This document shows positions 1 to 64,000 of a stretch of 64,000 bases of DNA, piece by piece. The stretch covers positions 68,040 through 132,039 of the forward strand of contig MFKT01000029.1 of assembly GCA_001781125.1 (NCBI GenBank), written 5' to 3'. How positions within the stretch are numbered: the stretch's first letter is position 1; every line of letters begins with the position of its first letter. This DNA is from Candidatus Kaiserbacteria bacterium RIFCSPHIGHO2_01_FULL_53_29 (GTDB taxonomy: Bacteria; Patescibacteriota; Minisyncoccia; Phycocordibacterales; UBA2100). The position numbers and the translations under genes were made by a program. The notes under the pieces are model-generated. The model was not told the origin of the DNA. It saw nothing but the letters and a program-made list of their open reading frames with translations, and made no database searches.

Positions 1-929
1 TGGGTCAATCCGGAATAAAAGAGAACCTCCGCATCCTTCTCACTGCCGCCAAGGGGCGCAATCACCAGCCCGAGCACGTGCTCCTCTATGGCCCGCCGGG
101 GCTTGGCAAGACCACCCTCGCGCATTTGATGACCAAGGAGATCGGCGCCTCAATGCGCTCCACTTCCGGCCCTGCGATCGAGCGTGTGGGTGATCTCGCC
201 GCGATCCTCACCAATCTCAACGCCGGTGATGTGCTTTTTATCGACGAGATCCATCGTCTCAATCGCACCATCGAGGAAGTGATGTATCCCGCGATGGAGG
301 CGGGGGTCCTCGATATCGTCATCGGCAAGGGGCCATCGGCGCGCACGGTGCAACTCGAGTTGCCTCCGTTCACTCTGATAGCTGCCACCACGCGCATATC
401 GATGCTCTCGGCACCGCTGCGCTCGCGCTTCTCCGGCGGCACCTTCCGTTTGCAATACTATTCCGACGACGAAATAGCGGAGATATTGAAACGTTCTGCA
501 AAAATCCTCAAAATCGAGATCGACGGCGAGTCGCTCAAGGAAGTTGCGACAAGAAGTCGCGCCACCCCGCGCACGGCCAATTATTTATTGAAACGCGCAC
601 GTGATTTCGCGGAAGTGAATGAGGAGAGATTGGATCTGAAGACGGTAAAAAAAGCGCTCGCGCTCCTCGAGATAGACGAGATGGGATTGAACCAAACCGA
701 CCGCGACATCCTTACCGTCATCGCCGAGAAATTTAAAGGTGGTCCGGTGGGATTGAAGACCATCGCCGCTTCCCTCTCGGAAGAAGAGGCGACCATCGAA
801 GAGGTCAACGAGCCATACCTTATGCAAATGGGCCTCATCGAGCGCACTCCCCGCGGCCGCGCCATCACCAAAAAAGGCTACGACCATATCGGCGCGGAAA
901 TTCCGAGCGCGCAGCAAAAATTAATATGA
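1..929 (+). CDS. ruvB: Holliday junction branch migration helicase RuvB (5' end truncated by window edge)
   Basis: In-frame translation from nt 3 gives GQSGIKENLRILLTAAKGRNHQPEHVLLYGPPGLGKTTLA: the Walker A motif plus the full RuvB AAA+ and C-terminal winged-helix region. No upstream stop codon within the window. Confidence 0.9.
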   Translation, partial: GQSGIKENLRILLTAAKGRNHQPEHVLLYGPPGLGKTTLAHLMTKEIGASMRSTSGPAIERVGDLAAILTNLNAGDVLFIDEIHRLNRTIEEVMYPAMEAGVLDIVIGKGPSARTVQLELPPFTLIAATTRISMLSAPLRSRFSGGTFRLQYYSDDEIAEILKRSAKILKIEIDGESLKEVATRSRATPRTANYLLKRARDFAEVNEERLDLKTVKKALALLEIDEMGLNQTDRDILTVIAEKFKGGPVGLKTIAASLSEEEATIEEVNEPYLMQMGLIERTPRGRAITKKGYDHIGAEIPSAQQKLI

Positions 930-1014
930 GTCCGTTATCTTGGTTTGTGGGGATAAAGGCACTTGTCCTCTAAATGACGTGTACTATATAGGTCACAAGC
1001 GCACGGTAAACAAA

Positions 1015-1044
1015 AGACCTCCGCAAGGGAGGTCTTTTGCTTTT
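1015..1044. terminator. Rho-independent terminator hairpin after ruvB (agacctcc-gcaa-ggaggtct followed by T-rich tract)
   Basis: Perfect 8-bp stem with tetraloop, followed by tttgctttt. Lies between ruvB and the convergent minus-strand gene. Confidence 0.7.
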
Positions 1045-1333
1045 CGGTCATTGGGAATCGATGCTCTGCTCCGCGCGACTTGATACGATCTCACCGCACT
1101 TCGCACAACACCTCACTGCTCTGACCGACTGCTCCTGCAGCATCTTCGTACTTTCGTACGGGATAGATCCAAGGAACGTTCGTCTGGGTGCCAACATTGC
1201 TGCGAGCCCTTCGACGACGACCGACGCACGGTTAGGCACATCGATAGAGGAGATAATATCGTATCGAAAGAACCCCACGCAACGCCGCAAACCCCAAAAA
1301 TGGGGGATTTCGAGTGGATAGAGCTGTGGAAAA

Positions 1334-3127
1334 CTACTCTCCCCTCATGGCACGTTGGATATCCGCAATACGGCGGCTTATTTGGTCTAGGGTCTGCCTC
1401 GCGCTACTTTGAATGTTACCCACTATCGTAGCGATGCCCTGTTCTAGTAGGGTAACAATGCTCTGCGGTAGGGCTACAGGCTGCGATGCGATGCGGATGT
1501 TTTCTGCGACAGAATTAATGCGCGCGATATCATCGTCAAGGCGCGGCGCTGGGACAGATATATTGGGTGCCGGCGCTCGGATGTCGTCAACGACGCTCGT
1601 GACACGGGCGATGCTCGTATCCACCGCCTCGACAGCCGGCGTGAGCCGGACCTCGTTGGTGAGCAGGGTACTTGCCTCTCGAGTCGCGACTCCTGTTGCG
1701 AACTGTTCGGCATCACGAGCGACCGTGCGATACGTGCTCGTGAGGAATGCGTCGGCCGCAGTGTTCACGAGCGGCCGCAATGCCGCACTCGCGAGCGGTG
1801 CCACGGTCGCAACATCAAGCACCGTGCGATACCCGCTCCCTATCGGGTCAAGTCCGTTCTCGAGCGCGCGCTCGGGATCCGGATTGAATCCCGGGAGACT
1901 CACGAGTTCGCCCAGATTGCGCGCGACCAACGCGACCCCCGCTACCGTTTCCGCACCGAGCACTCCCGCACCATGCACGACATCGCCGAGCGACATATTT
2001 TCAAGGTTCACGCCGGCAGCAAGGTCGGTTGAAACGCTCTTGCCCCAATCGGAAATCGCATTGAGTACACCTGACGCACTACCCTCTCCACGTTGCGCCT
2101 GCCCTATCGCCTGCTGCAGGCTTGCAGACGGCGTGCCCGCGCGGTAATTCTCATATTCGGCTTGGATGGCCTCGGCCTGTCGTTGCAATTCTTGGCGGAC
2201 AAGCTCGCGTGCAGTGTCACCGCCGTCGCCCGAGCCTGTCTGCTCAGTGATGAGCGCATCCATACGATCCAAACGTGCCTGTGTACGCTCGCGCGCTTCG
2301 ACGTATCGCTGGTCTATCGCCGCATCGACGTTCTCCCCCGTCGCAGTCAGGACAGGTGCCTGCACTTGCTCGGACGTAGGCGCACGCGCCGCCTCATCTT
2401 GCAGCCGCTGCCTGAACTCGCCGATTTCCCGTTGCCGCGCTTCAAAGCGCGCATCAAAATCCGTCTGCGATCGGTCCAGCTCCTGTGCGAATTCGACGCG
2501 CCGCCGCGCAAAGCACGATTCCAGAGATTCGGAGTCCAGGCAATTCGAAGACGGCATGATGTTCGCGCTCTGCCACAAATCAGGATTAAGGGGGGCTCCC
2601 TGCAGTTCCTCCGGCGGATTCTCTTTTGCCTCTTTTTGCTCCGACCGCAATGTCGTTCGGGGCGTCTCATGAGCCGCCGGCTCTTTCAAATCATCGGTCG
2701 AAAGCCCCGGCGCAGGTGCTACCGTCGGGCTCCCCTGCGTCTCGCCCGCAAGATAACGCTTGAGGTCCTCGAGCTCGGCCTTGTCCGCGTCGACTATCGC
2801 CTGCAGCGTCTGCTCCATCGTATCGCGGCATATGCGTGTGATGGTCTTCCCATCGTTCGTGCGCATGATCACGCGTCCGGGCATGTTCTTGTACGCCTCT
2901 CCATCGTCGGTCACCGTCATCTCCGGCGTACCTTTCTCACCCTCCTTCACGTTATACGTGTGTCCGTCGCGACATTCCGCTGGGATTTTCGTACTGAGAG
3001 GAGTCGGGGAACCTACGAGCGCCGTTTGTGAGGGGGCCGATACAGGCGCGAAGGACGCTGTACCAAGGCCAAGAACGAGCGCCGCAACTACGCCGAAAAG
3101 ATCCATCATACCGACATGGTAACTCAT
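1334..3127 (-). CDS. Secreted coiled-coil protein of unknown function (598 aa), inserted between ruvB and yebC-ruvC
   Basis: Start taken at the internal Met (MSYHVGMMDLFGVVAALVLGLGTASFA), which gives a signal-peptide-like N-terminus. Long ORF with Q/E/R-rich coiled-coil stretches. No recognisable catalytic motif. Confidence 0.55.
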   Translation of the reverse strand: MSYHVGMMDLFGVVAALVLGLGTASFAPVSAPSQTALVGSPTPLSTKIPAECRDGHTYNVKEGEKGTPEMTVTDDGEAYKNMPGRVIMRTNDGKTITRICRDTMEQTLQAIVDADKAELEDLKRYLAGETQGSPTVAPAPGLSTDDLKEPAAHETPRTTLRSEQKEAKENPPEELQGAPLNPDLWQSANIMPSSNCLDSESLESCFARRRVEFAQELDRSQTDFDARFEARQREIGEFRQRLQDEAARAPTSEQVQAPVLTATGENVDAAIDQRYVEARERTQARLDRMDALITEQTGSGDGGDTARELVRQELQRQAEAIQAEYENYRAGTPSASLQQAIGQAQRGEGSASGVLNAISDWGKSVSTDLAAGVNLENMSLGDVVHGAGVLGAETVAGVALVARNLGELVSLPGFNPDPERALENGLDPIGSGYRTVLDVATVAPLASAALRPLVNTAADAFLTSTYRTVARDAEQFATGVATREASTLLTNEVRLTPAVEAVDTSIARVTSVVDDIRAPAPNISVPAPRLDDDIARINSVAENIRIASQPVALPQSIVTLLEQGIATIVGNIQSSARQTLDQISRRIADIQRAMRGE

Positions 3128-3164
3128 TTTTGCGAGACTCTTGCAATCTGTATACAATGGCTCC

Positions 3165-3695
3165 ATGTCCGGACACAATAAATGGGCGCAGATAAAGCGG
3201 CAAAAGGGTGCGAATGACAGCGCGAAAAGTAAAGTGTGGGGTACATTCGGGAAACGCATCGCCGTTGAGAGTAAAAAGGCCAATGGTGATGTGAGCGCGC
3301 CGGGCCTGCGTGCGATGATCGAACGGGCAAAGAAAGAAAATATGCCCAAAGATGCCATCGAGCGCGCGGTCGCAAAAGGGACCGCATCAGACGCAGCAGC
3401 GCTCGAAGCCGTCACCTATGAGACCTACGGTCCGGGTGGCGCTGCGATCGTGATCGAAGCGCTCACCGACAGTCGCAACCGCACGGCACAAGAAATAAAA
3501 CATCTGCTTTCTGCGCTCGGTCTCGCACTCGCATCCCCCGGAAGCGCTCTTTGGGCATTTGAAAAAACCGCGGAAGGCTATACTCCCAAGACCACTGTCC
3601 CACTTTCAGAAACCGATGACGCGCAACTAATGAAAATAATGGAACAGATCGATGCACATGATGACGTGGAAGAAGTGTACACCAACGCCGAATAG
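3165..3695 (+). CDS. yebC: YebC/PmpR-family transcriptional regulator, compact 177-aa form
   Basis: N-terminus MSGHNKWAQIKRQKG and the conserved motif YETYGPGGAAIVIEALTDSRNRT match the YebC family. Sits immediately upstream of ruvC, as in many bacteria. Confidence 0.8.
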   Translation: MSGHNKWAQIKRQKGANDSAKSKVWGTFGKRIAVESKKANGDVSAPGLRAMIERAKKENMPKDAIERAVAKGTASDAAALEAVTYETYGPGGAAIVIEALTDSRNRTAQEIKHLLSALGLALASPGSALWAFEKTAEGYTPKTTVPLSETDDAQLMKIMEQIDAHDDVEEVYTNAE

Positions 3696-3696
3696 C

Positions 3697-3790
3697 CAGC
3701 AGCTCGTAGCTTGGAGCCTGTAGCCTGAAGAAATGCGATACTAGATGCATGGCGTTTTGCTACCAGCTACAAGCTACTGGCTACAAGCTA
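3697..3790. repeat. Heptamer-array inverted-repeat element (GTAGCNN x4 arms with a 28-nt spacer) between yebC and ruvC
   Basis: Left arm agcagctcgtagcttggagcctgtagcctgaag and right arm gctaccagctacaagctactggctacaagctat are near reverse complements. Member of the seven-copy family in this window. Confidence 0.8.
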
Positions 3791-4284
3791 TGAGAGTGCT
3801 TGCGATAGATCCGGGATACGGCAGATGTGGGGTTGCGGTCGTGGAGAAAAATGGTGGCTCTTCGACTTCGCTCAGGGCAGGGAAAGAAATTCTGCTGTAC
3901 TCCGCGTGTATCAAAACTCCGGCGAGTATGGATTTTCCGGAGCGGCTTGCGATCGTCGCCGACGAATGTGCGCGGCTCATCAAGACTCACGAGCCGGATT
4001 GCCTCGCGATGGAAAAATTATATTTCAGCACGAATCAAAAGACCGCAATGCGGGTCGCCGAAGTGCGCGGCGCTCTGCTCTCCACCGCCAACAACGCTGG
4101 CCTTAAAGTATTTGAATATACGCCCGGCGAGGTGAAGAGTGCGGCGGCAGGCAGCGGAAGCGCCGACAAAAAAGCGGTCGCCCAAATGCTCCGTGCGCTC
4201 GTGAAAATAGAAAAAAAGATCGAGCATGATGACGAATACGATGCCATAGCCATCGCCGTTACACACCTTGCAAGAGTGCGCTAG
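3790..4284 (+). CDS. ruvC: Crossover junction endodeoxyribonuclease RuvC
   Basis: MRVLAIDPGYGRCGVAVVEK N-terminus with the catalytic Asp. Internal Met chosen over the ORF-track start, which lies inside the repeat element. Confidence 0.85.
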   Translation: MRVLAIDPGYGRCGVAVVEKNGGSSTSLRAGKEILLYSACIKTPASMDFPERLAIVADECARLIKTHEPDCLAMEKLYFSTNQKTAMRVAEVRGALLSTANNAGLKVFEYTPGEVKSAAAGSGSADKKAVAQMLRALVKIEKKIEHDDEYDAIAIAVTHLARVR

Positions 4285-4318
4285 GTCAGACGTCTAAAAG
4301 CGATATAATCACTCGAAT

Positions 4319-6796
4319 ATGCGGTCTCTCCGAAAATTGTTGCGGCGCCTCGTCTACATATGGCGGGCGCTTCCTGCGTGGCTTGAATTCGGCATTATCG
4401 GCTCTGCGGCGGTCGTCTTGCTCATCCTTGGAACCGCGGTCGTGTGGGCAACGGTAATGCCGATCCCGGCCATCAACAACTTCCAGAACCGTCAGGTGGC
4501 GCAATCAACGAAAATTTACGACCGCACCGGCAACATCGTTCTCTACGATGTACACGGCACTATGCGGCGCACAGCCGTCCCGATAGACCAAATTTCTCCG
4601 TACGTCCAAAAAGCGGCGGTCGCGGTGGAAGATGAAACATTCTATACCAACGCGGGTTTTCGCCCGCTGTCGTTCTTGCGGGCTGTCGGCACAAACATTC
4701 TTCAGGGAAAACCCCTAAGCGGCCAGGGCGGCTCGACCATCACCCAGCAAGTGGTAAAAAACGCGCTTCTCACGCAGGAGAAGACCGTCTCCCGTAAGAT
4801 CCAAGAAATCATCCTCGCCCTGCGATTGACGCACGTGTACACCAAAGACCAGATACTGAATACGTACCTCAACGAGAGCCCGTACGGTGGTACGATCTAC
4901 GGCGTACAGGAAGCGAGCCAGTATTTTTTCGGCGTCGACGCGAAAGATGTGGATCTGGCACAAGCGGCATACCTTGCGGCACTTCCGCAAGCGCCGACGT
5001 ATTTCTCTCCGTACGGCAACCACCGAGATGCGCTTGATGAGCGCAAAAATTTCGTTCTGTTCCGTATGAAGGATAGCGGATTCATTACGGACGAGGAATA
5101 CGACCAGGCGTTCAACGAAAAGGTGCAATTCAAGGACGTGCGCGAGGCCGGCATCAAGGCGCCGCATTTCGTCTTCTATATCCGCGAACACCTCGAGCAA
5201 AAGTATGGAGTTGATGCGGTAAGTCAGGGCGGCTTGCGTGTTACGACGACGCTCGACTACGACCTGCAGAAAAAAGCCGAGGAAATCGTCGCCAAATTCG
5301 CGCCCAGTATGCTGAGAGATTTCAACGCATCCAATCAAGCGATCGTTGCGATCGACCCGAAGTCGGGGCAAATTCTCGCCATGGTCGGATCAAAGGGCTA
5401 CTTCGACGAGACGATCGACGGCAAGGTGAACGTCGCGCTTGCGAATCGCCAACCCGGTTCTTCGTTCAAGCCGTTCGTGTACGCGACCGCGTTTCAAAAG
5501 GGCTACACGCCCGACACGGTCGTCTTCGATCTGAAGACACAGTTCTCGACGCGATGCGGGGTGCAGGATATCTTGAACGACACGCCGCCGTGTTACTCCC
5601 CCGACAATTTCGACGGCACATTCAAGGGCCCAATAACACTGCGCAACGCGATCGCGCAGTCGGTGAATGTTCCTTCGGTCAAAACTCTCTATCTTGCGGG
5701 GATCAGGGATTCGATCACAACTGCGCGGGACCTCGGCATCACAACACTGAGCAATGCCAATCAATACGGGCTCACGCTCGTCTTGGGCGGCGGAGAGGTG
5801 AATCTTTTGGAAATGACGGGGGCCTATAGCGTATTCGCCAACGATGGCCTCCGGAATCCCCCGACGGGTATTTTGCGCGTCGAAGATAATGCCGGCACTA
5901 TTCTTGAAAGCTACCAGCAGCAGGCGACACAAGTGCTTGATCCGCAGATCGCGCGGCAGATCAACGACGTGCTCTCCGACAATGTCGCGCGCACGCCAGA
6001 ATTCGGGGCCGACTCGCCCCTGAATTTTCCGGGCTATGATGTTGCCGACAAAACGGGAACGACCAACGATTTCCATGACGTGTGGATCTTGGGATATACG
6101 CCGGGCATTGCCGTCGGCGCGTGGGCGGGCAACAATAACAACACCGCAATGGCGAAAAGAATAGCTGCATTCATTATTGCGCCGATGTGGCATGAATTCA
6201 TGGATGCAGCACTCCAAAAGTACTCTTCGCAATCTGATACCTTTGAGGCATCCGCACCGGACGCGAGCTCGTCTTCATTTCCTCCGGTCTTGAGTGGCAA
6301 CTGGAACACTGATCCTTCGCGGGGCGTCCACGATATTTTGTATTGGATAGACAAAGATAATCCGCGTGCAGGCCGCTCGACGAATCCCTGGAGCGATCCA
6401 CAATTCGCCTATTGGGATTATCCGGTGCAGATCTGGGCCGGTCAACAATTCGCACCGGAGGCGACCAGTACCGATCAGGGGGTGCCCGGAGGACCGGATA
6501 TTCCGGGTAACTCCGGCACTGACACGGCGCAATCGGGTTTCCAAATTACATCTCCGCAGCAAGGCGCATCCATCCCCTTCGGCGCGTCAATCACCTTTAG
6601 CGCCGCCTCATCGCAAGCAAGGGAGATCACAAACATCTCATATTTCGTCAATGGAGCCCTCATCGGCACGACCGGGCAGCCTCCCTACACAGCCTCATTT
6701 ACCGCAAACGCGCGCGGCACTGCGGTCTTGCGCGCCGTTGCGCTGCACCTCGATGGTACAAGCGAAGAGCAAACAATAACGTTTACGGTGCAGTAA
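4319..6796 (+). CDS. Class A penicillin-binding protein (glycosyltransferase plus transpeptidase) with a C-terminal Ig-like extension
   Basis: N-terminal TM segment. GT51 motifs (GGSTITQQ, RKIQE), and transpeptidase motifs SSFKP and KTGTT. 825 aa. Confidence 0.9.
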   Translation: MRSLRKLLRRLVYIWRALPAWLEFGIIGSAAVVLLILGTAVVWATVMPIPAINNFQNRQVAQSTKIYDRTGNIVLYDVHGTMRRTAVPIDQISPYVQKAAVAVEDETFYTNAGFRPLSFLRAVGTNILQGKPLSGQGGSTITQQVVKNALLTQEKTVSRKIQEIILALRLTHVYTKDQILNTYLNESPYGGTIYGVQEASQYFFGVDAKDVDLAQAAYLAALPQAPTYFSPYGNHRDALDERKNFVLFRMKDSGFITDEEYDQAFNEKVQFKDVREAGIKAPHFVFYIREHLEQKYGVDAVSQGGLRVTTTLDYDLQKKAEEIVAKFAPSMLRDFNASNQAIVAIDPKSGQILAMVGSKGYFDETIDGKVNVALANRQPGSSFKPFVYATAFQKGYTPDTVVFDLKTQFSTRCGVQDILNDTPPCYSPDNFDGTFKGPITLRNAIAQSVNVPSVKTLYLAGIRDSITTARDLGITTLSNANQYGLTLVLGGGEVNLLEMTGAYSVFANDGLRNPPTGILRVEDNAGTILESYQQQATQVLDPQIARQINDVLSDNVARTPEFGADSPLNFPGYDVADKTGTTNDFHDVWILGYTPGIAVGAWAGNNNNTAMAKRIAAFIIAPMWHEFMDAALQKYSSQSDTFEASAPDASSSSFPPVLSGNWNTDPSRGVHDILYWIDKDNPRAGRSTNPWSDPQFAYWDYPVQIWAGQQFAPEATSTDQGVPGGPDIPGNSGTDTAQSGFQITSPQQGASIPFGASITFSAASSQAREITNISYFVNGALIGTTGQPPYTASFTANARGTAVLRAVALHLDGTSEEQTITFTVQ

Positions 6797-6814
6797 AAAT
6801 CTGGCGCGGTCTTT

Positions 6815-7411
6815 TCAGGACTTCTTTTTGAATTCGCCGATTTCTTTTTCCAATTTTTTTATCTGCATCTCCAGTTTCTGCGTCCGTTCCACCATTCGAC
6901 CCCCAAGATGATTCGCGTGGAGGGCTACCGTGTCGGCAATGAACATTATTTCTGTCACGTCCTCTATGGCGAGAAGTATGATGGGGGGAAATAATCCCGC
7001 GACAGCATCCCCTTTATAGATCCGGCGGGCGTTCAGGATCATTACCCTGCGCCCGATGAGGGGAAATTCGTGGACGACCTCAAACCCTTTAAAAAAAGAA
7101 TTTTGGGGCAGGATATCCTCAAGAAGTTTCCGCAGGGCGGGAATATTCCATTGACCGTTCCCGAGTTCATACACCAGTTTTTTCTCGGTATCCTTCAGCT
7201 CGACCTGAAATGTCCGGCAAAAAGATTCGTTGGCCACCATCACCCGAAGTTTTTCATCAAGAATCAAGAACGGCTCCCGTACCGTGTCTACGATGGTCTT
7301 GATATAGTCCCAGCTTTCTTCCCACAAACGCATCGTTATACCGATCTCTCCCAGATCAAGTCTTTCCTTGGTGATGTTTGTGGTCTGTTCTTTTTTAATA
7401 TCTTTTTTCAT
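6815..7411 (-). CDS. PAS-domain protein (sensor-like, no output domain)
   Basis: 198-aa ORF with a PAS-like fold signature in the central region. Lower GC than neighbouring genes. Convergent with the PBP gene. Confidence 0.55.
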   Translation of the reverse strand: MKKDIKKEQTTNITKERLDLGEIGITMRLWEESWDYIKTIVDTVREPFLILDEKLRVMVANESFCRTFQVELKDTEKKLVYELGNGQWNIPALRKLLEDILPQNSFFKGFEVVHEFPLIGRRVMILNARRIYKGDAVAGLFPPIILLAIEDVTEIMFIADTVALHANHLGGRMVERTQKLEMQIKKLEKEIGEFKKKS

Positions 7412-7529
7412 ACTACCAGTGCCGTCTCGGGGCCCGGATTATTACAAAAAATTGCCATTAAGGTACCGACGTGGTATAGTCAAAATCTCGACAGTATCTT
7501 CATGAAAATATCACCGCAAGAGTGACAGA

Positions 7530-8138
7530 GTGGTGGCACGGGCTATGTCGCCCCTCGATATGATGAATAAACTCCAAGAAACGCCGCAACGCAGGGTAAA
7601 AACAGCGGGCTTTTCTAACAGCGATGCTGTACGCAGGGCGGAGGCGCTCCTAACATCGGCGGAGCACGAGTACGGCAAAGGCCTGAGCCGACACTCATTT
7701 TTCAAGCTCCAAAATCGCGGACTTTCTGAAGACTTGGTGCAGGATACCTTCATGAGAACGTGGAGCTACCTCGTCAAAGGCGGAAAGATCGATGTGATGA
7801 AAGCATTTCTCTACCACATTCTCAATAACCTTATTGTAGATGAATATCGCAAGCACAAAACGCTCTCCCTCGATGTTCTTCTCGAAGATGGCTATGAGCC
7901 GGCCATCGACGAGCGCGGACGTCTCTACGACATCCTGGATGGAAAGGCGGCACTTCTCTTGATCCAGCGCCTCCCCGAGGTGTATCGAAAAGTGATGCGT
8001 ATGCGCTACATTCAGGATCTGTCACTTGAAGAGATGTCCGGTATTACCGGACAATCACGGAACGCTCTGTGCGTGCAGCTTCACCGCGGACTGAAGAGGC
8101 TCAAACTTTTGTACGGAGATACGGCCGTAACGGGATAG
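7530..8138 (+). CDS. ECF-type RNA polymerase sigma-70 factor
   Basis: Sigma-70 region 2 (LVQDTFMRTWSYL) and region 4 HTH (LSLEEMSGITGQSRNALCVQLHRGLKRL). Start could alternatively be the Met at 7545. Confidence 0.75.
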   Translation: MVARAMSPLDMMNKLQETPQRRVKTAGFSNSDAVRRAEALLTSAEHEYGKGLSRHSFFKLQNRGLSEDLVQDTFMRTWSYLVKGGKIDVMKAFLYHILNNLIVDEYRKHKTLSLDVLLEDGYEPAIDERGRLYDILDGKAALLLIQRLPEVYRKVMRMRYIQDLSLEEMSGITGQSRNALCVQLHRGLKRLKLLYGDTAVTG

Positions 8139-8164
8139 GGAACAACGAAAAAACATTCCACCGC

Positions 8165-8656
8165 TTACTCCCGCACAACCTGCGTATCAATTATCGGCTC
8201 CGTGCCGCCTCCACTTATTTTTCCTGTCACCGTAACGATGTCACCCACCTGAATATCCGAGAGTGTCTCTTTTTTGCCATTCTGTGTGAGAAATTGGGTG
8301 TTGTAATTTGTCTCCAGTATCCACGTAAGATCCGACGAACCCCATGACATCCCCACATGGATCGTGCCGCCATTCATTGCGAGTACGTGCGCTCCGCGCA
8401 AAAGCACGAGGCCGTTATTCGCGATGTTGACCTCGACCATCGGCGCTTCCTCGCCCGAGACTGCCACAACGGGCGCTTGTGCGGAGAGATAAGCCTTGCC
8501 CGGGGAGGACGTGATCGCCGCGCTGCCTGCGCTGAGCGCGCGAGCTAAGGGTGGTGCATGCACTTGATACAAGAAAAGGCCGGCCAAAAGGAGTGCCCCG
8601 ACCGACACTGCCGCAACAGTGAATATTCTCTGCGAAAAGATATAAGACGGCATCAT
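8165..8656 (-). CDS. Hypothetical membrane-anchored protein downstream of dnaN
   Basis: 163-aa ORF with an N-terminal hydrophobic helix (FTVAAVSVGALLLAGLFLY). No family assignment. Confidence 0.4.
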   Translation of the reverse strand: MMPSYIFSQRIFTVAAVSVGALLLAGLFLYQVHAPPLARALSAGSAAITSSPGKAYLSAQAPVVAVSGEEAPMVEVNIANNGLVLLRGAHVLAMNGGTIHVGMSWGSSDLTWILETNYNTQFLTQNGKKETLSDIQVGDIVTVTGKISGGGTEPIIDTQVVRE

Positions 8657-8707
8657 GCAATACCTGACGGGCAGGTTCGCAATTTATTACAGAGCCGGAT
8701 CCTGGAC

Positions 8708-9805
8708 CTACCTATTGAGCGGCATCACGAGATACGTGAAGGATGGGTCAGAGACTCCGCGGACAACGAGTGGTTTACCCGCCCCGGCGAAGCCCAAGAT
8801 TATCGAATCGGATTCAATGGTGGGAAGACAGTCGGCGAGGTAGCCGATGTGGAAATTTATGTCAAGATCTTCGCCGGAGACTGCCGTCTCGATCAAATCC
8901 GACATCTCGCCCACTTCGGCACTTCGCGCCGTGGCGCTGAAAATTTTACGCTTCGGATACACATGCAAGCCGACATGCTGGTCGTTACCGGAAAATACGC
9001 GTGCTTTGCGGAGCATCTCGGCAAAATCATTTTTCAAGATGGTTGCTTCGGTTGAGAATGTTTTTGGCATGATCTCCTTGTAATTCGGGAATGTGCCATC
9101 AACAACGCGCGATATGTAGCGCACACCGCCCGCAGCAACGCACATCTGCGAATCATCCGCCGATAAACGTATCTCGTCATCCTCCACACGCTCGAGCACG
9201 TGAGAGAGTTCGAGCGCGTGTTTGAGTGGAATTAAAAGTTCTGTGCTTTGTTTTCCCGTGACGTCGGAGATTTTTTTCTCTGCGAGGCGGAAGGAGTCGG
9301 TTGCAACACACACGATCGCGCCGGGTTTTATTGAAACGTACACACTCCCCAATTCTGGCCGGATCATCGAGGGGGACGCGGCATACGAAACAGACTGAAT
9401 GCCGCGCATAAGCTCCGGCCGCGAGACACTCACGCCATTCTTCTCGTCCGCCTCACCGAGTTTGGGGAATTCTTCGCTCGGAATAGATTTTATAAGGGTT
9501 TTGGTACCACGCGACTCTATCACTAAATTTCCCTCTTCAGTTTTGAGTGTGATTTTTTCCCCGGAAATTGAGCGTAATGTTTGTGAAAGTACTACCGCAG
9601 AAACAGCGACGACCCCCTTATCTTCGATCTCACAAGGGACGTGTATCTCAATACCCGCTTCTAAATTTGTCGCGCGCACCAACAAGTCTCCACCAACCTC
9701 AAGAAGCACGCATGAAAGTACAGGGAGAGATTCTTTCTTTCCCGTTATCCGCTCCGCCAATAAAACAGCATTAAGAATTTTCTCCTTAGTTGTTGTTACC
9801 TTCAT
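8708..9805 (-). CDS. dnaN: DNA polymerase III beta sliding clamp
   Basis: 365 aa. N-terminus MKVTTTKEKILNAVLLAERITGKKESLPVLSCVLLEV is typical of DnaN. Located directly downstream of dnaA. Confidence 0.9.
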   Translation of the reverse strand: MKVTTTKEKILNAVLLAERITGKKESLPVLSCVLLEVGGDLLVRATNLEAGIEIHVPCEIEDKGVVAVSAVVLSQTLRSISGEKITLKTEEGNLVIESRGTKTLIKSIPSEEFPKLGEADEKNGVSVSRPELMRGIQSVSYAASPSMIRPELGSVYVSIKPGAIVCVATDSFRLAEKKISDVTGKQSTELLIPLKHALELSHVLERVEDDEIRLSADDSQMCVAAGGVRYISRVVDGTFPNYKEIMPKTFSTEATILKNDFAEMLRKARVFSGNDQHVGLHVYPKRKIFSATARSAEVGEMSDLIETAVSGEDLDINFHIGYLADCLPTIESDSIILGFAGAGKPLVVRGVSDPSFTYLVMPLNR

Positions 9806-10023
9806 ACTAAATTCTTTTTATATAGATACTATTACTACTATTAGTAGTGTGGATATTGGGGAAAAGTATTTTTTATTCAATCCCCAATCCATTTTTCTGG
9901 AGTTTGGATGTGTTGAAAAAAATGCGGATGACTCGAGTAAAGTGTTCATAACATAATTCTGATTTTTTGGGGTGGGGATTACTCGTGGTTTGTTCGATAC
10001 ATATTCACTCGATGTACACAGTG
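9806..10023. promoter_or_regulatory. Candidate oriC / DNA-unwinding region in the dnaA-dnaN intergenic spacer
   Basis: AT-rich 218-bp spacer (ttttatatagatactattactactattag) containing a near-consensus DnaA box TGTGGATAT (about 9851-9859) and weaker box-like sites. Lies in the dnaA-dnaN-rpmH neighbourhood. Confidence 0.45.
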
Positions 10024-11391
10024 TTATGCGTGAATGAGTGTGCGGATGTGCTCGAGCTCGGCCTCGAGCGATGTGCTGGATTTGATCTCCTCTTTTATCT
10101 TTTCACATGAGTGGATCACCGTCGTGTGGTCGCGGCCGCCAAGCTTCTCGCCGATCGACGGGTAGGACACACTGAATTCCTCCCGCAACATGTACATGAT
10201 TATCTGCCGGGGCTTCACGACCTCCTTCTTGCGGGTCTTCTCGTAAATGCTTTTCTCGGGAATATCGTAGTACTGCGCGATGCGGCGCACGACCTCGTCG
10301 ACCGAAACACCGCGGTTGGGCTTCACGTTGTGTTTAATGAGGGCACGCACGTCTGCGTGTGAGACCGCCTTACCCTTGAGCTGCGACTTGCACACGATCA
10401 TGTTCAACACCCCCTCGAGTTCACGGATATTTCCGCGGAGATTCTCCGCGATGTACTGGATGATATCTTCGGGTATGGCAAAGCCATGCTGCTCTATTTT
10501 TGAGCGAATGATCGCAACACGCGATTCCTGATCCGGCTCGGGAATTTCCGCGATCATCCCGGCGCCGAAACGACCCTTGAGACGCTCCTCCAAACCCGGC
10601 AGGAGTGCGGGATGCTTGTCGCTCGAGAATACGATCTGTTTGTTGTTGTCGCGCATTGCGTTGAAGAGGTGGAACAATTCCTCCTGAGTTTTTTCCGTGT
10701 TCGCGATGAATTGCACGTCGTCCATGATAAGGACGTCATATTGGCGGTACTGGTCCTTAAAATTATTCGCGTGGCCTGCCCGCACGGCATTGATGTAATC
10801 CACCGAAAAACGCTCCGAGGTCACATAAAGCACTTTCTTGTTCGCGTGGCCTTTCTTAAAATAATTTCCGACCGCCTGGATCAGGTGTGTCTTGCCGTGG
10901 CCTGTCTGACCGTAAATAAAAAGCGGATTGTATGCAAGCCCCGGACGCTCAAGAATGGCTTTTGCCGCAGCGTGCGCGAGTTCGTTGAATGGCCCAACGA
11001 CGAAGGTCTCAAACGTGTAGCGTGGGTTCAGATTATCGCGCTTGTCGATATACAGAGCCTGCAGATCAAGTGCGGCGTTCTCATTCACCTGTGGCCGCGG
11101 GAGCTTGCGCTCGCTTGGAGCGGCCGCCGAGCGGTGAACGGCATATTCGACGGTGCGCACCGAGCTGTCGAGGCCGCGGAGAGCCTTCATAATGAGCTTA
11201 TGATGTTTTTCCATGAGCCATTCTTTGACGATCTTCGAAGGAACTGCCACATGGACAGTGCCCGCTTCGCGGCTTGCGATATCGGTATTCCGGAACCACG
11301 TGCGGAAGGATGCCTCAGAGGTCCCAAGCTCGATCTGGACGAGCGCATTTTGCCATAGTTCGCGATTGCTCATAGAAGTGAGGGTTGTCAT
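10024..11391 (-). CDS. dnaA: Chromosomal replication initiator DnaA
   Basis: AAA+ Walker A (GQTGHGKTHL), the sensor region, and the C-terminal DnaA-box-binding HTH (VSYPSIGEKLGGRDHTTVIHSCEKI). Start possibly at Met 11373. Confidence 0.9.
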   Translation of the reverse strand: MTTLTSMSNRELWQNALVQIELGTSEASFRTWFRNTDIASREAGTVHVAVPSKIVKEWLMEKHHKLIMKALRGLDSSVRTVEYAVHRSAAAPSERKLPRPQVNENAALDLQALYIDKRDNLNPRYTFETFVVGPFNELAHAAAKAILERPGLAYNPLFIYGQTGHGKTHLIQAVGNYFKKGHANKKVLYVTSERFSVDYINAVRAGHANNFKDQYRQYDVLIMDDVQFIANTEKTQEELFHLFNAMRDNNKQIVFSSDKHPALLPGLEERLKGRFGAGMIAEIPEPDQESRVAIIRSKIEQHGFAIPEDIIQYIAENLRGNIRELEGVLNMIVCKSQLKGKAVSHADVRALIKHNVKPNRGVSVDEVVRRIAQYYDIPEKSIYEKTRKKEVVKPRQIIMYMLREEFSVSYPSIGEKLGGRDHTTVIHSCEKIKEEIKSSTSLEAELEHIRTLIHA

Positions 11392-11577
11392 GCGCAGAAG
11401 TCGGTCCCATTATACGCGCCGCATCTCCCAAGGGAAGTGCGTGCGTTTTGGGAATCCGAGTGTATAAGGTGGGGATACACTGGGGACAGTAATTAGCCAC
11501 CAGCCGCTCGGGGTTAGAAAAAACAAAACCACATTTTCTAATGGCTAAACCCCAGTGGCTATGCTACCATTCCCCGC

Positions 11578-11712
11578 ATGAAACGAACGTGGCAGCCAAA
11601 AAAACGCAAGCGCGCAAAGACGCATGGCTTTCTGGCGCGCTCGGGGAGTGCCTCTGGTCGCAATGTACTGCGCCGCCGCCGCCGCAAAGGGCGCGCGAAG
11701 CTCTCGGTCTGA
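11578..11712 (+). CDS. rpmH: 50S ribosomal protein L34
   Basis: Hand-translated: [44 protein letters not shown]. Absent from the ORF track because it is under 60 aa. Classic rpmH-rnpA pairing. Confidence 0.85.
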
Positions 11713-11715
11713 CAA

Positions 11716-12066
11716 ATGCCAAAAAAATACCGTCTGTCGCGGTCTGACTTTCTCGGCCTTGATCGTAAAAGGTCACGGCGTGTGCATGGGACCTGTTTTT
11801 CCCTTACCATAGCACCGCTTCCGGAAGGAGAGAGGGCAAAAGCGGCCGTGGTTGTTCCTAAAAAAATGGCGGCGCGGGCAGTCGATCGCAACCGGATAGA
11901 GCGCCGCGTGCGCGAGGCTTTGCGGCCCCTTCTTGCCCGTCTCCAGAGCCCCACTGTACTCGTTTTTCATGCCAAGCGTGAGGCAGCAGAGGCATCCTTT
12001 GCAGATACGAAGAAAGACATCAAAACACTTTTGGGGCGAGCGGGTTTGGGGGATACAACCCTGTAG
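11716..12066 (+). CDS. rnpA: Ribonuclease P protein component
   Basis: 116 aa, basic protein, located immediately after rpmH. Confidence 0.85.
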   Translation: MPKKYRLSRSDFLGLDRKRSRRVHGTCFSLTIAPLPEGERAKAAVVVPKKMAARAVDRNRIERRVREALRPLLARLQSPTVLVFHAKREAAEASFADTKKDIKTLLGRAGLGDTTL

Positions 12067-12170
12067 TGAAATTTCGGCTCGCCCCGTAGTAGAGCGAAGC
12101 TTCACTACAGGGCTCGCGGCGCAGGCGCAAAATTCAGTAGCCGAAATTCTACTACAGGGTACAATGCCCA
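12060..12170. repeat. Nested inverted repeats between rnpA and yidC (ccctgtagtgaaatttcggctc / gagccgaaattctactacaggg)
   Basis: Two overlapping palindromic units share the motifs ctgtagtgaa and tcggctcg/cgaagc. Likely hairpin or processing signal. Confidence 0.6.
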
Positions 12171-12174
12171 CACT

Positions 12175-12921
12175 GTGATTTCCACACTTTTTCACGCGAC
12201 GGTGTACGACCCGCTCTACAACGGCCTTGTCTTTTTCGTCGGCGTCATCCCAACCCACGACGTGGGGCTTGCGGTCATCGCGCTCACGATAGTCGTACGC
12301 ATCATCATCTATCCCCTTTCACAGCGCGTTATAGAGTCGCAACTTGCGATGAAAAAGGTCGCGCCGGCAGTGGAGGAGATCAAGAAAAAATACAAGAAGA
12401 ATTCTCCCGAGCAGAGTCAGGCAATATTTGCTCTCTATCGGGAGCGTGGTGTACATCCCTTTGCGAGCCTCGGACTCCTCCTCGTTCAATTTCCCGTTCT
12501 GATCGGTCTCTACTGGGTGTTTTTAAACGGCGGATTACCGAACATCGACACCTCCCTGCTCTACTCATTTGTTCCGGTGCCCGAATCGGTCAACATGGAA
12601 TTCCTTGGATATGTAGACATGGCGGCCAGCCACAATCTCGTTCTTGCGGCCTTGATAGCGCTCTCCCAGCTCGCTTACTCGCGCTTGTCGATGGGACCGC
12701 GTGAGAAGGCGCTTGAAAGCACACCGGTCGAAGCGTCTCTTTCGGGTGATATGGCAAAGAGCTTCGATCTGCAGGCGCGCTATGTATTCCCCGCGATGTT
12801 CGGTATCATCTCGTACTTCGTCGCTTCCGCGGCACCCCTCTACTGGCTTACGAGCAATGTATTCATGATCGGGCAGGAGCTCGCGTCGGGTAAACGGTTC
12901 GGACGGAGTAGTCCGCATTAA
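12175..12921 (+). CDS. yidC: Membrane protein insertase YidC (short form), GTG start
   Basis: Multi-TM protein, 248 aa. Conserved position after rnpA. Confidence 0.8.
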   Translation: MISTLFHATVYDPLYNGLVFFVGVIPTHDVGLAVIALTIVVRIIIYPLSQRVIESQLAMKKVAPAVEEIKKKYKKNSPEQSQAIFALYRERGVHPFASLGLLLVQFPVLIGLYWVFLNGGLPNIDTSLLYSFVPVPESVNMEFLGYVDMAASHNLVLAALIALSQLAYSRLSMGPREKALESTPVEASLSGDMAKSFDLQARYVFPAMFGIISYFVASAAPLYWLTSNVFMIGQELASGKRFGRSSPH

Positions 12922-12969
12922 GGCGGTCAGTTATTTTGAAAATCCGGGCACGAGGAGTATAGTTCCCCG

Positions 12970-13443
12970 ATGCCGGATGTTGAAGCAATTCTCAAGGAAC
13001 TCCTTGCTGCTCTCGGCGTCCCCTATGTGAGCGTCGAGCATAGCTCGATCGCCGGACAGGAGATCTTCTCGATCCGCACCGAGGCGGAGGCCCGCGTCCT
13101 TATCGGCATACATGGCGACACTGTGCACGCGCTCGACACCTTGGTAAAAAAGATCTACGAGAAACGCCTGCCTGCTCCCGCGGAAGGAGAGATAGCGGAG
13201 CGCTCCCCGATGTTCCTGATCGACGTCAACGACTATCGCGCGAAGCAGATCAAGGATCTGCAGGCGAAGGCCCTCATGATGGCCGAGCGTGCGCGCTCGT
13301 TCCAGTACGACGTCGAGCTCTCCCCCATGAGCTCATACGAACGTCTCATTATTCACACGACGCTCCAGGACGCGCCGAACGTGAAAACAGAGTCACAGGG
13401 AGAAGGAAGAAATAGACGAGTCGTGATTAAATATTCAGTGTAA
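12970..13443 (+). CDS. jag: Jag/KhpB-like RNA-binding protein (Jag_N, KH and R3H domains)
   Basis: 157 aa. Follows yidC as in the canonical rpmH-rnpA-yidC-jag cluster. Confidence 0.8.
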   Translation: MPDVEAILKELLAALGVPYVSVEHSSIAGQEIFSIRTEAEARVLIGIHGDTVHALDTLVKKIYEKRLPAPAEGEIAERSPMFLIDVNDYRAKQIKDLQAKALMMAERARSFQYDVELSPMSSYERLIIHTTLQDAPNVKTESQGEGRNRRVVIKYSV

Positions 13444-13631
13444 CGCAAGGAATCGCGGGGTGAGACGGGGGCGGGGCCCCGTCGCAAGGCCGGAGGCGCT
13501 CGGCGCCGAGGCGGGGTCGCGCAATTTTTCAGCAGAAAAATATGCGTGACAGTGACGCAACCGTAGAGTGGTGATCAAATACGCAACAGAGTAGGGCGTG
13601 TCCTCCTGAGGTCCTCGCACTCACCTGACCG

Positions 13632-14033
13632 TCAGTCTACCTTCGCCGGCGTGATGTTTTGGAGGGCTTTCAAGGTCAAAATATCCGGATTGATCTGGTA
13701 GAGAATAAGATAAATTGCAAGAAGCAAGAGGAGCCCGAACGTCACTTCGCCGAGGATGCCTTTGGCCGCGCTCTTTGTGCTCCACATATCGGCTGCTCCC
13801 ATGTAGAGGTACCCTGCATAGGCTATCCGCAAGACGGCGCCGATCGCACCGATCACAAGCGCGAATTTGAAAAGGCTGTTGACGAAATTCGAGAGATCGC
13901 CCTGCGTAGCGTAGAGCTGCCCCAATTTTGATGACCCCGGTGTTTGCGCAAGCGGTACAAAGGTTCCCACTTGGTAGAGTACAAAACGTCCGCGAGATCT
14001 CAGATACTGTAGGAATTTCTTCATGGGAATCAT
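13632..14033 (-). CDS. Small two-TM pilin-like protein (VirB2/TrbC-like candidate), last gene of the T4SS-like operon
   Basis: Start taken at MIPMKKFLQ, giving an ATGA overlap with the upstream gene's stop. Two long hydrophobic segments separated by a short loop (LFKFALVIGAIGAVLRIAYAGYLYM ... VTFGLLLLLAIYLILY). Confidence 0.45.
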   Translation of the reverse strand: MIPMKKFLQYLRSRGRFVLYQVGTFVPLAQTPGSSKLGQLYATQGDLSNFVNSLFKFALVIGAIGAVLRIAYAGYLYMGAADMWSTKSAAKGILGEVTFGLLLLLAIYLILYQINPDILTLKALQNITPAKVD

Positions 14034-15277
14034 TTGTTGAGCCGCAGGAGCCAGAGAGATCGATCGGTCGCATTTATGAATGCGACATAGTCTCCTCCGC
14101 TGTCCACGATCGGATCGGTAACATCGACCGACGTACCGGCCGGCGAGTACACAAGTTCGGCAGAGCCGGCGAGAGCCTCCACGCGCCAGAAGGCGTCGGA
14201 CGAGTGTATGGCTCCACGGTACCAGTCGTCGAGGAAATTTCTGATCGTTGGTGTCTGCGGCACGCCGCAATATGCGATTAATTCCTTGCCACTTTGCCAT
14301 ACGCACTTGTCTGCAACCGTTTTTATCGGGAGGAGCACCGCTTGTGTGTTCGGAGTCGCCTGTGCGTAGAGAGCCATGGCGCTACCCGCCGATTCTCCCC
14401 AAAGGAGCGCACCCGACGCGTTTTGCCCCGCCGGGGCGGAGCGGGGCAAGATCGTAAGACCGGACGTTGCCCGCAGAAGCGGATCCAGCGTGCCGTCAGC
14501 CTTGAGCTCATACGCGTATCCGGGCACGCCACCTGAAGCGGCCTGTGCAAGAATGATACGGCCGTCCTCAAGCCACAGCAAACGCCAATGCGTGATCGAG
14601 GATGTGAAGATTGTTTTTTGTTTTGATCCATTCCACTGCGAACGGACTCCGGTGACCCCTGTGCCTTCGTGTACGAGATAGAACAATTCATCGGACTTTG
14701 GATTTGTCACGATCTGTGTGATGTTTTTTGCCAGATACAGCCCGGGGAGTGATCGCGTGGATGTCGCGGTATCGGAGACGGGCGTACTGGTGGAAATAGT
14801 TGCAATGAACGTCGTAATGTTGCCCACCTCATCAAGCGAGCGCTCGATCACACGTCCGCTTTCTGTGAGCTGTGCCTCGTAGATCTTCGGGAGGAGCGTA
14901 TTGGAGAGTCGCAGTGTATTCCCCGTTTCCGGATCGGCCTCGAACACATAGCCGGTCGCACGCTCGACGTAGCGCAAGCGCACATCCTTTCCAGTCCCTA
15001 TAAATGCAAGACCGGCAACGGGTTTGCTTTGGACATGCCACAGCTGCGGCGGACGTGCCGTTTGCGTGGGTGAACCTTGCGTGTCCCGCGCGCCACTTCC
15101 AAAAACGGTATTCCCCGCGTTCCCCATGGGTGCCGTTGCCCCGTACCCGCGCGCTGCAGCTCCCGCACGGCTTGTCTGTGATTGCCCGCGCAGGAAAAAA
15201 TACCACCCTGAAAGCCCCCCGAGGATAAGGACCACTACGCCCGCGAGGATATACTCAATGACAGTCTTGGTTTTCAT
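14030..15277 (-). CDS. N-terminally anchored periplasmic protein of unknown function (T4SS-locus associated)
   Basis: 415 aa with a single N-terminal TM (VIEYILAGVVVLILGGLSGWYFFL). Translationally coupled to its neighbours. Confidence 0.5.
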   Translation of the reverse strand: MKTKTVIEYILAGVVVLILGGLSGWYFFLRGQSQTSRAGAAARGYGATAPMGNAGNTVFGSGARDTQGSPTQTARPPQLWHVQSKPVAGLAFIGTGKDVRLRYVERATGYVFEADPETGNTLRLSNTLLPKIYEAQLTESGRVIERSLDEVGNITTFIATISTSTPVSDTATSTRSLPGLYLAKNITQIVTNPKSDELFYLVHEGTGVTGVRSQWNGSKQKTIFTSSITHWRLLWLEDGRIILAQAASGGVPGYAYELKADGTLDPLLRATSGLTILPRSAPAGQNASGALLWGESAGSAMALYAQATPNTQAVLLPIKTVADKCVWQSGKELIAYCGVPQTPTIRNFLDDWYRGAIHSSDAFWRVEALAGSAELVYSPAGTSVDVTDPIVDSGGDYVAFINATDRSLWLLRLNK

Positions 15278-15280
15278 GGT

Positions 15281-16327
15281 TTATTGGTCCACAGAATGGA
15301 ATTGATCTTGTACGCCAGAACTTTCGGAGAAATTGATGTTCCAGGAACTTTTTGCATCCATGTAGTAATTCGTTGCATGAGTGAGTTCAAGTCCGAGAAG
15401 AGCGATTCCCGTTGAGTTCTTTGCGTTGATGGTTATCTCACTCGGACGCGCGGCATTTTGCGCCACTCTGGTGTTATTGACCCGCCAGTCAAAAATGAGC
15501 TGGGCATCATTCGCACTTTGCACCTGCGCAAAATAAGGTATCGCCGCGAACGTCATTTCAGATTCTGGGATGAAGGTCGAAGCGGAAAGTGCATCGTTGT
15601 ACAGGATGCCGAAGAGCGGATGATCTTTATAGAGTAAGAGAATGGGCTCGGTCGATGAGAGGGAAAGCGATCTCGCGCTCGAGAGCGCTGTGTCCCTCGT
15701 GCGGACTTCGAGTGTTATGATGTCAGTACCGAAGAGATGTGGTGAAGGAATTGTTATGCTCGATCTTCCTCTTCCCGAAACGCCCGCGATGACCTCACCG
15801 TTCCTCCGCCAGGTGTAGATGAGGTCAGCGTCGGCCGCAAAGAAACCCGTCGGGAGCTTGAAGCGGGGAATGGCCTGCAGATGAAGATCCACTCCCGCTG
15901 AAACGCGCGCCCCGCCCCGGTAGAAGGGCGGAACAAAAGAATCAGAATCGACCAGCAGATCGAGCCCGGTCGGTATGATCGTAACTTGCGCAGACGCGAC
16001 CGTGCCGACCGGCATGATCGCATCAACCACGATCTTCGTCTCGGTCCCCAGATCTCCTGCGACGACTGTCGCCGTATCGACGCCATCTCCTTGCGCGATC
16101 ACTTTTCCGTTCGCATGCCACGTCAGCGTGATCTCGGAGAGGTCTAAGCTCAAGCTCCGTGCGCTCAAACGCACCGTGTCTCCCGCATCAGGGTGTGCGG
16201 GCGAAAGAGAGATCGAGAGATCCGCACCTTGCTCCGGAGAGGTGAATTGTGCATAGCCGGGCATTGCAAGAAAGAGTGCGGACAGTGCAAGAAATCCAGC
16301 AAGAGCCCCAGCAAAGCGCGCGCTCAT
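15281..16327 (-). CDS. Secreted protein of unknown function (T4SS-locus associated)
   Basis: 348 aa. Signal peptide MSARFAGALAGFLALSALFLAMPGYAQ. 4-bp overlap with the virB4 stop. Confidence 0.5.
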   Translation of the reverse strand: MSARFAGALAGFLALSALFLAMPGYAQFTSPEQGADLSISLSPAHPDAGDTVRLSARSLSLDLSEITLTWHANGKVIAQGDGVDTATVVAGDLGTETKIVVDAIMPVGTVASAQVTIIPTGLDLLVDSDSFVPPFYRGGARVSAGVDLHLQAIPRFKLPTGFFAADADLIYTWRRNGEVIAGVSGRGRSSITIPSPHLFGTDIITLEVRTRDTALSSARSLSLSSTEPILLLYKDHPLFGILYNDALSASTFIPESEMTFAAIPYFAQVQSANDAQLIFDWRVNNTRVAQNAARPSEITINAKNSTGIALLGLELTHATNYYMDAKSSWNINFSESSGVQDQFHSVDQ

Positions 16328-18264
16328 ACCGAAGCGAGGCGGGGTGCACTCGTGGTCGCAGTATCAGCTCCCGGGGCAGCGTGAGCAGGCGCTTGCGAGG
16401 GCAAGGTGGGTTCGTTCGCACTCGCGAGATCCATTTTAGCTTTTTTGATCGCGAGAATTTGTGAGGGGTCCGAGGTGATGATCTGATCTTCAGTATACGA
16501 TGCGATCACTTTGATGGCGACGTGTTTCAGCCCCGCGAAGAATATCCCCTCCCCCACATCCGATTCCAAGAGTAGATATTTTTCTTCGTCTGAAAGTTTG
16601 AATGTCTGTTGGACAAGATCGACCGATGTCGGCGATTGGCGCAAGAGAAGTTGGATCGAGGAGTTGGTGATCATGGGGATGCCGTAGGGCGAATTGAGGA
16701 AGTCGGAGACGTCCTGTGTGATCGTGGAAATGCCGAGATAGTATTTGCGTCCACGCTTCGCGATGGAAAAAAGAAAGGATGCCGTGTCTTCACTGCGCAT
16801 CATCCACCACGCTTCATCAATGACGAGGAGGCGCTTGCGCAACTCTTTGCGCACCGTGTTCCAGATATGGTGCGTGATGATGTACATGGCGACGGGCTTG
16901 AGGTCGTCTTCCATATCGCGCACAGAAAATACGATGAGTTTTTTATTCATGTCCACGTTGGTCGGGCGGTTCATGAATCCTGACCACGTACCCTTGGTGT
17001 ATTTCGAAAGTCGATTTACCAGCGACTCGCTCCCCTCCATGCCCGAGAGCACGAGCTCGAAGTCCGAGAGAAGCGGCGGCTCGACAAGCGCGAAGTTCGC
17101 TTCGGCGGTGATGTCTTTGAGCGCGTATGTTTCGGTAATGGCGCGATCTATGACCGCGTCTTCTTCGGGAGTGAGGCCGCCCAACATGATGCGGAAGAGC
17201 CCGACCAATGTAATGATGTTGTTGCGCAAGATGTCTCCGGGGTTCTCATCTTCGCGCGGCACGGGGAGATCGAAAGGGTTGATATGGTGCTCGCTCGAGA
17301 GTGAAATGTTGAAGTAGCGCCCGCCCACCGTCTCGGCCAAATATTCATATTCGCGCTCGGGGTCGATGACGATGACCTCTGTATCAAACATTAAACTTCG
17401 CAATATTTCAAGTTTCGTGGTATAACTTTTACCGGCGCCGCTCTTTGCGAATGTGACCGAATTATAGTTCTCTAAAGAAAAACGATCGAAAAGAATGAGC
17501 GATGAGTTGTGTCTATTGATACCGTAGAGAATACCCCGGTCCGAGGTGAGGTCGAATGAAATGAACGGGAAGATCGAGGAGAGCGGGGCGGAATTAAGCT
17601 TCGTGTGGACGTTGATCTCATCGGTCGCAAGCGGCAAGACAGAGCGGAAGCCCTGCTCCTGCTGGAAGAGCGCGGGGCGGATGTACACGAGACGCGATTC
17701 GAGGATCGAGCGGACCTCTGTCTCGACTCTGTCGATCTCCTCGCGGGTGTTGCCGTAGATCGTGAGATAGAGACCGACCTCAAAAATGCGCTCCTGTGCC
17801 TGCTGGAGAGAATCTCGCAGCTGTTCCAGATCCGAATACGCGGTATCGAGCATCGGGTCGCGCACCATGCCCTTCTGTTCGCGCGTCGAGATCTGGCTCT
17901 GCACTTCGGCGACTTTTTTCTGGAATTTTCGCAGCATCTCATTGGTGTCCATCGGATGGATGAAAATAGAAATGTCGATGACCTTGTCCATGTTGATGAT
18001 GGGGGCGAACCAGCCTGTGGTGAGGAAGCGGGGGTAGGAGATGACGAAGAATGTGCGGGCGATGCGCTCGCCCAAGTCGAGCTCGCGCGAAGAGATCCGG
18101 AGCGCGTGTGGCGCGATCACGTCCTGCAGATCCAACACCCCCGATTTGTAGATGTCCTCGGGAAGGACAGGCAAAACATTGGGCCCCTCCACTCGTTTCT
18201 TCTTGAACAGATCTAAGAGCGCCATAGACCTATTTTTGGAGTGGCATCGGCTTGCCTTCCTCAC
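16324..18264 (-). CDS. virB4: VirB4/TrbE-family type IV secretion ATPase
   Basis: Walker A FAKSGAGKSYTT, Walker B LLVIDEAWWMM, and the conserved C-terminal domain. Start may be Met 18225 (MALLDLFKKK). Confidence 0.85.
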   Translation of the reverse strand: MRKASRCHSKNRSMALLDLFKKKRVEGPNVLPVLPEDIYKSGVLDLQDVIAPHALRISSRELDLGERIARTFFVISYPRFLTTGWFAPIINMDKVIDISIFIHPMDTNEMLRKFQKKVAEVQSQISTREQKGMVRDPMLDTAYSDLEQLRDSLQQAQERIFEVGLYLTIYGNTREEIDRVETEVRSILESRLVYIRPALFQQEQGFRSVLPLATDEINVHTKLNSAPLSSIFPFISFDLTSDRGILYGINRHNSSLILFDRFSLENYNSVTFAKSGAGKSYTTKLEILRSLMFDTEVIVIDPEREYEYLAETVGGRYFNISLSSEHHINPFDLPVPREDENPGDILRNNIITLVGLFRIMLGGLTPEEDAVIDRAITETYALKDITAEANFALVEPPLLSDFELVLSGMEGSESLVNRLSKYTKGTWSGFMNRPTNVDMNKKLIVFSVRDMEDDLKPVAMYIITHHIWNTVRKELRKRLLVIDEAWWMMRSEDTASFLFSIAKRGRKYYLGISTITQDVSDFLNSPYGIPMITNSSIQLLLRQSPTSVDLVQQTFKLSDEEKYLLLESDVGEGIFFAGLKHVAIKVIASYTEDQIITSDPSQILAIKKAKMDLASANEPTLPSQAPAHAAPGADTATTSAPRLASV

Positions 18265-18895
18265 CGGGGTTGAACATCTTGTAGAGAAGTTCTATTGCTT
18301 CTTCGGTGCCGAGTTGTACCGTGCGCACGCCGGTGCGCACCAGCCCCTGCTGCACGATCGAGACACGCTGCTCGAGCTGTGTGACCTGTTCTTCGAACGA
18401 CCTGTTCGCCTCTTCGCTCCCTTTCTTCTTTTTCCCGAATGGCAAGAGTGCGAGCGGACCCCTCTGCGTGATGTCGATCGACGCAGAGTACGGCACTGCG
18501 ACGAAGAAATTTTTTGTCATGATATTGGCGGCTTCGGTGAAGCTCTTTACGAACTCGATATATTCGCGGATCTGGATGCGCATGAGGTCGTCGAGCTGCT
18601 CCTTGTACGCGGCCTCCAGTGTCGCCACATAGGGGCGGATGTCGAGCATGCGCGACTGCACGAAGATCTGCACGGAAAAATCCAGCGAGTTGAGAAAATT
18701 TTGGAATTGCACGATGAATGCGGTTTGTTCATCTTCGGATTTAAGCGCGAAGTTGATGCTCGAGGCGAGAAGTATGGCGCGCAAGCCGCCGTCTTTGAGT
18801 ACGATGACACCGTCGCGCACCTCGGAAACCGGCAGGAATTCCTGCGTTGAGCGGGCGGAGGCGCGCGGGCCTTTATCTTCTGTTTTTGTGGGCAT
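18230..18895 (-). CDS. Hypothetical T4SS-associated protein immediately upstream of virB4
   Basis: 221 aa, soluble. Co-oriented and tightly packed in the operon. Confidence 0.5.
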   Translation of the reverse strand: MPTKTEDKGPRASARSTQEFLPVSEVRDGVIVLKDGGLRAILLASSINFALKSEDEQTAFIVQFQNFLNSLDFSVQIFVQSRMLDIRPYVATLEAAYKEQLDDLMRIQIREYIEFVKSFTEAANIMTKNFFVAVPYSASIDITQRGPLALLPFGKKKKGSEEANRSFEEQVTQLEQRVSIVQQGLVRTGVRTVQLGTEEAIELLYKMFNPGEEGKPMPLQK

Positions 18896-18898
18896 AGG

Positions 18899-19408
18899 TT
18901 ACTGGCTGCGCGCGAGCGCTTGCTGCGCCGTGCGTATCGGTACGACGAGGTCTTGATCGGTGCGGATAATGTGGCGCTCCTCGTCGTTGGCGACCCCTCC
19001 CGCGATACGCTCCTTAATATCCAAACTCCACGAGAGTTCATGTAATCTGCTCTCGGAGAGCTTAGGCACGTAGATCTCGGCACTCCCCTGCGCCATCTTG
19101 CCCACCACCGGCATCGCAACACTTTTTTTGCGTGTGTTGTTCCAGAGATAGAGCTTGCTTCGCAGAAGGAAAAAGAACCCGTTCTCGAGGGCAAGAATAA
19201 ATGGCCGTCCATTGACCTGGAAAAAGGCAAGACCTGCGGCAAGGCCACCGGTGAGTACCACAAGAGGCGCCGCAAGATACATGGGCAATACGCGCCACAT
19301 GATGTAACAAGCGCCGAGGCCCCCGGCGACGTAGATGAATTGTTTAAAGGTCAAAGGGCCAAAAATCTTATCCTCGACCTCGATGAATTGTGGTACCTGG
19401 AATTGCAT
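18899..19408 (-). CDS. Small two-TM protein, VirB3/PrgI-like candidate
   Basis: 169 aa. Hydrophobic hairpin FIYVAGGLGACYIMWRVLPMYLAAPLVVLTGGLAAGLAFF, typical of VirB3-class subunits that precede VirB4. Confidence 0.5.
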   Translation of the reverse strand: MQFQVPQFIEVEDKIFGPLTFKQFIYVAGGLGACYIMWRVLPMYLAAPLVVLTGGLAAGLAFFQVNGRPFILALENGFFFLLRSKLYLWNNTRKKSVAMPVVGKMAQGSAEIYVPKLSESRLHELSWSLDIKERIAGGVANDEERHIIRTDQDLVVPIRTAQQALARSQ

Positions 19409-19414
19409 AGAGTT

Positions 19415-19445
19415 AGCTTGTAGCCGGTAGCTTGTAGCCGGTAGC
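19415..19445. repeat. Heptamer-array arm (AGCTTGT/AGCCGGT units), left arm flanking the IVS-protein gene
   Basis: agcttgtagccggtagcttgtagccggtagc. Reverse complement of the arm at 19818-19853. Confidence 0.8.
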
Positions 19446-19465
19446 TAAAAAAGCACCCGGCAAGC

Positions 19466-19816
19466 TTACCGAAGCGCTTTAATCATACCATGCAACATTT
19501 TACTCATTTCGGTTACTTGTGTACGCACGTTTTCGAACTCTTTTTCTGTGCAAAAGGCAAGCTCCTTGCTTATTAAGAGCTGCGTTTCAAGCTCAGCTAA
19601 GGAGCCGTGCGCCATTCGCAAGAAATGTCCAAAATCGGCATCGGTCCCACGCCGTCTCCCCTCTGCTATGTTTGATGGTACAGATACGGCTGCGCGACGG
19701 ATTTGTGATGTAAGGCCATACATCTCACGCGACGGGAACTTTTCGGTGAGCCGGTATATCAATGTACAAAGTGCAACCGCCTTTTTCCAGACCGCCAAAT
19801 CTTCGTGTGATTGCAT
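19466..19816 (-). CDS. Four-helix-bundle protein of the 23S rRNA intervening-sequence (IVS) family (PF05635-like)
   Basis: HEDLAVWKKAVALCTLIYRLTEKFPSREMYGLTSQIRRAAVSVPSNIAEGRRRGTDADFGHFLRMAHGSLAELETQL is the hallmark sequence of this family. ATG at 19816 preferred over the TTG at 19840, which lies inside the repeat arm. Confidence 0.8.
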   Translation of the reverse strand: MQSHEDLAVWKKAVALCTLIYRLTEKFPSREMYGLTSQIRRAAVSVPSNIAEGRRRGTDADFGHFLRMAHGSLAELETQLLISKELAFCTEKEFENVRTQVTEMSKMLHGMIKALR

Positions 19817-19817
19817 A

Positions 19818-19853
19818 GAGCTACGGGCTACTGGCTGCAAGCTACTGGCTTAC
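19818..19853. repeat. Heptamer-array arm, right arm flanking the IVS-protein gene
   Basis: gagctacgggctactggctgcaagctactggcttac. Inverted partner of 19415-19445. Confidence 0.8.
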
Positions 19854-20473
19854 TGCGGTGGCTCCCGGTAGGGATCGTCTTCAACGGACTTCCGAACTGT
19901 CGAGGCCTCGCCGGCTTTGTAGGCGGCTGATACGGGCGCGCGTTCTATTTTCCCCGTAGGTGAGGTCGAGGGCGGTGTAGCCGGTGCAACGAAGCTTGTA
20001 GCTTGTAGCTTGTAGCTTGTAGCAGATTCGGCATTCGTGCTGGCTTCAGGCTCCAAGCTACTGGCTACGGGCTGTTCTCCCAGCACTTGCGAGCGCACAT
20101 CTTCAACCCCGGTCGTATCTGCGGCCCTTGCATCCGGATGCTCGAGCTCACGCTCGAGCTGTTCGCGGACCGGTTGGAACACGATGCGGGAAACATTCGA
20201 AGCCAAGTCCTGTGCCATCTCCTGCGTAACATCAAGGTCTGCTTTGATGTTATCCGCAAGCTCCTCCGGTGGCTGGAACCCCATGAGCGTGAGCAGTACC
20301 TCGTTCTCCAGGAGTTGCCATTGGTCAAGATGCAATTTATTGGTATCCGCCAATTCCCGCAGCTGCTTCTGTATGTCGGTCGACGTAATAGCATCTTGCA
20401 ACACCTTCGGGAGCTCCTTAAACCGCTCCTTCAACTTCGCATTCAACTCATCTTGTGTCATTTTCATGTCCAT
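19850..20473 (-). CDS. Hypothetical acidic protein whose C-terminal region is encoded by a heptamer-repeat element
   Basis: N-terminal 120 aa look protein-like (MDMKMTQDELNAKLKERFKELPKVLQDAI...). C-terminal part translates the repeat (SYKLQATS). True 3' end uncertain. Confidence 0.4.
   Translation of the reverse strand: MDMKMTQDELNAKLKERFKELPKVLQDAITSTDIQKQLRELADTNKLHLDQWQLLENEVLLTLMGFQPPEELADNIKADLDVTQEMAQDLASNVSRIVFQPVREQLERELEHPDARAADTTGVEDVRSQVLGEQPVASSLEPEASTNAESATSYKLQATSFVAPATPPSTSPTGKIERAPVSAAYKAGEASTVRKSVEDDPYREPPQ
19993..20074. repeat. Heptamer-array inverted-repeat element (4 x AGCTTGT left arm, spacer, complementary right arm)
   Basis: agcttgtagcttgtagcttgtagcttgtagc, then a 19-nt spacer, then gcttcaggctccaagctactggctacgggctg. 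Confidence 0.8.
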
Positions 20474-20486
20474 ATATCAATGGGCA

Positions 20487-23363
20487 CTAGCTAGCTGGTG
20501 CGGCGGGGGCAGCGGGCGCGCCTCCTCCTGCGCCCGAACCAGTTTGTATATCTGCGAGCACGTCACGCAAGCCGGCAGTCTTCACCTTCTTTTTAAACAG
20601 GTCCGGAATTTCATCTTGTACGGCCTTATTTACAAGCGTTACTTTACCCAAAGTACGCGTGAGAATGTCCCCCTGTATTGCAGCGAACTCCTTGACAACT
20701 CCTTGAGCAGAAGTCGCCAGTCCTTTGGTCCCCTCTGTCGCCGCTTGATTCGCAAGTCTTTCCGTATCGGTCTGCCATTTTCTTTCCAGTGTCTCTCCGT
20801 ATTTTTTTTCAGCCGTAGCAAAATCATTCTGTACCCTCTTGAGATTGGGATCGTTTTCTATGTTGCCGATACGTGCTACCAATTGTTCTGCATTGCTGCG
20901 CGCATCGCGCGATCGACCAAACACCTCGTCATATTTTCTTGCTCTTTCTACGACTGCGGGATCTAGGGTAGGAATTTTACTTTGGACCTGAATGCGTGCT
21001 TGTTCGATACGATCTTCTTGGTGTCGCATGTCACTTCTGCGCTGCTCTTCAGAACTGGCGAGCTGGTCTTCAATTACTTTTCGCTGCTTCGAATCGGTAA
21101 TTGTTGAGAGCTGTGCCTTGAGACCTTGAATGACCGGATCATGTTTTGCGGCCGCCGTCGCTTTGCCCCCCGCGACTTCCGCTGCAGCGGCGTCAAGTTC
21201 GCGTTTCGCAGCATCCTTTGCTTCAGAATATTGATTCCGCTCGTCAGCGCTGAGATTGCTTGCTCGGGTCTCCGCTTGATCAATAATATCTTGTGCCGCT
21301 TTTTGTTGCGCAACAAATTTCGGATCATTGGCGAGAGCAGGATTTTCAGTTGCCATTTTCTTTAGGGAATCTCTAATGTCTTCCTGAACCGCAACGTTTT
21401 CCGGGCTGTAGAGGGTGCCATCGTTCGCCGCGGCCTTGAACGCGGTGCGGAACTCGTTGCCCACGGTTGTAAGTTGATCTTTCGTCGCTTTAGCAACCTT
21501 CTCTGCCGTTGTCAGCTGTTCTTTAAGCGGTCGTTCTCCTGCGGGATTCATTTTGCCGTCTGCTTCGTCCGCGGCGTCTTTCAGCGCAGCCTCAGCTATT
21601 TCTTTTGCGTTCTTCCGGTCCTCAACCTCCTTTCGTCGTTCGCGACGGATCCTTTCTTTCTCGATCTCCTTCACCTTTTCGTTGTCCTCTGCTGACGGTG
21701 CGATTTTTGCGGCTATTTTTTCTGCTTTTTCGGTTCGTCCTTTGACTTGGTCTGCATAACTCTTTTCGAGAGTAGTTCTCCCTGATTGTCCTGCTGCGAA
21801 ACCAGTAATGCCGACCGTTTTGGCAACGTTCTGAGCAGTTTTCGTATCCATTATATTGAAGCGACTATCCGCAAGTTTTCCTGCCTGTTCCATCGATTTC
21901 AATTTACTTGCAGCCAACCTCCTCTTTTCAGCGGCGGCTTTCCGCGTTTGCTCTGCAAGTGGAATGTTCCCCAGCGCTTCGTGTCTGTCCGCCGCCCGGT
22001 CCATAGCCGCCGCTTCATTATTTTCTCTCTTTGCGTCTTTGCCGAGTCTTTTAGCAGCAAAATATGCCGGCATGCCAATGCCCAAACGTCCTGCGCCGCC
22101 CACAAGGAAGCGGCTCCCTTGGATCAAGGGAGATAGAGCAAGAGCGCCGGCCAAATTGAATCCGGTGACAGTTCCTGCGATCTTGCTCGAGAGCTTGAAT
22201 GATATAAAGAGCATGCCGAGTACCATTACGAAGTTGAAGAGCGCGGCGATGTTGGCCCCGGGCGTCTGACTCGTCATGAGAGCGCCGAGGGTCCCACAAT
22301 TATGGCCCCCGCTACAGAGTGCTTTGCTCAAGGAGTTCGAGACATTCAACGTTATCCACAAAAAGAGCATCAATGCGGGTGCTAAGACAGCGCTCCCGAT
22401 AAGCGATTTCCACCATACATCCCATCCATAACTGCTCTTCTCCCACGCGGGAACAAGATAGCTCGCGAATGCGAGCGATGCGGTGACCATCAGGAAGATA
22501 AAAATGAGCGCCCGTGAAGCAAGGAGGTAGGTGCCGTATAAAAAGACGAGCGCGGTAGCGATGAGGAAGACGAAAGAGAGAATGCCGTAGACAAGGCCGA
22601 GAAGCGCGTTGTCGTTATTCTCCTGAATTCCGCGCAGCGCGTTGTATGAGTCGGCGATCCCGCCGACGCCGAGGAATCTCAAAAAACTTCCGGCGATGCC
22701 GTTGCCGGTAATGGTCGCAGCACCCGCCCCTGTGTTTGCGGTCGCGGACGGCGCCGCCGCCTCGTCCGCTTGTTTGAGAGCTCCATTGTAGAGCTGGAGT
22801 GCGGTGAAGTTCGACACGTCGATCATCATCTTGGTAAAAAGCAGGCTGAAGTTGATGAGAATGGCGATGATGAGTACCTTCGCGACCATTTTTTTCGCGT
22901 TGAACGTTTGCAATCCGAGAATGGTGCCGATCGCGATAAAAGTGAATATGCCGATGATAAGGATGTTGGCGATATCGCGAAATGCGCTCCACGCGGTATT
23001 GACCCCTTGCTCGATATTGTTGAATATCAGACCTCTGAAGTCGACTATGGTCGCCTTCAGCGCAAATTCGAAGAGCATACTCATCCAGGTGAGGACTGTT
23101 ATTCCGATGTACATAAAGAGCGATCCGAGACCCGCGAATATGCCCCGCATCCAACATATCGGATTTAAGTTGCTCAAATTCCATCCGCTCGAGCATGAAG
23201 TGCTCCCCGCATCATTCGCGACGCCGGAAGCCCCCACGACAGCGTTGAGACCTTGCGCATGGGTAACGGTGGGAATAGCTGTTACCCCTGCGCTGAAGCA
23301 GACCAAGAGCGCAATAAAGACGATTGCGGATCTTTGCCAACGAGTTTGTTTGAAGGTCATCAT
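20487..23363 (-). CDS. VirB6/TrbL-like polytopic membrane protein with a long C-terminal K/E/A-rich coiled-coil extension
   Basis: Signal/TM N-terminus, then about 8 TM helices over the first roughly 480 aa (TrbL/VirB6 architecture). Then about 470 aa of low-complexity charged coiled coil ending in GSGAGGGAPAAPAAPAS. Confidence 0.65.
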   Translation of the reverse strand: MMTFKQTRWQRSAIVFIALLVCFSAGVTAIPTVTHAQGLNAVVGASGVANDAGSTSCSSGWNLSNLNPICWMRGIFAGLGSLFMYIGITVLTWMSMLFEFALKATIVDFRGLIFNNIEQGVNTAWSAFRDIANILIIGIFTFIAIGTILGLQTFNAKKMVAKVLIIAILINFSLLFTKMMIDVSNFTALQLYNGALKQADEAAAPSATANTGAGAATITGNGIAGSFLRFLGVGGIADSYNALRGIQENNDNALLGLVYGILSFVFLIATALVFLYGTYLLASRALIFIFLMVTASLAFASYLVPAWEKSSYGWDVWWKSLIGSAVLAPALMLFLWITLNVSNSLSKALCSGGHNCGTLGALMTSQTPGANIAALFNFVMVLGMLFISFKLSSKIAGTVTGFNLAGALALSPLIQGSRFLVGGAGRLGIGMPAYFAAKRLGKDAKRENNEAAAMDRAADRHEALGNIPLAEQTRKAAAEKRRLAASKLKSMEQAGKLADSRFNIMDTKTAQNVAKTVGITGFAAGQSGRTTLEKSYADQVKGRTEKAEKIAAKIAPSAEDNEKVKEIEKERIRRERRKEVEDRKNAKEIAEAALKDAADEADGKMNPAGERPLKEQLTTAEKVAKATKDQLTTVGNEFRTAFKAAANDGTLYSPENVAVQEDIRDSLKKMATENPALANDPKFVAQQKAAQDIIDQAETRASNLSADERNQYSEAKDAAKRELDAAAAEVAGGKATAAAKHDPVIQGLKAQLSTITDSKQRKVIEDQLASSEEQRRSDMRHQEDRIEQARIQVQSKIPTLDPAVVERARKYDEVFGRSRDARSNAEQLVARIGNIENDPNLKRVQNDFATAEKKYGETLERKWQTDTERLANQAATEGTKGLATSAQGVVKEFAAIQGDILTRTLGKVTLVNKAVQDEIPDLFKKKVKTAGLRDVLADIQTGSGAGGGAPAAPAAPAS

Positions 23364-23505
23364 ACCCGGCTAGTACAATTTCGAATAATTCCTGCCGCAG
23401 GTCACACTGCGGAAAGGTTGCATAACGGCTGAGTCATTTTTTCTTGTCATACGTTGGTGAATATTCATACAAGGCGATTCGAAATTGTCCTGCCGGGCAT
23501 ACTCA

Positions 23506-25209
23506 TTACTTCCACTTTGTGACCCACGCCGCTCTCGTCGCATCGTTCGTGGCGTTGCACCAGCCGACCCCGGGATTTGTCGTGCCGTCCCATGAGAGAT
23601 TTGCGGGAGTGCTCCCATCAGAGCCGACTCCTGTCCATGTATCTCTCGTCGTTTGCAGCAAATTCGTCAATGAGCTCAGGGTGCTTTGCTGTTGCTGTGT
23701 GATCGCTGCCACATCCGGCGGCGTATGGAGAACAGGAGGACGCGCACTGACGAGCTGATCGAGCTCCTGGAGTGCCTGGGATTGTGTGGCGGGATTCGAG
23801 AGACGTGCAGCGATACTCGTGAGTTTTGCAAGCGTTTCATCGGATTTCTGGATGGCGGGTAGTATTTGAGCCGCCAAAGTTCCGATCTGGGAATCGATGA
23901 CCGCTTGCGCGAATTGATAGGTCGAAGTCGCAACGGTGAGACTGCCGCTTGCAGGCGGTTTGGCGGTACATTTTCTATCAGCGTCTGGTGGTGCGGTGCA
24001 CACGTTCGAAATGACGAGAGCCCAGCACTGATTCTCGAGGCCCCGCAGCTGCAATGTCGCTTGCGTGAGCAGACTCCCGATCGATTTCACGACCTGATTG
24101 TACTGCTGCTCTGTTCGCAGAGCGCCGGCGAGATTGTTGTTCGCGACATTGACGGCGGCATCCCGCAGGCCCTGCCCCGATTGCGAGGAGACCTGATCGA
24201 GATATGATGGCTGGCCGCCGATGCTTTGAGACAGGCCCGCGAGTCCCTGAGAATCAGCCACGATCTGTGTTGCCACGCCGGCATAGAGAGCTCCTATCAT
24301 CTGGCCGATGTCGTTGGCGCTTTCCAGTTGGCGCACAGAACTATCGATGACGTTCTGGAACGTGCTGTTCACGTTGGAGGCTGGCGTGAGCACCCTTTGG
24401 TTCAGGGGATCTTGCGCCCCATCGGTTAGGGCATAATAGCCGCGACCCCAATTCCATTGATCAAGCTGGTACTGTTTCGCCGCTGCGATCCTGCTGTTTA
24501 CGAGATCCTGAGCTTCAAATTTTGCATATAGAGGGACACAATCCGGATCGGCCCCGGCAAGAAAAGCATCGAAACTGAAATTCTGTGTCGGGTTGGTCTG
24601 GAACGGGGTCAGATCCCCCTCATAGGGACACGTGAGCTCGGTCTGCGGCGCCCTAGTACTTGTGTCGTAATTGACGAGTACGGCACGACTCACCGCCGCC
24701 TTGAAAGCCGGATTGAGCGAATCGAGCGCACCGCTCTGGAACCACGAAACGAATACTTGATCGCCTACGGTCAAGAGTTCCTGCCCTTCATTCACCGCGT
24801 ACTGTGGATTGCCGTTGCGACCCTCTTGGATCCCCTTGTAAGACCTTTTTAAATATGCTGCGCTGGCGGCTTCCCGCTGGCGGACTATCACTTCGCGCAG
24901 CACGCATTCTTTGTACACCAGGATCCCTGTATTGAGCTCGACGGTCGCATCGGCAACGGGCACGTATATCCCGTTTGCCGTGAGCGACCCCACATTCATC
25001 GCGAACGCGCCGTTCTGGTTGCAGTCGAAGATCCCCTGTCGCTGGTATTGATACGCCTGCGCGTTCGCAAAAAGAGGCAGAAAGCATCCCGAGACAACGA
25101 GCGCAGACAAAAGGGTCTTCTTCACCCCGTTAGAGACCGCAGGCAACGAATTTTCTTTCATCATCATTTGGTCAGTTGTTGGACGACCGGAGTCTCTAAT
25201 GGGGCTCAT
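23506..25209 (-). CDS. Large secreted protein of unknown function (T4SS-locus associated)
   Basis: 567 aa. Hydrophobic leader KKTLLSALVVSGCFLPLFANAQA. ATGA start/stop overlap with the upstream gene. Q/N/S-rich. Confidence 0.55.
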   Translation of the reverse strand: MSPIRDSGRPTTDQMMMKENSLPAVSNGVKKTLLSALVVSGCFLPLFANAQAYQYQRQGIFDCNQNGAFAMNVGSLTANGIYVPVADATVELNTGILVYKECVLREVIVRQREAASAAYLKRSYKGIQEGRNGNPQYAVNEGQELLTVGDQVFVSWFQSGALDSLNPAFKAAVSRAVLVNYDTSTRAPQTELTCPYEGDLTPFQTNPTQNFSFDAFLAGADPDCVPLYAKFEAQDLVNSRIAAAKQYQLDQWNWGRGYYALTDGAQDPLNQRVLTPASNVNSTFQNVIDSSVRQLESANDIGQMIGALYAGVATQIVADSQGLAGLSQSIGGQPSYLDQVSSQSGQGLRDAAVNVANNNLAGALRTEQQYNQVVKSIGSLLTQATLQLRGLENQCWALVISNVCTAPPDADRKCTAKPPASGSLTVATSTYQFAQAVIDSQIGTLAAQILPAIQKSDETLAKLTSIAARLSNPATQSQALQELDQLVSARPPVLHTPPDVAAITQQQQSTLSSLTNLLQTTRDTWTGVGSDGSTPANLSWDGTTNPGVGWCNATNDATRAAWVTKWK

Positions 25210-26053
25210 AGCTGTTTTTTCGCGTTGTACGAGTAGAGCCCACTGAACGATGTGAACATGTTCCGTTCGGCCTGATCATAGCTGCGCAAGAGTGCCACTG
25301 AGGCAAACGGGTCCTCCGCGTGTGCCACCAGCTGCTCAAGTGTCGCCGCGAATTCCTGCATTGCATTAAGAATAGCGAGGTGCTGCACGACAGCGTCTGC
25401 CGGAGCCGCGACATTCGCAGTGGAGGCAGCCGCATCTTTGTAATTCTTTGCCACTTCGGTGAGTTCTTTGAGGTAGGACGCATCTTTCGTTTGCACGTAG
25501 TTCCCAAAGATCTCGTATTCAGGGGTCGTGTTCTTGAAAAGCGGCTTCAGTGTGCTCTGGAGAGCAAGGCGATACGCGAGCATTGCCGCATAAGACGTGT
25601 CGGAGCTTGTCTTGACGTCTGCCTTTGTGAAGCGGCGATATGAGACCTCTGCGCGCATCAGCGGAGCGAGATCCTGTGCGATTTGCGCGCCCGCCTCCTC
25701 CGTATACGTACCCGCTTGCTGCATCTGCGCGTATTGACCGGCAAGCCGGTCCATCACCACTGCGCCAATGGAGGAGATCGCGTCGGTCGAAGACGTCGCG
25801 GATGAAAAAGATGCACTGCCGAATATCGACATCCCCGCCACGTTTTCTTTTGACGAAGAAATGTCTGTACCCGCATCCGCAGAGGCGACATAGGTCGTTG
25901 CACTTTTCTTCTCCTGCACCGATCTCTCCACGCTCCATCCAAGAACCACCATGAGCGCCAAGACAGAAGCTGCGGCGGTTATCCCAATAGCCGTGAACCC
26001 ACGACTGTTGTTGCAATAGGACAAAAAGCCCACGCATCTGTTCGCGCGTTTCG
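25206..26053 (-). CDS. Membrane-anchored protein of unknown function (start uncertain; ORF-track N-terminus runs into the repeat element)
   Basis: TM segment ITAAASVLALMVVLGW followed by an S/A/T-rich soluble domain. Upstream ORF extension translates heptamer repeats (MLQATSYWLQ), so the start is placed at the GTG/Met near 26053. Confidence 0.45.
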
Positions 26054-26075
26054 TTCTCACACAGGAAGTATAACA

Positions 26076-26171
26076 AGCTTGTAGCCAGTAGCTTGTAGCT
26101 TGTAGCAAAAAAGAGGAAAAATACGAAACACTCTCTGGCTTCAGGCTACGAGCTGCTGGCTACAGGCTCCC
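26076..26171. repeat. Heptamer-array inverted-repeat element
   Basis: agcttgtagccagtagcttgtagcttgtagc, then a 31-nt A-rich spacer, then ggcttcaggctacgagctgctggctacaggctcc. Confidence 0.8.
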
Positions 26172-26210
26172 GATTTGTCCGCGCGTAGCGCGGTCACAAA
26201 TCGCAGTCCT

Positions 26211-27104
26211 TTATGGGCTCATGGGCGTGAACGTGAAGACGCTTCCCGCATCACTTTGTGCAAAGACGACGCCATAGGCGCCGAAAAGTTCTGCCACCGC
26301 GACATAGTTTCTTGTGAACGTATCAGCCGAAGCGTTGTACGTCTGTATTGCCGCAATAAAATCACTATCGCGCTCTGCATAAGGCACCAGTGCGAGGTTG
26401 GTTCCTATCGCGATGTAGCTCTTTGCCAATTTCTGGTGCGCCGAAGCCATTGCGCTTGGCACGACGTCCATACCTTGGAGATTTTGGCCCACTTCTTTGA
26501 GAGCCCGCGCGAGCTCGCCCACGGCGGCTGCCTTATTGCTGTCACTGCGGTCCTCGACCTGATCTTTAAGCGTCTGCGCTTTCCCTTGGTTCTGTTCTTC
26601 AAAAGATCGAATGTATGAACCAATATCGTTGCCGTAATCGTAGAGTTTTTGCTGTGTCGCGCTGCGACTCTGTTGGACCGACGTGGTGCTCATAAGTCCG
26701 CTTGGTATGAATGCGTATGCATCTGTCACCTGGTTGTCAGTGCCTCGCGCCCCGCCCGAGGCGGGTCGGCCTTGGGCCGAGAGCAGTGCGATGAACGCGT
26801 TGAAATCGAATGGAGCACTCTGCTCCGTATCAGGATCTTTTACCACAGGCGGGGTATATGCGGAGGGCACGGTCAGAACATTTGGGAACACGGAGTATTG
26901 ATTTTGGGATGGCTGGGTCGACGCGGGGGCAGGAGGCGTATGCGATGATGGATTGAAGAGTGAGATCTCTGTGCCTGCCCACGTCCGTGTGCTTGCGGCG
27001 GGGGATGCCGCGGAGCGGCTGTTCACAATGAGCGCGCCCACGAGGAGAAGTGCCAGCGTTGCGGCCAATGCATCTACGTACGGGTGTGCGCGTAACCAAT
27101 TCAT
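26211..27104 (-). CDS. Membrane-anchored protein of unknown function; carries an in-frame palindromic insertion (QGRPASGGARG)
   Basis: 297 aa. N-terminal TM ALAATLALLLVGALIV. First gene of the minus-strand operon. Contains the element cccgaggcgggtcggccttggg at 26755-26776. Confidence 0.5.
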   Translation of the reverse strand: MNWLRAHPYVDALAATLALLLVGALIVNSRSAASPAASTRTWAGTEISLFNPSSHTPPAPASTQPSQNQYSVFPNVLTVPSAYTPPVVKDPDTEQSAPFDFNAFIALLSAQGRPASGGARGTDNQVTDAYAFIPSGLMSTTSVQQSRSATQQKLYDYGNDIGSYIRSFEEQNQGKAQTLKDQVEDRSDSNKAAAVGELARALKEVGQNLQGMDVVPSAMASAHQKLAKSYIAIGTNLALVPYAERDSDFIAAIQTYNASADTFTRNYVAVAELFGAYGVVFAQSDAGSVFTFTPMSP

Positions 27105-27197
27105 AGCCGGTAGCCGGTAGCTTGTAGCTCGTAGCGGATCCGAAGCCCCATCCGACTAATTGTACGGCTACGGGCTACAGGCTACAAGCTACGGGCT
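27104..27197. repeat. Heptamer-array inverted-repeat element in the divergent promoter region
   Basis: agccggtagccggtagcttgtagctcgtagc, then a 30-nt spacer, then ggctacgggctacaggctacaagctacgggctg. Confidence 0.8.
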
Positions 27198-27215
27198 GTG
27201 TGGTAAAATTTATGA

Positions 27216-27530
27216 ATGCGTCCTGCCGCACTTGCTGCCATCCTATCTTTACTTATAACTCCGCTTGCCGTGCATGCGTTCCCCTTTGGTGGACAAGCGA
27301 ACATAGTACGGCCTTGTTACAACAACGCGATCTATGCCAACCTCGGGCCTCCCGTCGGCGGCCCATATATCTGGACTCCTTCCACAAAGACGTACCAATT
27401 TGGTCCGCCTACGCATGCGGGGCAGTGGCTTCTCGGACTTGCCGGGGCTCCCTACTATTGCATCATCTCGATCGAGCCGGTCATCGTCTGGCCCGGCACC
27501 TACATCACGATGATGGGGTCAAGTCAATAA
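27216..27530 (+). CDS. Small secreted Cys-containing protein of unknown function
   Basis: 104 aa. Signal peptide MRPAALAAILSLLITPLAVHA with an AXA-type cleavage site. Divergent from the T4SS-like operon. Confidence 0.4.
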   Translation: MRPAALAAILSLLITPLAVHAFPFGGQANIVRPCYNNAIYANLGPPVGGPYIWTPSTKTYQFGPPTHAGQWLLGLAGAPYYCIISIEPVIVWPGTYITMMGSSQ

Positions 27531-27537
27531 TTAGCCA

Positions 27538-28350
27538 CTAGGGTTTAGCCACTAGAAAAGACACGAGTTGTTTCCACGCATCCAGCGGGACGTCTTCTGC
27601 GCGAACCGCAGGTAAAATCCCAATAGCATTGAATACCGCAGCGACACGGTCTTTCTCAAACCGCACACCCAGATTGTTTGCCAGGAATTTTCGCTTTGAT
27701 GTAAAACCAGCATGTATAACCTCAAAAAACCTCTCCTCGCTTATAGTGTCGAAGAATTTTTTTGATACATTGTCTATCAGGAGAATCGCGGAGTCGACCG
27801 ACGGCGGCGGGGAGAAATTCCCGCGTGATACTTTTGCAATAATTTTTGGTATTCCGTACGCTTTGACCGAAAGTGAGAGAATGGATTCTTTTCCATTCCG
27901 AGCGACGATACGATCTGCAACCTCTTTCTGCACGAGAAGTGCGAGCGCGCGCGGTTGTGAAGATGTTTCCAAAAACTGTCGGATAATTTCTCCGGTAATG
28001 TAGTATGGAATGTTGGCAGCCAGCACATAGCTTCCCGCGATCAGGTTATATCGTTGTGGGTCGAAGTTGCGAATATCATCCGAAACGAGAATTAATTTTC
28101 CGAACTCGATCTTGCTGCGGAATGTTTCTTCGAGATGCGTAACGAGCGCCTCATCTTTTTCGATCGCGATTACGGTCGCGCCCGTTGCGAGAAGTTCTTT
28201 GGTGAGCGCGCCTTTGCCCGGCCCTATCTCGAGAATTGTTTCGTTCGGTTTGACGTCTACCGCTCTGGCGAGCACCTCGGCGGCCCACGTCCCCGTGAGG
28301 AAGTGTTGCCCCAACCTCGCCCCTTTCCTAGCGGATCGTTTCTTCTTCAT
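27538..28350 (-). CDS. rsmA: 16S rRNA (adenine1518/1519-N6)-dimethyltransferase RsmA/KsgA
   Basis: SAM-binding motif ILEIGPGKGALT. Start placed at MKKKRSARKGARLGQHFL; the ORF-track extension would overlap pcrA. Confidence 0.85.
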   Translation of the reverse strand: MKKKRSARKGARLGQHFLTGTWAAEVLARAVDVKPNETILEIGPGKGALTKELLATGATVIAIEKDEALVTHLEETFRSKIEFGKLILVSDDIRNFDPQRYNLIAGSYVLAANIPYYITGEIIRQFLETSSQPRALALLVQKEVADRIVARNGKESILSLSVKAYGIPKIIAKVSRGNFSPPPSVDSAILLIDNVSKKFFDTISEERFFEVIHAGFTSKRKFLANNLGVRFEKDRVAAVFNAIGILPAVRAEDVPLDAWKQLVSFLVAKP

Positions 28351-30268
28351 ATTCTTTTTTCTCCGGTTGCGCATACTCCATAAGCCGCTGGTCGATGTCG
28401 TCCAAAAATTCCGACGGGAGTGTGTGTTCACGCGAACCGTATTTCATGCGCTCGCTCGCATACGAGAGAAAAAGTCGTTTGCGTGCGCGGGTGAGTGCGA
28501 CGTAGAAAAGTCGTCGCTCTTCCTCCGGGTCGCGCATCTCGTCGCTCTCATGCATTGAGGGGAAAAGTCCCTGCTCAAGACCGGTGATAAAGACGGCATC
28601 GAATTCCAAGCCTTTAGAGGCATGGACCGTCATGAGCGATATGGCTTCCATTTCCTCTCTTAATTCGTCTTGGTCGCTTTGTAGGGCTGCTTCTTCCAGC
28701 AGTTGTTCAATTCCCTCTGGTGGAGCGGCATAATCGAAACGAGTCGCGAAGTTTACGAGCTCGCGAATGTTTTCCAGCCGCTCATGCCCTTCCTCTTTAT
28801 CATTCTTGTACATTTTTTCCATCCCACTCGCCTCGAGTGCGTATCGCACCGCGTCGGAGGCGGGGAGTGTCTCGAGCGCCTTCCGGATATGGGTGAGAGT
28901 ATCCCGAAATCCCTGCACTTTTGCGCGCGCCGCGCGCGCAAGCACATGATCGGCATTCATCAACATTTTCTCGAGCGTCACTTTCCCTATCCCCCGGGAT
29001 GGCGTGCTCGCGGCCCGCGCAAGATCAATTCTACTTTTCGGATTCCACGCCGCGCGCAGATAGCTCAGGAGATCTTTGACCTCCTTGCGCTCGAAGAATC
29101 GTGTACCGATGACGCGATATGGCAGATTGAAATGCAGAAACGCTTCTTCAAGAGCGCGCGACTGGAAATTCTCTCGATACAACACTGCGACCTCGCTCGC
29201 CTTTCCGCCGGAGGCGGATCCGCCTCCGGCGGACATTCCTTTCTCTATAAGTTCTTGGCATTTTGTCGCAACAAACCACGCCTCGTCGATCTCATTTTGC
29301 GCTCCATAGAGTGAGAGCGGCTCACCAGTCGGGTTCTCGGTGAACAATACTTTTGGTTTGCGTCGCAGATTCTTTTCAATGATCGAATTTGCGGCTGCGA
29401 GAATGGTGCGCGTCGAGCGGTAGTTTTGCTCGAGCGTTACAACTTTTGTATTCGGAAACACCTCCTCGAACTCAAGTAAATTTTCAAGACGCGCCTGTCT
29501 CCATGTGTAGATCGCTTGGTCCAAGTCGCCAACGACGCACAAGTTGTTCTCCGGTGCGGCAAGCAGTCGCGCGATCTCGTACTGTGCCGCGTTGGTGTCC
29601 TGGTATTCATCAATAGTGATGTGGGTCCAGCGATTTTGCAAAAGATCGCGCACACCGGCATGCGCGCGCAAAAGTGTGAGCGTGCGCAAAAGAAGGTCGT
29701 CAAAATCCAGCGCTCCCTCGTCGTGCAGGGCTTTCTCGTAGTTTCTCCAGGCCTTTGCAATAATTCGCTCCCGAAAATTCCGTGCCCCGACTTCGAATTC
29801 CCCGGCGGAAAGGCCTTTGCCTTTCTCCCGCGAGATCACTGCAAGTGCCGCGCGTGGCGGAATCGATTCGACTTTGTCTGCCTCGAGCGAACGCCTGAGG
29901 GTCCGCATGCTGTCATCGCGATCCCAGATCGAGAAGCCCCGGGGAATTCCCGCTTCCAGGTGGAATTCGCGCAAGATCCTCACTCCGAGCGAGTGGAAGG
30001 TCGTAAGAAGAGGGATGTTTTTGCCTGCGGGGATAAGGGCTCGCACCCGCTCCCGCATCTCTCCGGCAGCTTTGTTGGTAAAGGTGACGGCAAGTATCCG
30101 GTGCGCGGGTACCCCGCTTTCTATAAGGTGGATGATACGGTGAGTGATGGTCTTGGTCTTCCCCGCTCCTGCGCCGGCGACGATGAGTAGGGGCCCATCA
30201 GTGTGCAACGCAGCCTCCCTCTGTCGTTCGTTGAGATCATCGAGGGATGACACCCCGTTAGAAGCCAT
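28328..30268 (-). CDS. pcrA: ATP-dependent DNA helicase PcrA/UvrD family
   Basis: Helicase motif I AGAGAGKTKTITHR, II VDEYQDTN, and later SF1A motifs. Contains an in-frame 30-bp palindrome encoding GGGSASGGK. Confidence 0.9.
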   Translation of the reverse strand: MASNGVSSLDDLNERQREAALHTDGPLLIVAGAGAGKTKTITHRIIHLIESGVPAHRILAVTFTNKAAGEMRERVRALIPAGKNIPLLTTFHSLGVRILREFHLEAGIPRGFSIWDRDDSMRTLRRSLEADKVESIPPRAALAVISREKGKGLSAGEFEVGARNFRERIIAKAWRNYEKALHDEGALDFDDLLLRTLTLLRAHAGVRDLLQNRWTHITIDEYQDTNAAQYEIARLLAAPENNLCVVGDLDQAIYTWRQARLENLLEFEEVFPNTKVVTLEQNYRSTRTILAAANSIIEKNLRRKPKVLFTENPTGEPLSLYGAQNEIDEAWFVATKCQELIEKGMSAGGGSASGGKASEVAVLYRENFQSRALEEAFLHFNLPYRVIGTRFFERKEVKDLLSYLRAAWNPKSRIDLARAASTPSRGIGKVTLEKMLMNADHVLARAARAKVQGFRDTLTHIRKALETLPASDAVRYALEASGMEKMYKNDKEEGHERLENIRELVNFATRFDYAAPPEGIEQLLEEAALQSDQDELREEMEAISLMTVHASKGLEFDAVFITGLEQGLFPSMHESDEMRDPEEERRLFYVALTRARKRLFLSYASERMKYGSREHTLPSEFLDDIDQRLMEYAQPEKKEYEEETIR

Positions 30269-30331
30269 ATGATTTTGAAAAAGTGATAAACATGCTGTTC
30301 CGAACCCTGATCCGGGAAGCTTCTAACGGGG
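30252..30331. repeat. ACCCCGTTAGAAGC / GCTTCTAACGGGG inverted-repeat element spanning the pcrA start codon and 5' UTR
   Basis: Perfect 13-14 bp terminal inverted repeats with a 53-nt spacer. Left arm encodes pcrA residues 2-5 (ASNG). Confidence 0.8.
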
Positions 30332-30725
30332 ACATCGGACGACTATAGCATGTACTTTCTTCTTCATATAGAAAACGGCTTAAAACAAGGCTACAATAAG
30401 TATCGTCGAGATTGACAATTAGGTTATCCACCGTCCCGCCCTATTATGAATTGACGATGAACCCCTAATGAGGGTAGAGTGAACGGACGGTGGCACTACC
30501 GTACGCTACTCTAGAGGCTGAATCTCCTAAAAAATGAGATTTAAAGCCAAATTTCTGTCCATTCCCTTGTGCCATCTTTAAAAGAGGCTTTATTGTCTAG
30601 CTGAAGATAGAGGATAGCAAAAGTAGGGGTTTTTTGCGTATTCACCAGCGATGACAGAAAGCCGATTAGATCGGCCTATATATAGAAAAAAGAGTGATTC
30701 TCTGCAGGACTCGCGTCCGCGCGGG

Positions 30726-31802
30726 ATGAAATATTCGTTCAGAACCGCACGCGCGGCCCGCTTCGCCGGTGCTACAGCGAGGCGAGCGACCACTCTTATT
30801 TCGTTGGTGCTCGTGCTTGGAGCCCTCATTCCCGCGACCGCGCGGGCTTCTGTTTTGGGTACTTTCATGTCTGCGATTCTGCACAAGCCTGAAAAACAGA
30901 ACAACGCATCCTTCGGAGGCAGCAACCTTCAGACGATGGCGCTCCCCAAACCCGCCATGAATGTCGACCCAAAGGCCGGCAAGGGCGGTGGGGACATAAA
31001 GATCGTTGACGATAGCGCTCTCCTGCCCGAGGAAGGACCTTCCGGGACACCCGCAGAGTACGACAAACCGAAAGATGCAACGATCAGCACCTACGTCGTT
31101 CGGGAGGGCGACACCTTGAGCGGCATCGCGAAGCTCTTCAATGTCACGCCGAGCACGATCCTCTGGGCCAACGATCTCTCAAGCGCCTCCAAACTGAAGG
31201 TCGGCCAGACGCTCACCGTCCTGCCAGTCACCGGTGTGAGGTACCAGATCAAGAAAGGAGATACACTCATCTCCGTCGCGAAACGTTTCGGTGCTGATGC
31301 GACCGAGATCGCGAATTACAATGGCATCGACGATGCGGCGCTCGCAGCGGGGGTGGACATTATTATCCCCGACGGCGAGATATCGGCACCGACGCCGGCA
31401 AAAACCCCGGGCAAGACCGTCACGGCCGCCGCGAAATATGGTACGGGGGCGCAGATTGGCTACTACATGGCGCCGCTCGCACGTTACGTGGAAACTCAAG
31501 GTATCCACGGGTACAACGGCGTTGATCTCGGGGCTCCTATCGGCACGTCCGTCATGGCGGCGGCCGATGGCACTGTCGTCACCGCGAAGTCAGGCGGATA
31601 CAACGGCGGCTATGGCAACTATGTGGTCGTCCAGCACGGCAACGGCTCGCAAACCCTCTATGCCCACATGTCGAAAGTCGCGACGTATGCCGGAGCAAGC
31701 GTCGTGCAAGGCCAGGTCATCGGCTCCGTAGGCTCCACGGGGAAGTCCACGGGCGCACATCTGCACTTCGAAATTCGTAACGGCATCCGCAATCCGTTCT
31801 AA
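30726..31802 (+). CDS. M23-family metallo-endopeptidase with two LysM domains
   Basis: Two LysM repeats (YVVREGDTLSGIAKLF..., YQIKKGDTLISVAKRF...). M23 catalytic region (HGYNGVDLGAPIGTSV ... GSTGKSTGAHLHFEI). Start at MKYSFRTARAARFAG. Confidence 0.85.
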   Translation: MKYSFRTARAARFAGATARRATTLISLVLVLGALIPATARASVLGTFMSAILHKPEKQNNASFGGSNLQTMALPKPAMNVDPKAGKGGGDIKIVDDSALLPEEGPSGTPAEYDKPKDATISTYVVREGDTLSGIAKLFNVTPSTILWANDLSSASKLKVGQTLTVLPVTGVRYQIKKGDTLISVAKRFGADATEIANYNGIDDAALAAGVDIIIPDGEISAPTPAKTPGKTVTAAAKYGTGAQIGYYMAPLARYVETQGIHGYNGVDLGAPIGTSVMAAADGTVVTAKSGGYNGGYGNYVVVQHGNGSQTLYAHMSKVATYAGASVVQGQVIGSVGSTGKSTGAHLHFEIRNGIRNPF

Positions 31803-31979
31803 ATGTATGATGGAAATAATCAGTAGTCTCGTCTTTTTGCTGCGCCATTTGAAATAGGCGAGCAACGTATTCATTCTTGGGCTAAAAAACGTTTTTTCAA
31901 GAATTCGGTAAATCGATCCATTTCCCTATCCGGCGGAAAGGTATCTATTCCCATACAGACAGCATACCGGAAACTTTTT

Positions 31980-32177
31980 CTACTTTCTGTGAGGAGCGGG
32001 AATACCGAGGTCTCGGCAAATCTTGTGTACGAGAGCGGGATCGTCGATGTTGGTATGTCGCGGGACCGTACTCGCTAGCGCGTTCTTGGGGTTGTACCAA
32101 ACACTATGCCGACCTCCCTCGCGCAGAGGAATGCATCCATGCTCACGCAAATGACGTTCGAGATCGCGACGCTTCAT
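31980..32177 (-). CDS. hicA: HicA-family mRNA interferase toxin
   Basis: 65 aa: MKRRDLERHLREHGCIPLREGGRHSVWYNPKNALASTVPRH, a typical HicA/YcfA fold signature. Confidence 0.75.
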   Translation of the reverse strand: MKRRDLERHLREHGCIPLREGGRHSVWYNPKNALASTVPRHTNIDDPALVHKICRDLGIPAPHRK

Positions 32178-32398
32178 GCATGAACGCGCTCTATAAAGGA
32201 GAGAGGTTCGCGTACGAGAGATGCTTTCGGATACTCGCGTTTGGTAAGCAGGCGGCGCGCGGCAAGGAATTCACGCAAAGCATCGTGAAGGTTTTCGGTG
32301 GTGGCATTCTTGGTTTTTCCTTGTGTGTTCACGCCCGGGATCTCCTCGATCCATGCCACATAGCCGGACTTAGTCTTTTTGTAAATCGCCGTATACAT
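32174..32398 (-). CDS. hicB: HicB-like antitoxin (start at internal Met; 4-bp overlap with hicA)
   Basis: MYTAIYKKTKSGYVAWIEEIPGVNTQGKTKNATTENLHDALREFL matches the HicB N-terminal RNase-H-like fold. The ORF-track N-terminal extension is hydrophobic junk and would overlap the purA promoter. Confidence 0.55.
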   Translation of the reverse strand: MYTAIYKKTKSGYVAWIEEIPGVNTQGKTKNATTENLHDALREFLAARRLLTKREYPKASLVREPLSFIERVHA

Positions 32399-32473
32399 GT
32401 CCCGCAGTATAGCAAATGAGAGCAAAAACAACGCATTGCACTGGACTCTGAAAACTGTTAGATTGAGGCAGTT

Positions 32474-33508
32474 GTGTTGAACTTGGATGTCATAGTCGAT
32501 CTCCAGTATGGAGATTGTGGAAAGGGCAAAGTTGCCCACTATTTAAGCCATAAAAACTCCTACACCCACGTGCTCCGCTACAACGGCGGCTGCAACGCCG
32601 GCCACACGATTTTTCATAAAGGGAAAAAATTTGTTACACACTCCGTGCCCGCCGGTGTGTTTTTTGGTGTGAAGTCTATCATCGGCTCCGGCTGTGTTGT
32701 GGACCCCGATCAATTTTTCCGCGAGATTGCAATGCTCGAAAAAGGCGGGGTCGCTACCCGCGGAAAGATCTTCATTGCGAATAACGCGCACATCGTTACC
32801 GATGCGCACAAAAATGAGGACAAACAAAAAGGCGGCAAGATAGGCACCACCGGCCGCGGCAACGGCCCCGCGTATCGCGATAAGTACGGCCGCACCGGCG
32901 TGCGCGCAGAGCAGGTAAGGAAGCTCAAACCGTACCTTATTGATCTCTACGATGAGTGGTATGGGAAATCCGCCCAAGGCGGATCGGCCTCGGGCCGAAA
33001 GAATATAAATATTCTTGCTGAAGGTGCGCAGGGCTTCGGGCTCGATATTGATTGGGGCGATTATCCGTTCGTCACATCGAGCCATTGCACTACAGCCGGC
33101 GCGCTCTTGAACGGACTTCCTGCAAGCGCCATTCGGAGTGTGTGGGGAGTCGCGAAGATCTACGAGACGTACGTGGGCAGCAAGAAATTCCAGCCGAAAG
33201 GCAAAGTATTCAACAAAATCGGAGATATCGGAGAGGAATTCGGCTCGACAACCGGCCGACGTCGCCAGACAAATTGGATGAATATGGCTTCGCTCGAGCG
33301 CGCTATCCGCATGAACGGTGTCACGCACATCGTTTTCAGCAAGACCGACGTCTTGCGCGACGTCGGCGCGTGGGCGGTTATAGATAAAAACAAAGTGGTT
33401 GCGTTTAAAAGTGAAAAAGCAATGCAAGATTTCGTACTCAAACGTCTCAAATCATTCGGCATTCCGAAAACAAAAGTGTATTTCTCCGACAGCAAAGAGA
33501 CGATCTAG
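32474..33508 (+). CDS. purA: Adenylosuccinate synthetase, compact form (344 aa) with an in-frame palindromic insertion
   Basis: P-loop QYGDCGKGK, GHTIFH, the TTGRGNGPAY IMP-binding motif, and TKTDVL. Contains the element cccaaggcggatcggcctcggg encoding QGGSASG. Confidence 0.85.
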   Translation: MLNLDVIVDLQYGDCGKGKVAHYLSHKNSYTHVLRYNGGCNAGHTIFHKGKKFVTHSVPAGVFFGVKSIIGSGCVVDPDQFFREIAMLEKGGVATRGKIFIANNAHIVTDAHKNEDKQKGGKIGTTGRGNGPAYRDKYGRTGVRAEQVRKLKPYLIDLYDEWYGKSAQGGSASGRKNINILAEGAQGFGLDIDWGDYPFVTSSHCTTAGALLNGLPASAIRSVWGVAKIYETYVGSKKFQPKGKVFNKIGDIGEEFGSTTGRRRQTNWMNMASLERAIRMNGVTHIVFSKTDVLRDVGAWAVIDKNKVVAFKSEKAMQDFVLKRLKSFGIPKTKVYFSDSKETI

Positions 33509-33768
33509 GTTCCAAAGAGTTCGTGGTGCGTGCCGATGTTGATAAAGCGCACAATCGAATCACTCACATGATAGAAGATGGCGCGATAATCGCCGGTGAC
33601 GCTGATACAGCGGCACCCGGCATATGGTTCGTGCAGGGCATGATTGTAAAGCAGAGGATGATACGGGTCTTGGATGAATAAATCACGACGCTTTTTGAAT
33701 TGTTCGCGAACTTTTTGCGACAGTTTGGCGTATTTCTTCTCGAATGTTCGGTCGTACCCGATTATCAT
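33505..33768 (-). CDS. RelE/YafQ-family type II toxin
   Basis: 87 aa. HALHEPYAGCRCISVTGDYRAIFY resembles the YafQ/RelE catalytic core. 4-bp overlap with the purA stop. Confidence 0.7.
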   Translation of the reverse strand: MIIGYDRTFEKKYAKLSQKVREQFKKRRDLFIQDPYHPLLYNHALHEPYAGCRCISVTGDYRAIFYHVSDSIVRFINIGTHHELFGT

Positions 33769-33774
33769 ATCGCT

Positions 33775-34056
33775 CTACAGAGAATCGAGATATCGATCCA
33801 TTTCTTTCGTATCTGCAAACAGCGGCGAGAGACGACCCTTTCGGTTGTTATGTATGTCCTTGAGCGACCGATCGAGTTCTTTTCGTGTTTTCGCGTTCGG
33901 GACAAGCGGCTCTCCGAATTCAATACGCTGGTCCTTGGCGAATTGCTTGAGCTGACGGTTCACCACCATCGAGAGCGGTACGCCGATCCTTTTTGCCACC
34001 CTCCGAGCATTATCGCGCACATCTTTGTCCACCTTGAAGCTCATTACTGTTTTCAT
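33775..34056 (-). CDS. DinJ/RelB-family antitoxin (ribbon-helix-helix)
   Basis: 93 aa. N-terminal MKTVMSFKVDKDVRDNARRVAKRIGVPLSMVVNRQLKQF is an RHH motif. Lies immediately upstream of the toxin. Confidence 0.65.
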   Translation of the reverse strand: MKTVMSFKVDKDVRDNARRVAKRIGVPLSMVVNRQLKQFAKDQRIEFGEPLVPNAKTRKELDRSLKDIHNNRKGRLSPLFADTKEMDRYLDSL

Positions 34057-34120
34057 AACCGAAGTATATACAACGGTAGTATTGTGTCAAGGCATATTTC
34101 TCCGACAGCAAGGGAACAAT

Positions 34121-34909
34121 CTAATTCGTATCGGGTTCAAATCGCATGCGGTCGAGATACGACCGGTATGGCAGCTCTTTTTTCTTGAGAATCTCATCGT
34201 TGATCGTATCTGCGGTAACGAAGGTAACCCACGGAAAGGTTTTCTGCAGATCGGGTACCAAATCTTCATAGATAGCGTTGACGTACACGGCTCGGAGATT
34301 TCTGAGACGTGAATCGCCAGTGCTGTACCCTTTTTGGCCGTCCAGGAGTTCATCGTAATTCGAGAGCAGAACGAACGGTTCGCTGGTATAAGGACTAACA
34401 TACAGTGCACCCTGCAGAGGTGCCCATTCGCTGTCGCATACGCCGCTGCCGAGAATATTCAATAGTATTTCCAATTCATAATCTTCTCTTGCAAAGTGTC
34501 GCGCTCGCAAGCCGCTCCCCATCACGTGTCGGCGCACGTCTTCGGAGAGCACCTTGGAACTTTCTCGAAGGATAATGTTTCCCTTCAAATTTGGATCTGA
34601 TAACGATTGCCCTTTATAAAAATATCCATCGTTTGCCGCACGAGTGAGTGTATGATCTCTGACCTCTGCTGCTCGTGTGCGCAGTTCCGTAAATTGTGGG
34701 TCGCTGTCTGATATTTTTTGCCACTCGTTCTTTCTCCATTCATTAAGTTCTTCTATTTGAGATGGGACCTCTATTTCGGCATCCGGCACTTCTGAAGTAC
34801 CACTAGATGCACCTGGCTCGATTCTTTCTCCAACTCCCGCCAGTATCTCGTCGACTGTGAGCCGTTTGCTTTTCCTATTAGGATCGAAGGAATCCGGTGT
34901 GCCCATCAT
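34121..34909 (-). CDS. Hypothetical protein translationally coupled to comM/yifB
   Basis: 262 aa, acidic, no recognisable family. ATGA overlap with the comM stop. Confidence 0.5.
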   Translation of the reverse strand: MMGTPDSFDPNRKSKRLTVDEILAGVGERIEPGASSGTSEVPDAEIEVPSQIEELNEWRKNEWQKISDSDPQFTELRTRAAEVRDHTLTRAANDGYFYKGQSLSDPNLKGNIILRESSKVLSEDVRRHVMGSGLRARHFAREDYELEILLNILGSGVCDSEWAPLQGALYVSPYTSEPFVLLSNYDELLDGQKGYSTGDSRLRNLRAVYVNAIYEDLVPDLQKTFPWVTFVTADTINDEILKKKELPYRSYLDRMRFEPDTN

Positions 34910-36489
34910 ATTTCTCTGGCGCGATATTGCAGGGCTTCCAGCATGTGACCGGGCTCGATCGTGTCGTTGCTCGCGAGGTCGGCTATCGTGCGGGCGAGTT
35001 TGATGGTGCGGTGGTAGCCGCGCGGGGAGAGTTTCATCGAGCGCGCGGCGCCTTGCAAGGTCTCCTCCGCTTTTGACGCGAGGTTGGCGAAGGATTCGAT
35101 CTCTTTTGGTCCCATATCGGCGTTCGTCGAGATGCCTTTTGCATTTTTGAACCGCTCGCGCTGTCGCGCGCGGGCTCTTGCCACGTGCTCCCGTGCACGC
35201 TCCGTCTCTCCCGCCGCTCGCTTTGCTTTTGTCGAGAGTGTCTCAAACGGAATGTGGCCCACCGAGACCCACATGTCGATGCGGTCGGCGACGGGGCCCG
35301 ATATTTTCCGGCGATATTTTTCCACGAGGTGCGGCATGCACTGACAGCGCGAGGTGCCAAGAAATCCGCAGGGGCACGGATTGAGTGCCGCGATGAGCAT
35401 AAAATTTGCGGGAAATACTGCCGAGCCTTTGGCGCGTGCGATCGAGATCACGCGATCCTCGAGGGGCTCGCGCAATGCATTGATGACGTCACGGTGAAAT
35501 TCGGGGAATTCATCGGTGAAAAGCACGCCACGATGCGCGAGCGTTGCTTCGCCGGGGCGGATACCAGACGAGCCGCCCCCGATAAGCGCAGCATAGGAAG
35601 ATGTGTGATGCGGAGCGCGAAATGGTGGCCGGTGGATGGCGCTGCCGCTCAAGGCGCCCGAGAGCGAATGGATCGTGGTGACCTCGATCATTTCGTCTTC
35701 TGAAAGGTCGGGCAGTATCGAAGCGGCCGCGCGTGCGAGCAGCGTCTTCCCTGTTCCCGGCGGGCCATACAGTGCGAGATTATGTGCACCCGCAGCTGCG
35801 ATGACAAGTCCGCGTTTTGCACTCTCCTGCCCGCGTATTTCATCGAGCGCAGCAATGTCGTCGTCGCGCTCGTATGCGCGGCGCATTGCCGGATCAAAAG
35901 TCTTTGTTTTTAAATCATCCTGTAATTGCGTGATCGTATCTTCAAGTGAAGTGACGGGATGGATAGAAATGCCGGAGATGAGCGAGGCTTCTTCAGCATT
36001 TTCCGCCGGCACATAGAGCTCGGTAAATCCATTGGCACGCGCGGCGGTCGCTATCGAGAGCACACCGAGAATTTTGCGCAGCGTGCCGTCGAGCGCCAAT
36101 TCCCCGGCGAACAGTTTTCCTTTCGGATCGAATTTGACCTGCCGCGATGCGAGCAGGAATGCGAGCGCAAGCGGCAGATCAAATGCGGCGCCCTCTTTCT
36201 TCAATTCTGCAGGCGCGAGCGAGAGGACGATCTTTTTATTGCTGCGTTTCGGTGATTCATACCCACCGTCTTCTCTGCTCGTCGGTATAGGCGGCTCGGT
36301 ATTTTTTATCGCCGCCGCGATGCGGTCCTTGGCTTCCTCCACTGATTTATCCGGCAGCCCCACGATGGTAAAGGCATGCAAGCCTTTCACGATGTCGCAC
36401 TCGACGGACACGACGGCTGCGGTGGGCAGCATCGGCTGTGCGCCGAACACCCGCGCAAATCCGGAAGCGATCTTTTGCTTTTCCGCCAT
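34906..36489 (-). CDS. comM: YifB/ComM-family Mg-chelatase-like AAA+ ATPase
   Basis: Lon-like N-terminal domain. Walker A LYGPPGTGKT, Walker B VLFTDEFPEF, and the C-terminal ChlI-type domain. Confidence 0.85.
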   Translation of the reverse strand: MAEKQKIASGFARVFGAQPMLPTAAVVSVECDIVKGLHAFTIVGLPDKSVEEAKDRIAAAIKNTEPPIPTSREDGGYESPKRSNKKIVLSLAPAELKKEGAAFDLPLALAFLLASRQVKFDPKGKLFAGELALDGTLRKILGVLSIATAARANGFTELYVPAENAEEASLISGISIHPVTSLEDTITQLQDDLKTKTFDPAMRRAYERDDDIAALDEIRGQESAKRGLVIAAAGAHNLALYGPPGTGKTLLARAAASILPDLSEDEMIEVTTIHSLSGALSGSAIHRPPFRAPHHTSSYAALIGGGSSGIRPGEATLAHRGVLFTDEFPEFHRDVINALREPLEDRVISIARAKGSAVFPANFMLIAALNPCPCGFLGTSRCQCMPHLVEKYRRKISGPVADRIDMWVSVGHIPFETLSTKAKRAAGETERAREHVARARARQRERFKNAKGISTNADMGPKEIESFANLASKAEETLQGAARSMKLSPRGYHRTIKLARTIADLASNDTIEPGHMLEALQYRAREI

Positions 36490-36494
36490 CGGGG

Positions 36495-36700
36495 CATTGT
36501 ACCGTGTTTACAGACGGGTATTCAAAATGAATACCCAGGAGGAAGTTCCTGGGCGGAGGGGAGAAAATATTTAGAAAATATTTTCAATAAATTATTTGAG
36601 CAATGCGGATCGGGATCCGCGACGTGACAACATCAGTTGTCATGTTTGTTTTGGATCACTTCCGATCCAAATCTAAAGCCAGTGTGCAATAGTTTATTGA
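36495..36700. promoter_or_regulatory. Array of five perfect hairpin/palindrome sites in the comM-trmB divergent intergenic region
   Basis: gggtattcaaaatgaataccc; gaaaatatttagaaaatattttc; gcggatcgggatccgc; gacaacatcagttgtc; ttggatcacttccgatccaa. Confidence 0.6.
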
Positions 36701-36780
36701 AATTCGTCTATAATTAGTGTATGATTGTAGGTGGATAACTATTATGTGGCTCTAAACAAGGATATTATATTAGTAGATAG

Positions 36781-37548
36781 TTGTCGGAAAATATGTACGA
36801 AAAGGCACTAATTGCGGCAGGACTTGATGAGAAGCAAGCTCTTGTGTATATCGCCTGTTTAGAGCTCGGGCCCTCAAAGGTTCCCGCGATCGCCCGAGAA
36901 GCTGAAATAAAAAGAACCACCGCGTACGGGATAGTTGACGAGCTCGTATCGATAGGGCTGATTTCCACAAGTTACAAAGGCAAGACAAAGCTCTACAGCG
37001 CGGCAGATCCAGAGGCGATCATGACATTGCTCGAAGAGCGGAAAAAGAAAGTGACCGACGTCATGCCTGAGTTGTCCGAATTGTTCATTACGCGCCACGT
37101 GCGTCCGAAAATAACTTTTTTCGAAGGACGCGAAGGGTTGAGGAAGATCTATGCTGATGTCCTCGAGTGCAAGTCCAAAGAGATCAAGCAGATAGCGCGC
37201 GTGCGGCAGCACAATGAGGCTATCGGTGACGCGTTTATCAAAGATTTCATTAAAAAGAGGATCGCGCGCGGCATCGTCACCCGCGTTCTGCATCCGAAGG
37301 CGGGAGATCTCTATACAAGTGAGCGGGGAATGGAAGATCCGAAGCTGAAGCGATACGTGCGCTACCTTCCCCCAAATGTTTTTTACGCGGCCATGATCAT
37401 GATCTACGATCACAAGGTCGCGATGGTATCTACAAAGGAAGAGAACTTCGGGTTTATCATCGAGAGCAAGCAATTCTCAAACACACTGAACGCCTACTTC
37501 GATTTTATGTGGGGGCTCGGCTCAAAAGAGCCGGACCTCAATACGTAA
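36781..37548 (+). CDS. TrmB-family transcriptional regulator
   Basis: N-terminal wHTH (LIAAGLDEKQALVYIACLELGPSKVPAIAREAEIKRTTAYGIVDELVSIGLI), typical of TrmB, plus a C-terminal sensor-like domain. Confidence 0.7.
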   Translation: MSENMYEKALIAAGLDEKQALVYIACLELGPSKVPAIAREAEIKRTTAYGIVDELVSIGLISTSYKGKTKLYSAADPEAIMTLLEERKKKVTDVMPELSELFITRHVRPKITFFEGREGLRKIYADVLECKSKEIKQIARVRQHNEAIGDAFIKDFIKKRIARGIVTRVLHPKAGDLYTSERGMEDPKLKRYVRYLPPNVFYAAMIMIYDHKVAMVSTKEENFGFIIESKQFSNTLNAYFDFMWGLGSKEPDLNT

Positions 37549-37551
37549 GTG

Positions 37552-37917
37552 TCACTGGGCGTGTGCGATACACGTGCGCGCAGCAGGATTTGCTTCGAGG
37601 CGCTCGATCGGGATCTGCTCTTTACCGACTTCGCAGATGCCATAGGTGTCCGTGTCCATTTTTTTGAGCGCATCCACAACATCGCGGTGCTGACGCTCCA
37701 ATTCTTCCACCAAGGGCACGTTCGTCACCAGCTCTTCGATCTGATCGGCGGCGTCGGTGGGATCGGCTTCTGTGCCCTCAAGTCCGCTTGAGTTGCCCTG
37801 CCAATCCCCCGTTGTGGATTGCACGCGCCCATGCCCCCCGAGCTCCTCTTCGAGTGTGTTGCGCTCTACTTCCAGCGCATCGCGCAGTTCTTCCAACTGG
37901 CTCTCATCAATATTCAT
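37552..37917 (-). CDS. DksA/TraR-family protein with a degenerate C4 zinc finger
   Basis: 121 aa, acidic coiled-coil N-terminus. C-terminal YGICEVGKEQIPIERLEANPAARTC matches the DksA/TraR finger with only two Cys retained. Confidence 0.6.
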   Translation of the reverse strand: MNIDESQLEELRDALEVERNTLEEELGGHGRVQSTTGDWQGNSSGLEGTEADPTDAADQIEELVTNVPLVEELERQHRDVVDALKKMDTDTYGICEVGKEQIPIERLEANPAARTCIAHAQ

Positions 37918-37949
37918 GGCCCCCAGTATAACAAACGAGGCCTTGCGCG

Positions 37950-39389
37950 CTAGAGTTTGCGGCCAGCTTGCAGACGGCTTAAAACCTCGGCGAATGAGTA
38001 CGGGCTCTCTGCGATGATGAGAATGTTCTGTGTCGGAAATGAATAGTAGAGCTCAATGGTACCCGCATCGTCTTTGAGCGCACGCACGTCGTAATTGCGC
38101 ATCACAAGGTCCTGGAATGTGCGCCGGGTCGGAAGCCCGTTTTGATCCGTCGTGAGCATCGGCACTGCGGTAAAGGCGGGAGCAAGATCGGCATTCATCG
38201 TGGCCTCCCACGCGATCATCCCGGCGAATGCATGATCGTATGAGGTGACGGGGATGACGAGAACAGGGGCATTTTTATCCACCGTATGTATCCCAAAGAA
38301 AAAGTCATCGCTCAAGGCACGTATGAGGCCATCCGGAGCGTGCGCTCCGAGAGCTTGCATGAGTTCGGCGAATGTCGCAGGCCTTGTCGCGCCAGAGCCT
38401 CGTGCGGAGGCGGAGCCTGACTCGTCCACCGAGGCTTGCGCTTCGGCGGATACAATGGGAAGTATCCTCGTAATCGAGCCAAGGGTCCCGGTAGATGCGC
38501 TACGTCCCTCTCCGAGCGTGCGCTTGAGGTTACTTGGAGATTGTTCGTCGAGCGAAAGGAGGACGGTAGTTTCGGCGAAGAGAAGCGAAGACGTGTTGGG
38601 AATTGCCACTTGGCCTGAGTGTTGCTGTTGGATCGTATAGACCCCGAAAATGGCACCCCCGCCAACGACACAGAGAAGTACGATGCTGAAGATAATGCCA
38701 AATGTGCGTCTGGAGCGTTGCATGGTCCCCGCACTCTCCTCCTCGGGCACTTTTCCGCTCGCCCTGCGGTCTTCCTCGAGAGATACAGCTTTCACAAGCG
38801 AGAGCTTTTTTTCGCGCACGACACTCTGCAGGTCATTCTTGAGTGTATGCACCGCCGCGACACTTTCTGCCCCCCTCTCTGCTTCATGGGGGGTGAGGAC
38901 GGGGGGCACTTCGGGAGGATTGGCGACCGTTTCCTGAAGCAATGGGGCTTGTGGCCCGACAGATATCCCGGCTAAAACATTCTGTGTAGCAGAATATTTT
39001 CCCGATGCCGGTCTTTGCCCGGCATTTAGGGATTCTTTTGCAATCGCATCCTGAAGCGGTGTTGATGTGAGTGAAGCGTGCGGCCTCTTTTCCGCGACAG
39101 TTTGGGAGTCGCGACGCTCCGGAAGTTTTACTTCCTGAAGGATTTTTCCAATGTCTTCGCTGAGCACGCCGGAGCGCGCGGCGGGAGCTTCGAGCGGATC
39201 TGATTTTGGCGGTTGTCGCACCGGTGTCGGCGCTACCGCAGGTTGTTGTGCGGGATTCGAATTAGGTTCTCCCGCCACCACCTTGGCTTCGGCGGGCAAG
39301 GCGGCAGGCTTGTCCCCCGCAACATAAGCCTCGGAGGAGCCGGTCGTTTTAAGTTCTGCGGTTTGGGGGTCTGTCTGGTCGTCTACCAT
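37950..39389 (-). CDS. Hypothetical single-pass membrane protein (P/A/Q-rich N-terminal half)
   Basis: 479 aa. Central TM FGIIFSIVLLCVVGGGAIFGVY. Start uncertain, as the ORF overlaps the pnp 3' end by 41 nt. Confidence 0.5.
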   Translation of the reverse strand: MVDDQTDPQTAELKTTGSSEAYVAGDKPAALPAEAKVVAGEPNSNPAQQPAVAPTPVRQPPKSDPLEAPAARSGVLSEDIGKILQEVKLPERRDSQTVAEKRPHASLTSTPLQDAIAKESLNAGQRPASGKYSATQNVLAGISVGPQAPLLQETVANPPEVPPVLTPHEAERGAESVAAVHTLKNDLQSVVREKKLSLVKAVSLEEDRRASGKVPEEESAGTMQRSRRTFGIIFSIVLLCVVGGGAIFGVYTIQQQHSGQVAIPNTSSLLFAETTVLLSLDEQSPSNLKRTLGEGRSASTGTLGSITRILPIVSAEAQASVDESGSASARGSGATRPATFAELMQALGAHAPDGLIRALSDDFFFGIHTVDKNAPVLVIPVTSYDHAFAGMIAWEATMNADLAPAFTAVPMLTTDQNGLPTRRTFQDLVMRNYDVRALKDDAGTIELYYSFPTQNILIIAESPYSFAEVLSRLQAGRKL

Positions 39390-41574
39390 TGTATTCGCCG
39401 CCGCCTTGATCCGGCTTCAGGCCCTTGCGCGTGGCCCACTCCGGATCGGCAGCTTTGATAGAGAGATTATAGCGCCCTTTCTCGTCGATTTCTTTCAGTA
39501 CCACGGGAACGATGTCCCCGATCTGCACGGCATCCGAGATCTTACCGATGCGGAAGGGGGCCACTTCAGAGACGTGCACAAGTCCGTCCTGATTGGGAGT
39601 GATCTTGACGAATGCTCCGAAGTCCATAAGGCGAACGACGGGGCCTTCGAATCTGTCACCCACCATGTATTCGCGCGTGAGATCACTGATCTCTTTCTGC
39701 GCCGCCTCTGCGGCTCCGTCTTTTCCGGTGATAAATATCGTACCGTCTTCTTCGATGGTGATGTCGTCCGCTCCGGTACGCTCACGAATGCCGTTGATCA
39801 TCTTGCCGCCGGGGCCGATGACGAGTCCGATCTGGTCCTTCTTCACGATAATCGTAAGGATCTTCGGCGCGCGGGGCGAGATGTCAGCACGTGGCGATGC
39901 GATCTCTTTCGTAATAACCTCGAGAATTTGCATCCGCGCTTTTTTTGCCTGCGCAAATGCTTCGCCCAACACTTTGAGCGGTACGCCATCGACTTTCACA
40001 TCCATCTGCACGGCGGTGACTCCCTCTGAAGTTCCTGCGACCTTGAAATCCATGTCGCCGTGATGGTCTTCCGGTCCCTGGATGTCAGTAAGAACTTTGT
40101 ATTGCATTTCACTGCTGCCTGTTTTCTGTTTGCCGGCGCCTGACATGAGGCCCATCGCGATCCCTGCGACAGGGCGCGTGATGGGCACCCCTGCATCCAT
40201 GAGCGCGAGTGCGCCCGCGCACACGCTTGCCATCGAGGTCGAGCCATTGGATGCGAGCGACTCACAGACGACCCGGATGGTGTATGGGAAGACATCTTTC
40301 TGCGGAAGGACTGCGCGCAGAGCTTTCTCTGCGAGTGCACCGTGGCCTGTCATGCGGCGGTTGAATCCGCCGACACGCCCTGTTTCTCCCACGGAAAATG
40401 GCGGGAAATTGTAGTGGAGCATGAACGTCTTTTTGGTTTCTTGGTACTCGATAGTGTCGATGAGCTGCGCATCCCCGGGGCCGCCGAGCGTGAGCGCCGC
40501 AAGCACGTGCGTTTGCCCGCGATAGAAGAGACCGGTGCCGTGGATGACGGGAGAGATATTTCCAGCTTGCGCGAACAAGGGGCGTATCTCATCGAATGCG
40601 CGACCGTCGACGCGCTTCCCGCTCTTTATTGCAAGATCGTGCACATATTCGTCCACGCGGTGTTCGTAGTAGGTGCTTATTTTGCCGGACTCAATGTCGG
40701 GAAATGTCGCTGCCGCGTGCGCTGCCCATTCTCCCTTAAGTTCGTTGAAGTCTTCTTTTGCCAGCATATCTTTCTTTGCCTTGATGCGTGACATAACGAC
40801 CTCATCGAAGACAGAAATGAGCCTCCCGTCGTCCTCGAAGGGCGGGATGAATTTTGATTTAGGAACGGCACGCTCTGCGATGATCGTTTTTTGCCATGTC
40901 TGCAATTTTTCTATCTCCTCGCTCGCGCGTGCGAGTGCCGCCTCGAGTGCCTCTTCGGGCACTTCCGCGGCGCCGACTTCTATCATATTAATGAGACCGT
41001 CTTTGCCGCAGGTGAGAAGATCCATTTGCGCGGTGGTCTCAAGACGCTGAATGTAATTGGGGTTGACGATGAACGCATCGGTCCCTTTATCCCGAGCACC
41101 GTCGAGGGGCTTTTCTATCCCGATACGCACAGCAGAAACAGGACCGTTCCATGGAATATTGGATGTGGCGAGTGCGAGTGATGCTGCGTTGACCGCCAGC
41201 ACATCGGTATCGTATTCTTCGAGCGAGAGCACGGTGATTATGACCTGTATTTCTCGCGTCAGTCCTTTGGGAAAAAGTGGGCGAATAGTGCGGTCGACGA
41301 TGCGGCCCGAAAGTATTGCTTCATCGGAGGGCCTCCCTTCGCGGCGCATGAAGCGCGAGCCGAGGATCGCTCCTGCTGCATAGAATTTCTCCTCATATTC
41401 GACGGTGAGGGGGAAATAATCTTTGTCTGATTCCCGGCCCATGACCGCAGTTGCTAAAACGGCGCTATTGCCATAGCGCACGAGAACCGAACCATTTGCC
41501 TGGTCCGCCCAGTCGTTGAACTCGGCCGACATCGTATGCCCCCCAATTTCGAGAGAATATACCTTCTTTTCCAT
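39349..41574 (-). CDS. pnp: Polyribonucleotide nucleotidyltransferase (PNPase)
   Basis: Two RNase PH domains plus KH and S1 domains. Start at MEKKVYSLEIGG. C-terminal R/P/N-rich tail. Confidence 0.9.
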   Translation of the reverse strand: MEKKVYSLEIGGHTMSAEFNDWADQANGSVLVRYGNSAVLATAVMGRESDKDYFPLTVEYEEKFYAAGAILGSRFMRREGRPSDEAILSGRIVDRTIRPLFPKGLTREIQVIITVLSLEEYDTDVLAVNAASLALATSNIPWNGPVSAVRIGIEKPLDGARDKGTDAFIVNPNYIQRLETTAQMDLLTCGKDGLINMIEVGAAEVPEEALEAALARASEEIEKLQTWQKTIIAERAVPKSKFIPPFEDDGRLISVFDEVVMSRIKAKKDMLAKEDFNELKGEWAAHAAATFPDIESGKISTYYEHRVDEYVHDLAIKSGKRVDGRAFDEIRPLFAQAGNISPVIHGTGLFYRGQTHVLAALTLGGPGDAQLIDTIEYQETKKTFMLHYNFPPFSVGETGRVGGFNRRMTGHGALAEKALRAVLPQKDVFPYTIRVVCESLASNGSTSMASVCAGALALMDAGVPITRPVAGIAMGLMSGAGKQKTGSSEMQYKVLTDIQGPEDHHGDMDFKVAGTSEGVTAVQMDVKVDGVPLKVLGEAFAQAKKARMQILEVITKEIASPRADISPRAPKILTIIVKKDQIGLVIGPGGKMINGIRERTGADDITIEEDGTIFITGKDGAAEAAQKEISDLTREYMVGDRFEGPVVRLMDFGAFVKITPNQDGLVHVSEVAPFRIGKISDAVQIGDIVPVVLKEIDEKGRYNLSIKAADPEWATRKGLKPDQGGGEYNGRRPDRPPNRRT

Positions 41575-41863
41575 TATCTCTTTGGGTGATGTTGGGACCT
41601 GCCCCGTAGTGAGTCCAGCTTCCTCTCGCAGACAGCTCAATTCCTGATTGTGGTGCCCGACCTCTCGGACAACGTAATCAAAAATTGAGGACTCTACTGC
41701 GGGGTTTCAGCGAAAACACTCGCCTATCCAAACACCACGACTATTTATTAATGTAGCCAGTATACCCAAATCCCGCGTTTTTACAATACTTATCTATCGA
41801 TTTGATGACGCGGGGCGTGTAGCGGAGTAACGTGCTGCTTCTTTTGTGTTTTGTGCGGATCCC

Positions 41864-41892
41864 CACCAACAATTCCATGGAATTGTTGGTGA
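41864..41892. promoter_or_regulatory. Perfect palindrome CACCAACAATTCCATGGAATTGTTGGTG downstream of arsR and upstream of pnp
   Basis: 28-bp perfect inverted repeat, a second copy of the operator-like site at 42197-42222. Confidence 0.6.
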
Positions 41893-41902
41893 GACACATT
41901 TG

Positions 41903-42175
41903 CTAGATGAAGAGCCTAACGGTTTTAGTGAAATCTTGCGGCATGCGGGAGTTGAGTGAATAGAACACGTGGCCATCCCTCCCTTCTACTCCCAATACGC
42001 CGAGCTTCTGGAGCATGATGAGGTGATTGGATGTTGCGGTGACGGAGATCCTTAGCGCCTCCGCGATATCGCCCACATTCATTTTGCGTCGTGTAGATAA
42101 CAGGATAACTATCTTGAGCCGATTTAGATTCGAGAGAGCTTTGAAAACGATAGTCCACCGCTGCATGTCTTTCAT
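41903..42175 (-). CDS. ArsR/SmtB-family metalloregulator
   Basis: 91 aa from the internal Met (MKDMQRW). HTH LKIVILLSTRRKMNVGDIAEALRISVTATSNHLIMLQKLGVL. The ORF-track N-terminal extension is not protein-like. Confidence 0.65.
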   Translation of the reverse strand: MKDMQRWTIVFKALSNLNRLKIVILLSTRRKMNVGDIAEALRISVTATSNHLIMLQKLGVLGVEGRDGHVFYSLNSRMPQDFTKTVRLFI

Positions 42176-42196
42176 ATCAAAAGTATAGCACACAAC

Positions 42197-42222
42197 AATT
42201 CCATGGAATTGTTGTAGGGCGT
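42197..42222. promoter_or_regulatory. ArsR-type operator palindrome ACAACAATTCCATGGAATTGTTG in the arsR/terC divergent promoter
   Basis: 22-bp perfect inverted repeat immediately upstream of the arsR start and of the divergent TerC-family gene. Confidence 0.65.
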
Positions 42223-42275
42223 TGGGTGAACTGGGGACGTGTTGAAGCGCAGACGAACATGCTATCATATCGACC

Positions 42276-43259
42276 ATGCAGATCTTGGTGTTTCCGGCGA
42301 TTCTGACAGTGGTCGCCTCTGTCGCGGCATATGCGTGGGGCGGCCCCACCGCGCTTTTTCTCCTTGTCATCCTCGTCGTGCTTGAAACGACGCTTTCATT
42401 CGATAATGCCGTCGTGAATGCCAAGGTGCTCTCGCGGATGGATGAGAAATGGCAGCGGAGATTTCTTACGTGGGGCATCCCGATCGCGGTATTCGGCACG
42501 CGCTTTGTGCTTCCCATTCTCATCGTCTCGGCAGCCGCCGCGATCGACCCCATTGCTGTATTCAAACTCGCGATCTTCGATTCTATCCGGTATGGAGAAT
42601 ACCTTCACGACGCGCATGTATCGATCGCCGCGTTCGGTAGTGCATTCCTCTTTCTCGTTTCTCTCAAATATTTTTTTAATACAGCGAAGACGGTGCACTG
42701 GCTCGGATGGATCGAACGGTACTTTTCGCGCTGGGGCGGTATCGAAGCGATCGAGATCGCACTTGTCCTCCTGATCCTGCTCGTTGCCGCCTTTTTTGAG
42801 CCGCAGAAGGCTGCCGCGATCCTCATGGCGGGCCTCATTGGCATCATCCTTTTCATCGTTATTCAGGGGGTCGCCCAGTCTTTTGAGATGAAAGCCGGAC
42901 ATGAAACGGTTGCCGCAGGCGCTGCTCTGTTCGTCTATCTCAATGTTCTTGACTCCGCTTTTTCACTCGATGGCGTTGTCGCGGCATTCGCGGTTACATC
43001 AAGTCTCCCGCTCATTATTGCCGGTCTCGGCATCGGTGCTCTCTTTGTGCGCTCATTCACCGTGCTTCTCGTTCGGGCGAAAACTCTTGAAACCCTTATC
43101 TACCTCGAACACGGGGCGCACTGGGCGATCCTCGGGCTCGCGCTCGCGATGCTTATGAGCATTTTTGTGCACGTGCCGGAAATCATCACCGGCCTCATCG
43201 GTCTGGTATTTATCATACTCGCGTATATCTCATCGCGCAGAGAGATGCGCGCTACATAA
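42276..43259 (+). CDS. TerC-family integral membrane protein (putative metal exporter)
   Basis: Duplicated ExxLSxDNAVV motif (ETTLSFDNAVVNA and DSAFSLDGVVAAFAV) in a protein of about 9 TM. Confidence 0.65.
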   Translation: MQILVFPAILTVVASVAAYAWGGPTALFLLVILVVLETTLSFDNAVVNAKVLSRMDEKWQRRFLTWGIPIAVFGTRFVLPILIVSAAAAIDPIAVFKLAIFDSIRYGEYLHDAHVSIAAFGSAFLFLVSLKYFFNTAKTVHWLGWIERYFSRWGGIEAIEIALVLLILLVAAFFEPQKAAAILMAGLIGIILFIVIQGVAQSFEMKAGHETVAAGAALFVYLNVLDSAFSLDGVVAAFAVTSSLPLIIAGLGIGALFVRSFTVLLVRAKTLETLIYLEHGAHWAILGLALAMLMSIFVHVPEIITGLIGLVFIILAYISSRREMRAT

Positions 43260-43261
43260 GG

Positions 43262-43915
43262 TCACTCCACTCCCGTGATCTTGCCGATCTTGGATATGTC
43301 CTCCGTCGATTGTGGCGCTATGGAATCTTCAGACGCTGATACCTGCACATCGCTTGCTTGCCCTGAACCAGACGAGCGGGTCGAACGACGGCGCATGGTG
43401 GGGCCACGGTAATTGATGAGGTAGCGGCGCGGTTCTTCGTCGAGGTCGAGGAAGTGGTCGGTCGCTTCTTTGAGTTTGAGGGATGTGGAGCGCCCGAAGG
43501 ATACCACTTCCACCTGACAGCCTGCGTGGATCTTCAGGTATTCGACGAGCGGAATGAAGTCACCGTCACCGGTAAAAAGTATCACCGTGTCGAGCTTGGA
43601 CGACGCGGTGATGGCGTCGACCGCCAGCCCCACGTCCCAGTCGGCCTTTTTGGCACCGCCATAGAATATCTGGAGATCTTTGGTTTTTGGCTCGATGCCC
43701 ATTTTGGTGAGTGCCTCGAGAAATGCAGTCTCCTCGCCGGACTCGGTCGTCACCATGTAGGCGCGCGCGCGAATGAGGCGGCGACCGGCGACCGAATCTT
43801 TGAGCACGTTGCCGAAATTCACGCGTGCGTGATAAATATTCTTCGCGCTATGGTAGAGATTTTGCGTGTCGATGAAGACGCCGACGCGCTGTTCCGGATG
43901 CTTGATGATGGCCAT
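43262..43915 (-). CDS. NYN/LabA-like domain protein
   Basis: VGVFIDTQNLYHSAK ... LFTGDGDFIPLVEYLK match the NYN nuclease fold. S/T/R-rich C-terminal tail. Confidence 0.7.
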   Translation of the reverse strand: MAIIKHPEQRVGVFIDTQNLYHSAKNIYHARVNFGNVLKDSVAGRRLIRARAYMVTTESGEETAFLEALTKMGIEPKTKDLQIFYGGAKKADWDVGLAVDAITASSKLDTVILFTGDGDFIPLVEYLKIHAGCQVEVVSFGRSTSLKLKEATDHFLDLDEEPRRYLINYRGPTMRRRSTRSSGSGQASDVQVSASEDSIAPQSTEDISKIGKITGVE

Positions 43916-43919
43916 AAAT

Positions 43920-44058
43920 AGCTTGGAGCCAGTAGCTTGTAGCTAGTAGCAATAAAAAATAAAAAAGAATTTATAAAAAACTTACTAAAGTGTACTCCCT
44001 TACGAAACGCGAGCAAACGAATTTGCTCCAGGCTACCGGCTACGAGCTACAGGCTATT
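43920..44058. repeat. Heptamer-array inverted-repeat element with an 80-nt A/T-rich spacer containing an internal hairpin (gagcaaacgaatttgctc)
   Basis: agcttggagccagtagcttgtagctagtagc ... ggctaccggctacgagctacaggctatt. Lies between the NYN gene start and the rpsO stop. Confidence 0.8.
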
Positions 44059-44320
44059 TCTTGAGCCCAAGCTTCTTGATCAAAGTACCGTACGCGCGCT
44101 TATTTGTAACCTCAAGATATTTCAGATGCTTGCGGCGGTCGGCGACGAGGCCCAAAAGCCCGCGGCGTCCGTGCTTGTCCTTGCGGTTCTTGTCCAAATG
44201 GACCGAAAGTTCCTCGATACGGCGGGTCAAAACAGTGACCTGCACTTCGGGAGACCCTGTATCCGTATCGTGCCGGCGTGCTTTCGCTATCTCGTTCGCT
44301 TTCTTACGCTTCGTAAGCAT
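44054..44320 (-). CDS. rpsO: 30S ribosomal protein S15
   Basis: TGSPEVQVTVLTRRIEELSVHLDKNRKDKHGRRGLLGLVADRRKHLKYL is a clear S15 match. Start at MLTKRKK. Not adjacent to pnp. Confidence 0.85.
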   Translation of the reverse strand: MLTKRKKANEIAKARRHDTDTGSPEVQVTVLTRRIEELSVHLDKNRKDKHGRRGLLGLVADRRKHLKYLEVTNKRAYGTLIKKLGLKK

Positions 44321-44360
44321 GCTCGGAATGATATCACATTCCGCCTCAGAATGCAAGGGT

Positions 44361-44894
44361 TTATTGAGCTTTTTCCGTTGCTGGGACGGTCGGCACTGCC
44401 TCGACTTTTACCAACTGCACGTCGAAGACCAGCGTCGAATTACCGGGAATTATCACTTTTCCAGTCGCATCTTTCACATCTTGCGCACCATATCCGAGAG
44501 TTGGCGGGATCGCGAGCAGTCGCTCGCCTCCTTCCTTCATACCATTCACGCCGATCTGAAAACCGGGAATCGGTACGATTGGCCCCTCGCTTGCACCGAG
44601 CACGAATTCGAGCGGCACGTTGCCGTGCGCGGCAGAGCTATCGAATACGGTACCGTCGGTAAATTTGCCGACATAGAGGACTGAAACCCGCATGCCGGGC
44701 TCCGCGACTTTTCCGGTACCGACTTTCACATCTTGCCCTTGTACCTGCGGAGTCGTAGTGCCGGTAGAGGCCGTTTGATCCTGCGGATTTGCAGCGGCTG
44801 GAGCTGCGGGACTCATCGAGGTGTAAACAAAATATCCTCCGATAATGATGATAAGGATAACGACGACCGAAATAACAATAGTTTTTGTGTTCAT
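44361..44894 (-). CDS. FKBP-type peptidyl-prolyl cis-trans isomerase, membrane-anchored
   Basis: N-terminal TM. FKBP domain motifs (VSVLYVGKFTDGTVFDSS, IPGFQIGVNGMKEGGERLLAIPPTLGYG, STLVFDVQLVKV). Confidence 0.8.
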   Translation of the reverse strand: MNTKTIVISVVVILIIIIGGYFVYTSMSPAAPAAANPQDQTASTGTTTPQVQGQDVKVGTGKVAEPGMRVSVLYVGKFTDGTVFDSSAAHGNVPLEFVLGASEGPIVPIPGFQIGVNGMKEGGERLLAIPPTLGYGAQDVKDATGKVIIPGNSTLVFDVQLVKVEAVPTVPATEKAQ

Positions 44895-44966
44895 ATGCCC
44901 TCTACCATAGCGCGGTAGAAAAATTGTGCAAGTGTGGATAGATGGTCAATTTGATAGAGTGAAGGT

Positions 44967-46247
44967 ATGGAACACCCCAAGGGTAGTGCCGTCGACAGGT
45001 GCACATCTCCAAACGATGTGCCGATTTCCTATCACTCGAATACTCGCGATGGAAATCGGGAGCCCCTCGCGTCGCAGATCAGACCGAAGAGTTTGGATGA
45101 GTTTGTTGGGCAATCTCATTTGACCGGTGTGGGGAAGCCTTTGCGAGTTGCGATCGAGAAGGAAGAATTGTTCTCTTTCGTCCTGTGGGGCCCGCCCGGC
45201 TCGGGCAAGACGACGCTTGCGCGGATCTATGCCAATGCGGTCGGCGCGGATTTTTATGAACTCTCGGCGGTAGACGCGGGCAAAGAAGATATCAAGAAAG
45301 TCATCCGCCTTCGCCAAGGCTTCGGCGGACAAGTCGGCTCCCTTCTCATCGAAAAGCCACGGGTACTGTTCATCGACGAGATACATCGGTTCAACAAGGC
45401 GCAACAAGATTTTCTCCTTCCCTTCGTCGAGCGTGGCGACATCACGCTTATCGGTGCCACGACCGAGAATCCGAGTTTTGAGATTATTTCTCCGCTCCTT
45501 TCTCGCACGCGCGTCTTTGTTCTGAATGAACATACCGAAAGCGAGATGGAGAAAATTATCAAACGCACAAAATTAAAAATCCCGAAAGACGCAAGAGATT
45601 GGCTGATCCAAATGGCCGGTGGCGATGCGCGGCAAGCCATCACGACACTGGAGACCGCAAATGCTTTATACGGCAAAATCACACTGGATACTTTGAAAGA
45701 AGCAATACAGTCCAAGCACCTGCGCTATGACAAAAAAGGCGAGGAGCACTACAACACCATCTCCGCATTCATTAAAAGTATGCGCGCCTCGCAGCCTGAC
45801 GCCGCGCTCTACTACCTCGCGCGCATGGTGGACGCTGGCGAGGATCCCAAATTCATCGCACGGCGGATGGTTATTTTTGCAAGTGAAGATATCGGGCTTG
45901 CCCAGCCGACCGCGCTCGTCGTTGCGAATGCTGTATTCGAAGCGGTCAACAAGATCGGCTACCCAGAGGCGACGATCAATCTCGCGCACGGCGTTGCCTA
46001 CCTCGCACAGTGCAAAAAAGATAGGCGCGCGTACGATGCCATCTTTGAAGCGCTCGACGACGTGAAAAAGCATGGCAATCTCCCTATTCCGATGAAGGTC
46101 CGCAATGCGCCGACGAAATTGATGAAAGGTTTGAAGTACGGGAAAGGTTACGAAATGTACCCTGAAAAGTCGCGAGGCGACCACGGGGCAGGCGACAAAG
46201 AATCCTACCTGCCCGACAAGCTTAAAAAGAAAAAGTACTTGAAGTAA
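44967..46247 (+). CDS. rarA: Replication-associated recombination protein A (MgsA/RarA, WRNIP1-like AAA+ ATPase)
   Basis: RPKSLDEFVGQ, Walker A LWGPPGSGKTTLA, Walker B VLFIDEIHRFNKAQQD, and the MgsA C-terminal domain. Confidence 0.85.
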   Translation: MEHPKGSAVDRCTSPNDVPISYHSNTRDGNREPLASQIRPKSLDEFVGQSHLTGVGKPLRVAIEKEELFSFVLWGPPGSGKTTLARIYANAVGADFYELSAVDAGKEDIKKVIRLRQGFGGQVGSLLIEKPRVLFIDEIHRFNKAQQDFLLPFVERGDITLIGATTENPSFEIISPLLSRTRVFVLNEHTESEMEKIIKRTKLKIPKDARDWLIQMAGGDARQAITTLETANALYGKITLDTLKEAIQSKHLRYDKKGEEHYNTISAFIKSMRASQPDAALYYLARMVDAGEDPKFIARRMVIFASEDIGLAQPTALVVANAVFEAVNKIGYPEATINLAHGVAYLAQCKKDRRAYDAIFEALDDVKKHGNLPIPMKVRNAPTKLMKGLKYGKGYEMYPEKSRGDHGAGDKESYLPDKLKKKKYLK

Positions 46248-46374
46248 TGGACTTTGTCTGTGCACAGGTTATGCACAGGCGCCCTCATTGTTTCCTCATA
46301 TACGAGGTTTACAGTTGAGATGTGCGTATTATGAATCGCACGTGGATGCGCGCGTGCATTAAGTATTATTATGT

Positions 46375-48195
46375 ATGAACAACAATACACGAGGGACCTG
46401 GCGCCGAAGCGTAGCTGCGGCGTCGGTCTCTCTTTTACTGGCCGCTCCTCTCCTCGCCTCGGCGCAAGTTTCTAACGACCCGCTCGGGCGACAGATAGTT
46501 GATAGAATATTCGCGCAGTTATGCGCGCGCGGGATCTTGAAATCTGCACGATGCCAGCCGCCGCCTCCTGCACCGGCGACGCTAACCCTCGTCAAAACGG
46601 TCGTGAACGACAACGGCGGCACGGCAACGACAACCGACTTTCAGGCGAAGATCGACGGAGTGAATGTAGCATGGGGTGTTGCGCAGACCGTGACGGCTGG
46701 TGCCCACATCGCTTCCGAAGTGAACATGGCCGGGTATATGGCTTCTTCTTGGGGTGGCGACTGTGCCGCTAACGGCACGATTACTCTCGCTGCAGGCGAG
46801 AACAAGACCTGCACGATAACCAACAACGACGATCCGCCGACTCCCCCTCCCGCCGGGCACCTCATTGTCGATAAGGTCACGCAGCCGGCGGAAAGCGCGA
46901 GAGAATTCGAAATTCTCGCTTCCGGCACTGGCACGATTACCGGCGGTGGAGCAGGAACGACTACGGATGCGACGAGCAAGAGTTACGAGGTGACAGCGGG
47001 CACCTACTCGGTAACGGAAACGGTGCCTGATGGCTGGACGATGGTGAGCAATACGTGCGTTGACGTTACGGTTGCTTCAGGGGAAACAGAAACCTGCGTC
47101 ATTACCAACGCGAAGTTGCCTACACTCACCGTCACAAAAGTAGTCGTGAACGACAACGGCGGTACGGCAACGACCTCGGACTTCATGCTCTTCGTGGATG
47201 GCATGATGACGACTTCAGGAGTTGCCACAACATCAACGATCGGCGCACACACGGTATCGGAAACAGCAAGCTCGACATACAGCATGTCTATCAGCGGAGA
47301 TTGCGCGGTAAATGGCTCCATTACGCTCGCCGCAGGTGATGTGAAGACTTGCACAATAACCAATGACGATAATCCGCCTGCGCCGCCGACGACAGGTACG
47401 ATTACCGTGATAAAAGTTGTGGTGAACGACGACGAGGGCACCGCAACTTCTTCCGACTCCATAATGCACCTCCACACGGTCGATCCATTGACTGATGTGA
47501 GCGGCTCTCCACAACCGGGGAGCGCCGATGGCACAACGTACAGTGACATTGCGCCCGGAACGTATCACGTCGAAGAAACGGACGGGCCGGATGGATACAC
47601 GACAGCCTTTGGAGGCGCTTGCGACTCCGATGGATTCATTACACTCGCCGCAGGCGAATCGAAGACCTGCACAGTAACCAATGACGACACTCCACCACAA
47701 GCCGAAGGGAAACTCTTGATCAATGAGGTACTCTATGACGTTAACACTTCGACACAAGGTGCAGAAGGAGATAACGAGTGGATCGAAATCTTCAATGGCA
47801 CAAACGCCGCGATCGACCTCGGGGGTTTCACTGTAAGTGACAATACGTCCACAACGACATTACCGGAAAGCACCATTCTCCCGAGCGATGCATATCTTCT
47901 CGTCTTTGCAACAACGACAACGGCGGACTTCTGGCCATCTATACCCGAAGGCACAATGATTGTTGTGGTGGAAGACGGGATAGGCCAACTAGGAAATGGT
48001 GGAGACCGGGTTATTCTGCGGAATTCAGAGGGTCAAGATGTGGACGGTGTGAGTTGGGGAAGCGACACAACGGTGCTCGATCCTTCCGTCCCAGTTGCTC
48101 TCGACGGCTACTCGATTGTGCGCCAAAGCCCGACAACTGATACCGACACCAACGCAGATTGGACCCAAACAATATCACCGACGCCGGGATCCTGA
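46375..48195 (+). CDS. Secreted surface protein with repeated Ig-like (VVNDNGGTATTSDF) domains and a C-terminal lamin-tail domain
   Basis: Signal peptide. At least three repeats of TVTKVVVNDNGGTATTSDF...GxH.VSE...GDC..NGSITLAAGxxKTCTITNDD. C-terminal LLINEVLYD...NEWIEIFNGT...LGGFTVSD...SDAYLLVFA matches LTD (PF00932). Confidence 0.65.
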   Translation: MNNNTRGTWRRSVAAASVSLLLAAPLLASAQVSNDPLGRQIVDRIFAQLCARGILKSARCQPPPPAPATLTLVKTVVNDNGGTATTTDFQAKIDGVNVAWGVAQTVTAGAHIASEVNMAGYMASSWGGDCAANGTITLAAGENKTCTITNNDDPPTPPPAGHLIVDKVTQPAESAREFEILASGTGTITGGGAGTTTDATSKSYEVTAGTYSVTETVPDGWTMVSNTCVDVTVASGETETCVITNAKLPTLTVTKVVVNDNGGTATTSDFMLFVDGMMTTSGVATTSTIGAHTVSETASSTYSMSISGDCAVNGSITLAAGDVKTCTITNDDNPPAPPTTGTITVIKVVVNDDEGTATSSDSIMHLHTVDPLTDVSGSPQPGSADGTTYSDIAPGTYHVEETDGPDGYTTAFGGACDSDGFITLAAGESKTCTVTNDDTPPQAEGKLLINEVLYDVNTSTQGAEGDNEWIEIFNGTNAAIDLGGFTVSDNTSTTTLPESTILPSDAYLLVFATTTTADFWPSIPEGTMIVVVEDGIGQLGNGGDRVILRNSEGQDVDGVSWGSDTTVLDPSVPVALDGYSIVRQSPTTDTDTNADWTQTISPTPGS

Positions 48196-48284
48196 AGCCG
48201 TTACTCCATCAAAGCTTTTTTCAGATCGAAATTGGTGGTTTGGTAGACGAAGTTGATCCATCAGCACCTGTTGTATTCGGGAGG

Positions 48285-49514
48285 TTATTTCCGCCTTGCC
48301 GCTCCAGCAGGTCTCTCATATACAGCCGAGAGTGTGCGTTGTAGTTGCTTGGCTATTTTGCCTATGCCTTTTACAGACTCCAACCCTCCTGCAACTCGTA
48401 TGTATCCTCCACACCTTGGGGAATACGAGACGCTCGTACGCTCAAATCCAAAGCTTTCCGCAATAAAGGTGCCTTTAAAAGCGCCCTCCTCTTCCAATGC
48501 GTAAAATAGCTCCTCCGTCGTGCAAAAAGAATTTTTTAGGGTTGAGATAAAAAACACCGGAGCAATACCGTCACGGTACTTTTTTTGCACATACGTACGA
48601 TTGTCGTGCTGCGGGAGTGTGGGATAACCGACCGTGAATACGTTGTCGCTTCCCTGCGTCTCATTGCAGGCTTCTGCGAGGAATTTGGTGTTCTGCATTG
48701 TGAGCGTATTTCTCCTATCGAACTGTGTTTTTGTGCGGGGAAGCAATTGTTCGAAGCGTTCTATGAGAGACGGACCCGGTGTCGCCCCGCTGCGTTTCCG
48801 TTTCGTTAACAATTTTTGCAAAAGATCGTCACGATACGTAAATAATATTCCCCCCAAGTCCTGATTGAACAGGTAAAATTTTGTAGCGCTCTCAAGCGCA
48901 ACAACTTTCAACGGAGAACGTTTCAGGTAAGGAGCCAGAGAAATGATCGAGCTTGTAGGAAGCGTGTTATCCACGAGTATCAAGGGATCGATCTTTCGCA
49001 GAATCGGTAACGACAAAAATCGCTCTATATCTAAGACCGGCATGTCGGGGCCGTTTCCCACGGTTTCCAAAAAGATAACCTTTATGCGCTCTTTCGAATA
49101 TCGGGCAACAGTCTGTTTGAGCACTGATGCAAGGGCACTGCTGTCCCCTACGTTCACTTCAATCGGGATTACCCCTCTTTCCCGCAGATCTATATTGAGG
49201 TAGTTATAAATCTGTCCGTACTCGACCGTTCCGTGAATGACCACATCGCCCCGCGTCAATGCTGCAGTGTCCAGCGCAGTAATGAATGCTGACATGCCGG
49301 AAGTGGTAAGTGCGAGGTGCCCCTTGTCTACGCCGGTCAATTTTGCGACGGCATTTTCGAGATCCGCAAGCCGTGATGAGCCGCCGCGAAAGTAGAATGT
49401 GTCATGCCGGTACTTATTTTCGTCCTGCCGCTTATACGCGGGAACAAACTCTCGCGCCGTTCTGTATGCAAATAACGGAGTTTGTCTCTTGCTTTCACGC
49501 CGCGCCTTCTTCAT
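48285..49514 (-). CDS. Divergent Cys/Met-metabolism PLP-dependent enzyme family member
   Basis: 409 aa. The ESATKFY lysine motif and overall length are consistent with a fold-type I trans-sulfuration family enzyme. Lower GC than neighbouring genes. Confidence 0.55.
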   Translation of the reverse strand: MKKARRESKRQTPLFAYRTAREFVPAYKRQDENKYRHDTFYFRGGSSRLADLENAVAKLTGVDKGHLALTTSGMSAFITALDTAALTRGDVVIHGTVEYGQIYNYLNIDLRERGVIPIEVNVGDSSALASVLKQTVARYSKERIKVIFLETVGNGPDMPVLDIERFLSLPILRKIDPLILVDNTLPTSSIISLAPYLKRSPLKVVALESATKFYLFNQDLGGILFTYRDDLLQKLLTKRKRSGATPGPSLIERFEQLLPRTKTQFDRRNTLTMQNTKFLAEACNETQGSDNVFTVGYPTLPQHDNRTYVQKKYRDGIAPVFFISTLKNSFCTTEELFYALEEEGAFKGTFIAESFGFERTSVSYSPRCGGYIRVAGGLESVKGIGKIAKQLQRTLSAVYERPAGAARRK

Positions 49515-49782
49515 ATTTCTTTTTTTGGGTCGAATAAACGAAAAAACCAGTCCGAGGACTGGTTTGATTGGTTCTCTGGTATTTTGACGTTATCGAGAAG
49601 CAATGCAAATCAGTCCCTTGACTGAGACATCATCATTGCCATCATGCGGTGAGTTACGTTTGCAAGCATATAAGGGCAGGATACCAACAACTAAAAGCCG
49701 GTCAAGGGTCTGTATGACCCCAAACATGCTCTGTAAACATAAACTGGCTCAAAAGCTACAAATCCTATACGATGGGTCTATC

Positions 49783-50922
49783 ATGAAAGTCCGCACGAAA
49801 TCAGTGCATACCGGCGTCAAGATCGACAAAACGTTCAATTCTGTCATTACGCCTCTGTACCCGACTTCGACTTTCTTTTTTGATAAAATCGGCAAGAACA
49901 AAGGCTTCGACTATACGAGGAGCGGCAATCCCACCCGCGCGGCATTAGAGAAAAATATCGCAGCACAAGAGGGCGGCGTCGACTGTTCGGTAACAGCAAC
50001 CGGCATGTCTGCCATTACTGCGGTCATGTTCTTTTTGAAGCCGGGCGACCACGTTATCGCGAGCAATGATATTTACGGCGGCACCTACCGACTGTTTGAT
50101 GATGTTCTGAAATCCAGAGGCCTTACATTTTCGTTCGTCGACATGCGGAATTTGGAGCGCGTGAAGAGGAGTATCACCTCGAAGACAAAAATGATCTGGA
50201 TCGAAACGCCATCGAATCCGCTCCTGAACATCGTCGACATTAAGGGAATCGTGGCTATCGCAAAGAAGAAAAAGATCCTCACCGTGGCGGACAACACCTT
50301 TCTGTCTCCCTATTTCCAGAAGCCGCTCAAGCTCGGCGTTGATATCGTCGTGCACTCTACCACCAAATACATCAACGGTCACAGCGATGTCGTAGGAGGA
50401 GCTATCGTTTACTCCACGAAAGCCTTGCAAGAGCGCGGTCGCTACCTTGTGAATGCGCTCGGTGTTTCAGGATCACCCTTTGACGCATGGCTTGTTTTGC
50501 GCGGCGTAAAAACCTTGGCTCCGCGCATGGAAATACACCAAAGCAACGCGCTGCTCGTCGCGCAATATTTAGAAGGACACCCCAACGCCAAGAAGGTTTA
50601 TTATCCAGGGCTCGCAAGTCACCCGCAGCAGGATCTCATCAGGAAACAGATGACCGGTTTCGGCGGCATGCTCACCTTCGAACTGAACACCAAAAAGGTA
50701 TCTCTCGACGGATTTTTGAAGAAAATGAAAGTCTTTACGCTTGCGGAGTCGCTCGGCGGAGTGGAATCACTCGTCGAGATACCCTGGTACATGAGCCATG
50801 CGTCAATGGGTGCGGCAGGTCTCAAAGCTTCCGGTATTACTCGTGAAATGGTCCGGGTATCCGTCGGGATCGAAGATGCCGAAGATCTTATCGCGGATCT
50901 GGGCCAAGCCTTAAAGGCGTGA
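49783..50922 (+). CDS. Cystathionine gamma-synthase/beta-lyase (MetB/MetC/MetZ family)
   Basis: YTRSGNPTRAALE, the ATGMSAITAV motif, the PLP lysine motif HSTTKYINGHSDVVGG, and the C-terminal GIEDAEDLIADL. Start at MKVRTKSVH. Confidence 0.85.
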   Translation: MKVRTKSVHTGVKIDKTFNSVITPLYPTSTFFFDKIGKNKGFDYTRSGNPTRAALEKNIAAQEGGVDCSVTATGMSAITAVMFFLKPGDHVIASNDIYGGTYRLFDDVLKSRGLTFSFVDMRNLERVKRSITSKTKMIWIETPSNPLLNIVDIKGIVAIAKKKKILTVADNTFLSPYFQKPLKLGVDIVVHSTTKYINGHSDVVGGAIVYSTKALQERGRYLVNALGVSGSPFDAWLVLRGVKTLAPRMEIHQSNALLVAQYLEGHPNAKKVYYPGLASHPQQDLIRKQMTGFGGMLTFELNTKKVSLDGFLKKMKVFTLAESLGGVESLVEIPWYMSHASMGAAGLKASGITREMVRVSVGIEDAEDLIADLGQALKA

Positions 50923-50952
50923 AATATTGTGCGACGTATGCGGTACAATTGA

Positions 50953-51945
50953 GTGATGGCGGGCGATCTCAAATCCCTCAAAACGCAATTCCTCGAATAC
51001 ATCGAGATAGAAAAAGGGCGCAGTGTAAAGACGGTCGAGAATTACGACCGGTATCTGCGGCGATTCTTGGATTATGCGTCCGCCAAAGGCGGATCCGCCT
51101 CCGGCGGAAAAGTTTTAATGCCGAGCCAGATAACCGAGCAAATGGTGCGTGAATTTCGCATCACTTTGAATCGTTCAAGCGGGGTATCCGGCACGATGAA
51201 GAAGAATACGCAGAATTATCACCTCATCGCGCTGCGCGCTTTTCTCAAATTCCTCCGTAAGCGTGATATTGAGTCTCTGAATCCGGAGCGAATCGAGCTT
51301 GCAAAAACGAGTGGGCGCGATCTGGATTTGATTACCAGTGCAGAACTTGATCGTTTGATGGCGGCCCCCTCCTCCGCTAAAGCTTCGGAGGGCAAGGATG
51401 AGCTCGCGGCGTTGCGCGACCGCGCGATATTAGAGTTATTATTCTCAACCGGCTTACGCGTCTCAGAATTGTGCGGGCTGAATCAGGATATCGATCTCTC
51501 GCGCGATGAATTTTCCGTGCGCGGCAAGGGGGAGAAAGTGCGGGTCGTATTTCTCTCCCCTTCCGCCAAAAAAGCGGTTGCGGAGTATATCAAAAGACGC
51601 GGGGACATGTCGGAAGCCTTGTTCGTCAGCTATGGTCGAGTTGGAATAAAGAAATCGGCCCAAGGCCGATCCGCCTCGGGCGGAGATCTTCCACGCATCA
51701 CTGCCCGCTCGATCGAGCGATTGGTAAAACAGTACGCGATCAATGCCGGCATCACACGAAAGGTCACCCCGCACGTGATCAGGCATAGTTTTGCGACCGA
51801 CTTACTCGAGAATGGAGCCGACCTGCGCTCGGTGCAAGCGCTTCTAGGGCATGCAAATATCGCAACGACACAGGTCTATACACACGTCACCGACAAACAC
51901 CTAAAAGAAATACACAAAGCTTTCCACGGAAAGAGAAGGGCATAG
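50953..51945 (+). CDS. xerC: Tyrosine recombinase XerC/XerD family, with two in-frame palindromic insertions
   Basis: N-terminal core-binding domain. Catalytic residues in RDRAILELLFSTGLRVSE ... HVIRHSFATDLLENGADLRSVQALLGHANIATTQVYTHV. Insertions encode SAKGGSASGGK and AQGRSASGGD. Confidence 0.8.
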   Translation: MMAGDLKSLKTQFLEYIEIEKGRSVKTVENYDRYLRRFLDYASAKGGSASGGKVLMPSQITEQMVREFRITLNRSSGVSGTMKKNTQNYHLIALRAFLKFLRKRDIESLNPERIELAKTSGRDLDLITSAELDRLMAAPSSAKASEGKDELAALRDRAILELLFSTGLRVSELCGLNQDIDLSRDEFSVRGKGEKVRVVFLSPSAKKAVAEYIKRRGDMSEALFVSYGRVGIKKSAQGRSASGGDLPRITARSIERLVKQYAINAGITRKVTPHVIRHSFATDLLENGADLRSVQALLGHANIATTQVYTHVTDKHLKEIHKAFHGKRRA

Positions 51946-52309
51946 GCTTTTCACGCCTGCCCCGTAGTCAGCTCTGCTGTACTGCGGGGGCAAACGCCGG
52001 AAGTGATCTACCGCGCGAGGCGCAGAGCAATGTGGCGCGGGTAGCGGGAGATATGGACGATATTGGGGTAACGCGGCGCCTCTGCCTTGCGCGGGGTGAG
52101 GACGCGGAATGCACCGGCATGATCGTGCCTGACCGCGTTGAACGTATTCCACTCGCGCGCGCCTTGTTCGCGCGGCGAGGCGAACAAATACATCTGATTT
52201 TGTGAGATAGGATTTTTCATATTTTTTAAGGCAACCTGCCTATGACCTGTAAGACGTGCTACTTCCCTGCGCATTACATTATCTATTAGGCCCCATGATG
52301 TTTGTGTGA

Positions 52310-52378
52310 ACCCCGTTAGAAATCGCGCCCGCGCTTGCGCGCCCGAAGGGCCTCGGGCGGGCTATTTCTAACGGGGTG
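52310..52378. repeat. ACCCCGTTAGAAAT / ATTTCTAACGGGGT inverted-repeat element immediately upstream of xth
   Basis: Perfect 14-bp terminal inverted repeats with a 40-nt GC-rich spacer. Ends 25 nt before the xth start. Confidence 0.8.
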
Positions 52379-52402
52379 AAACGCACATGGTATCGTATTC
52401 AG

Positions 52403-53200
52403 GTGAAACTCATCTCATGGAATGTGAACGGCATTCGAAGTGTGCATAAAAAAGGCGCGCTTGTCCCATTTCTCGAAAAGATGAAACCCGATATCGTATG
52501 CTTCCAAGAGACGAAGGCAGAGGAGCATCAATCAGAGGTTGATTTGCCGGATTACGAGGAATACTGGAACTCCTCTAAGGGCCGCAAAGGCTACGCGGGT
52601 ACAGCGATTTTCTCTAAACCGAAGCCTTTGAGCCTTATTTTCGGATTTCCGGAGGAAATACTGGAGAAATATAAGCTCAATGATGGATACGGGGATCCGA
52701 ATGAAGAGGGTCGTGTTATTTCAGCTGAATTCGAAGACTTTTGGGTGGTCAATGTGTATACCCCGAATGCGAAGCCCGATTTGAGCCGTCTTCCGCTTCG
52801 TCACAAGCTCTGGGACCCAGCGTTTCTGGCCTTTTTGAAGCATCTTGAGAAGGGAAAGCCTGTTATTTTCTGTGGCGACTTGAATGTAGCGCACACGCCG
52901 GATGATCTGGCGAACCCAAATGCCAATGAAGGCGAGCATGGTTTTACCAAAGAGGAACGGGAAGGCATCGATACGCTCATTGCTGCCGGATTCGTGGATG
53001 CTTTCCGACTTTTTACAAAAGGCGGTGGCCATTACACCTGGTGGACTCACTTTGCCAACGCCAGAGCGCGGAATGTCGGTTGGCGCATCGATTATTTCTT
53101 TGTGAGCAAGAGTCTCGTGCCAAGGGTCCGCTCGGTCAAGATCTACCCTGACGTAATGGGCTCTGATCATTGTCCTGTGTCATTAGAGCTTGATTTCTAG
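52403..53200 (+). CDS. xth: Exodeoxyribonuclease III (Xth/APE1 family), GTG start
   Basis: MKLISWNVNGIRS, QETK, and the C-terminal SDHCPV match the exonuclease III catalytic motifs. Confidence 0.85.
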   Translation: MKLISWNVNGIRSVHKKGALVPFLEKMKPDIVCFQETKAEEHQSEVDLPDYEEYWNSSKGRKGYAGTAIFSKPKPLSLIFGFPEEILEKYKLNDGYGDPNEEGRVISAEFEDFWVVNVYTPNAKPDLSRLPLRHKLWDPAFLAFLKHLEKGKPVIFCGDLNVAHTPDDLANPNANEGEHGFTKEEREGIDTLIAAGFVDAFRLFTKGGGHYTWWTHFANARARNVGWRIDYFFVSKSLVPRVRSVKIYPDVMGSDHCPVSLELDF

Positions 53201-53434
53201 GCCTTTTTTAAAGGACATACGAGTTCCCTTAGTTATCAACAGCATGTCCTTTACAGTGTCCGATACAGGCGTATTCTTATCGATGGCCGCTCTTTGACTC
53301 AAAGTCGTCCTAAATCCCATCTGGGACGTGTACAAAATTCCATAGCTACTAAATATTACGGCGACCTCTGTCGTCGATTGGATGCCCTGGTAATTTTTGT
53401 CGAGATCTAGTTTGGGTACGACACGAGTCGTATA

Positions 53435-53494
53435 AAGGCCGCTCACAGCGGCGGGTTCAAGAGAGAAAAGACCCGCCTAGTGAGCGGCTTTTTC
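53435..53494. terminator. Bidirectional terminator hairpin between convergent xth and cca
   Basis: aaaggccgctcac ... gtgagcggcttttt with a nested gcgggt...acccgc inner hairpin. T-tract on the plus side and A-tract on the minus side. Confidence 0.6.
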
Positions 53495-53506
53495 TATGTT
53501 TCGAAT

Positions 53507-54982
53507 TCAACTGACGTGGTGTTTGTCGCGCAATTTTTGAACAGCAGCTTCGTCTTCTTCTTCCCGCCGGTCTTTTCCCGCTTCTCCCAATTTTTTCAGC
53601 TCGGCTTCCGGAAGTACCATAAGTTCGTCAGTTCTTTTTTCCAGATATTCTTCGGTGTTTTTTTGCGGATCGTCCAGCACCTCTTCGAGGAGTGCGTGCA
53701 ATATCCAGCCGATGCGGGGACCGGGTTTTTCACCAATCTCGATAATCTTTGCGCCATCGATCTTGAGCATTGAGACGGAAACAGGGTCGCGCATGGCCTC
53801 ATCCACCATCGACATGTATTTGCGCAAGCGGAACGGATGCGCCTTGGGCCGGCCGGTGCCTATCCTGTCGCACACGCGCAAATTGAGAAGATCGGTGATG
53901 TTCTCTTTTCCCACCCGCGAGATGACACGGCGCACGGCCGAGAGCGTTATCACATCGGGATCGGAGAAAAACATGTGCAGGCGCACGAGTGTCGTTACTT
54001 TTTCGATCGTTTCTTTCGGAAATCGCAGATCATTCAGGATTTTTTTCGCCATGCGCGCGCTCACGACATCGTGCCCGTAGAAGGTCCAATCTTTTTTCTC
54101 ATCCGACCATACACGCGTCGCGGGCTTCCCCACATCGTGCAACAGCGCGGCGAGGCGCACGTCGAGTGGCCATTTTTTGTCGGCTGCGTGCTGAAGGCTT
54201 CGCATCAAGTGCTCGAAGACATCAAATGAGTGCGCCTGATTTTGCGCGCAGCCGATGCCCTCCTCAAGTTCGGGGATGACATACTTCAAAATGCCGAGCT
54301 TCTGAGCTACATACAGAGCCTGCATCGGCCGATCACTTTCGAGAATGCGTACGAGCTCATCGCGCACGCGCTCACGCGAGATTTTCGCGAGTTGCACCGC
54401 CTGCGCGGCAATTCCTTCAGCGGTCTTCGCTTCGAGCACAAAATCAAGTTCGGCTGCGATGCGCACGGCGCGAAGCATGCGCAGTGCATCTTCTTCGAAT
54501 CGCTCCTGCGGATCGCCGACCGTCTTCACGCGCTTTGCTGCGAGGTCATCTTTGCCCCCGTGCTCGTCGACGAGCTCGCCTTTTGCCGGATCGTACGCTA
54601 TCGCGTTAATGGTGAAATCGCGGCGCTTCAGATCCTCCGAAAGTTTGTCGCTGAATTTCACTTCATCCGGATGCCGCGCGTTGGAGTACTTCCCTTCGAT
54701 GCGATATGGCGTTATTTCGATCACTTTCAATCGCGGATTTTCCGACTGCGTAACGACGCCGACGGTGCCGAAATCGTTCTCATAAAATGTTTCTTCAAAA
54801 AGTTTCTGAATTTCATCGGGCTTGGCATTGGTCGTGATGTCCCAGTCCTTCGGCTCGCGACCAAGTATCAAATCGCGCACGCATCCGCCGACGAGATACG
54901 CCTCAAACCCGGCTTTCCGCAACGTGTCGTGGAGTGCGAGAACTTCCGGCGGTACCGCAAGCTTTATTTCCATATCGCTCAT
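53507..54982 (-). CDS. cca: CCA-adding tRNA nucleotidyltransferase with an HD domain
   Basis: Pol-beta NT motif GGCVRDLILGREPKDWDITT, RRDFTINA, and the HD motif LLHDVGK. 491 aa. Confidence 0.85.
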   Translation of the reverse strand: MSDMEIKLAVPPEVLALHDTLRKAGFEAYLVGGCVRDLILGREPKDWDITTNAKPDEIQKLFEETFYENDFGTVGVVTQSENPRLKVIEITPYRIEGKYSNARHPDEVKFSDKLSEDLKRRDFTINAIAYDPAKGELVDEHGGKDDLAAKRVKTVGDPQERFEEDALRMLRAVRIAAELDFVLEAKTAEGIAAQAVQLAKISRERVRDELVRILESDRPMQALYVAQKLGILKYVIPELEEGIGCAQNQAHSFDVFEHLMRSLQHAADKKWPLDVRLAALLHDVGKPATRVWSDEKKDWTFYGHDVVSARMAKKILNDLRFPKETIEKVTTLVRLHMFFSDPDVITLSAVRRVISRVGKENITDLLNLRVCDRIGTGRPKAHPFRLRKYMSMVDEAMRDPVSVSMLKIDGAKIIEIGEKPGPRIGWILHALLEEVLDDPQKNTEEYLEKRTDELMVLPEAELKKLGEAGKDRREEEDEAAVQKLRDKHHVS

Positions 54983-55021
54983 TGTAGTGCATTATAGGCG
55001 TTACGCCTGCATGCGCAGACA

Positions 55022-55095
55022 GGCTCCCGTGGTGAAACGGATATCACATCAGTCTTCGGAACTGACGTTCCAGGTTCGAATCCTGGCGGGAGCAC
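55022..55095 (+). tRNA. tRNA-Arg (anticodon TCG)
   Basis: Manual fold: acceptor GCTCCCG/CGGGAGC, D-stem GTGA/TCAC, anticodon stem TCAGT/ACTGA with loop CTTCGGA, T-arm CCAGG-TTCGAAT-CCTGG, discriminator A, encoded CC. Confidence 0.8.
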
Positions 55096-55143
55096 CGAAC
55101 GTTTTGTGCCGTACACTTCGAAGCTCCTTTAGGAGCGAAGTAG

Positions 55144-55214
55144 TGCGGGTATGGAGAATCGAACTCCAGCTTTGACATTGGCAATGTCATGTTCTACCAC
55201 TAAACTACACCCGC
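55144..55214 (-). tRNA. tRNA-Gly (anticodon GCC)
   Basis: Minus-strand sequence GCGGGTGTAGTTTAGTGGTAGAACATGACATTGCCAATGTCAAAGCTGGAGTTCGATTCTCCATACCCGCA folds as a canonical cloverleaf with anticodon loop TTGCCAA. Confidence 0.8.
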
Positions 55215-55901
55215 AACGTGCCCTATACTCGCATAATATTTCCTGCTCATCAACTCGTGGGGCATTAGTCGCAGCCACTCCAGAATTTTCTCCTTGAAAT
55301 AGGTACTTAAGACAAAAATGCTGCAAACCCCATACGAAAGCTTTCTTGTTTTGTGTCGACCTCGGATAGTGACACATTTATGAAAATTCTGAATTTTTAT
55401 GTTTGATCGTGTCGACCAGTACTCTCGACATCCCTCCGGATCCAAATCTGGATAAATCAACACCGAAGCTCCTATCCTCTCTGACGGAACTCGGCAAGCA
55501 TTTTTCAGAAAAAACACAAACAGTCGTATGAGTTCAGGATCTGTATTAGCGAGTCGGACCTGACCGCGTGTGCGTTTATCACCCTCTCCCCAATAGAGCA
55601 TTACTCCGGCAATGAAGAGAGGGTTGTATTTCAATGCCCCGAACTCGACTCGAGCTTCCCGCCGCGCTTGTGCGTACGCTCGGGCGAGACGCTTCCCCCG
55701 TATCGCGTCAAGCGCGATCATGTGATGGGTACTCTCGACCTGCGCCGTGCGGGCGAGTTCGGCCTTCAGTTTTCTGGACCAATTGACCTTTGAAAACCAG
55801 TCGGAGAGCGTTGCTCTTGGAATTTGCAGTTCCGCCATTATCTTCCGATAGCTCTTTCCGGACTTGCGCAGTTTAAAAGCGGCTCTCTTATCCTCGCGCA
55901 T
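55200..55901 (-). CDS. HTH plus LAGLIDADG-like homing-endonuclease-family protein; stop codon lies inside tRNA-Gly(GCC)
   Basis: Start at MREDKRAAFKLRK. Resolvase-type HTH SYRKIMAELQIPRATLSDWF. MLYWGEGDKRTRGQVRLANTDPELIRLFVFFLKNACRV resembles the LAGLIDADG motif-helix-strand of I-DmoI-type enzymes. Paralog of 60338..61021. Confidence 0.6.
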   Translation of the reverse strand: MREDKRAAFKLRKSGKSYRKIMAELQIPRATLSDWFSKVNWSRKLKAELARTAQVESTHHMIALDAIRGKRLARAYAQARREARVEFGALKYNPLFIAGVMLYWGEGDKRTRGQVRLANTDPELIRLFVFFLKNACRVPSERIGASVLIYPDLDPEGCREYWSTRSNIKIQNFHKCVTIRGRHKTRKLSYGVCSIFVLSTYFKEKILEWLRLMPHELMSRKYYASIGHVAGVV

Positions 55902-55972
55902 TGCTACAGGATACCACGGGGGTTCGATTCCTGTTATCCACCGCGTGCGGATGGTACCAGCAAGGGGCTGGC

Positions 55973-56983
55973 CTAGAGATTCGAATCCTGAATGAGGAGG
56001 AGCTGGGTTACCCGCGGATGATTCCAGAATGCCGCGAGGAGCCCCAGGACCGCGATCAGGAAGGCAACAAGGGGCATCCAGAGGGCTGCGCGGCACGATA
56101 CCGAGAAGTACCAGAATCCGAGGAGAAGAAGCAGGAGAACGAGGATTATCGTCGCAATACGCTCGGGCGTCCGTGCCCACGGGACAGACATCGGGAATTC
56201 GGCCCAGAGAGCCGCGCCCACGATGAGTGCGTAAAGGACAAGAAGGATGAGCCACAGACGGTAGGCGCTGGCATCAGAGGCGCAGATGCTCTTGAACGTG
56301 TTCTGCATAGTGCCGACGACGGAAGAGGTCGGTGTGGCGCTTACCGTCTCCGCCTCTTGCGAAGACGAGGCTGAAGACAGCGTGTCCGAGTCGGTCGCGG
56401 TCGTGTCGGAGGTCGGCGTAGTATTATCGGAGCCGGACGTGTTGGAAAAATTCGAGTAGGTACTCCCGCTATACGTTACCGGAGTCGCAGGAGGTGTTTG
56501 CGTGATCGGAGAGCTTCCCCCACCAATCGGTCCCGAGCCGACGCTCATCGATACAACAGCTGCGCACACCGGCTGGCCCGTGCGAGCCGAGAACAGCGTC
56601 ACCCGCAGTGGCAGCGTGCCCCTGATGGGGGTCGTAGCGATATCCACGTGCACACGAACAACACCAGAAGCCTCTACGCGGCGCGTCATTAGGACAAACG
56701 GGAGGGGCGTGTTCCCTACCGATCCCAAAAGTGCTACGTACGAGGCATCCGGAATCGTGAATTCGAAGGAATGGAGGGCCCCATTGTAGATATACGGCGT
56801 GAAATCTTTGGCAGATAGAGCGGCACAGGTGTTGGACCCAGGCGGCAGAACCTGCTGCGTCTGCGTCGGGATCTCAAGCGCGGAGACCTTCATAGGGAAA
56901 GCACTCAAAGAAACAAAAAGAGCACTCGTCGCGAGAACAAGAAGGAGCAGTTGATAAGTCGCACTTCGCACGCTGTCTTTCAT
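55973..56983 (-). CDS. Secreted/membrane-anchored protein of unknown function with a C-terminal multi-TM tail
   Basis: Start at MKDSVRSATYQLLLLVLATSALFVSLSA (signal). S/T-rich middle, hydrophobic C-terminus. The last 14 codons are encoded by tRNA-like remnant sequence. Confidence 0.5.
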   Translation of the reverse strand: MKDSVRSATYQLLLLVLATSALFVSLSAFPMKVSALEIPTQTQQVLPPGSNTCAALSAKDFTPYIYNGALHSFEFTIPDASYVALLGSVGNTPLPFVLMTRRVEASGVVRVHVDIATTPIRGTLPLRVTLFSARTGQPVCAAVVSMSVGSGPIGGGSSPITQTPPATPVTYSGSTYSNFSNTSGSDNTTPTSDTTATDSDTLSSASSSQEAETVSATPTSSVVGTMQNTFKSICASDASAYRLWLILLVLYALIVGAALWAEFPMSVPWARTPERIATIILVLLLLLLGFWYFSVSCRAALWMPLVAFLIAVLGLLAAFWNHPRVTQLLLIQDSNL

Positions 56984-57169
56984 ATGGGGCCAAACTAGTC
57001 TATAGGTGGCGTTGTCGTCAAGGAAAATGCGTGTTGTAAACAGGCATTTTAGAAAGTGGTTGAGCCATAAAATTCTAAAGGACAAACAATCTGCATGCCT
57101 CGCCTACACTGTCAAGATCGGTAGTGCCGGAAAAAAGCACAGAAGACAAAGATCTTTTAAAGCACAAAC

Positions 57170-57198
57170 TGTGGACAACTCTGTGGACATGTGGATAA
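57170..57198. promoter_or_regulatory. Three tandem DnaA-box motifs (TGTGGACAA, TGTGGACAT, TGTGGATAA) in an AT-rich 375-bp intergenic region
   Basis: Direct reading of the sequence aactgtggacaactctgtggacatgtggataaagg. The third box is the perfect consensus. Confidence 0.55.
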
Positions 57199-57346
57199 AG
57201 GACAAGCTGAAGATGAAGAGATGTCCGTTCGGATTCTTCAAAGTGAGCTTTTGAGCCATATTTCTTTATATTACGTTATGAACAGTAATGGACTGTGTCC
57301 TCAAAAGTATGTTACTTAAGTAACATAATCCAGACGTTTCGCGTGA

Positions 57347-57425
57347 ACCCCGTTAGAAGCCTCTAAATCTTGGTAAAATGATAAAAACCCAGGATAGTGA
57401 GGTTTATGGAGCTTCTAACGGGGTG
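57347..57425. repeat. ACCCCGTTAGAAGC / GCTTCTAACGGGGTG inverted-repeat element upstream of yraN
   Basis: Arms identical to the pcrA copy. 50-nt AT-rich spacer. Ends 36 nt before the yraN start. Confidence 0.8.
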
Positions 57426-57460
57426 AAAAGTCCATCAAGTGTGCTATTATTCACAGGATT

Positions 57461-57862
57461 ATGGCAGATGATCGCTTACGCAAGGAGGTAGGGAGGCTTG
57501 GTGAAGACATTGCTTGCCAATTTCTCGAGAGAAAGGGCTTCAAAATACTGGCTCGGAACTACAGAAAACCTTGGGGGGAGATAGATATTATCGCGGAAAA
57601 GAATAATTCAGTCAGATTTGTCGAGGTAAAGGCAGTTTCACGTGAAAGCTTGCCAAATGGTTCACGTGAAATGGATTACCGACCTGAGGAGATGGTTGAC
57701 TCTAGGAAGCTTAGAAAACTAGCCCGGACAGCAGCTCTATACATGGAAGTCCAGAAAGACAAGCGCGAATTCCAAATAGATGTTGTTGGGGTGATCATGG
57801 TTATGGCAAAGAGGACCGCGCGCTGCCGACTTTTTGAGCAGGCACTGGAAGGTAATCTATAA
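57461..57862 (+). CDS. yraN: YraN/UPF0102-family endonuclease-fold protein
   Basis: GEDIACQFLERKGFKILARNYRKPWGEIDIIAEKNNSVRFVEVK matches the YraN restriction-endonuclease-like fold. Confidence 0.8.
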   Translation: MADDRLRKEVGRLGEDIACQFLERKGFKILARNYRKPWGEIDIIAEKNNSVRFVEVKAVSRESLPNGSREMDYRPEEMVDSRKLRKLARTAALYMEVQKDKREFQIDVVGVIMVMAKRTARCRLFEQALEGNL

Positions 57863-58007
57863 AAGACAATGATGTCCGATAGAATGTCCTTTAGAATCTG
57901 TGCTAGTATGTTTGGGTTTTCGGGCCGTCGTATACCCCAGTAGTAGAACGCTTTGCGTTCACTACGGGGCATGCCGCCAGTCGTTTGCATGGGGAGATGT
58001 TCTTTGT

Positions 58008-58078
58008 CGGGGCGTAGTATACCGGTAGTACGCTTGCTTTGGGAGCAAGTAGACCGAGTCCGATTCTCGGCGCCCCGA
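58008..58078 (+). tRNA. tRNA-Pro (anticodon TGG), embedded in a 17-bp perfect inverted repeat
   Basis: Acceptor CGGGGCG/CGCCCCG, D-arm GTAT-ACCGGTA-GTAC, anticodon stem CTTGC/GCAAG with loop TTTGGGA, T-arm CCGAG-TCCGATT-CTCGG, discriminator A. Flanks gagatgttctttgtcgggg / ccccgacaaagaacatctc are reverse complements. Confidence 0.7.
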
Positions 58079-58123
58079 CAAAGAACATCTCCAGCAGTCT
58101 GGGGGACTGCTGTGGCCACGAAG

Positions 58124-58190
58124 TGGAAATAGACCGAGTCCCCCGCCGTCGCTAAAAGCTATGGCGGACAAGGGATTCTCGGCGCCCCGA
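58124..58190 (+). repeat. Partial duplicate of the tRNA-Pro 3' half, interrupted by a 32-nt palindromic insertion in the T-loop
   Basis: tagaccgagtcc[cccgccgtcgctaaaagctatggcggacaagg]gattctcggcgccccga. Outside the brackets it is identical to tRNA-Pro positions 50-73. Confidence 0.6.
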
Positions 58191-58205
58191 TGATAAGATT
58201 CTCTG

Positions 58206-59066
58206 ATGTGGCTTTCACTTGCGCTCGCGAGCGCCGTACTTCTGGCGGTGCGGCGCATCTATGAGAAGGAACTTACGGCTCGATTCGGGAATTTTTCTCT
58301 AAGTTTCCTTTTGATGATATTTTCGGTACCGCCAGTGCTGGTACTCTTCCTCTTTTTCCCGATCCCGCAAAATATCCAGGCGCTTCCGTGGGAATTTTGG
58401 TGGCCACTCATCGTCATTTGGGTCATCCTGTACCCACTGCAAAATTACCTGCTCTACCGCTCGCTCCGGGAAGGGGAATTGTCGCAAGTGACGCCGGTTT
58501 CCGCATTGCTTCCTGTTTTTAATATCGTTCCGTCGTTCTTTCTTCTACGCGAGCTCCCGACCGTGTTTGGCGCCGTGGGCATCATCACGACGGTCGTCGC
58601 TACCTACCTGCTTCTCACGGATGTCCGCGCTGGCGAAAAGCAGAAATATAACCTTCCAGTGCTTTTTATGATCGGCACCGTGATATGCACCGCCATCGGC
58701 TCCACTCTGGATAAGGTCGCGATCGGAGTTTCCACTCCCGTCTTCTATGTATGCGTGAACATGATAGGCGCTGCGGTCGTGTTCCTTGCGCTTACATATC
58801 TCTATCGTCAGCAGAGTGAGCTTGCCCGGTTCAAAGAGTCTTTCTGGACGTTCGCTTTGCTCGGCGTCGTCATGGCGCTTGCGTTCGTCGCGTTTGCGAG
58901 TGCCTTCGCGCTCGGTCCGACCTCCTATACGCTCGCGATACGCTCCAGCGGATTCATCATCGCGGCGCTTTGGGGCGTCTTTCTTCTGAAGGAAAGTTTT
59001 TCATCGCGTAAAGGAATAGCGTTCGTGCTTTTTGTCGCGGGAACTCTCGCGCTTGCGATCGGGTAG
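58206..59066 (+). CDS. EamA/DMT-superfamily transporter
   Basis: 286 aa with about 10 TM helices and the duplicated EamA-type topology. Confidence 0.7.
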   Translation: MWLSLALASAVLLAVRRIYEKELTARFGNFSLSFLLMIFSVPPVLVLFLFFPIPQNIQALPWEFWWPLIVIWVILYPLQNYLLYRSLREGELSQVTPVSALLPVFNIVPSFFLLRELPTVFGAVGIITTVVATYLLLTDVRAGEKQKYNLPVLFMIGTVICTAIGSTLDKVAIGVSTPVFYVCVNMIGAAVVFLALTYLYRQQSELARFKESFWTFALLGVVMALAFVAFASAFALGPTSYTLAIRSSGFIIAALWGVFLLKESFSSRKGIAFVLFVAGTLALAIG

Positions 59067-59067
59067 A

Positions 59068-60249
59068 TCATTGCGCGATGTATCCCATATAGAGAGCGAT
59101 CAAATTCGGCGATGCGCGCGTATTGAAATCAAGGGCTTGCGCTGCGACGTCGCCGGCAAGGATCGTCGGCAGATCGAATTGTGTCTGGAGGCCGAGATCG
59201 CGACTGATGTAGGAGAGGGTGATCGCGCGCAGATCGCGCGCAGCGGTGGTCTCGCCCTCGCTCGTCGTTGCGATAAGGCCGATGAGGCGTCCCCATGCGT
59301 TTACGACGGCGCCGCCGCTCGAGCCGCTCTGGGCTTCAATAACGCCTCCGAGTGAGAGGAGATCGACCGACCGTGTCGCGAATGTCAGAAGCTGCCCGAT
59401 CGTCGTTAGAGAAGATGCGCTATACAGATTGAATTGTGCCGCCTGACTGCCGAGAAATTCTGCCGGATAGCTTGCGACCACGACCTGATCACCCTGGAAT
59501 CCGATCGCCTCGCGCGTGTCAAAGGGAAGGGAAGGGAATCCCAGAGAGAGCGGAGTAAACGCCGCTCCGTCGAGGGAGGTTGTAATGAGGAGCAATGCGT
59601 AGTCATGTTCACCGGTCCCGGTGGGTCTGGCCGCTTTGATCTCCACCGCATGCGCCCCCACCCATACGGGGGGAATGTAGAGGATCTCTGCGCTCCAACG
59701 GGCGACTGCCGGCGAGCCGGTACGGACGACACACGAGAGATTTATCTCGGGACTCTTCGAGAGCAGGACGTATTGCGCGACGTGTGCATTGGTAAGGATA
59801 ACGCCGCGCGGATCGATGATGACGCCGGAGCCTGAAATGGGCGGCAGCGTTCCTCCTGTGCGTGGCATGCACAGAATATTGACGAGTGCCGCGCGCGTCG
59901 CGTCGTTCACTGTTGCGAACGATTGAGGGGGGAAGGGGTACGGGTCCGCTATGCGGACGGCCTCCTCCGCAGGTTCTTTTTTTGCGACGGGCTTTTGCGT
60001 AATTGGTTTCGGGCTGCTTTTGACCGCACTTGCAACAGCCGCATGCGCGGGTTTTGTCGATGTCGCGGCAGCGGGTGGCGCTTCCAGTTTGGCCCGCACT
60101 ATTGCTGTTTGCGCGCTTGTACTCGCCGATGACGCGGCCGGCTGTGTCGCAACACCGTTTGGTCCCCGGTGCACAAGGAAAAAGAACCCGCCGAATATGA
60201 GTACCAGCGCCGCGAGATGGGAGAGGAAGGATTGGGAGCGAGGGGACAT
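59068..60249 (-). CDS. Trypsin-like (S1) serine protease, membrane-anchored
   Basis: Start at MSPRSQSFLSHLAALVLIFGGFFFL (TM). His in LTNAHV, Asp in DYALL, Ser in GSSGGAVV. Confidence 0.75.
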   Translation of the reverse strand: MSPRSQSFLSHLAALVLIFGGFFFLVHRGPNGVATQPAASSASTSAQTAIVRAKLEAPPAAATSTKPAHAAVASAVKSSPKPITQKPVAKKEPAEEAVRIADPYPFPPQSFATVNDATRAALVNILCMPRTGGTLPPISGSGVIIDPRGVILTNAHVAQYVLLSKSPEINLSCVVRTGSPAVARWSAEILYIPPVWVGAHAVEIKAARPTGTGEHDYALLLITTSLDGAAFTPLSLGFPSLPFDTREAIGFQGDQVVVASYPAEFLGSQAAQFNLYSASSLTTIGQLLTFATRSVDLLSLGGVIEAQSGSSGGAVVNAWGRLIGLIATTSEGETTAARDLRAITLSYISRDLGLQTQFDLPTILAGDVAAQALDFNTRASPNLIALYMGYIAQ

Positions 60250-60337
60250 TTCCTGAATATACGCTCTAACCCAAGATGACTCAAGTTTTCCACAACCGGA
60301 CTCTCGACTATGGTTTGTACTGTTATAGCATTCAAGA

Positions 60338-61021
60338 GTGACAAGAATTGCTGCAAAAATTGCTGCCACTGAATTGAGAAAAGCAGGACATTCGTATAAT
60401 CGGATATCTGAACTCTTGGGTATTTCAAAAAGTACATTAAGTGGATGGCTTCCTGATATTCCATACACCCCAAATAAGGAAACGATAGCTCGAATTGGCA
60501 AGGCCCTAGCTGCTTCAGGGGCTGCTAAAAGCAAAATAAAAAGAGAATCCATTGAGCTCGCCCGGAAAACTGCGCACGGGGAAATTGGAAAACTGACGAA
60601 ACGCGATCTTCATATGCTTGGTCTCGGCCTTTACATAGGGGAAGGTATGAAATCGACTCAAATTACTCGTTTCGTTAATTCTAATCCGGCGATCGTGAAA
60701 ATCATCATCCGATGGTTTGTTGATGTCATTGGATTGCGGAGGGAAAATTTTACCATACGTATCCATTTGTATCCTGATTCTAATGTGCGGAAAAGTTTGC
60801 AGTTCTGGTCCGAAACAACTAACATTCCCCTTAGTCAGTTCCAGAAGACCCAGATTGACCGACGCGTAAACAAAAAAGCCTTTAAGGCGGGAAAGTTGCC
60901 GCACGGCACTGCTCACCTAACGATTCGTGCCCTCGCCGAGAAACGTTTTGGCGTTTTTCTTGCAAGGAGAATACTAGGCTGGTCAGATGTTGTCTTGGGA
61001 ACGAATGATCTGCGGGCGTAG
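60338..61021 (+). CDS. HTH plus LAGLIDADG-like homing-endonuclease-family protein; stop codon lies inside tRNA-Gly(TCC)
   Basis: HTH SYNRISELLGISKSTLSGWL. GLYIGEGMKSTQITRFVNSNPAIVKIIIRWFVDVIGL. Shares LYxGEGxK, (I/L)YPD and (Y/F)WS(T/E)T(S/T)NI blocks with the paralog at 55200..55901. Confidence 0.6.
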   Translation: MTRIAAKIAATELRKAGHSYNRISELLGISKSTLSGWLPDIPYTPNKETIARIGKALAASGAAKSKIKRESIELARKTAHGEIGKLTKRDLHMLGLGLYIGEGMKSTQITRFVNSNPAIVKIIIRWFVDVIGLRRENFTIRIHLYPDSNVRKSLQFWSETTNIPLSQFQKTQIDRRVNKKAFKAGKLPHGTAHLTIRALAEKRFGVFLARRILGWSDVVLGTNDLRA

Positions 61022-61082
61022 TTTAGTGGTAAAATACGACACTTCCAATGTTGTGTCGCGAGTTCGATTCTCGCCGCCCGCA
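61012..61082 (+). tRNA. tRNA-Gly (anticodon TCC)
   Basis: GCGGGCGTAGTTTAGTGGTAAAATACGACACTTCCAATGTTGTGTCGCGAGTTCGATTCTCGCCGCCCGCA: canonical cloverleaf with anticodon loop CTTCCAA. Confidence 0.8.
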
Positions 61083-61327
61083 CAAAAACACAAAACCGCC
61101 AAGGAGCCCGGAAAACCACTCGCCTCGCTGAAGTTTCGGCGAAGCGGGTCGGCTCTTACCATTCAGAGGTGTGCGCTTCGCGCACTCATTTTGTGATTTT
61201 GGGAAAAAGGAATTTTCGGGCATGCGATTCAACTCAACTTCTATTTTGTCCTGAGCTTGCTATATTTTTGGTTCTCAGATATTCTCGACTCGAACTAATC
61301 TTTCCGAAACCGAAGGAGGGTTGAAAG

Positions 61328-61939
61328 ATGTTCCGTTCTCTGAAATTCACAGCACTTTCGAAGCCGGTCGTCGTCCATTCACAATGGGACAACGAGCGGA
61401 AGGTCTGCACGCTCCGCATCGTTAGCGACGTGAACGATGCAATCGACTTGTCGTCCAAGTTGCCGCTCAAGGAAGCGGAGGCGTTCAACAAGGTGCGCTA
61501 CGTCCTCAAGCATTCGGACAAGCGCGGCATCGTCCAACTCGAAGGCAACGTTGGAATGGTGCTCACGAACCAGCTTGTGCAGTACCACGACACCACCGGA
61601 CAGTACACGCATGACGCCAAGGAACCCGAACTGTTCGGAACTTGGGGGACGCTCGAAATGGACGGCCGCGGTCGTCCAACCTACATGTGGTGGCACGGCG
61701 ATGGCGGATACCGCGTCGAGACCGTCAACTCCAAAGAACAAGCGGAGGAGTTGATTAAAAGACTGACGTGGTTGGGAAAAGGGCGACAAGAAACGCTCCT
61801 CGACCAAACTAGAACATGGTGGAGCAACGCCCGTTCCACGTCCGACAAGCCTCATCGCATCGATGGTGCGGCCGCCGAGCTTCTCTGCAAGGCCAGTGTC
61901 ATTGCGAAGATGTGGGAGGAGAGACGCGCCATGGCGTAG
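61328..61939 (+). CDS. Hypothetical Trp-rich protein
   Basis: 203 aa. Strong SD gaaggaggg 8 nt upstream of the ATG. No family assignment. Confidence 0.5.
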   Translation: MFRSLKFTALSKPVVVHSQWDNERKVCTLRIVSDVNDAIDLSSKLPLKEAEAFNKVRYVLKHSDKRGIVQLEGNVGMVLTNQLVQYHDTTGQYTHDAKEPELFGTWGTLEMDGRGRPTYMWWHGDGGYRVETVNSKEQAEELIKRLTWLGKGRQETLLDQTRTWWSNARSTSDKPHRIDGAAAELLCKASVIAKMWEERRAMA

Positions 61940-62242
61940 TCGGCGGTTCCTCCGGCGCCGAATCAAGCAGGGTCCTGCTGTGATGAACCGCGGGACTCGT
62001 TTTTTGAAAGAACTATTGTGCGTGCTTTGCACGCTCTCGAATTTAGTCCGCCACGTTCTTCGCTAAAGCTACGAAGTGCGAAGCAAAGAAAAAATTGATA
62101 TTGTCCCCGGGACCATAACGCTTCGCGTTAGCTACGGGGCAGGCAGCGGTGCGGCTTCCCTCCTTCGCTAAAGCTTCGGACGGGCGCGGCGCGCTGATGC
62201 AAGTATTCGGCACACTTCGACAAGCTCAGTGCAGGCAGGAAC

Positions 62243-62270
62243 ACAAAAACCGCCCTCGGGCGGTTTTTGT
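62243..62270. terminator. Bidirectional Rho-independent terminator after hup
   Basis: aaaaaccgccc-tcg-gggcggttttt: a perfect GC-rich stem flanked by A- and T-tracts. Confidence 0.8.
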
Positions 62271-62289
62271 GTTCTCGAGAAACGGGATG

Positions 62290-62568
62290 CTATCCTTTGA
62301 CCGCGTCCTTCAAGGTCTTGGAAGCGCGGAACTTCGGCACTCGCATCGCCTTGATCTGGATCGTGGCCCCTGTGCGCGGGTTGCGCCCCGTGCGGCCGGC
62401 CCGCATCTTCGCTTGGAAGATACCGAGGCCTGCGACCGAGACCTCGTCACCCTTCTTCAGGGTGTCGGTGATCATCGCGATGATCGACTCCACTGCGCGC
62501 TCCGCGTCTGCCTTTGTGCTGCCGATCGTTGAGGCAACCTTCTCCACCAAATCCATTTTATTTGCCAT
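62290..62568 (-). CDS. hup: DNA-binding protein HU
   Basis: 92 aa. MANKMDLVEKVA ... GLGIFQAKMRAGRTGRNPRTGATIQIKAMRVPKFRASKTLK matches the HU/IHF arm signature. Confidence 0.85.
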   Translation of the reverse strand: MANKMDLVEKVASTIGSTKADAERAVESIIAMITDTLKKGDEVSVAGLGIFQAKMRAGRTGRNPRTGATIQIKAMRVPKFRASKTLKDAVKG

Positions 62569-62656
62569 ATATTTTTTCGTTGTGTGATTATTAAATAATT
62601 ATGTATACGCACTCGACCTCTGTCCGACCATTTTGAGCCGTATTTTCCTGCTGTCA

Positions 62657-62776
62657 ACCCCGTTAGAGATCGCGTGCGCAAGTTGCAATTATGTCAAATG
62701 TGGCCTGAAATATACACATCTTATTGGATGACGCAGTGCGCATTTTGGAGGCACGCGCCCTATCTCTAACGGGGTC
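62657..62776. repeat. ACCCCGTTAGAGAT / ATCTCTAACGGGGT inverted-repeat element upstream of hup
   Basis: Perfect 14-bp terminal inverted repeats with a 92-nt spacer. Lies between the TrmB-like regulator stop and the hup promoter. Confidence 0.8.
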
Positions 62777-62849
62777 AATTGACAAACGTCCACAATCCAC
62801 AGCATATAAGCCGCGAAATAACCACCAAAAATATGGCTCAAAATCTAGT

Positions 62850-63602
62850 TTAAACACCTTTCTCCCACACTACCTGAAAGATCTGCCGCATGGCATCGGC
62901 AGTCTGCTTGTTGTCGATAATAGTCGCTTGCTCACGGGTCTCATCGAGGATGCGAATGAAGTCCTCCGCTATCTCAATGGTAGTCGTCGGCGGGTAATCG
63001 TATTTCTCGAGCAGCCGGATCTCAATGTCTTCCCCCGCCTTTGCGAGGTCAAAAATATCCTTGTAGTACTTTCCGCCTCCTTCCTTGGCCATGATTATCT
63101 TGAAACCGACATCTGCCGCAACGGCTTTGCGATCCCATTTGCTATACGCCTCCTTGATCTCTTTGCTTCCGCCCGCCAGCACGCTATAGAACGAGTGATA
63201 TGTCTTCCCGCGCATCGTCTCGAACTTGAAACCGAGCGCCTGAATGAATCCGTTCAGACCGTTGAAGAAATATACGCTTGACGGTGGCCCGCTTCCGAGC
63301 GCATGCAGTTTTGGAATAATCGACTGCGCCGTTTTAAGCCGATTTTCTTGCTCGCGCAGATACCCGCCCAGATCACTCGCTGAAAAAAGGGCCTTTTTTG
63401 CGTGAGGTATCTTCAGCACGAGCCCCTTTTTGCGTAGGTCTTCCAAAATAACGTATACCGTTGGTTTTTTTACCTCACACTGCTGTGCAATTTGGTATGC
63501 CGTTCCGGTCTCGAGGGAAAGAAGTGCCACATATACAACGGCCTCCTTTTCGGTAAGACCGACTTGCCTAAGCGTAGTCGTCAGTTCGTCATTTATCACC
63601 AC
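62850..63602 (-). CDS. TrmB-family transcriptional regulator (second copy)
   Basis: N-terminal wHTH LRQVGLTEKEAVVYVALLSLETGTAYQIAQQCEVKKPTVYVILEDLRKKGLV. 250 aa. Confidence 0.7.
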   Translation of the reverse strand: MVINDELTTTLRQVGLTEKEAVVYVALLSLETGTAYQIAQQCEVKKPTVYVILEDLRKKGLVLKIPHAKKALFSASDLGGYLREQENRLKTAQSIIPKLHALGSGPPSSVYFFNGLNGFIQALGFKFETMRGKTYHSFYSVLAGGSKEIKEAYSKWDRKAVAADVGFKIIMAKEGGGKYYKDIFDLAKAGEDIEIRLLEKYDYPPTTTIEIAEDFIRILDETREQATIIDNKQTADAMRQIFQVVWEKGV

Positions 63603-63760
63603 AAGACTACTATAGCTCGCGCACCAAAAGAGTCAATATTTCTGACTAATATATATAAAGTCCTTTATATTAAGCATATATTATCACATTTGCGTTAACG
63701 GTTTTTGACTATCTCAGATTTCGTTGTACTTTGCTCTACACGCAACTGTTCTTTGAAAAG

Positions 63761-64000
63761 GGGATAGACGATGGCACGCTCAAGGCAACACCAGCTCATC
63801 ACGGACCTTCTCGGGTGGACGTTCGTAGTCCTGCTAAGTGCATCCTTTTTCGCGATGGCGACTGAGATTGGCGGAGTTCTATCGCATGACATCGGAGAAT
63901 CGAAATGCTCGATTTTCTCGATGGGCGTAATGGAGGTGCGGATTTCGGGGGAAGAAGTCGTTCGTTATCCGTACGGTTTTGTCGTCGAATGTGACGGCAA
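63761..64000 (+). CDS. Hypothetical protein, 3' end beyond the window
   Basis: ATG preceded by aaaagggga. Open frame MARSRQHQLITDLLGWTFVVLLSASFFAMATEIGGVL... continues to the window edge without a stop. Confidence 0.35.

Follow-up and report, generated by a model that had tools for sequence, protein, structure and literature searches.

The question raised by this locus, a 64,000-nt stretch of the Candidatus Kaiserbacteria (CPR) contig MFKT01000029.1 (the window), is what the inverted arrays of a GTAGC heptamer that recur at its gene boundaries are, and what they do there. A sequence-only reading had proposed a seven-member family; the coordinates that it listed all hold and the multi-copy family of hairpin-forming arrays is real, consisting of six inverted pairs (E1-E6, Table 1) with 12 arms, each built of 3-5 tandem GTAGCYN units in which the first variable position is invariably Y. 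In particular, GTAGCNNGTAGC at ≤1 mismatch has 44 matches in the window against 1.76 ± 1.25 expected from 100 dinucleotide-preserving shuffles (largest shuffle 5), and 41 of these fall within the 12 arms, the remaining three being located at 1473, 20868 and 55903. Period-7 arrays of 2.6-5.0 copies are found by TRF at all arms, with no further substantial heptamer family in the window. A codon-usage effect as the source of the motif, the artefact that the earlier reading had itself considered, was rejected.

Table 1. Coordinates of the heptad elements and associated features in the window.
Feature	Position	Strand	Details
E1, ORF-less heptad hairpin	3693..3790		Whole yebC-ruvC spacer; left arm 3693-3727, loop 3728-3758, right arm 3759-3790
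E2 left arm on +	19413..19445		3' arm in the sense of the - strand genes
Intrinsic-terminator-like hairpin and T-run	19446..19473	-	3' end of S23p gene; in E2 loop, directly before 3' arm
S23p gene, cargo in E2 loop	19466..19816	-	PF05635 '23S rRNA-intervening sequence protein' / TIGR02436
E2 right arm on +	19820..19853		5' arm in - strand sense
E3, heptad hairpin translated in frame	19993..20074		Inside ORF 19850..20473, - strand
E4, ORF-less heptad hairpin	26076..26171		Between co-directional - strand genes 26211..27104 and 25206..26060
E5, ORF-less heptad hairpin	27102..27199		Between divergent genes
E6, ORF-less heptad hairpin	43919..44058		Between rpsO and NYN-domain gene, both - strand

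The arms pair imperfectly, with mismatches mainly at the two variable unit positions, to form stems of ~27-33 bp. The RNA folds of E1 and E3-E6 range from -41 to -58 kcal/mol on the + strand (z -3.4 to -9.0), a stability reached by 0/200 shuffles; E4 attains -57.7 kcal/mol (z -9), E1 -41.3 on the + and -47.8 on the - strand, and the E2 arms joined by a tetraloop -48.8 (+ strand, z -8.8) and -36.9 (- strand, z -7.8). In agreement with the complementarity first noticed, it is well supported that the elements are long imperfect hairpins, with a heptad specific to the genome repeated in tandem along one arm and, inverted, along the other.

The location of the elements exactly at gene boundaries was likewise confirmed. 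The first unit of E1 is the yebC stop TAG (3693-3695) and its last base is the A of the ruvC ATG (3790), the flanking genes being assigned to YebC and RuvC by Pfam; the first unit of E6, which has a 74-nt A/T-rich loop, holds the rpsO stop TAG (44056-44058), and the NYN ATG (43915) is 3 nt past the other arm. The outer end of the E2 right arm holds the stop TAA (19850-19852) of the upstream 207-aa gene, the S23p ATG (19816) is 3 nt inside this arm, the ATG of the PrgI-family gene (19408) is 4 nt outside the left arm, and the - strand ATG 27104 abuts the left arm of E5; the starts of ruvC, PrgI, the S23p gene, the 297-aa gene and the NYN gene all lie 0-4 nt from an arm. E3 is instead found within a gene: the peptide SYKLQATS, previously placed at an ORF end, belongs to an in-frame insert in the variable linker of a conserved Kaiserbacteria protein of the 190-aa type, and its in-frame TAGs are mutated to GAG/AAG. 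Rickettsia palindromic elements (RPE) are likewise palindromic repeats that can lie in frame within genes without disrupting them; they are families of 100-150 bp with conserved sequence and no known associated S23p gene, whereas the window elements are heptad arrays. The N-terminus MLQATSYWLQ was correctly considered spurious, the likely start of the gene 3' of E4 being GTG 26060, with its own TATACT box at -12..-7.

The family is best understood from E2. Its spacer, described earlier as a short unique sequence beside an 'IVS gene', is 374 nt long and corresponds to a complete gene, which is cargo within the element and not a neighbour. The encoded protein matches PF05635 (E=2.6e-40), TIGR02436, NF008911 and PDB 2gsc (E=7.5e-29); TIGR02436 designates a four-helix-bundle protein, and S23p is the 23S-rRNA IVS protein, a homologue of Avd. 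It is well supported that E2 is the S23p-carrying copy and that E1 and E3-E6 are ORF-less copies also built on GTAGCYN; the loops of the latter have nothing in common with the S23p region, so their derivation from E2 is putative. The terminator-like hairpin at the 3' end of the S23p gene, if efficient, would end transcripts ahead of the E2 3' arm and block the long RNA stem.

Heptad arrays accompany S23p elsewhere. In a survey of 80 unselected metagenome S23p loci, fetched by protein only, in which an array was defined by a best period-7 self-match of at least 14/21, 64% of the upstream and 68% of the downstream flanks pass, both flanks doing so in 40/71 loci, against 3.9% of control windows (n=876); nothing was found at periods 4-6 and 9-12. 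Other intergenic gaps on S23p-bearing contigs pass in 25% of cases (n=24), and part of the association is therefore background. The arms are at a median of 1 nt from the start codon and -2 nt from the stop codon, the downstream unit, once reverse-complemented, agrees with the upstream one at 5.75/7 positions (3.78/7 between loci), and AG is present in 93/100 arms read in the 5'-arm sense: the two arms around S23p repeat a single lineage-specific unit in opposite orientations, and the AG(T/C/G) core of this unit is conserved. Of the S23p genes encountered by chance, 5/5 lie between inverted heptad arrays (the window, L136 Kaiserbacteria, L092 Uhrbacteria, L108 Bacteroidetes and L006 Terriglobia), cultured replicates are provided by Calothrix, Anabaena 90, Nostoc punctiforme and Riemerella, and plasmid matches of S23p are mostly from Nostocales, where the S23p genes are heptad-flanked. 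It is well supported that the heptad-hairpin architecture brackets S23p (PF05635/TIGR02436) genes in many phyla, and equally that GTAGCYN (arm register A-G-C-Y-N-G-T) belongs to a general class of heptads, A-G-(T>G>C)-N-N-Y-Y; no mention of the S23p-heptad link was found in the literature searched.

Farther than 250 nt from S23p, 8/16 arrays match its arm unit at ≥6/7, against 7/300 across loci, and several of these unit-sharing arrays are ORF-less hairpins or in-gene inserts; solo arrays near S23p in L006 and L092 have a unit unlike that of the S23p arms. In the comparison with related Kaiserbacteria genomes, as originally proposed, L136 has S23p and arrays at the E2 and E3 positions, with the different unit NNAGCTN and 7 arrays in 20.7 kb, while L133 and L135 have no S23p at the orthologous locus and no arrays in the ~35 kb read. 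The E2 and E3 positions keep their elements though the proteins are only 55% identical and the unit has turned over, and array positions are poorly conserved between related genomes. A population variant (L225) lacks 14 nt, equal to two units, from the E2 left arm. Arrays evolve by whole units, which are homogenised within genomes and differ between them. The concentration at the T4SS-like locus claimed at first is weak, involving 4/6 elements, and orthologous loci in relatives are without elements.

Upstream of gene starts in the host genome, TANNNT peaks at exactly -12 and SD motifs show no peak, and leaderless mRNAs with a -10 box at -12..-7 and no Shine-Dalgarno appear to be common. The stem-following genes (ruvC, PrgI, S23p, the 297-aa gene and NYN) have no -10 box, which their hairpin-less orthologues have, as TATAAT + 6 nt + ATG before PrgI in L133/L135 and as TAnnnT at -12/-13 before ruvC in L131-L134; the stem therefore probably supplies the expression of the directly following genes. 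Beyond E5, TAAAAT (27204-27209) precedes the + strand ATG 27216.

The explanation that best accommodates these data, to which we give an even chance, is that the elements are IVS-like, co-transcribed heptad hairpins, one S23p-bearing and five ORF-less, evolving by slippage and homogenised within the genome. They would behave like 23S rRNA intervening sequences (IVS) located in mRNA operons: inside or between co-directional genes, read-through transcription would generate ~27-33-bp stems, a kind of structure cleaved by RNase III in those IVS of Coxiella and Leptospira that contain S23p, and uncut stems would shield 3' ends as REP hairpins do. Processing of the stem may leave a 5' end beside the AUG of the next gene, or its base may bring the upstream stop and the next start codon together for reinitiation, as E1 and E6 would allow. 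Recognition of the heptad by S23p is suggested by the conserved AGY core, by the fixed polarity and by the units that arrays have in common with the resident S23p flanks. Neighbours are co-oriented with surveyed S23p genes upstream in 50/59 cases, downstream in 41/56 and on both sides in 27/42. Contrary to what selection for a sense RNA stem predicts, E1-E5 fold better on the strand antisense to the flanking genes, and the absence of a sense/antisense G-U bias in S23p flanks (36 vs 32) is also not as expected under such selection.

In the Coxiella IVS, a 28-bp stem that RNase III cleaves carries the S23p ORF in its loop, and 2-3 tandem heptamers (GACAGAT) lie upstream of the ATG, their number depending on the strain (PMC4990558). 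The 23S rRNA IVS of Coxiella burnetii and Leptospira resemble E2 in the PF05635 ORF filling the loop of a long terminal inverted-repeat stem, in the tandem heptamers adjoining the start codon and in the start codon without a good SD, and, like the window elements, they sit in a host transcription unit (PMC4990558). In contrast, the host of E2 is an mRNA operon of T4SS-like genes and not helix 25/45 of 23S rRNA, the window arms are made wholly of heptads, five ORF-less copies with the same unit occur elsewhere, one in a coding region, and excision by RNase III is putative for the window. The architecture is not unprecedented: tandem heptamers are known from the stem region of the S23p IVS in Coxiella (PMC4990558) and convergent inverted heptamer pairs in Xanthomonas (PMC4692102), and GTAGCNN arrays occur in many phyla, 26 of them as GTAGC->GCTAC pairs with a 26:10 polarity.

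This polarity also agrees with a reading at the DNA level, unlikely, in which the heptads are iterated, convergently oriented operator-like sites on dsDNA, bound by S23p oligomers acting as autoregulator, insulator or roadblock at gene junctions, with hairpin potential a by-product of inverted sites, on the model of the heptad operators of the pSM19035 omega repressor. A conserved 2-3-nt core with four free positions and fixed inward polarity, the genome-specific units common to S23p flanks and distant arrays, and the lack of G-U strand bias fit such binding; moreover, in PMC3936711 and in an alignment the residues best conserved in S23p make up an R/S/N/E-rich face of a helix (GxxRxxxSxxxNxxE), and a Nostoc preprint postulates a protein partner of heptamer repeats (10.1101/2022.06.06.494920). 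However, dsDNA binding by S23p is putative, the agreement of the arms extends to the variable positions, which pairing explains directly and binding would need co-evolving specificity to explain, arrays are tolerated in coding regions (E3, L092, L147), and the Coxiella IVS works at the RNA level.

Rather less probable is that the arrays are neutral or selfish simple-sequence by-products, functionless heptamer tracts from polymerase slippage whose arms are kept similar by template switching in the quasi-palindrome and into which S23p cassettes insert preferentially, or in which they survive best. The two-unit polymorphism, the poor conservation of positions and the frequency of arrays in other gaps favour it, and among the intergenic tandem repeats of prokaryotes heptamers rank first in abundance, without known function (bioRxiv 309039). 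A slippage origin was already proposed for such heptamers (PMC4692102). The Xanthomonas GGGAATC repeats (Rehm et al. 2015, PMC4692102) are intergenic tandem heptamers like those of the window, with 70-75 loci per genome consisting of two convergent opposite-strand arrays with stem-loop potential; they are transcribed, their length is species-dependent, and pair type and position are often retained (PMC4692102). Unlike the window unit, theirs is G-rich, without an AG/CT core and interpreted as G-quadruplex-forming, and the paper draws no S23p link (PMC4692102). Slippage leaves unexplained the conservation of AGY core and polarity across phyla, the homogenisation of arrays scattered through a genome towards a single unit, the placement of arms exactly against start and stop codons, the loss of the -10 box downstream of hairpins and the retention of the E2/E3 positions despite divergence and unit turnover.

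Mobility as non-autonomous elements of REP/REPIN-RAYT or MITE type, moved by a transposase (Y1/HUH or other) whose gene lies elsewhere, possibly via single-stranded DNA at the replication fork, is improbable. GTAG is the conserved tetranucleotide of REPs, and REP/BIME/REPIN are, like the window elements, short intergenic palindromes in many copies at gene junctions; REPs are known to stabilise upstream mRNA. In favour of mobility, arms share blocks exceeding one unit, such as GTAGCTTGGAGCC in E1L, E3R and E6L, presence in relatives is patchy, the S23p and PrgI starts have an 11-bp direct repeat, and the better-folding strand flips across the dnaA/GC-skew minimum, which would place it on the lagging-strand template, but this flip is confounded with gene orientation (n=5). 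Against mobility, the Pfam scan of ~46 window ORFs found no transposase, RAYT, integrase or RT, S23p modules have no general target-site duplication (6.1 vs 5.9 nt), the loops are unrelated, and the arms are tandem arrays of varying length with no fixed terminal repeat, whereas REPs are single palindromes of 20-40 nt, fixed in sequence and dependent on a RAYT gene. The earlier statement that the elements are not CRISPR stands, and no TSD, transposase or RAYT was seen.

Very improbable, finally, are bidirectional expression stops, in which the hairpin would terminate transcription and period-7 GTAGC would put TAG in all three frames of the entering strand: three units do so by construction, the first unit supplies the yebC and rpsO stops, and E4 and E6 come after gene ends, but the stems have no following U-tract, the next start codon comes directly after E1, E2 and E6, E5 is flanked by divergent starts, translation continues through E3, and stops in all frames are not a general property of the class (49% of units vs 37.5% shuffled and 44% for the complement).

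Cyanobacterial heptamer repeats of the STRR type were reportedly described by Mazel et al. in 1990. These and the Nostoc repeats are, as in the window, dispersed tandem heptamers by start codons and in intergenic regions (PMC4692102; bioRxiv 2022.06.06.494920), mostly reported as single arrays where the window has inverted pairs; STRR1 (CCCCAGT) and STRR3 (CAACAGT) contain the AGT core of the heptad class, and a previously unreported relation of the STRR and Nostoc heptamers to S23p is suggested. The arrangement of S23p genes between heptad arrays may help to explain the abundance of 7-base repeats between bacterial genes.

The hairpin elements of the window (E1-E6) occur at six places, in each of which the left arm consists of tandem GTAGCYN 7-mers and the right arm of their complement, as read directly; the sequence-only reading had counted seven elements. 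With ≤1 mismatch allowed, GTAGCNNGTAGC has 44 matches against 1.76 expected and a shuffle maximum of 5; 41 of the 44 fall inside the 12 arms, all of which show period 7 and 2.6-5.0 copies by TRF; apart from this family, TRF detected no genuine heptamer repeats in the window. The proposed architecture of paired inverted heptamer arrays is confirmed by folding, the arms being complementary both in the elements other than E2 (-41 to -58 kcal/mol, z -3.4 to -9.0) and in the joined arms of E2 (-48.8 / -36.9 kcal/mol, z -8.8 / -7.8); the mismatches between arms fall mainly at the two variable positions of the unit. All six elements are convergent pairs. The intergenic placement claimed from sequence alone holds for five of the six and fails for E3, located within a gene, while the spacer described between the arms is found in the other elements and not in E2, whose 374-nt "spacer" is a gene.

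Coordinates and setting of the six hairpin elements
Element	Coordinates	Setting
E1	3693-3790	between YebC and RuvC genes
E2	arms 19413-19445 and 19820-19853	S23p gene between the arms
E3	19993-20074	within linker protein gene
E4	26076-26171	before 297-aa protein gene in listed order
E5	27102-27199	between 297-aa and 104-aa protein genes
E6	43919-44058	between NYN gene and rpsO

The cargo of E2 is a PF05635/TIGR02436 gene (PF05635 E=2.6e-40) encoding S23p, the 23S-rRNA intervening-sequence (IVS) protein; a terminator-like hairpin with a T-run is present at its 3' end, within the E2 loop. The loops of E1 and E3-E6 contain no ORF and, by similarity comparison, no S23p remnant, so that their origin from a decayed S23p gene was rejected. 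An exact 11-bp direct repeat, ATTGCATAGAG at 19402-19412 and 19810-19820 (CTCTATGCAAT on the - strand), causes the S23p and PrgI genes both to start CTCT-ATG-CAA-T directly after an arm; it has the appearance of a duplication that accompanied the arrival of the S23p cassette and is idiosyncratic to E2, comparable direct repeats not being general around S23p genes. The product of ORF 19850..20473 (- strand), here called the linker protein, has 401 homologues, most of them of 184-190 aa and ending DDPYREPP; E3 inserts ~17 residues into its variable linker, and the TAGs due in frame are mutated to GAG/AAG. A separate, non-heptad hairpin with a 13-bp stem (CGATTTGT..GCGCGTAGCGCG..ACAAATCG) lies at 26176-26210, with the stop of gene 26211..27104 on one side and E4 on the other.

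The RuvC of the window shares 100% identity with a Candidatus Kaiserbacteria RIFCSPHIGHO2 (CPR) protein. According to Pfam and NCBIfam, the gene order is RuvB, YebC, E1, RuvC, PBP, dnaN, dnaA, YidC and Jag, followed by a T4SS-like cluster with TraG/VirB4-like and PrgI proteins, in which PrgI, an E2 arm, S23p, the other E2 arm and the 207-aa protein containing E3 are successive; then come large unknown proteins, E4, the 297-aa protein, E5, the 104-aa protein, KsgA and UvrD and, farther along, PNPase, DUF475, NYN, E6 and rpsO. Among the window genes, these searches turned up neither a transposase nor an integrase nor an RT. In the region 39349-44356, rpsO and pnp are non-adjacent, unlike in E. 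coli: rpsO is followed by E6 and the NYN-domain (RNase-fold) gene, and between NYN and pnp there is a DUF475/TerC gene of opposite orientation. At 8708-12348, dnaN and dnaA precede an apparently non-coding stretch and yidC; this region is probably the replication origin, since cumulative GC skew reaches its lowest value close to dnaA, at 10-12 kb.

The TAG stops of yebC and rpsO coincide with the first unit of an arm, and the starts of ruvC, PrgI, S23p, the 297-aa gene and NYN are 0-4 nt from one. Upstream of the ~49 gene starts in the window SD-like motifs form no peak, and a TANNNT box peaks sharply at -12 (8 genes exactly at -12; 12/49 at -14..-11), a pattern that points to frequent use of leaderless mRNAs by this Kaiserbacteria genome. 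The -10 box is absent at the five arm-abutting genes: a promoter inside the 3' arm was rejected as no TAnnnT occurs at -12..-7 before ruvC, S23p, the 297-aa gene and NYN, and PrgI has only a weak CAAGCT at the right spacing. The genes just past E4 and E5 have a box, TATACT before GTG 26060 and TAAAAT before ATG 27216.

S23p, a small protein without an assigned function, has a very wide distribution that takes in rRNA IVSs, cas operons and CPR rRNA insertions. Its association with heptads was examined in 80 metagenomic loci retrieved by protein similarity only, with an alignment of five S23p proteins as query, and scored as the best period-7 self-match within 120 nt of the S23p start or stop. 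A self-match of ≥14/21 is reached upstream in 64% and downstream in 68%, compared with 3.9% of 876 control windows and 25% of 24 other intergenic gaps; at ≥17/21 the values are 33%, 36%, 1.6% and 12.5%, respectively. Both flanks pass in 40/71 S23p loci, far above 0.25 squared, and periods 4-6 and 9-12 give nothing in these flanks, period 8 being a minor variant. When the downstream unit is reverse-complemented, it agrees with the upstream one at 5.75/7 positions; between loci the agreement is 3.78/7. AG is present in 96% of 5' arms and CT in 92% of 3' arms; together with the unit logo, A-G-(T.61 / G.20 / C.16)-N-N-Y-Y, this indicates that the polarity of the stem is fixed and that four positions are lineage-specific. 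The arms abut the S23p start and stop codons, the neighbouring genes are mostly co-oriented with S23p (50/59 upstream, 41/56 downstream), and target-site duplications are not general around S23p modules.

The unit is also shared within a genome: 8/16 arrays located >250 nt from S23p match ≥6/7 of the unit of the resident S23p arm, against 7/300 across loci, and several of them resemble the window elements in being ORF-less hairpins or in-gene inserts. Heptad flanks of S23p are likewise found in plasmid records of cultured Calothrix, Anabaena, Nostoc and Riemerella; among the plasmid matches of S23p the Nostocales, classical STRR taxa, predominate. In a plasmid of Anabaena sp. 90, the S23p gene lies between cas6 and cas4 with flanks (CAGGTGA)n/(TCACCTG)n, and in one of Picosynechococcus between cmr2 and cmr3 with 8-10-nt GGAGATAA-type inverted repeats. 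Some S23p arms (L188, L211, L139, L219) are TAGGGTT or TAGGGTG arrays; the same string makes up the plant-type telomere repeat TTTAGGG, probably by chance among members of the nAGnnnn class.

Runs of four exact GTAGCNN units were found at ≥120 loci in many phyla. Pairs in the order GTAGC->GCTAC, with loops of 0-49 nt, account for 26 of the loci and pairs in the opposite order for 10; the Gallionellales and Nitrosomonadales copies even have a loop in common. Three GTAGCNN loci also contain an S23p gene, each between inverted arrays of its own unit (ATAAGCC, TGGCTAC/GCCAGNN and GCACTTR). In an Uhrbacteria locus (L092), single GCTAC-type arrays at 3120-3154, 3373-3407 and 3656-3683 lie inside apparently one membrane-protein ORF, all in the stop-free orientation, with an S23p gene 200 nt upstream that is flanked by another unit, ATAAGCC.

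Among contigs with the same RuvC, E1 is identical in 9/10, the tenth having a scaffold gap there, and one assembly (L225) lacks exactly 14 nt, i.e., two units, of an E2 arm while the rest of the sequence is identical, so that arrays change by whole units. Species with 75-87% identical RuvC have no array between yebC and ruvC; because they carry other genes there, no clean orthologous empty site for E1 was found among the relatives. Their ruvC has its own TAnnnT box. This junction (window 3141-4284 versus L131-L134) is variable, with VIT1, methyltransferase genes or a small unknown gene in between. The Kaiserbacteria locus L135, whose linker protein is 65% identical by BLASTP, has neither S23p nor an array at the locus, nor any array in ~35 kb of its genome, and its PrgI is preceded by TATAAT + 6 nt + ATG. 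In L136, also of the Kaiserbacteria (linker protein about 50-55% identical), inverted arrays enclose an S23p gene at the position corresponding to E2, and the linker carries an inverted pair where E3 lies in the window; the unit is NNAGCTN, and the locus has 7 arrays in 20.7 kb, including some at junctions where the window has none. From the presence of arrays at both positions with a different unit, the structures at the E2 and E3 positions are concluded to be old and the unit to have turned over in concert within each genome. The 104-aa gene (27216-27530) is inverted relative to L135 (3976-4290), where it is co-directional with and adjacent to a 303-aa gene; E5 is exactly at this rearrangement junction, and L136 has an LTD-domain gene instead. 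In the related Kaiserbacteria L134 (4694-4738), the spacer preceding ruvB holds a different heptamer array, of GAAATGA / GAAGTGA type, which extends as far as a TATAAT-like box; the convergent PBP and dnaN genes of the relative L132 are separated by a degenerate inverted pair (13010-13075), TAGTTCGTAGTAAG ... CTACGAACTACGTTCTACAAACTAC, whose core is GTAGT/ACTAC.

Among known element classes, S23p-type IVSs share with E2 alone the PF05635 ORF in the loop and with all elements the stem of ~20-30 bp formed by long terminal inverted repeats (z -8.8/-7.8 in E2, -3.4 to -9 in the others). These IVSs are located in helix 25 or 45 of the 23S rRNA gene, whereas the window elements lie between or within protein genes; the Rfam scan of the window gave only 4 tRNAs, hence no rRNA and no other known RNA family. 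The Coxiella IVS has a 28-bp stem, which RNase III cuts, with an S23p ORF in its loop and 2-3 tandem heptamers, strain-variable in number, before the ATG (PMC4990558); S23p genes have also been reported within cas operons (PMC3936711) and among CPR rRNA insertions (bioRxiv 2024.02.27.582315). The STRR/Xanthomonas heptamer repeats resemble the window arms in having ≥3 head-to-tail 7-nt copies, in being intergenic and often convergent inverted pairs, as at the 26 loci of other phyla, and in varying in copy number between strains, as in L225; Xanthomonas has ~180 GGGAATC arrays, 70-75 of them in convergent inverted pairs (PMC4692102). Heptamers are the most abundant intergenic tandem repeats in prokaryotes, with "no clear clue" to function (bioRxiv 309039), and a Nostoc study postulates a yet-unidentified protein partner (bioRxiv 2022.06.06.494920). 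Intrinsic terminators have a G+C-rich stem and then a U-tract, whereas what follows the window arms is a start codon or a -10 box, and a scan of 19300-27600 reported no intrinsic terminator at the arms. The window elements are a Kaiserbacteria member of a little-understood class of prokaryotic heptamer-repeat hairpins, and the feature is real.

As to function, the elements may be co-transcribed with the neighbouring genes, the hairpins undergoing predicted RNase III-type cleavage or protecting 3' ends, and the downstream gene would be expressed through processing or stop/start juxtaposition; S23p would be a putative binder of the heptad. This RNA-stem reading is weakened by the terminator-like signal inside E2, by the absence of an RNA-sense G-U bias in S23p flanks (36 vs 32, from duplex-fold energies that discriminate poorly, the shuffled control being -46 vs -66), and by the better folding of E1-E5 on the strand antisense to the flanking genes. 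The better-folding strand flips between E1, left of the putative origin, and E2-E5, right of it, a pattern confounded with gene orientation. A rival explanation is that the arrays are operators at which S23p acts on DNA. The arrays may also be neutral products of slippage. A further rival is mobility of the REP or MITE type. REP/REPIN-RAYT elements are single conserved 20-40-nt palindromes with 5' GTAG and a RAYT (Y1 transposase) gene, whereas the window arms are tandem arrays of variable length and no Y1_Tnp or other transposase domain occurs in ~46 window ORFs; MITEs have fixed terminal inverted repeats, a TSD and a related autonomous transposon, and were rejected since there is no TSD in general, the loops are unrelated and no transposase was found in the window. 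A CRISPR array, with direct repeats of 23-55 nt and unique spacers of similar length, was rejected because the window units are contiguous 7-mers in inverted pairs; the sequence-only reading had set the elements apart from all three classes. Bidirectional stops, the remaining rival, lose weight because the all-frame stop module holds for GTAGC by construction but does not extend across the class (49% of units vs 37.5% of shuffled ones).

To return to S23p as a heptad-binding protein, it is possible, if on balance rather doubtful, that it is the missing trans-acting partner of tandem heptamers, and that S23p with convergent AGY-cored arrays constitutes a module, selfish or regulatory and of wide occurrence, that would include the rRNA IVS as one special case and would be seeding and homogenising genome-specific ORF-less hairpins (E1, E3-E6, possibly cyanobacterial STRRs) that shape mRNA processing and expression at gene junctions. 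The cross-phylum link between heptamers and S23p is strong and was not found in the open-access literature searched, where no statement of a general rule came up, an earlier description elsewhere being possible; the literal motif strings gave only unrelated primer matches. The window joins heptamers and S23p in one system and the wider sampling shows that both occur jointly: inverted heptad arrays enclose S23p genes, and these are arrays whose core is conserved and whose remainder is genome-specific, this remainder being common to S23p arms and to ORF-less hairpins elsewhere in the same contig. For annotation, arrays that give spurious ORF extensions and in-frame inserts are to be recognised as such. 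The heptamer repeats thereby gain a concrete candidate partner and S23p a concrete candidate substrate, and the arrangement suggests how genes downstream of hairpins may be expressed in an SD-poor, apparently leaderless-rich genome.

Follow-up and report, generated by a model that had tools for sequence, protein, structure and literature searches.

An origin-proximal type IV secretion cluster without a relaxase in Candidatus Kaiserbacteria

Does a chromosomal gene cluster resembling a type IV secretion system (T4SS) serve conjugation, or does it serve another kind of transfer? We addressed this question for a cluster in a groundwater MAG of Candidatus Kaiserbacteria (Paceibacteria). The window, i.e., the whole stretch of DNA that was analysed, is 64,000 nucleotides long. 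The locus is an origin-proximal, relaxase-less T4SS cluster in the core chromosome of ultra-small CPR/Patescibacteria.

The locus is real, strongly conserved and already described in papers of 2023-2025. Patescibacteria T4SS matching it were reported by Wang et al. (2023) and Quinonero-Coronel et al. (2025), so the preliminary description of this DNA is a correct rediscovery and not a new finding. In Southlakia, the T4SS adjoins dnaA, is essential for epibiotic growth and has no recognisable coupling and relaxase proteins (PMC10633639). A phylum-wide survey found the same gene set in the same dnaA/ksgA/rnpA/rpmH neighbourhood, relaxases being likewise absent (PMC12102498). The same Patescibacteria T4SS is treated in a review (PMC12857230).

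Gene content and neighbourhood

The cluster is a minus-strand run of 12 co-oriented genes (13632-27104, 13,473 bp) accompanied by a divergent gene (Table 1). It is flanked by dnaN-dnaA-rpmH-rnpA-yidC-jag and by ksgA-uvrD. Both the 13.5-kb run and the divergent gene had been recognised from the start. The 4-bp overlaps described as general are confined to the pilin/p415 and p348/virB4 junctions. The remaining gaps are 3, 4, 3, 57, 33, 13, 142, 44 and 177 bp; some of the genes are separated by structured hairpin elements. Two genes of the run, for the 23S-rRNA-IVP protein and p207, had been overlooked. The core T4SS genes are packed tightly with lineage-specific envelope proteins. The machine had been called minimal; with at least 12 genes and an elaborate extracytoplasmic set, that word fits it poorly.

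Table 1. Genes of the cluster, in order of position in the window
Positions	Strand	Product	Basis
13632..14033	-	VirB2-like T4SS pilin, 133 aa, two hydrophobic helices	PF18895, TrbC/VirB2, hydropathy
14030..15277	-	p415, N-terminal membrane anchor, disordered linker, extracytoplasmic beta-propeller (about 7 blades)	AF2, Foldseek
15281..16327	-	p348, secreted (signal peptide), tandem Ig-like domains	profile match to T4 Hoc, repeats
16324..18225	-	VirB4 ATPase, 633 aa, C-terminal two-thirds of canonical VirB4	NF045971, PF19044
18230..18895	-	TrsD-like protein, detached VirB4 N-terminal domain, 221 aa, cytoplasmic	PF26593 TraC-like, NF041427
18899..19408	-	PrgI family protein, VirB3 equivalent, VirB4 membrane anchor	PF12666 (E=2.4e-9)
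19466..19816	-	23S-rRNA-intervening-sequence-type (23S-rRNA-IVP) four-helix bundle	PF05635 (E=3.2e-40)
19850..20473	-	p207, cytoplasmic, 207 aa	alignment A10, no hydrophobic segment
20487..23363	-	p958, "extended VirB6"-like, 958 aa	gene position, topology, weak fold similarity
23506..25161	-	p551, exported/anchored Cys-containing protein, 551 aa	N-terminal hydrophobic segment, Cys conservation
25206..26033	-	p275, membrane-anchored, paralogue of p297	hhalign, transmembrane segment
26211..27104	-	p297, membrane-anchored, paralogue of p275, first gene of the run	hhalign, transmembrane segment (aa 8-31)
27216..27530	+	cys104, small secreted, G/P/Y-rich, two invariant Cys	alignment A9

The 23S-rRNA-IVP gene is a passenger cassette enclosed by a heptamer-repeat hairpin, whose inverted (GCTACNN)n arms flank it at 19413-19445 and 19820-19845. 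It occurs in only 7 of the 45 full related loci (14 of 80 loci overall) and is probably not part of the T4SS.

Motor, pilin and putative channel

The VirB4 protein is of the monoderm CD1110/MPF-FATA type. With 365.8 bits (E=4.3e-109) it clears the 325-bit cutoff of the NCBIfam model NF045971, "VirB4-like conjugal transfer ATPase, CD1110 family"; it also matches Pfam P-loop_TraG (E=1e-23) and carries the Walker A motif AKSGAGKS and the Walker B motif LLVIDEAWW. The VirB4 identity proposed earlier therefore stands; its start does not, since public gene calls place it most likely at the ATG at 18225 and not at the GTG at 18264.

VirB4 is split into two genes, one for the N-terminal domain (TrsD) and one for the 633-aa ATPase. 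Residues 21-196 of a full-length clostridial VirB4 align to the TrsD gene and residues 203-754 to the next one, and VirB4 models align to the TrsD product through their N-terminal positions. This product, previously listed as a secreted or anchored protein without domains, contains no hydrophobic segment and matches NF041427 TrsD (E=5.7e-6). Its median identity across the related loci is 62%. The VirB3-like assignment of the adjacent PrgI gene is borne out by PF12666 (38 bits, cutoff 27).

The pilin of the window scores below the cutoff of PF18895 T4SS_pilin (17.7 against 26.6 bits). However, 34 of the 35 aligned pilins (the window copy and 34 orthologues) match this family, with a best E-value of 8.4e-11, and five match PF04956 TrbC/VirB2, which upholds the initial pilin-like assignment. 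A search for a further pilin paralogue across the window found none; with a single copy there is no pilin array.

The assignment of p958 as VirB6/TrbL-like fared less well at the sequence level, where searches against Pfam, NCBIfam and PDB sequences returned nothing matching VirB6/TrbL. Gene position, polytopic topology and a weak Foldseek match tentatively suggest a VirB6-like protein. The top PDB matches of an AF2 model of aa 1-441 (pLDDT 69.6) are R388 TrwI/VirB6 (8rt9_F, E=5.9e-3; 7o3v chains F/G/J, TM 0.38-0.42), the TM range against this protein being 0.25-0.46. The family numbers 17,036 cluster representatives at E<=1e-3. The protein consists of a signal peptide, a Cys-rich outside segment at the N-terminus, a polytopic core spanning about aa 74-396, a juxtamembrane segment that is basic (K+R 4.5 versus D+E 0.5) and a charged, Ala-rich tail of about 520 aa with a short P/A-rich C-terminus. 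Charge and hydropathy suggest that the tail may be cytoplasmic, because the juxtamembrane segment is basic.

The tail had been described as an unusually long, K/E/A-rich low-complexity coiled coil. It is not uniformly of low complexity. Two modules, at about aa 481-580 and 861-940, are conserved, two insertions, at about aa 641-760 and 801-860, are specific to lineages, and only 23% of 42-aa windows show significant heptad-like periodicity. Its length is a family trait: such a tail is present in all 113 aligned homologues of at least 700 aa (median 821 aa), and SEML1_0013, the VirB6-like protein of Southlakia (at least 1085 aa), likewise ends in a long helical part.

Envelope proteins and p207

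Six ORFs had been listed as secreted or anchored proteins lacking recognisable domains. Apart from TrsD, which did not belong among them, several are now partly characterised. The AF2 model of p415 (pLDDT 88, pTM 0.79) has a helix at 2-42 and about 28 strands. Foldseek returned 637 PDB matches at E<=1e-3, the best 50 of which are mostly beta-propellers, including Lp49 (3bws_A, E=5.8e-8), lectins, TolB and WD40 proteins; profile matches to TolB are below threshold. The profile of p348 (alignment A3) matches the Ig-like domains of T4 Hoc (E=6.1e-5). This protein also has an N-terminal hydrophobic segment, a weak Pfam BiPBP_C match and sequence repeats, the pattern of which apparently corresponds to three Ig-like domains.

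For its core, p551 gave no match to PDB or Pfam. Its Cys residues are nearly invariant (alignment A4), and discoidin (F5/8 type C) and Bact_surface_Ig-like domains each occur in two of 26 orthologues; the protein is probably surface-exposed. The extent first given for this gene (23506-25209) is not that of public contigs, where a 551-aa protein starting at 25161 is called. The interval first given for p275, 25206-26053, has 848 nt and does not fit the reading frame: the ORF spans 25206-26108, and public annotation calls a protein of 275 aa. p275 and p297 share a C-terminal domain of about 140 aa (hhalign of A5 versus A6, probability 99%, E=5.9e-18). In cys104, C34 and C82 are invariant (mean column identity 48%), and no PDB match was found. 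Its position is kept in 22 of the 45 full loci with a median identity of 62%, and among the loci listed it lies on the strand opposite to the putative operon in all except one (L008).

In the cytoplasmic protein p207, the N-terminal domain is conserved, the Pro-rich linker varies, and an invariant DPYRE motif stands at the C-terminus (D200, P201, Y202 and E204 are invariant in alignment A10). No Pfam family was found for it.

Conservation and function

The core order is kept in all 45 full-length related loci, which belong to different species. In these 22-kb loci it reads dnaN-dnaA-yidC-jag, pilin-p415-p348-VirB4-TrsD-PrgI-p207-p958 ... ksgA-uvrD, with flanking dnaA in 44 and ksgA in 41. Conservation of the uncharacterised ORFs had been named beforehand as a test that could refute the preliminary description, which it survived: p415, p348, TrsD and PrgI are present in 45 of 45 loci and p958 in 44. 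Detection is lower for p207 (35, by tblastn), p275 (23), p551 (22) and p297 (18). VirB4 relatives are found in at least 581 species-level genomes. Identity of VirB4 is 74-94% in 80 other species and exceeds that of DnaA in 55 of 57 loci, by a median of 20 points. Among the matches listed, plasmid and non-CPR VirB4s reach at most 36% identity, and all come from monoderm hosts. The cluster is under very strong purifying selection.

Over about 80 kb, comprising the window, 5.7 kb to its left and 10 kb to its right, VirD4, relaxase, VirB9/10/11 and mobile-element signatures are absent, according to Pfam searches of all window ORFs of 200 aa or longer, precomputed Pfam annotation for the flanks and tblastn with VirD4, relaxase and MobC queries of clostridial origin. 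A canonical CD1110-type module reads MobC - relaxase - DUF3801 - VirD4 - x - VirB6-like - PrgI - VirB4 - SLT hydrolase. Tblastn with its VirD4, relaxase, MobC and SLT proteins gave no match, either in the window or among 86 related loci. Neither a VirB8-like component nor an in-operon wall hydrolase was identified in the cluster. The core order of the window (VirB6-like, VirB3, VirB4) is that of a clostridial plasmid module with a weakly TrbL_2-like membrane protein, PrgI and VirB4. A machine without a coupling protein, a relaxase and an outer-membrane core is therefore probably not a conjugation system. The absences noted at the outset, and the non-conjugative reading built on them, thus hold, in agreement with PMC10633639, PMC12102498 and PMC12857230.

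An ordinary conjugative T4SS (an ICE or a chromosomal Hfr-like system) would need its coupling protein, relaxase and oriT to be encoded elsewhere in the genome. VirB4, TrsD and PrgI are indeed homologous to monoderm conjugation proteins, and VirD4 homologues are frequent in Patescibacteria, usually far from virB4 (5,713 in 2,918 genomes, only 148 near virB4; PMC12102498). However, relaxases are known from only 103 Patescibacteria genomes, with only 15 cases near virB4 (PMC12102498). MobC and an ICE-type integrase are missing from the same 80 kb, and 41-44 of 45 species have the locus at the identical place between housekeeping genes. The greater conservation of VirB4 than of DnaA fits a core cellular function and not a mobile element. 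We consider conjugation very improbable. An organelle for adhesion only, in which VirB4 assembles a VirB2-type fibre for host attachment and nothing is translocated, would agree with the translational coupling of the pilin gene to the VirB4 module, with the lack of a coupling protein and with the presence of propeller and Ig-like domains, joined in some orthologues by discoidin domains, all of them typical of adhesive surface proteins. Yet type IV pili for adhesion are also encoded, a PilB-type ATPase lying directly left of the window, and such pili mediate adhesion in Saccharibacteria (PMC12857230). Moreover, a fibre alone would not obviously need a large, strongly conserved VirB6-like channel protein with a tail of about 520 aa, and tubular parasite-host connections, reaching into the host cytoplasm, were reported together with host-RNA uptake for a cultured relative, a Microgenomatia strain (bioRxiv 10.64898/2026.06.21.733656). 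This makes pure adhesion quite unlikely.

Import of nucleic acids by a ComB/Ced-like uptake T4SS, supplying nucleotides to a cell unable to make them, seems somewhat less remote, though still unlikely. CPR bacteria lack nucleotide synthesis, strain OT8 acquires host RNA with VirB4 as the proposed route (bioRxiv 10.64898/2026.06.21.733656), and the window also contains ComM-like and PNPase genes. VirB4 also has a weak partial match to CedB, the ATPase of archaeal DNA import (NF041017, E=1.9e-9), but its 36.7 bits are far under the cutoff of 700 and cover the P-loop region only; CedA/CedA1 and ComB-specific parts were not detected. Southlakia loses competence but stays viable after deletion of comEC; therefore, DNA uptake for transformation is not the essential function (PMC12857230).

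We infer that the function is host-contact transfer rather than plasmid or ICE conjugation. The cluster is likely the Paceibacteria/Kaiserbacteria version of a monoderm (MPF-FATA) conjugation derivative that has lost DNA processing and coupling and mediates contact-dependent transfer of macromolecules between epibiont and host. TrsD and VirB4 would form a cytoplasmic motor docked on PrgI and the VirB6-like channel, and the long charged tail, possibly with p207 and its DPYRE peptide, may replace a VirD4-type docking platform. VirB4 could drive both the extraction of the pilin and its polymerisation into a tube or pilus. The beta-propeller p415, the Ig-like p348, p551, p275/p297 and cys104 might be structural or decorating components of the section that spans the wall and surface layers and touches the host. 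The essentiality data come from Saccharimonadia, a class other than Paceibacteria, in which the accessory genes differ and include hydrolases, an NTF2-like VirB8 and six pilins.

Locus, chromosomal setting and conservation

The locus belongs to an already known kind of system and adds no new kind: in view of Wang et al. 2023 (PMC10633639), Quinonero-Coronel et al. 2025 (PMC12102498), a 2025 review (PMC12857230) and a 2026 preprint (bioRxiv 10.64898/2026.06.21.733656), it is a correct rediscovery of the Patescibacteria type IV secretion system (T4SS). A large part of bacterial diversity belongs to the Patescibacteria, whose ways of living off a host are still poorly understood. Few machines have been shown to be essential for this lifestyle; the chromosomal T4SS is among them, so far in only one cultivated Saccharibacterium. 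The window provides a clean, complete locus from the largest class, Paceibacteria, with conserved accessory envelope proteins that are unannotated in the literature and now have fold-level descriptions.

The preliminary description was right in outline. Its observation is confirmed in part, its interpretation is supported in part, and several components had been misread. The 12 minus-strand genes and the divergent gene of a small secreted Cys protein (cys104) are present (see the table), between two blocks of housekeeping genes, jag-yidC-rnpA-rpmH-dnaA-dnaN and ksgA-uvrD. Exact sequence matches assign the window to a 195-kb contig of a Candidatus Kaiserbacteria MAG (Parcubacteria group) from groundwater metagenomes, with the public proteins OGG52413-OGG52424. 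The original gene list was incomplete, as it skipped p207 and the IVP gene, which encodes a four-helix bundle of the 23S-rRNA-intervening-sequence type. The 4-bp overlaps attributed to the whole operon occur at only two junctions. The start of virB4 is probably the ATG at 18225 rather than 18264, and the coordinates 25206-26053 proposed for p275 are out of frame.

Coordinates of the features in the window and number of related loci (of 45, by tblastn) in which a gene was found
Feature	Position	Strand	Loci	Remark
dnaN	8708-9805			flank, jag side
dnaA	10024-11391		44/45	flank, jag side
rpmH/rnpA				flank, jag side; between dnaA and yidC
yidC	12175-12921			flank, jag side
jag	12970-13443			flank, directly before the locus
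12-gene run	13632-27104	minus		13,473 bp
pilin	13632-14033	minus	36/45
p415	14030-15277	minus	45/45	beta-propeller
p348	15281-16327	minus	45/45	Ig-like
virB4	16324-18225	minus		ATPase; start probable
TrsD	18230-18895	minus	45/45	VirB4 N-terminal domain
PrgI	18899-19408	minus	45/45	VirB3-like
IVP gene	19466-19816			in hairpin loop
p207	19850-20473	minus	35/45	DPYRE motif
p958	20487-23363	minus	44/45	VirB6-like
p551	23506-25161	minus	22/45
p275	25206-26033	minus	23/45	public call
p297	26211-27104	minus	18/45
cys104	27216-27530	divergent	22/45	two cysteines
ksgA	27538-28374		41/45	flank, other side
uvrD	28328-30268			flank, other side
LysM + M23 peptidase	30651-31802	plus
HicA / HicB-like (UPF0150) pair	31980-32398	minus
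ComM/YifB-type ATPase	34906-36489	minus		Mg-chelatase family
polynucleotide phosphorylase	39349-41640	minus
putative surface protein	46375-48195	plus		606 aa
integrase-family gene	50953-51945
ORF without Pfam family	1334-3415	minus		693/597 aa
ORF without Pfam family	37950-39389	minus		479 aa
ORF without Pfam family	55973-57085	minus		370 aa
hairpin element	3699-3791
hairpin element	19413-19445 + 19820-19845			arms around IVP gene
hairpin element	19991-20068			inside p207
hairpin element	26081-26170
hairpin element	27103-27192
hairpin element	43925-44057
three DnaA-box-like motifs	57160-57198
AT-rich stretch	57260-57330

Scans for promoters (8 sites, 8.2 expected) and terminators (23 vs 15.7 +/- 4.5 expected) were uninformative on transcription units, and Rfam at gathering thresholds gave four tRNAs only. 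A recognisable Shine-Dalgarno sequence is absent from the 30 nt upstream of the start in 12 of the 12 operon genes.

At least 581 species-representative genomes hold a relative of the VirB4 query; for the best 80, identity is 74-94%. Presence was counted by tblastn in 45 related loci with full 10-kb flanks, and the counts are thus lower bounds for fast-evolving genes. The same housekeeping context recurs in 41-44 of these 45 loci. VirB4 identity exceeds that of DnaA in 55 of 57 related loci (median 77% vs 56%, median gap 20 percentage points). VirB4 is also more conserved than DnaN, YidC, KsgA, UvrD and every other gene compared, in loci that were themselves selected by VirB4 similarity. Such constraint is unusually strong for a T4SS ATPase, and the locus behaves as a core cellular machine, not as a mobile element. 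The strong conservation of VirB4 would also give indirect support to a need for the system in host-dependent growth.

The position of the locus between housekeeping genes is fixed in 45 species. An origin from an ICE or a prophage was rejected because of this fixed position in the core genome. The only integrase-family gene, with Phage_integrase and SAM-like N-terminal domains, lies 23 kb off, and we interpret it as Xer-like.

VirB4, VirB6-like, pilin and accessory proteins

The VirB4 assignment stands above the curated cutoff of NF045971, the CD1110 family (365.8 bits, cutoff 325, E=4.3e-109), and the protein is of the monoderm (MPF-FATA / CD1110) type. Plasmid VirB4 relatives among the matches listed come from monoderm hosts and are at most 36% identical. 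VirB4 is split: the adjoining gene encodes a separate TrsD-like protein, the VirB4 N-terminal domain (PF26593 and NF041427 matches). One 783-aa clostridial VirB4 spans both genes, its residues 21-196 corresponding to 18853-18251 and residues 203-754 to 18159-16531. The TrsD gene product had been taken for a secreted or membrane protein, but it has no hydrophobic segment. The VirB3-like protein beside virB4 was identified correctly and is of the PrgI type (PF12666, 38 bits, cutoff 27).

The pilin proposed at the end of the operon is acceptable at the family level only. The window copy is below the PF18895 cutoff (17.7 bits, cutoff 26.6), but the call holds for the family, because 34 of 35 aligned sequences (the window copy and its orthologues) match PF18895, with a best E=8.4e-11, and five match PF04956 (TrbC/VirB2). 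In several related species the pilin-domain ORF, as called, is far longer (270-580 aa) and extended before or after the pilin domain (L017:14405-15226, L032:14778-16196, L021:4589-5500, L049:13293-15035 and others); these are either real fusions or artefacts of the ORF caller. The more distant clade has its pilin gene between p348 and p415, not after p415.

The 958-aa protein p958 had been called VirB6/TrbL-like. It is polytopic, with 7-8 hydrophobic segments after a signal peptide, and is encoded near VirB3 and VirB4; the order p958 - p207 - PrgI - TrsD - VirB4 is kept in 44 of the 45 loci. Neither the single sequence nor a 20-member profile gave a VirB6/TrbL match in Pfam, NCBIfam or the PDB sequences, and PF04610 and PF19478 did not match p958 or 20 homologues even at E<=10. 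Likewise, hhalign against the weakly TrbL_2-like VirB6-like protein of a clostridial CD1110-type plasmid gave a probability of 0.3%. Among 350,542 PDB chains, the best matches of the membrane-domain model (AlphaFold, residues 1-441, pLDDT 69.6) are TrwI/VirB6 of R388 (PDB 7o3v, 8rt9), at a weak level (E=5.9e-3; TM 0.25-0.29 by query, 0.36-0.46 by target). The analogue of p958 in Southlakia, SEML1_0013, is itself annotated TrbL/VirB6-like by fold. Together, the weak TrwI fold match, the 7-8 helices, the gene order and this analogue justify the label “VirB6-like”, but not membership of the VirB6/TrbL family. An exhaustive search with the membrane-domain profile matched 17,036 cluster representatives, so the p958 family is very large. 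A precomputed Pfam domain is absent from all p958 homologues listed.

The long tail of p958, thought to be unusual, is a family trait. Tail and membrane domain occur together in all 113 aligned homologues of at least 700 aa (median 821 aa). The homologue tails are rich in K, R, E, D, A and Q, typically of 340-430 residues and up to 632, and finish in a short P/A/T/G-rich end. The window protein is among the five longest of the aligned homologues because of two lineage-specific insertions (aa ~641-760 and ~801-860). Its tail is charged and Ala-rich, as had been noted (A 17%, K 10%, E 9%, R 7%, D 7%; net charge +5), but the supposed coiled coil has only patchy heptad-type periodicity. Simple low complexity was rejected, as conserved modules lie inside the tail (residues ~481-580 and ~861-940). 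We infer an N-out, C-in orientation with a cytoplasmic tail, favoured by a Cys-rich N-terminal segment, by the strongly basic stretch that follows the last helix (K+R 4.5 vs D+E 0.5), and by agreement with the topology of Agrobacterium VirB6.

Among the accessory proteins, p415 is a membrane-anchored beta-propeller of about seven blades (model pLDDT 88); Foldseek gave 637 PDB matches at E<=1e-3, and the best 50 of the 637 are mostly propellers. A signal peptide and Ig-like domains, apparently three, are found in p348, whose profile matches phage T4 Hoc (E=6e-5). The bitopic proteins p275 and p297 are paralogous (hhalign probability 99%, E=5.9e-18). The p275 profile gave noise only against the PDB. 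In a check for a VirB8-like (NTF2-fold) bitopic protein, the p297 profile (alignment A6) reached an hhalign probability of 0.3% against a clostridial 240-aa neighbour protein. The profile of p551 matched neither the PDB nor a clostridial SLT hydrolase; the extra discoidin or bacterial-surface Ig-like domains in 4 of its 26 orthologues suggest that p551 is surface-exposed. The protein p207 is cytoplasmic; its N-domain is conserved, its C-terminal DPYRE motif is invariant, and against Pfam it gave noise only. In cys104 a signal peptide precedes a domain that is rich in G, P and Y and has two invariant cysteines; the cys104 profile has no PDB match. There is no second copy of any of these accessory families in the window.

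None of the 13 locus genes has a hydrolase domain. The LysM + M23 peptidase encoded 3.5 kb past the operon is a candidate to take over the role of the VirB1-type wall hydrolase that the locus lacks, but synteny holds in only 6 of the 45 related loci.

Known systems and possible functions

Southlakia epibionticum has an essential T4SS beside dnaA that is nearest to Gram-positive conjugative systems and has pilins, without a recognisable coupling protein or relaxase (Wang et al. 2023, PMC10633639). The Kaiserbacteria locus resembles this system (SEML1_0006-0019, Saccharimonadia) in several respects. It is chromosomal and directly adjoins dnaA/dnaN. VirB4 is followed by a small gene in the TrsD position (SEML1_0009 in Southlakia) and then by a PrgI family protein. 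Both loci encode a very long VirB6-like protein, which in Southlakia (SEML1_0013, at least 1085 aa) combines a membrane domain with a C-terminal part that is long and helical (CesA-like/ARM-like), and both have PF18895 pilins and lack a recognisable coupling protein or relaxase. However, Southlakia has six pilin genes and the Kaiserbacteria locus one. Only the Southlakia cluster includes a lysozyme/CHAP protein, a large M15/M23-like peptidase, an NTF2-like (VirB8-like) protein and a second protein of 998 aa; the beta-propeller, the Ig-like protein, p551, p275/p297, p207 and cys104 are found in Kaiserbacteria instead.

A survey of the phylum that included Kaiserbacteria genomes described an MPF-FATA-related VirB4 clade with TrsD as the most frequent partner, PrgI-type VirB3, VirB2-like pilins, scarce VirB6 detections, near-absence of relaxases, no T4CP nearby and, in Paceibacteria, a neighbourhood of dnaA, dnaN, rnpA, rpmH and ksgA (Quinonero-Coronel et al. 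2025, PMC12102498). The Kaiserbacteria locus shares its VirB4 type, TrsD, PrgI, pilin, neighbourhood and the lack of a relaxase or T4CP nearby. The survey leaves most neighbouring genes grey (no homology); no assignments for p415, p348 or p275/p297, no p207 motif, no anatomy of the p958 tail and no word “coiled” were found in its main text.

The similarity extends to conjugative systems of the MPF-FATA class in Firmicutes, for example those of C. perfringens pSXP-169_2 (CTn2/CD1110 type) and pCF10 (Prg/Pcf). VirB4 passes the CD1110 cutoff and is 32% identical to the clostridial VirB4, which is a single 783-aa protein in the plasmid module and split in Kaiserbacteria. The order of the VirB6-like, PrgI and VirB4 genes is common to both, and so is a monoderm architecture without VirB7/9/10. 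Only the clostridial module has MobC, a relaxase, DUF3801, VirD4 (CD1115) and an SLT hydrolase. The separate TrsD-like gene adjoining the ATPase gene (NF041427 match) is shared with TrsD + TrsE of pGO1/pSK41. Trs serves plasmid conjugation and includes a relaxase and a coupling protein. The pGO1 subclass has no VirB6 homologue (PMC12102498). Gram-positive conjugative systems generally lack a pilus or a VirB2 pilin (PMC12102498, PMC10633639), unlike the Kaiserbacteria locus. R388 also differs from it: its system is of the diderm kind and has a VirB5 tip together with a VirB7/9/10 core. The 2025 review, which regards the Patescibacteria systems as unique among monoderm T4SSs, defines an “extended VirB6” by five or more hydrophobic helices and large hydrophilic domains without a known role (PMC12857230), and p958 fits this description.

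The reported absence of VirD4, relaxase, VirB11 and VirB9/10 from the window was borne out by Pfam/NCBIfam and tblastn. These proteins and MobC were found neither in window ORFs of at least 200 aa nor in 5.7 kb to the left and 10 kb to the right, so that no relaxase is linked to the locus in the window and flanks. Clostridial plasmid VirD4, relaxase, MobC and SLT hydrolase gave no tblastn match in the window or in 86 related loci, and a VirD4/TcpA-type coupling protein is absent from the window, the flanks and these loci. No locus or window protein has a Pfam/NCBIfam match to VirB11 or the VirB7/VirB9/VirB10 core. The conjugative type of VirB4 speaks for a conjugative T4SS with distant Dtr genes and this set of absences from the window and flanks against it; such a system is very improbable. 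A dedicated nucleic-acid importer is doubtful: the CedB model matches VirB4 in the P-loop only (36.7 bits, cutoff 700), no partner families of Ced or Helicobacter ComB were detected, and the locus does not qualify as a DNA-uptake system of the Ced/ComB kind. Tubes connecting parasite and host, and uptake of host RNA, were reported for a cultured strain of Microgenomatia (2026 preprint, bioRxiv 10.64898/2026.06.21.733656). A pure adhesion pilus is unlikely.

In the mechanism that we propose, TrsD and VirB4 would be the motor, seated on PrgI and on the channel of the VirB6-like protein. A coupling protein would be replaced by the cytoplasmic tail of the latter, possibly together with p207, the pilin would form a tube, and the propeller, the Ig-like protein, p551, p275/p297 and cys104 would be the wall-crossing, host-contact part. 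The literature provides the monoderm ancestry of the system (PMC10633639, PMC12102498) and its essentiality in another class, Saccharimonadia, where Tn-seq demonstrated it for host-dependent growth in Southlakia only (PMC10633639).

A stronger version, to which we assign a low probability, is that Paceibacteria have a distinct T4SS architecture. The ~500-aa VirB6 tail and the DPYRE-tailed p207 would replace VirD4 on the cytoplasmic side, and the lineage-specific module (propeller, Ig-like protein, p551, p275/p297 and the two-Cys protein) would form a wall-crossing, host-piercing conduit that draws RNA, DNA or other macromolecules from the host. If this distinct architecture were real, the machine would serve feeding, as an essential organelle, and not secretion. 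There is a modest chance that the accessory module and the VirB6 tail hold something architecturally new. The accessory proteins, the VirB6 tail and p207 are targets for work on the substrate and direction of transport.

Hairpin elements and other features of the window

Six heptamer-repeat hairpin elements occur in the window, each with tandem (GCTACNN)3-5 facing an inverted copy 30-100 nt off (~375 nt around the IVP gene); the pattern GCTACNNGCTAC has 44 matches vs 1.8 expected. Five of the six were folded as RNA and give long stems in which 5-bp GUAGC/GCUAC helices are separated by small bulges at regular intervals (dG -34 to -58 kcal/mol, z -2.7 to -6.7). The T4SS operon contains or adjoins four of the six; one stops 1 nt short of the p297 start codon. 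They have no Rfam match. The elements look species-specific and MITE/REP-like, as they were found in contigs of the source organism and a single time in one relative (L012).

The IVP gene (PF05635, E=3e-40) lies between prgI and p207 in the loop of a hairpin whose arms are ~375 nt apart, an arrangement that is reminiscent, by analogy, of an rRNA IVS. Its homologues are present in 14 of 80 related loci, in 12 of them within ~1.8 kb upstream of virB4, and it was rejected as a T4SS component because of this sporadic occurrence. Another hairpin is read through in frame (...ATSYKLQATSF...) in a variable linker of p207, of which variants of 169, 203 and 205 aa exist in closely related contigs.

A DnaA-box cluster was not found beside dnaA, where there is only one imperfect box. 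Three tandem DnaA-box-like motifs (TGTGGACAA, TGTGGACAT, TGTGGATAA) lie within 40 bp and are followed by the AT-rich stretch; the trio sits in a non-coding gap of 590 bp at a distance of 46 kb from dnaA. These motifs suggest that the true oriC may lie apart from dnaA, a point that would bear on the “origin-proximal dosage” idea of the literature.

The HicA toxin / HicB-like pair (precomputed Pfam) adjoins the M23 peptidase gene. The ComM/YifB-type ATPase and polynucleotide phosphorylase (PNPase) genes are 8-12 kb from the T4SS, and PNPase and VirB4 have been tied to host-RNA feeding in Patescibacteria (2026 preprint, bioRxiv 10.64898/2026.06.21.733656). Three ORFs of the window have no Pfam family (see the table). 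The putative surface protein of 606 aa carries four SpaA-like prealbumin-fold domains and a lamin-tail domain.

Follow-up and report, generated by a model that had tools for sequence, protein, structure and literature searches.

A four-helix-bundle gene between inverted heptamer arrays in a T4SS-like operon of Candidatus Kaiserbacteria, compared with rRNA intervening sequences

Open reading frames of the S23p or four-helix-bundle (FHB) type are known in the intervening sequences (IVSs) of the 23S rRNA of Leptospira, Coxiella burnetii, Xanthomonas and Brucella, and cleavage by RNase III has been shown experimentally for the Leptospira rRNA IVS. We know of no function for this '23S IVS protein' family outside the Avd proteins of diversity-generating retroelements (DGRs) and, to our knowledge, the rRNA IVSs themselves have been without an origin story for 30 years. 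Insertions in the 16S and 23S rRNA of CPR bacteria also carry 23S_rRNA_IVP ORFs. In the 23S IVS of C. burnetii, a terminal stem of 28 bp includes 3-4 tandem heptamers (GACAGAT) that end at the ATG of the S23p gene (PMC4990558). This gene has a poor Shine-Dalgarno sequence, and its ORF is decaying and apparently untranslated; the number of repeats varies between strains, and RNase III, which cuts the 5' side at the first repeat, excises the IVS (PMC4990558). FHB genes have also been reported between cas genes, such as cmr3 and cmr2, where they were read as functional partners and flanking repeats went unmentioned (PMC3936711).

Here we describe an FHB gene enclosed by inverted heptamer arrays within a T4SS-like operon of Candidatus Kaiserbacteria bacterium RIFCSPHIGHO2_01_FULL_53_29, in a stretch of 64,000 nucleotides that was analysed as a whole and is referred to below as the window. 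In the full-text literature that was searched, heptamers are mentioned only in the Coxiella paper, for that single rRNA IVS (PMC4990558), and there is no description of a heptamer-array hairpin as a feature of the family, of a location at operon junctions or of ORF-less copies. The added value of the present analysis is the generalisation, namely inverted heptamer-array hairpins around FHB genes, the precision with which they are positioned at operon junctions, and scattered copies of the same hairpins that lack an ORF or are even inserted in frame.

The cassette and its place in the operon

The FHB ORF (19466..19816, minus strand, ATG at 19816) encodes a protein of 116 aa that is an ordinary member of the known 23S rRNA-IVS-protein family. 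It matches PF05635 (E 2.6e-40, 137.4 bits with a cut-off of 33.8, aligning residues 5-110 with profile positions 1-106), TIGR02436 (E 1.4e-39, 134.7 bits, cut-off 24) and NF008911 (150.8 bits, cut-off 137), as well as the structure of XCC0516 (PDB 2gsc, E 7.5e-29), a pentamer whose entry has five chains; a homopentameric toroid of such bundles is a hallmark of the family. The RxxxSxxxNxxE motif given for the family (PMC3936711) is present in the window protein, and the residues R41, S45, N49 and E52 are invariant in the FHB protein alignment. A database protein from Ca. Kaiserbacteria RIFCSPLOWO2_12_FULL_53_8 has the same sequence (100% identity). The search of the ORF against the Pfam and NCBIfam profiles returned four-helix-bundle families only, with no Y1/HUH (IS200/IS605-like) transposase, and PADLOC gave no match. 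The family to which the gene belongs is very large, with more than 8000 candidates from one database search.

The neighbours of the cassette are protein-coding genes, and an Rfam search detected no rRNA in the window. The downstream cistron encodes a PrgI/VirB3-like protein (18899..19408, minus strand, ATG at 19408; PF12666, E 2.4e-9). The upstream cistron is a 207-aa ORF (19850..20473, minus strand) that has no Pfam or NCBIfam match and holds the hairpin H3, described below, as an in-frame insert. One gene beyond this ORF on the upstream side is a 958-aa polytopic protein, also with no Pfam match. The earlier note on this DNA, which was made from the letters alone, had already assigned the ORF to the four-helix-bundle/IVS family, and the profile searches bear this out; it had also put the insert between virB3-like and virB6-like genes, which holds for the downstream side but not for the upstream one, where the 207-aa gene adjoins the cassette and the protein taken as VirB6-like is the 958-aa one further away. 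The junction between VirB4N and VirB4C in the window is empty of a cassette.

In the sense of the gene, the 5' arm (19820..19855, minus strand; TRF period 7, 5.0 copies) consists of the heptamers GCTACGG, GCTACTG, GCTGCAA, GCTACTG and GCTTACT, as read on the plus strand, and the TAA stop (19850-19852) of the 207-aa gene lies inside its outermost unit. The ATG of the FHB gene starts 3 nt past this arm and has no Shine-Dalgarno-like sequence. The 3' arm (19414..19446, minus strand; TRF period 14, 100% matches) is composed of two copies of the pair GCTACCG and GCTACAA followed by GCTA, and the ATG of PrgI (19408) comes 5 nt past it. The cassette is thus fitted tightly between the stop codon of one cistron and the start codon of the next. 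In a population variant of the cassette (L209), the 3' arm is shorter by 14 nt, that is, by two heptamers.

The FHB stop codon is separated from the 3' arm by a spacer of 19 nt (19447..19465, minus strand) that ends in a U6 run. A T-rich tract ahead of the 3' arm is common to the orthologous cassettes and to three of the ORF-less hairpins of the window (H4, H6 and H1). A small terminator-like hairpin (19473-19456) overlaps the FHB stop codon; it was considered as a functional internal terminator and rejected because it is not conserved in the orthologues. The test for intrinsic terminators found no U run after the long arms.

The arms are 84-88% complementary over 24-25 nt in the inverted-repeat search and, as terminal inverted repeats of the cassette, enclose the ORF in a long stem of about 30 bp when folded. 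A minimum-free-energy prediction for the 461-nt region pairs the two arms with each other (-158.9 kcal/mol, z = -2.9), the arms alone form a duplex of -43.3 kcal/mol, and the arms joined via a short loop reach a fold z of -4.2. The stem of about 30 bp around the ORF that had been expected from the sequence is therefore reproduced in silico, as is the left arm, letter for letter; the arms had, however, been given as reverse complements of each other at 19415-19445 and 19818-19853, whereas the right arm is located at 19820-19855 and the complement is imperfect.

Two further features of the arms were evaluated and set aside. A 14-nt direct repeat, TAGCTCTATGCAAT / TAACTCTATGCAAT (19810-19823 and 19402-19415), has the appearance of a target-site duplication but was rejected as such, because the FHB and PrgI genes ancestrally begin with ATGCA(A/G) in the relatives, with the surrounding bases differing. 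The arms might also be regarded as translational stops in all frames; this is true of the GTAGC arms of the window, which have TAG in every frame, but it does not characterise the family, as only 13 of the 47 5' arms in the family-wide survey described below close all three frames.

We favour, as the probable though by no means certain explanation, that this is an ancient, operon-resident palindromic cassette of the IVS type, in other words the same element that goes by the name of IVS when located in rRNA, here residing in mRNA. The observations behind this proposal are the sequence, its structure potential, its conservation, the alternative sites and the family-wide pattern. According to the proposed mechanism, an apparently promoterless FHB gene, set between two inverted arrays of about five heptamers exactly in the stop-start spacer of a CPR T4SS-like operon, would be co-transcribed with the genes of the operon. 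Pairing of the arms in this mRNA would yield a duplex of about 30 bp; the insert would be looped out, and the stop of the upstream gene would come to lie next to the PrgI start at the foot of the stem. If the rRNA IVSs of Coxiella and Leptospira are a guide, such a duplex would be an RNase III substrate, so that the RNA stem of the cassette is probably an RNase III site, and cleavage would free the FHB mRNA and part the upstream from the downstream cistrons. The cassette might be tolerated because it folds itself out of the host transcript. A search for an RNase III signature motif within the window found none.

Related cassettes and ORF-less hairpins

Cassettes with GTAGC-type arms, with pairing energies from -30 to -56 kcal/mol, are located at the same junction, between the gene of about 200 aa and PrgI, in at least five diverged relatives (L002, L219, L222, L223 and L224). 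Their FHB proteins are 64-76% identical to that of the window. Between the lineages, identity is 64-75% for the FHB protein, compared with 51-66% for PrgI, 33-50% for the upstream gene and 74-83% for VirB4N. Among the FHB orthologues, pN is about 0.2 against a pS of 0.63-0.90, which is saturated, and both the GTAGC core and the complementarity of the arms are kept across the lineages although the synonymous sites are saturated. The low pN, the saturated pS and the shared junction indicate an old cassette that has been passed on vertically under purifying selection. The strength of this selection on the ORF means that the FHB protein does something, which the IVS-type explanation does not cover.

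Close relatives of the cassette are also found elsewhere. In L006, the cassette lies between the halves of the split VirB4 gene (VirB4N and VirB4C), whereas the junction between the 198-aa gene and PrgI is empty (…CGCGTAATGCAG…); in L005, a cassette is located at the junction of dnaN and PBP, and there is in addition a solo GTAGC hairpin. The occurrence of close relatives at different junctions in related genomes implies that the cassette has moved from one mRNA context to another together with its arms. The landing at the locus in the window was not a recent one, since at least five lineages with saturated synonymous sites share an orthologous cassette at this junction. The earlier note had pictured a mobile IVS-like cassette that can land in mRNA operons, and had suggested looking for orthologous T4SS loci without the insert. 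The first part of this picture agrees with the positions in L006 and L005, but the copy in the window is an ancient resident, and the orthologous loci are divided, with the empty junction in L006 on the one hand and the five relatives that carry the cassette there on the other.

The relative L002 contains, besides the orthologous cassette, a second FHB gene at the VirB4 junction that has diverged very far (16% identity). This gene is flanked by a different heptamer family, (AAGTACN)n, in arms that are 97% complementary, and a solo AAGTAC hairpin is found one gene away. The GTAGC and AAGTAC families thus coexist within 3 kb in L002, and each of them has a separate FHB cassette and a separate solo hairpin. 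The elements cluster in the T4SS-like operon in both genomes, with the cassette and the hairpins H3, H4 and H5 within 8 kb in the window and with two cassettes and two hairpins in L002.

The pattern (GTAGCNN)x3, with at most 2 mismatches, has 35 matches in the window against 0.01 expected, all within six inverted pairs. Five of the six lack an ORF and form hairpins whose loops measure 19-74 nt, with fold z values from -2.5 to -6.4, so the arms are not peculiar to the FHB ORF. Three of these hairpins adjoin start codons. In H1 (3699..3790, z = -3.7), the 3' arm ends with GCTATG, the last three bases of which are the ATG of ruvC (3790). H5 (27104..27197, z = -6.4) takes up the entire spacer of two divergent genes: the ATG of the left gene (27104) falls in the first base positions of the arm, and the right gene starts 3-15 nt past the arm (GTG at 27200 or ATG at 27212). 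H6 (43919..44056, z = -5.2), with an AT-rich loop of 74 nt, is located between a gene for an NYN-domain protein (ATG at 43915) and an unknown gene that starts at about 44061. H4 (26076..26165, z = -5.4) has a minus-strand gene on either side and is located at the upstream edge of the T4SS-like cluster. Searches of the hairpins and of 80 related loci (see below) against Rfam assigned no family to them and matched only the unrelated Acido-Lenti-1 and tRNA families.

The remaining hairpin, H3 (19993..20073), has GTAGC heptamers with a 19-nt loop and is located inside the 207-aa gene, where it is translated in frame (...PVASSLEPEAS..ATSYKLQATSF...); the one unit that could put a TAG in frame reads GAG instead. 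In the alignment of the orthologues of this gene, the L006 protein is without exactly the H3 segment and the segment in L002 is longer, which identifies H3 as a true insertion.

The wider family was surveyed by scanning metagenomes with the FHB alignment, which gave 80 loci (43-56% identity), 70 of them with both flanks. None of the 80 FHB loci lies inside an rRNA gene, in a sample that is biased to relatives of the query and drawn from metagenomes, where rRNA operons assemble poorly. Flanking inverted repeats clearly above shuffled controls are present in 47 of the 70 loci. The best self-similarity period is 7 or 14 in 58 of the 70 upstream flanks and 57 of the 70 downstream flanks, compared with 11 of the 70 ORF interiors. 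The arms have a median length of 30 nt and the arrays typically comprise 4-5 units, whereas the heptamers themselves are lineage-specific (AGTTTCG, AGTGACG, TTAGTGG, AGGGGTC, AGGTAAC and others). In 29 of the 47 loci, the stop of a co-directional upstream gene falls in the range from 30 nt ahead of the 5' arm to 23 nt into it, and in 30 of the 47 a downstream ORF on the same strand starts no more than 25 nt past the end of the 3' arm. The layout seen in the window, with inverted heptamer arrays, a gene oriented like its neighbours and arms near the preceding stop and the following start, therefore recurs around most of the FHB genes sampled, which come from unrelated bacteria. With no locus in rRNA and most at stop-start junctions of co-directional protein genes, residence in operons is the rule in this sample, contrary to the earlier statement that the family normally lives in 23S rRNA.

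Several observations concern the strand and the level at which the arms might act. Across the family, mismatches between the arms include 33 G.U and 24 A.C on the sense strand (p = 0.29), which is not a significant excess, and the antisense RNAs of H3 and H4 fold better than the sense ones, by 10-13 kcal/mol; neither result gives a sign of selection on the pairing of the sense RNA. H5 and H6 occupy divergent intergenic regions in which each transcript would probably carry one arm only, and this points to a role at the DNA level, or of a single arm, for at least some of the copies. The G.U counts, the antisense preference of H3 and H4 and the position of H5 and H6 in divergent promoter regions all speak against a purely RNA-level view.

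Alternative explanations and implications

The strongest competing explanation is a system like that of REPINs and RAYTs, in which the FHB protein would be a trans factor that recognises, maintains or spreads the heptamer hairpins as DNA, the solo hairpins would be a non-autonomous population and the RNA stem a by-product. This is a possibility to be taken seriously, although we hold it to be distinctly less than probable, and it is compatible with the IVS-type explanation. The same heptamer is shared by the arms of the cassette and five solo hairpins within 64 kb, one of which (H3) is a true in-frame insertion into a gene; each of the two heptamer families of L002 is accompanied by a cognate FHB cassette and a solo hairpin, and the cassette of L005 by a solo GTAGC hairpin. 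Extra arrays of a cassette's own heptamer occur within 2.5 kb in 7 of the 47 loci, compared with 8 of 235 for foreign heptamers. The long vertical inheritance of the cassette under purifying selection is also what has been reported for RAYTs (bioRxiv 10.1101/2021.07.10.451892; PMC3116915). Furthermore, heptamer similarity correlates with protein similarity across the family, and AG is present in 46 of 52 consensus heptamers (27 expected), alongside the invariant R, S, N and E residues of the protein. The correlation, however, would be produced by co-inheritance alone. Also against this explanation, the 116-aa four-helix bundle has no known nuclease, transposase or catalytic motif, and there is no evident target-site duplication. 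Finally, a scan of genome contigs for (GTAGCNN)x4 gave 120 loci from many phyla, mostly single arrays or long microsatellite-like arrays, of which only 3 have an FHB gene within the 8-kb locus; GTAGC arrays as such are accordingly not diagnostic.

A broader proposal along the same lines, which is speculative and in our estimate rather doubtful, is that the FHB protein and the heptamer hairpins might constitute a widespread, self-perpetuating two-part system in many phyla. An FHB pentamer would recognise about five AG-containing heptamers, one protomer per repeat, and would so maintain, spread or regulate hairpins at gene starts and operon junctions, and the rRNA IVSs would be copies that landed in rRNA. 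If true, such a system would assign a role to a large family of orphan proteins and account for where the rRNA IVSs come from.

That the FHB protein and the stem are domesticated components of the Kaiserbacteria T4SS-like operon appears unlikely. They might act as a regulator or accessory, for example as an intercistronic stem-loop that sets mRNA stability or the translation of PrgI or VirB4, as REP elements do in some operons. The persistence of the cassette at one junction in at least six lineages (the window included), with an ORF as conserved as the T4SS genes, would fit such a role, as would the clustering of elements in the operon (the cassette with H3, H4 and H5 in 8 kb of the window, and the two cassettes and two hairpins of L002). 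Cassettes in other contexts nevertheless make a dedicated role in the T4SS unlikely: the same type of cassette is found at the junction of dnaN and PBP in L005 and at another junction in L006, where the operon works with no insert between the 198-aa gene and PrgI, and relatives in other phyla are found in unrelated operons and between cas genes. In addition, solo hairpins flank ruvC and the NYN-domain gene.

It is highly improbable that the gene is the Avd of a DGR or an inert relic (a decaying ORF with transposon scars), given that the similarity to Avd is weak (phrog_3206 of PHROGs, E 1e-9; PF22296, 28.4 bits; NF033474, 31.4 bits) with both curated models under their cut-offs (40 and 80 bits, respectively), that a crude motif test of the plausible ORFs of the window detected neither YxDD nor IGNxxSQ as a sign of an RT, and that the ORF is intact and under purifying selection, with arms conserved despite saturated synonymous sites.

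Returning to the IVS-type cassette as the preferred explanation, the pattern described here makes the function of an orphan family experimentally approachable through RNase III processing at the stems, binding of the pentamer to the arrays and the REPIN/RAYT-like relation between gene and hairpins. It also calls for caution, as FHB genes encoded in cas, T4SS or other operons should not be taken as functional partners of those systems.

Comparison with known systems

Several families of dispersed repeats share single features with the elements of the window. Rickettsia palindromic elements and MITE-like palindromes are palindromes inserted in frame in protein genes and translated as an extra peptide. 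H3 resembles the Rickettsia elements as an in-frame, translated insert, but differs from them in its heptamer arrays, in the unrelated organism and in the associated ORF-bearing form. The cyanobacterial STRRs are tandem heptanucleotide repeats dispersed in intergenic DNA, a property that they share with the heptamers described here; a literature search found no link of STRRs to FHB genes, and we know of no reported link to inverted pairing. The Avd proteins of DGRs, basic nucleic-acid-binding pentamers, have a distantly related four-helix-bundle fold, as indicated by the weak matches, but the cassette in the window has no reverse transcriptase or template/variable repeats nearby.

In its overall arrangement, the system is similar to REPINs and RAYTs: a single-copy gene has inverted copies of a repeat on both sides, the same repeat is scattered through the genome in short, mostly intergenic hairpins, and the gene has been inherited vertically for a long time (PMC3116915, PMC3337134). 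In contrast to RAYTs, which are HUH/Y1 transposases, the protein in the window is a small four-helix bundle; its arms are tandem heptamer arrays whereas REPs have a fixed length of 20-25 nt, and no mobilisation activity is known for the FHB system.

The closest counterpart is the rRNA IVS. The window cassette differs from it in that the host transcript is the mRNA of an operon and not a 23S or 16S helix, in the ORF-less hairpin copies dispersed in the genome, in the strong purifying selection on an ORF that is decaying in Coxiella, and in RNase III excision, which is proposed here by analogy. Conversely, the two share the protein family and the terminal inverted repeats, which pair into a stem of about 28-30 bp that encloses the ORF. 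With the Coxiella IVS in particular, the cassette further shares tandem heptamers that stop just short of the ATG (five heptamers and a 3-nt gap in the window), the lack of a good Shine-Dalgarno sequence and a variable number of heptamers, between strains in Coxiella and in the population variant L209 here. The topology of an RNase III-excised rRNA IVS, which had been recognised in this locus at the outset, is thereby upheld down to the heptameric terminal repeats that end just before the ATG in the Coxiella IVS (PMC4990558). Together with the comparative data, these similarities suggest a general cassette design, an FHB gene carried inside an inverted heptamer-array hairpin, of which the IVS would be one case.

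The T4SS-like cluster and its split VirB4

A type IV secretion system-like cluster of the CPR type occupies positions 13632-27104 of the minus strand and encompasses a pilin-like gene, a split VirB4, a PrgI/VirB3-like gene, a gene for a 958-aa polytopic protein and several unassigned genes for membrane or secreted proteins. Four of the six heptamer hairpins of the window are located within this cluster or at its edge. In all Kaiserbacteria examined, the VirB4 homologue is encoded in two pieces, namely an N-terminal, TraC-like protein of 221 aa and the ATPase part (16324-18895 on the minus strand of the window, 6998-10099 in the related Kaiserbacteria locus L002 and 5309-8557 in L006). The two genes are separated in the window by 4 nt from the stop codon to the next ATG, and the same junction is occupied by a four-helix-bundle (FHB) cassette in both L002 and L006, with two different heptamer families. 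A 60-nt tandem duplication is also present in L002 (8041-8160), where the unit TTAGTACTTCG…TTCATACC[C/T]ATGGCTCTCA, which comprises the 3' arm and the sequence around the start codon of the VirB4 ATPase gene that follows, occurs twice.

Solo hairpins: an in-frame insert and strand preference

The ORF-less GTAGC hairpin H3 (19993-20073) is an in-frame insert in the ORF at 19850-20473 (minus strand), where it is translated as PVASSLEPEAS…ATSYKLQATSF; the heptamer unit that would bring TAG into frame reads GAG instead. The L006 orthologue of this ORF lacks the segment and the L002 orthologue contains an expanded one. For H3 and two other solo hairpins, H4 (26076-26165) and H5 (27104-27197), the plus-strand RNA folds 10-13 kcal/mol better than the minus-strand RNA because the mismatches are G.T on the plus strand, even though H3 and H4 are located in a minus-strand operon. 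This preference could reflect a mutational strand bias, or else a role at the DNA level or in antisense.

Variation around the 3' arm of the cassette

In L209 (approximately 3352-3395), a population variant of the window locus, the 3' arm has lost 14 nt, that is, two heptamers, by comparison with nine other assemblies that contain this locus, which may be due to repeat slippage or an assembly artefact. Inside the window cassette, a small hairpin that resembles a terminator and precedes a U6 run (19456-19473, minus strand) overlaps the FHB stop codon immediately ahead of the 3' arm. A T-rich tract in front of the 3' arm is also present in orthologues and in the solo hairpins H1, H4 and H6, but this hairpin is not conserved.

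Known RNAs and GTAGC arrays in other genomes

Matches to Acido-Lenti-1 RNA (Rfam RF01687) were detected about 2 kb from the FHB cassettes of two metagenome loci, L151 (165-210) and L206 (2303-2348). The matching sequences are not heptamer-like, and their proximity to the cassettes is therefore probably coincidental. In a scan of genome contigs, (GTAGCNN)n arrays, some of them with as many as 19 units, were found in many phyla, in taxa including Cyanobacteria, Gallionellales, Acidobacteriota, Bacteroidota, Streptomyces and Alcanivorax. Among the 120 array loci, only three contain an FHB gene, and about a dozen form short-loop hairpins resembling those of the window.
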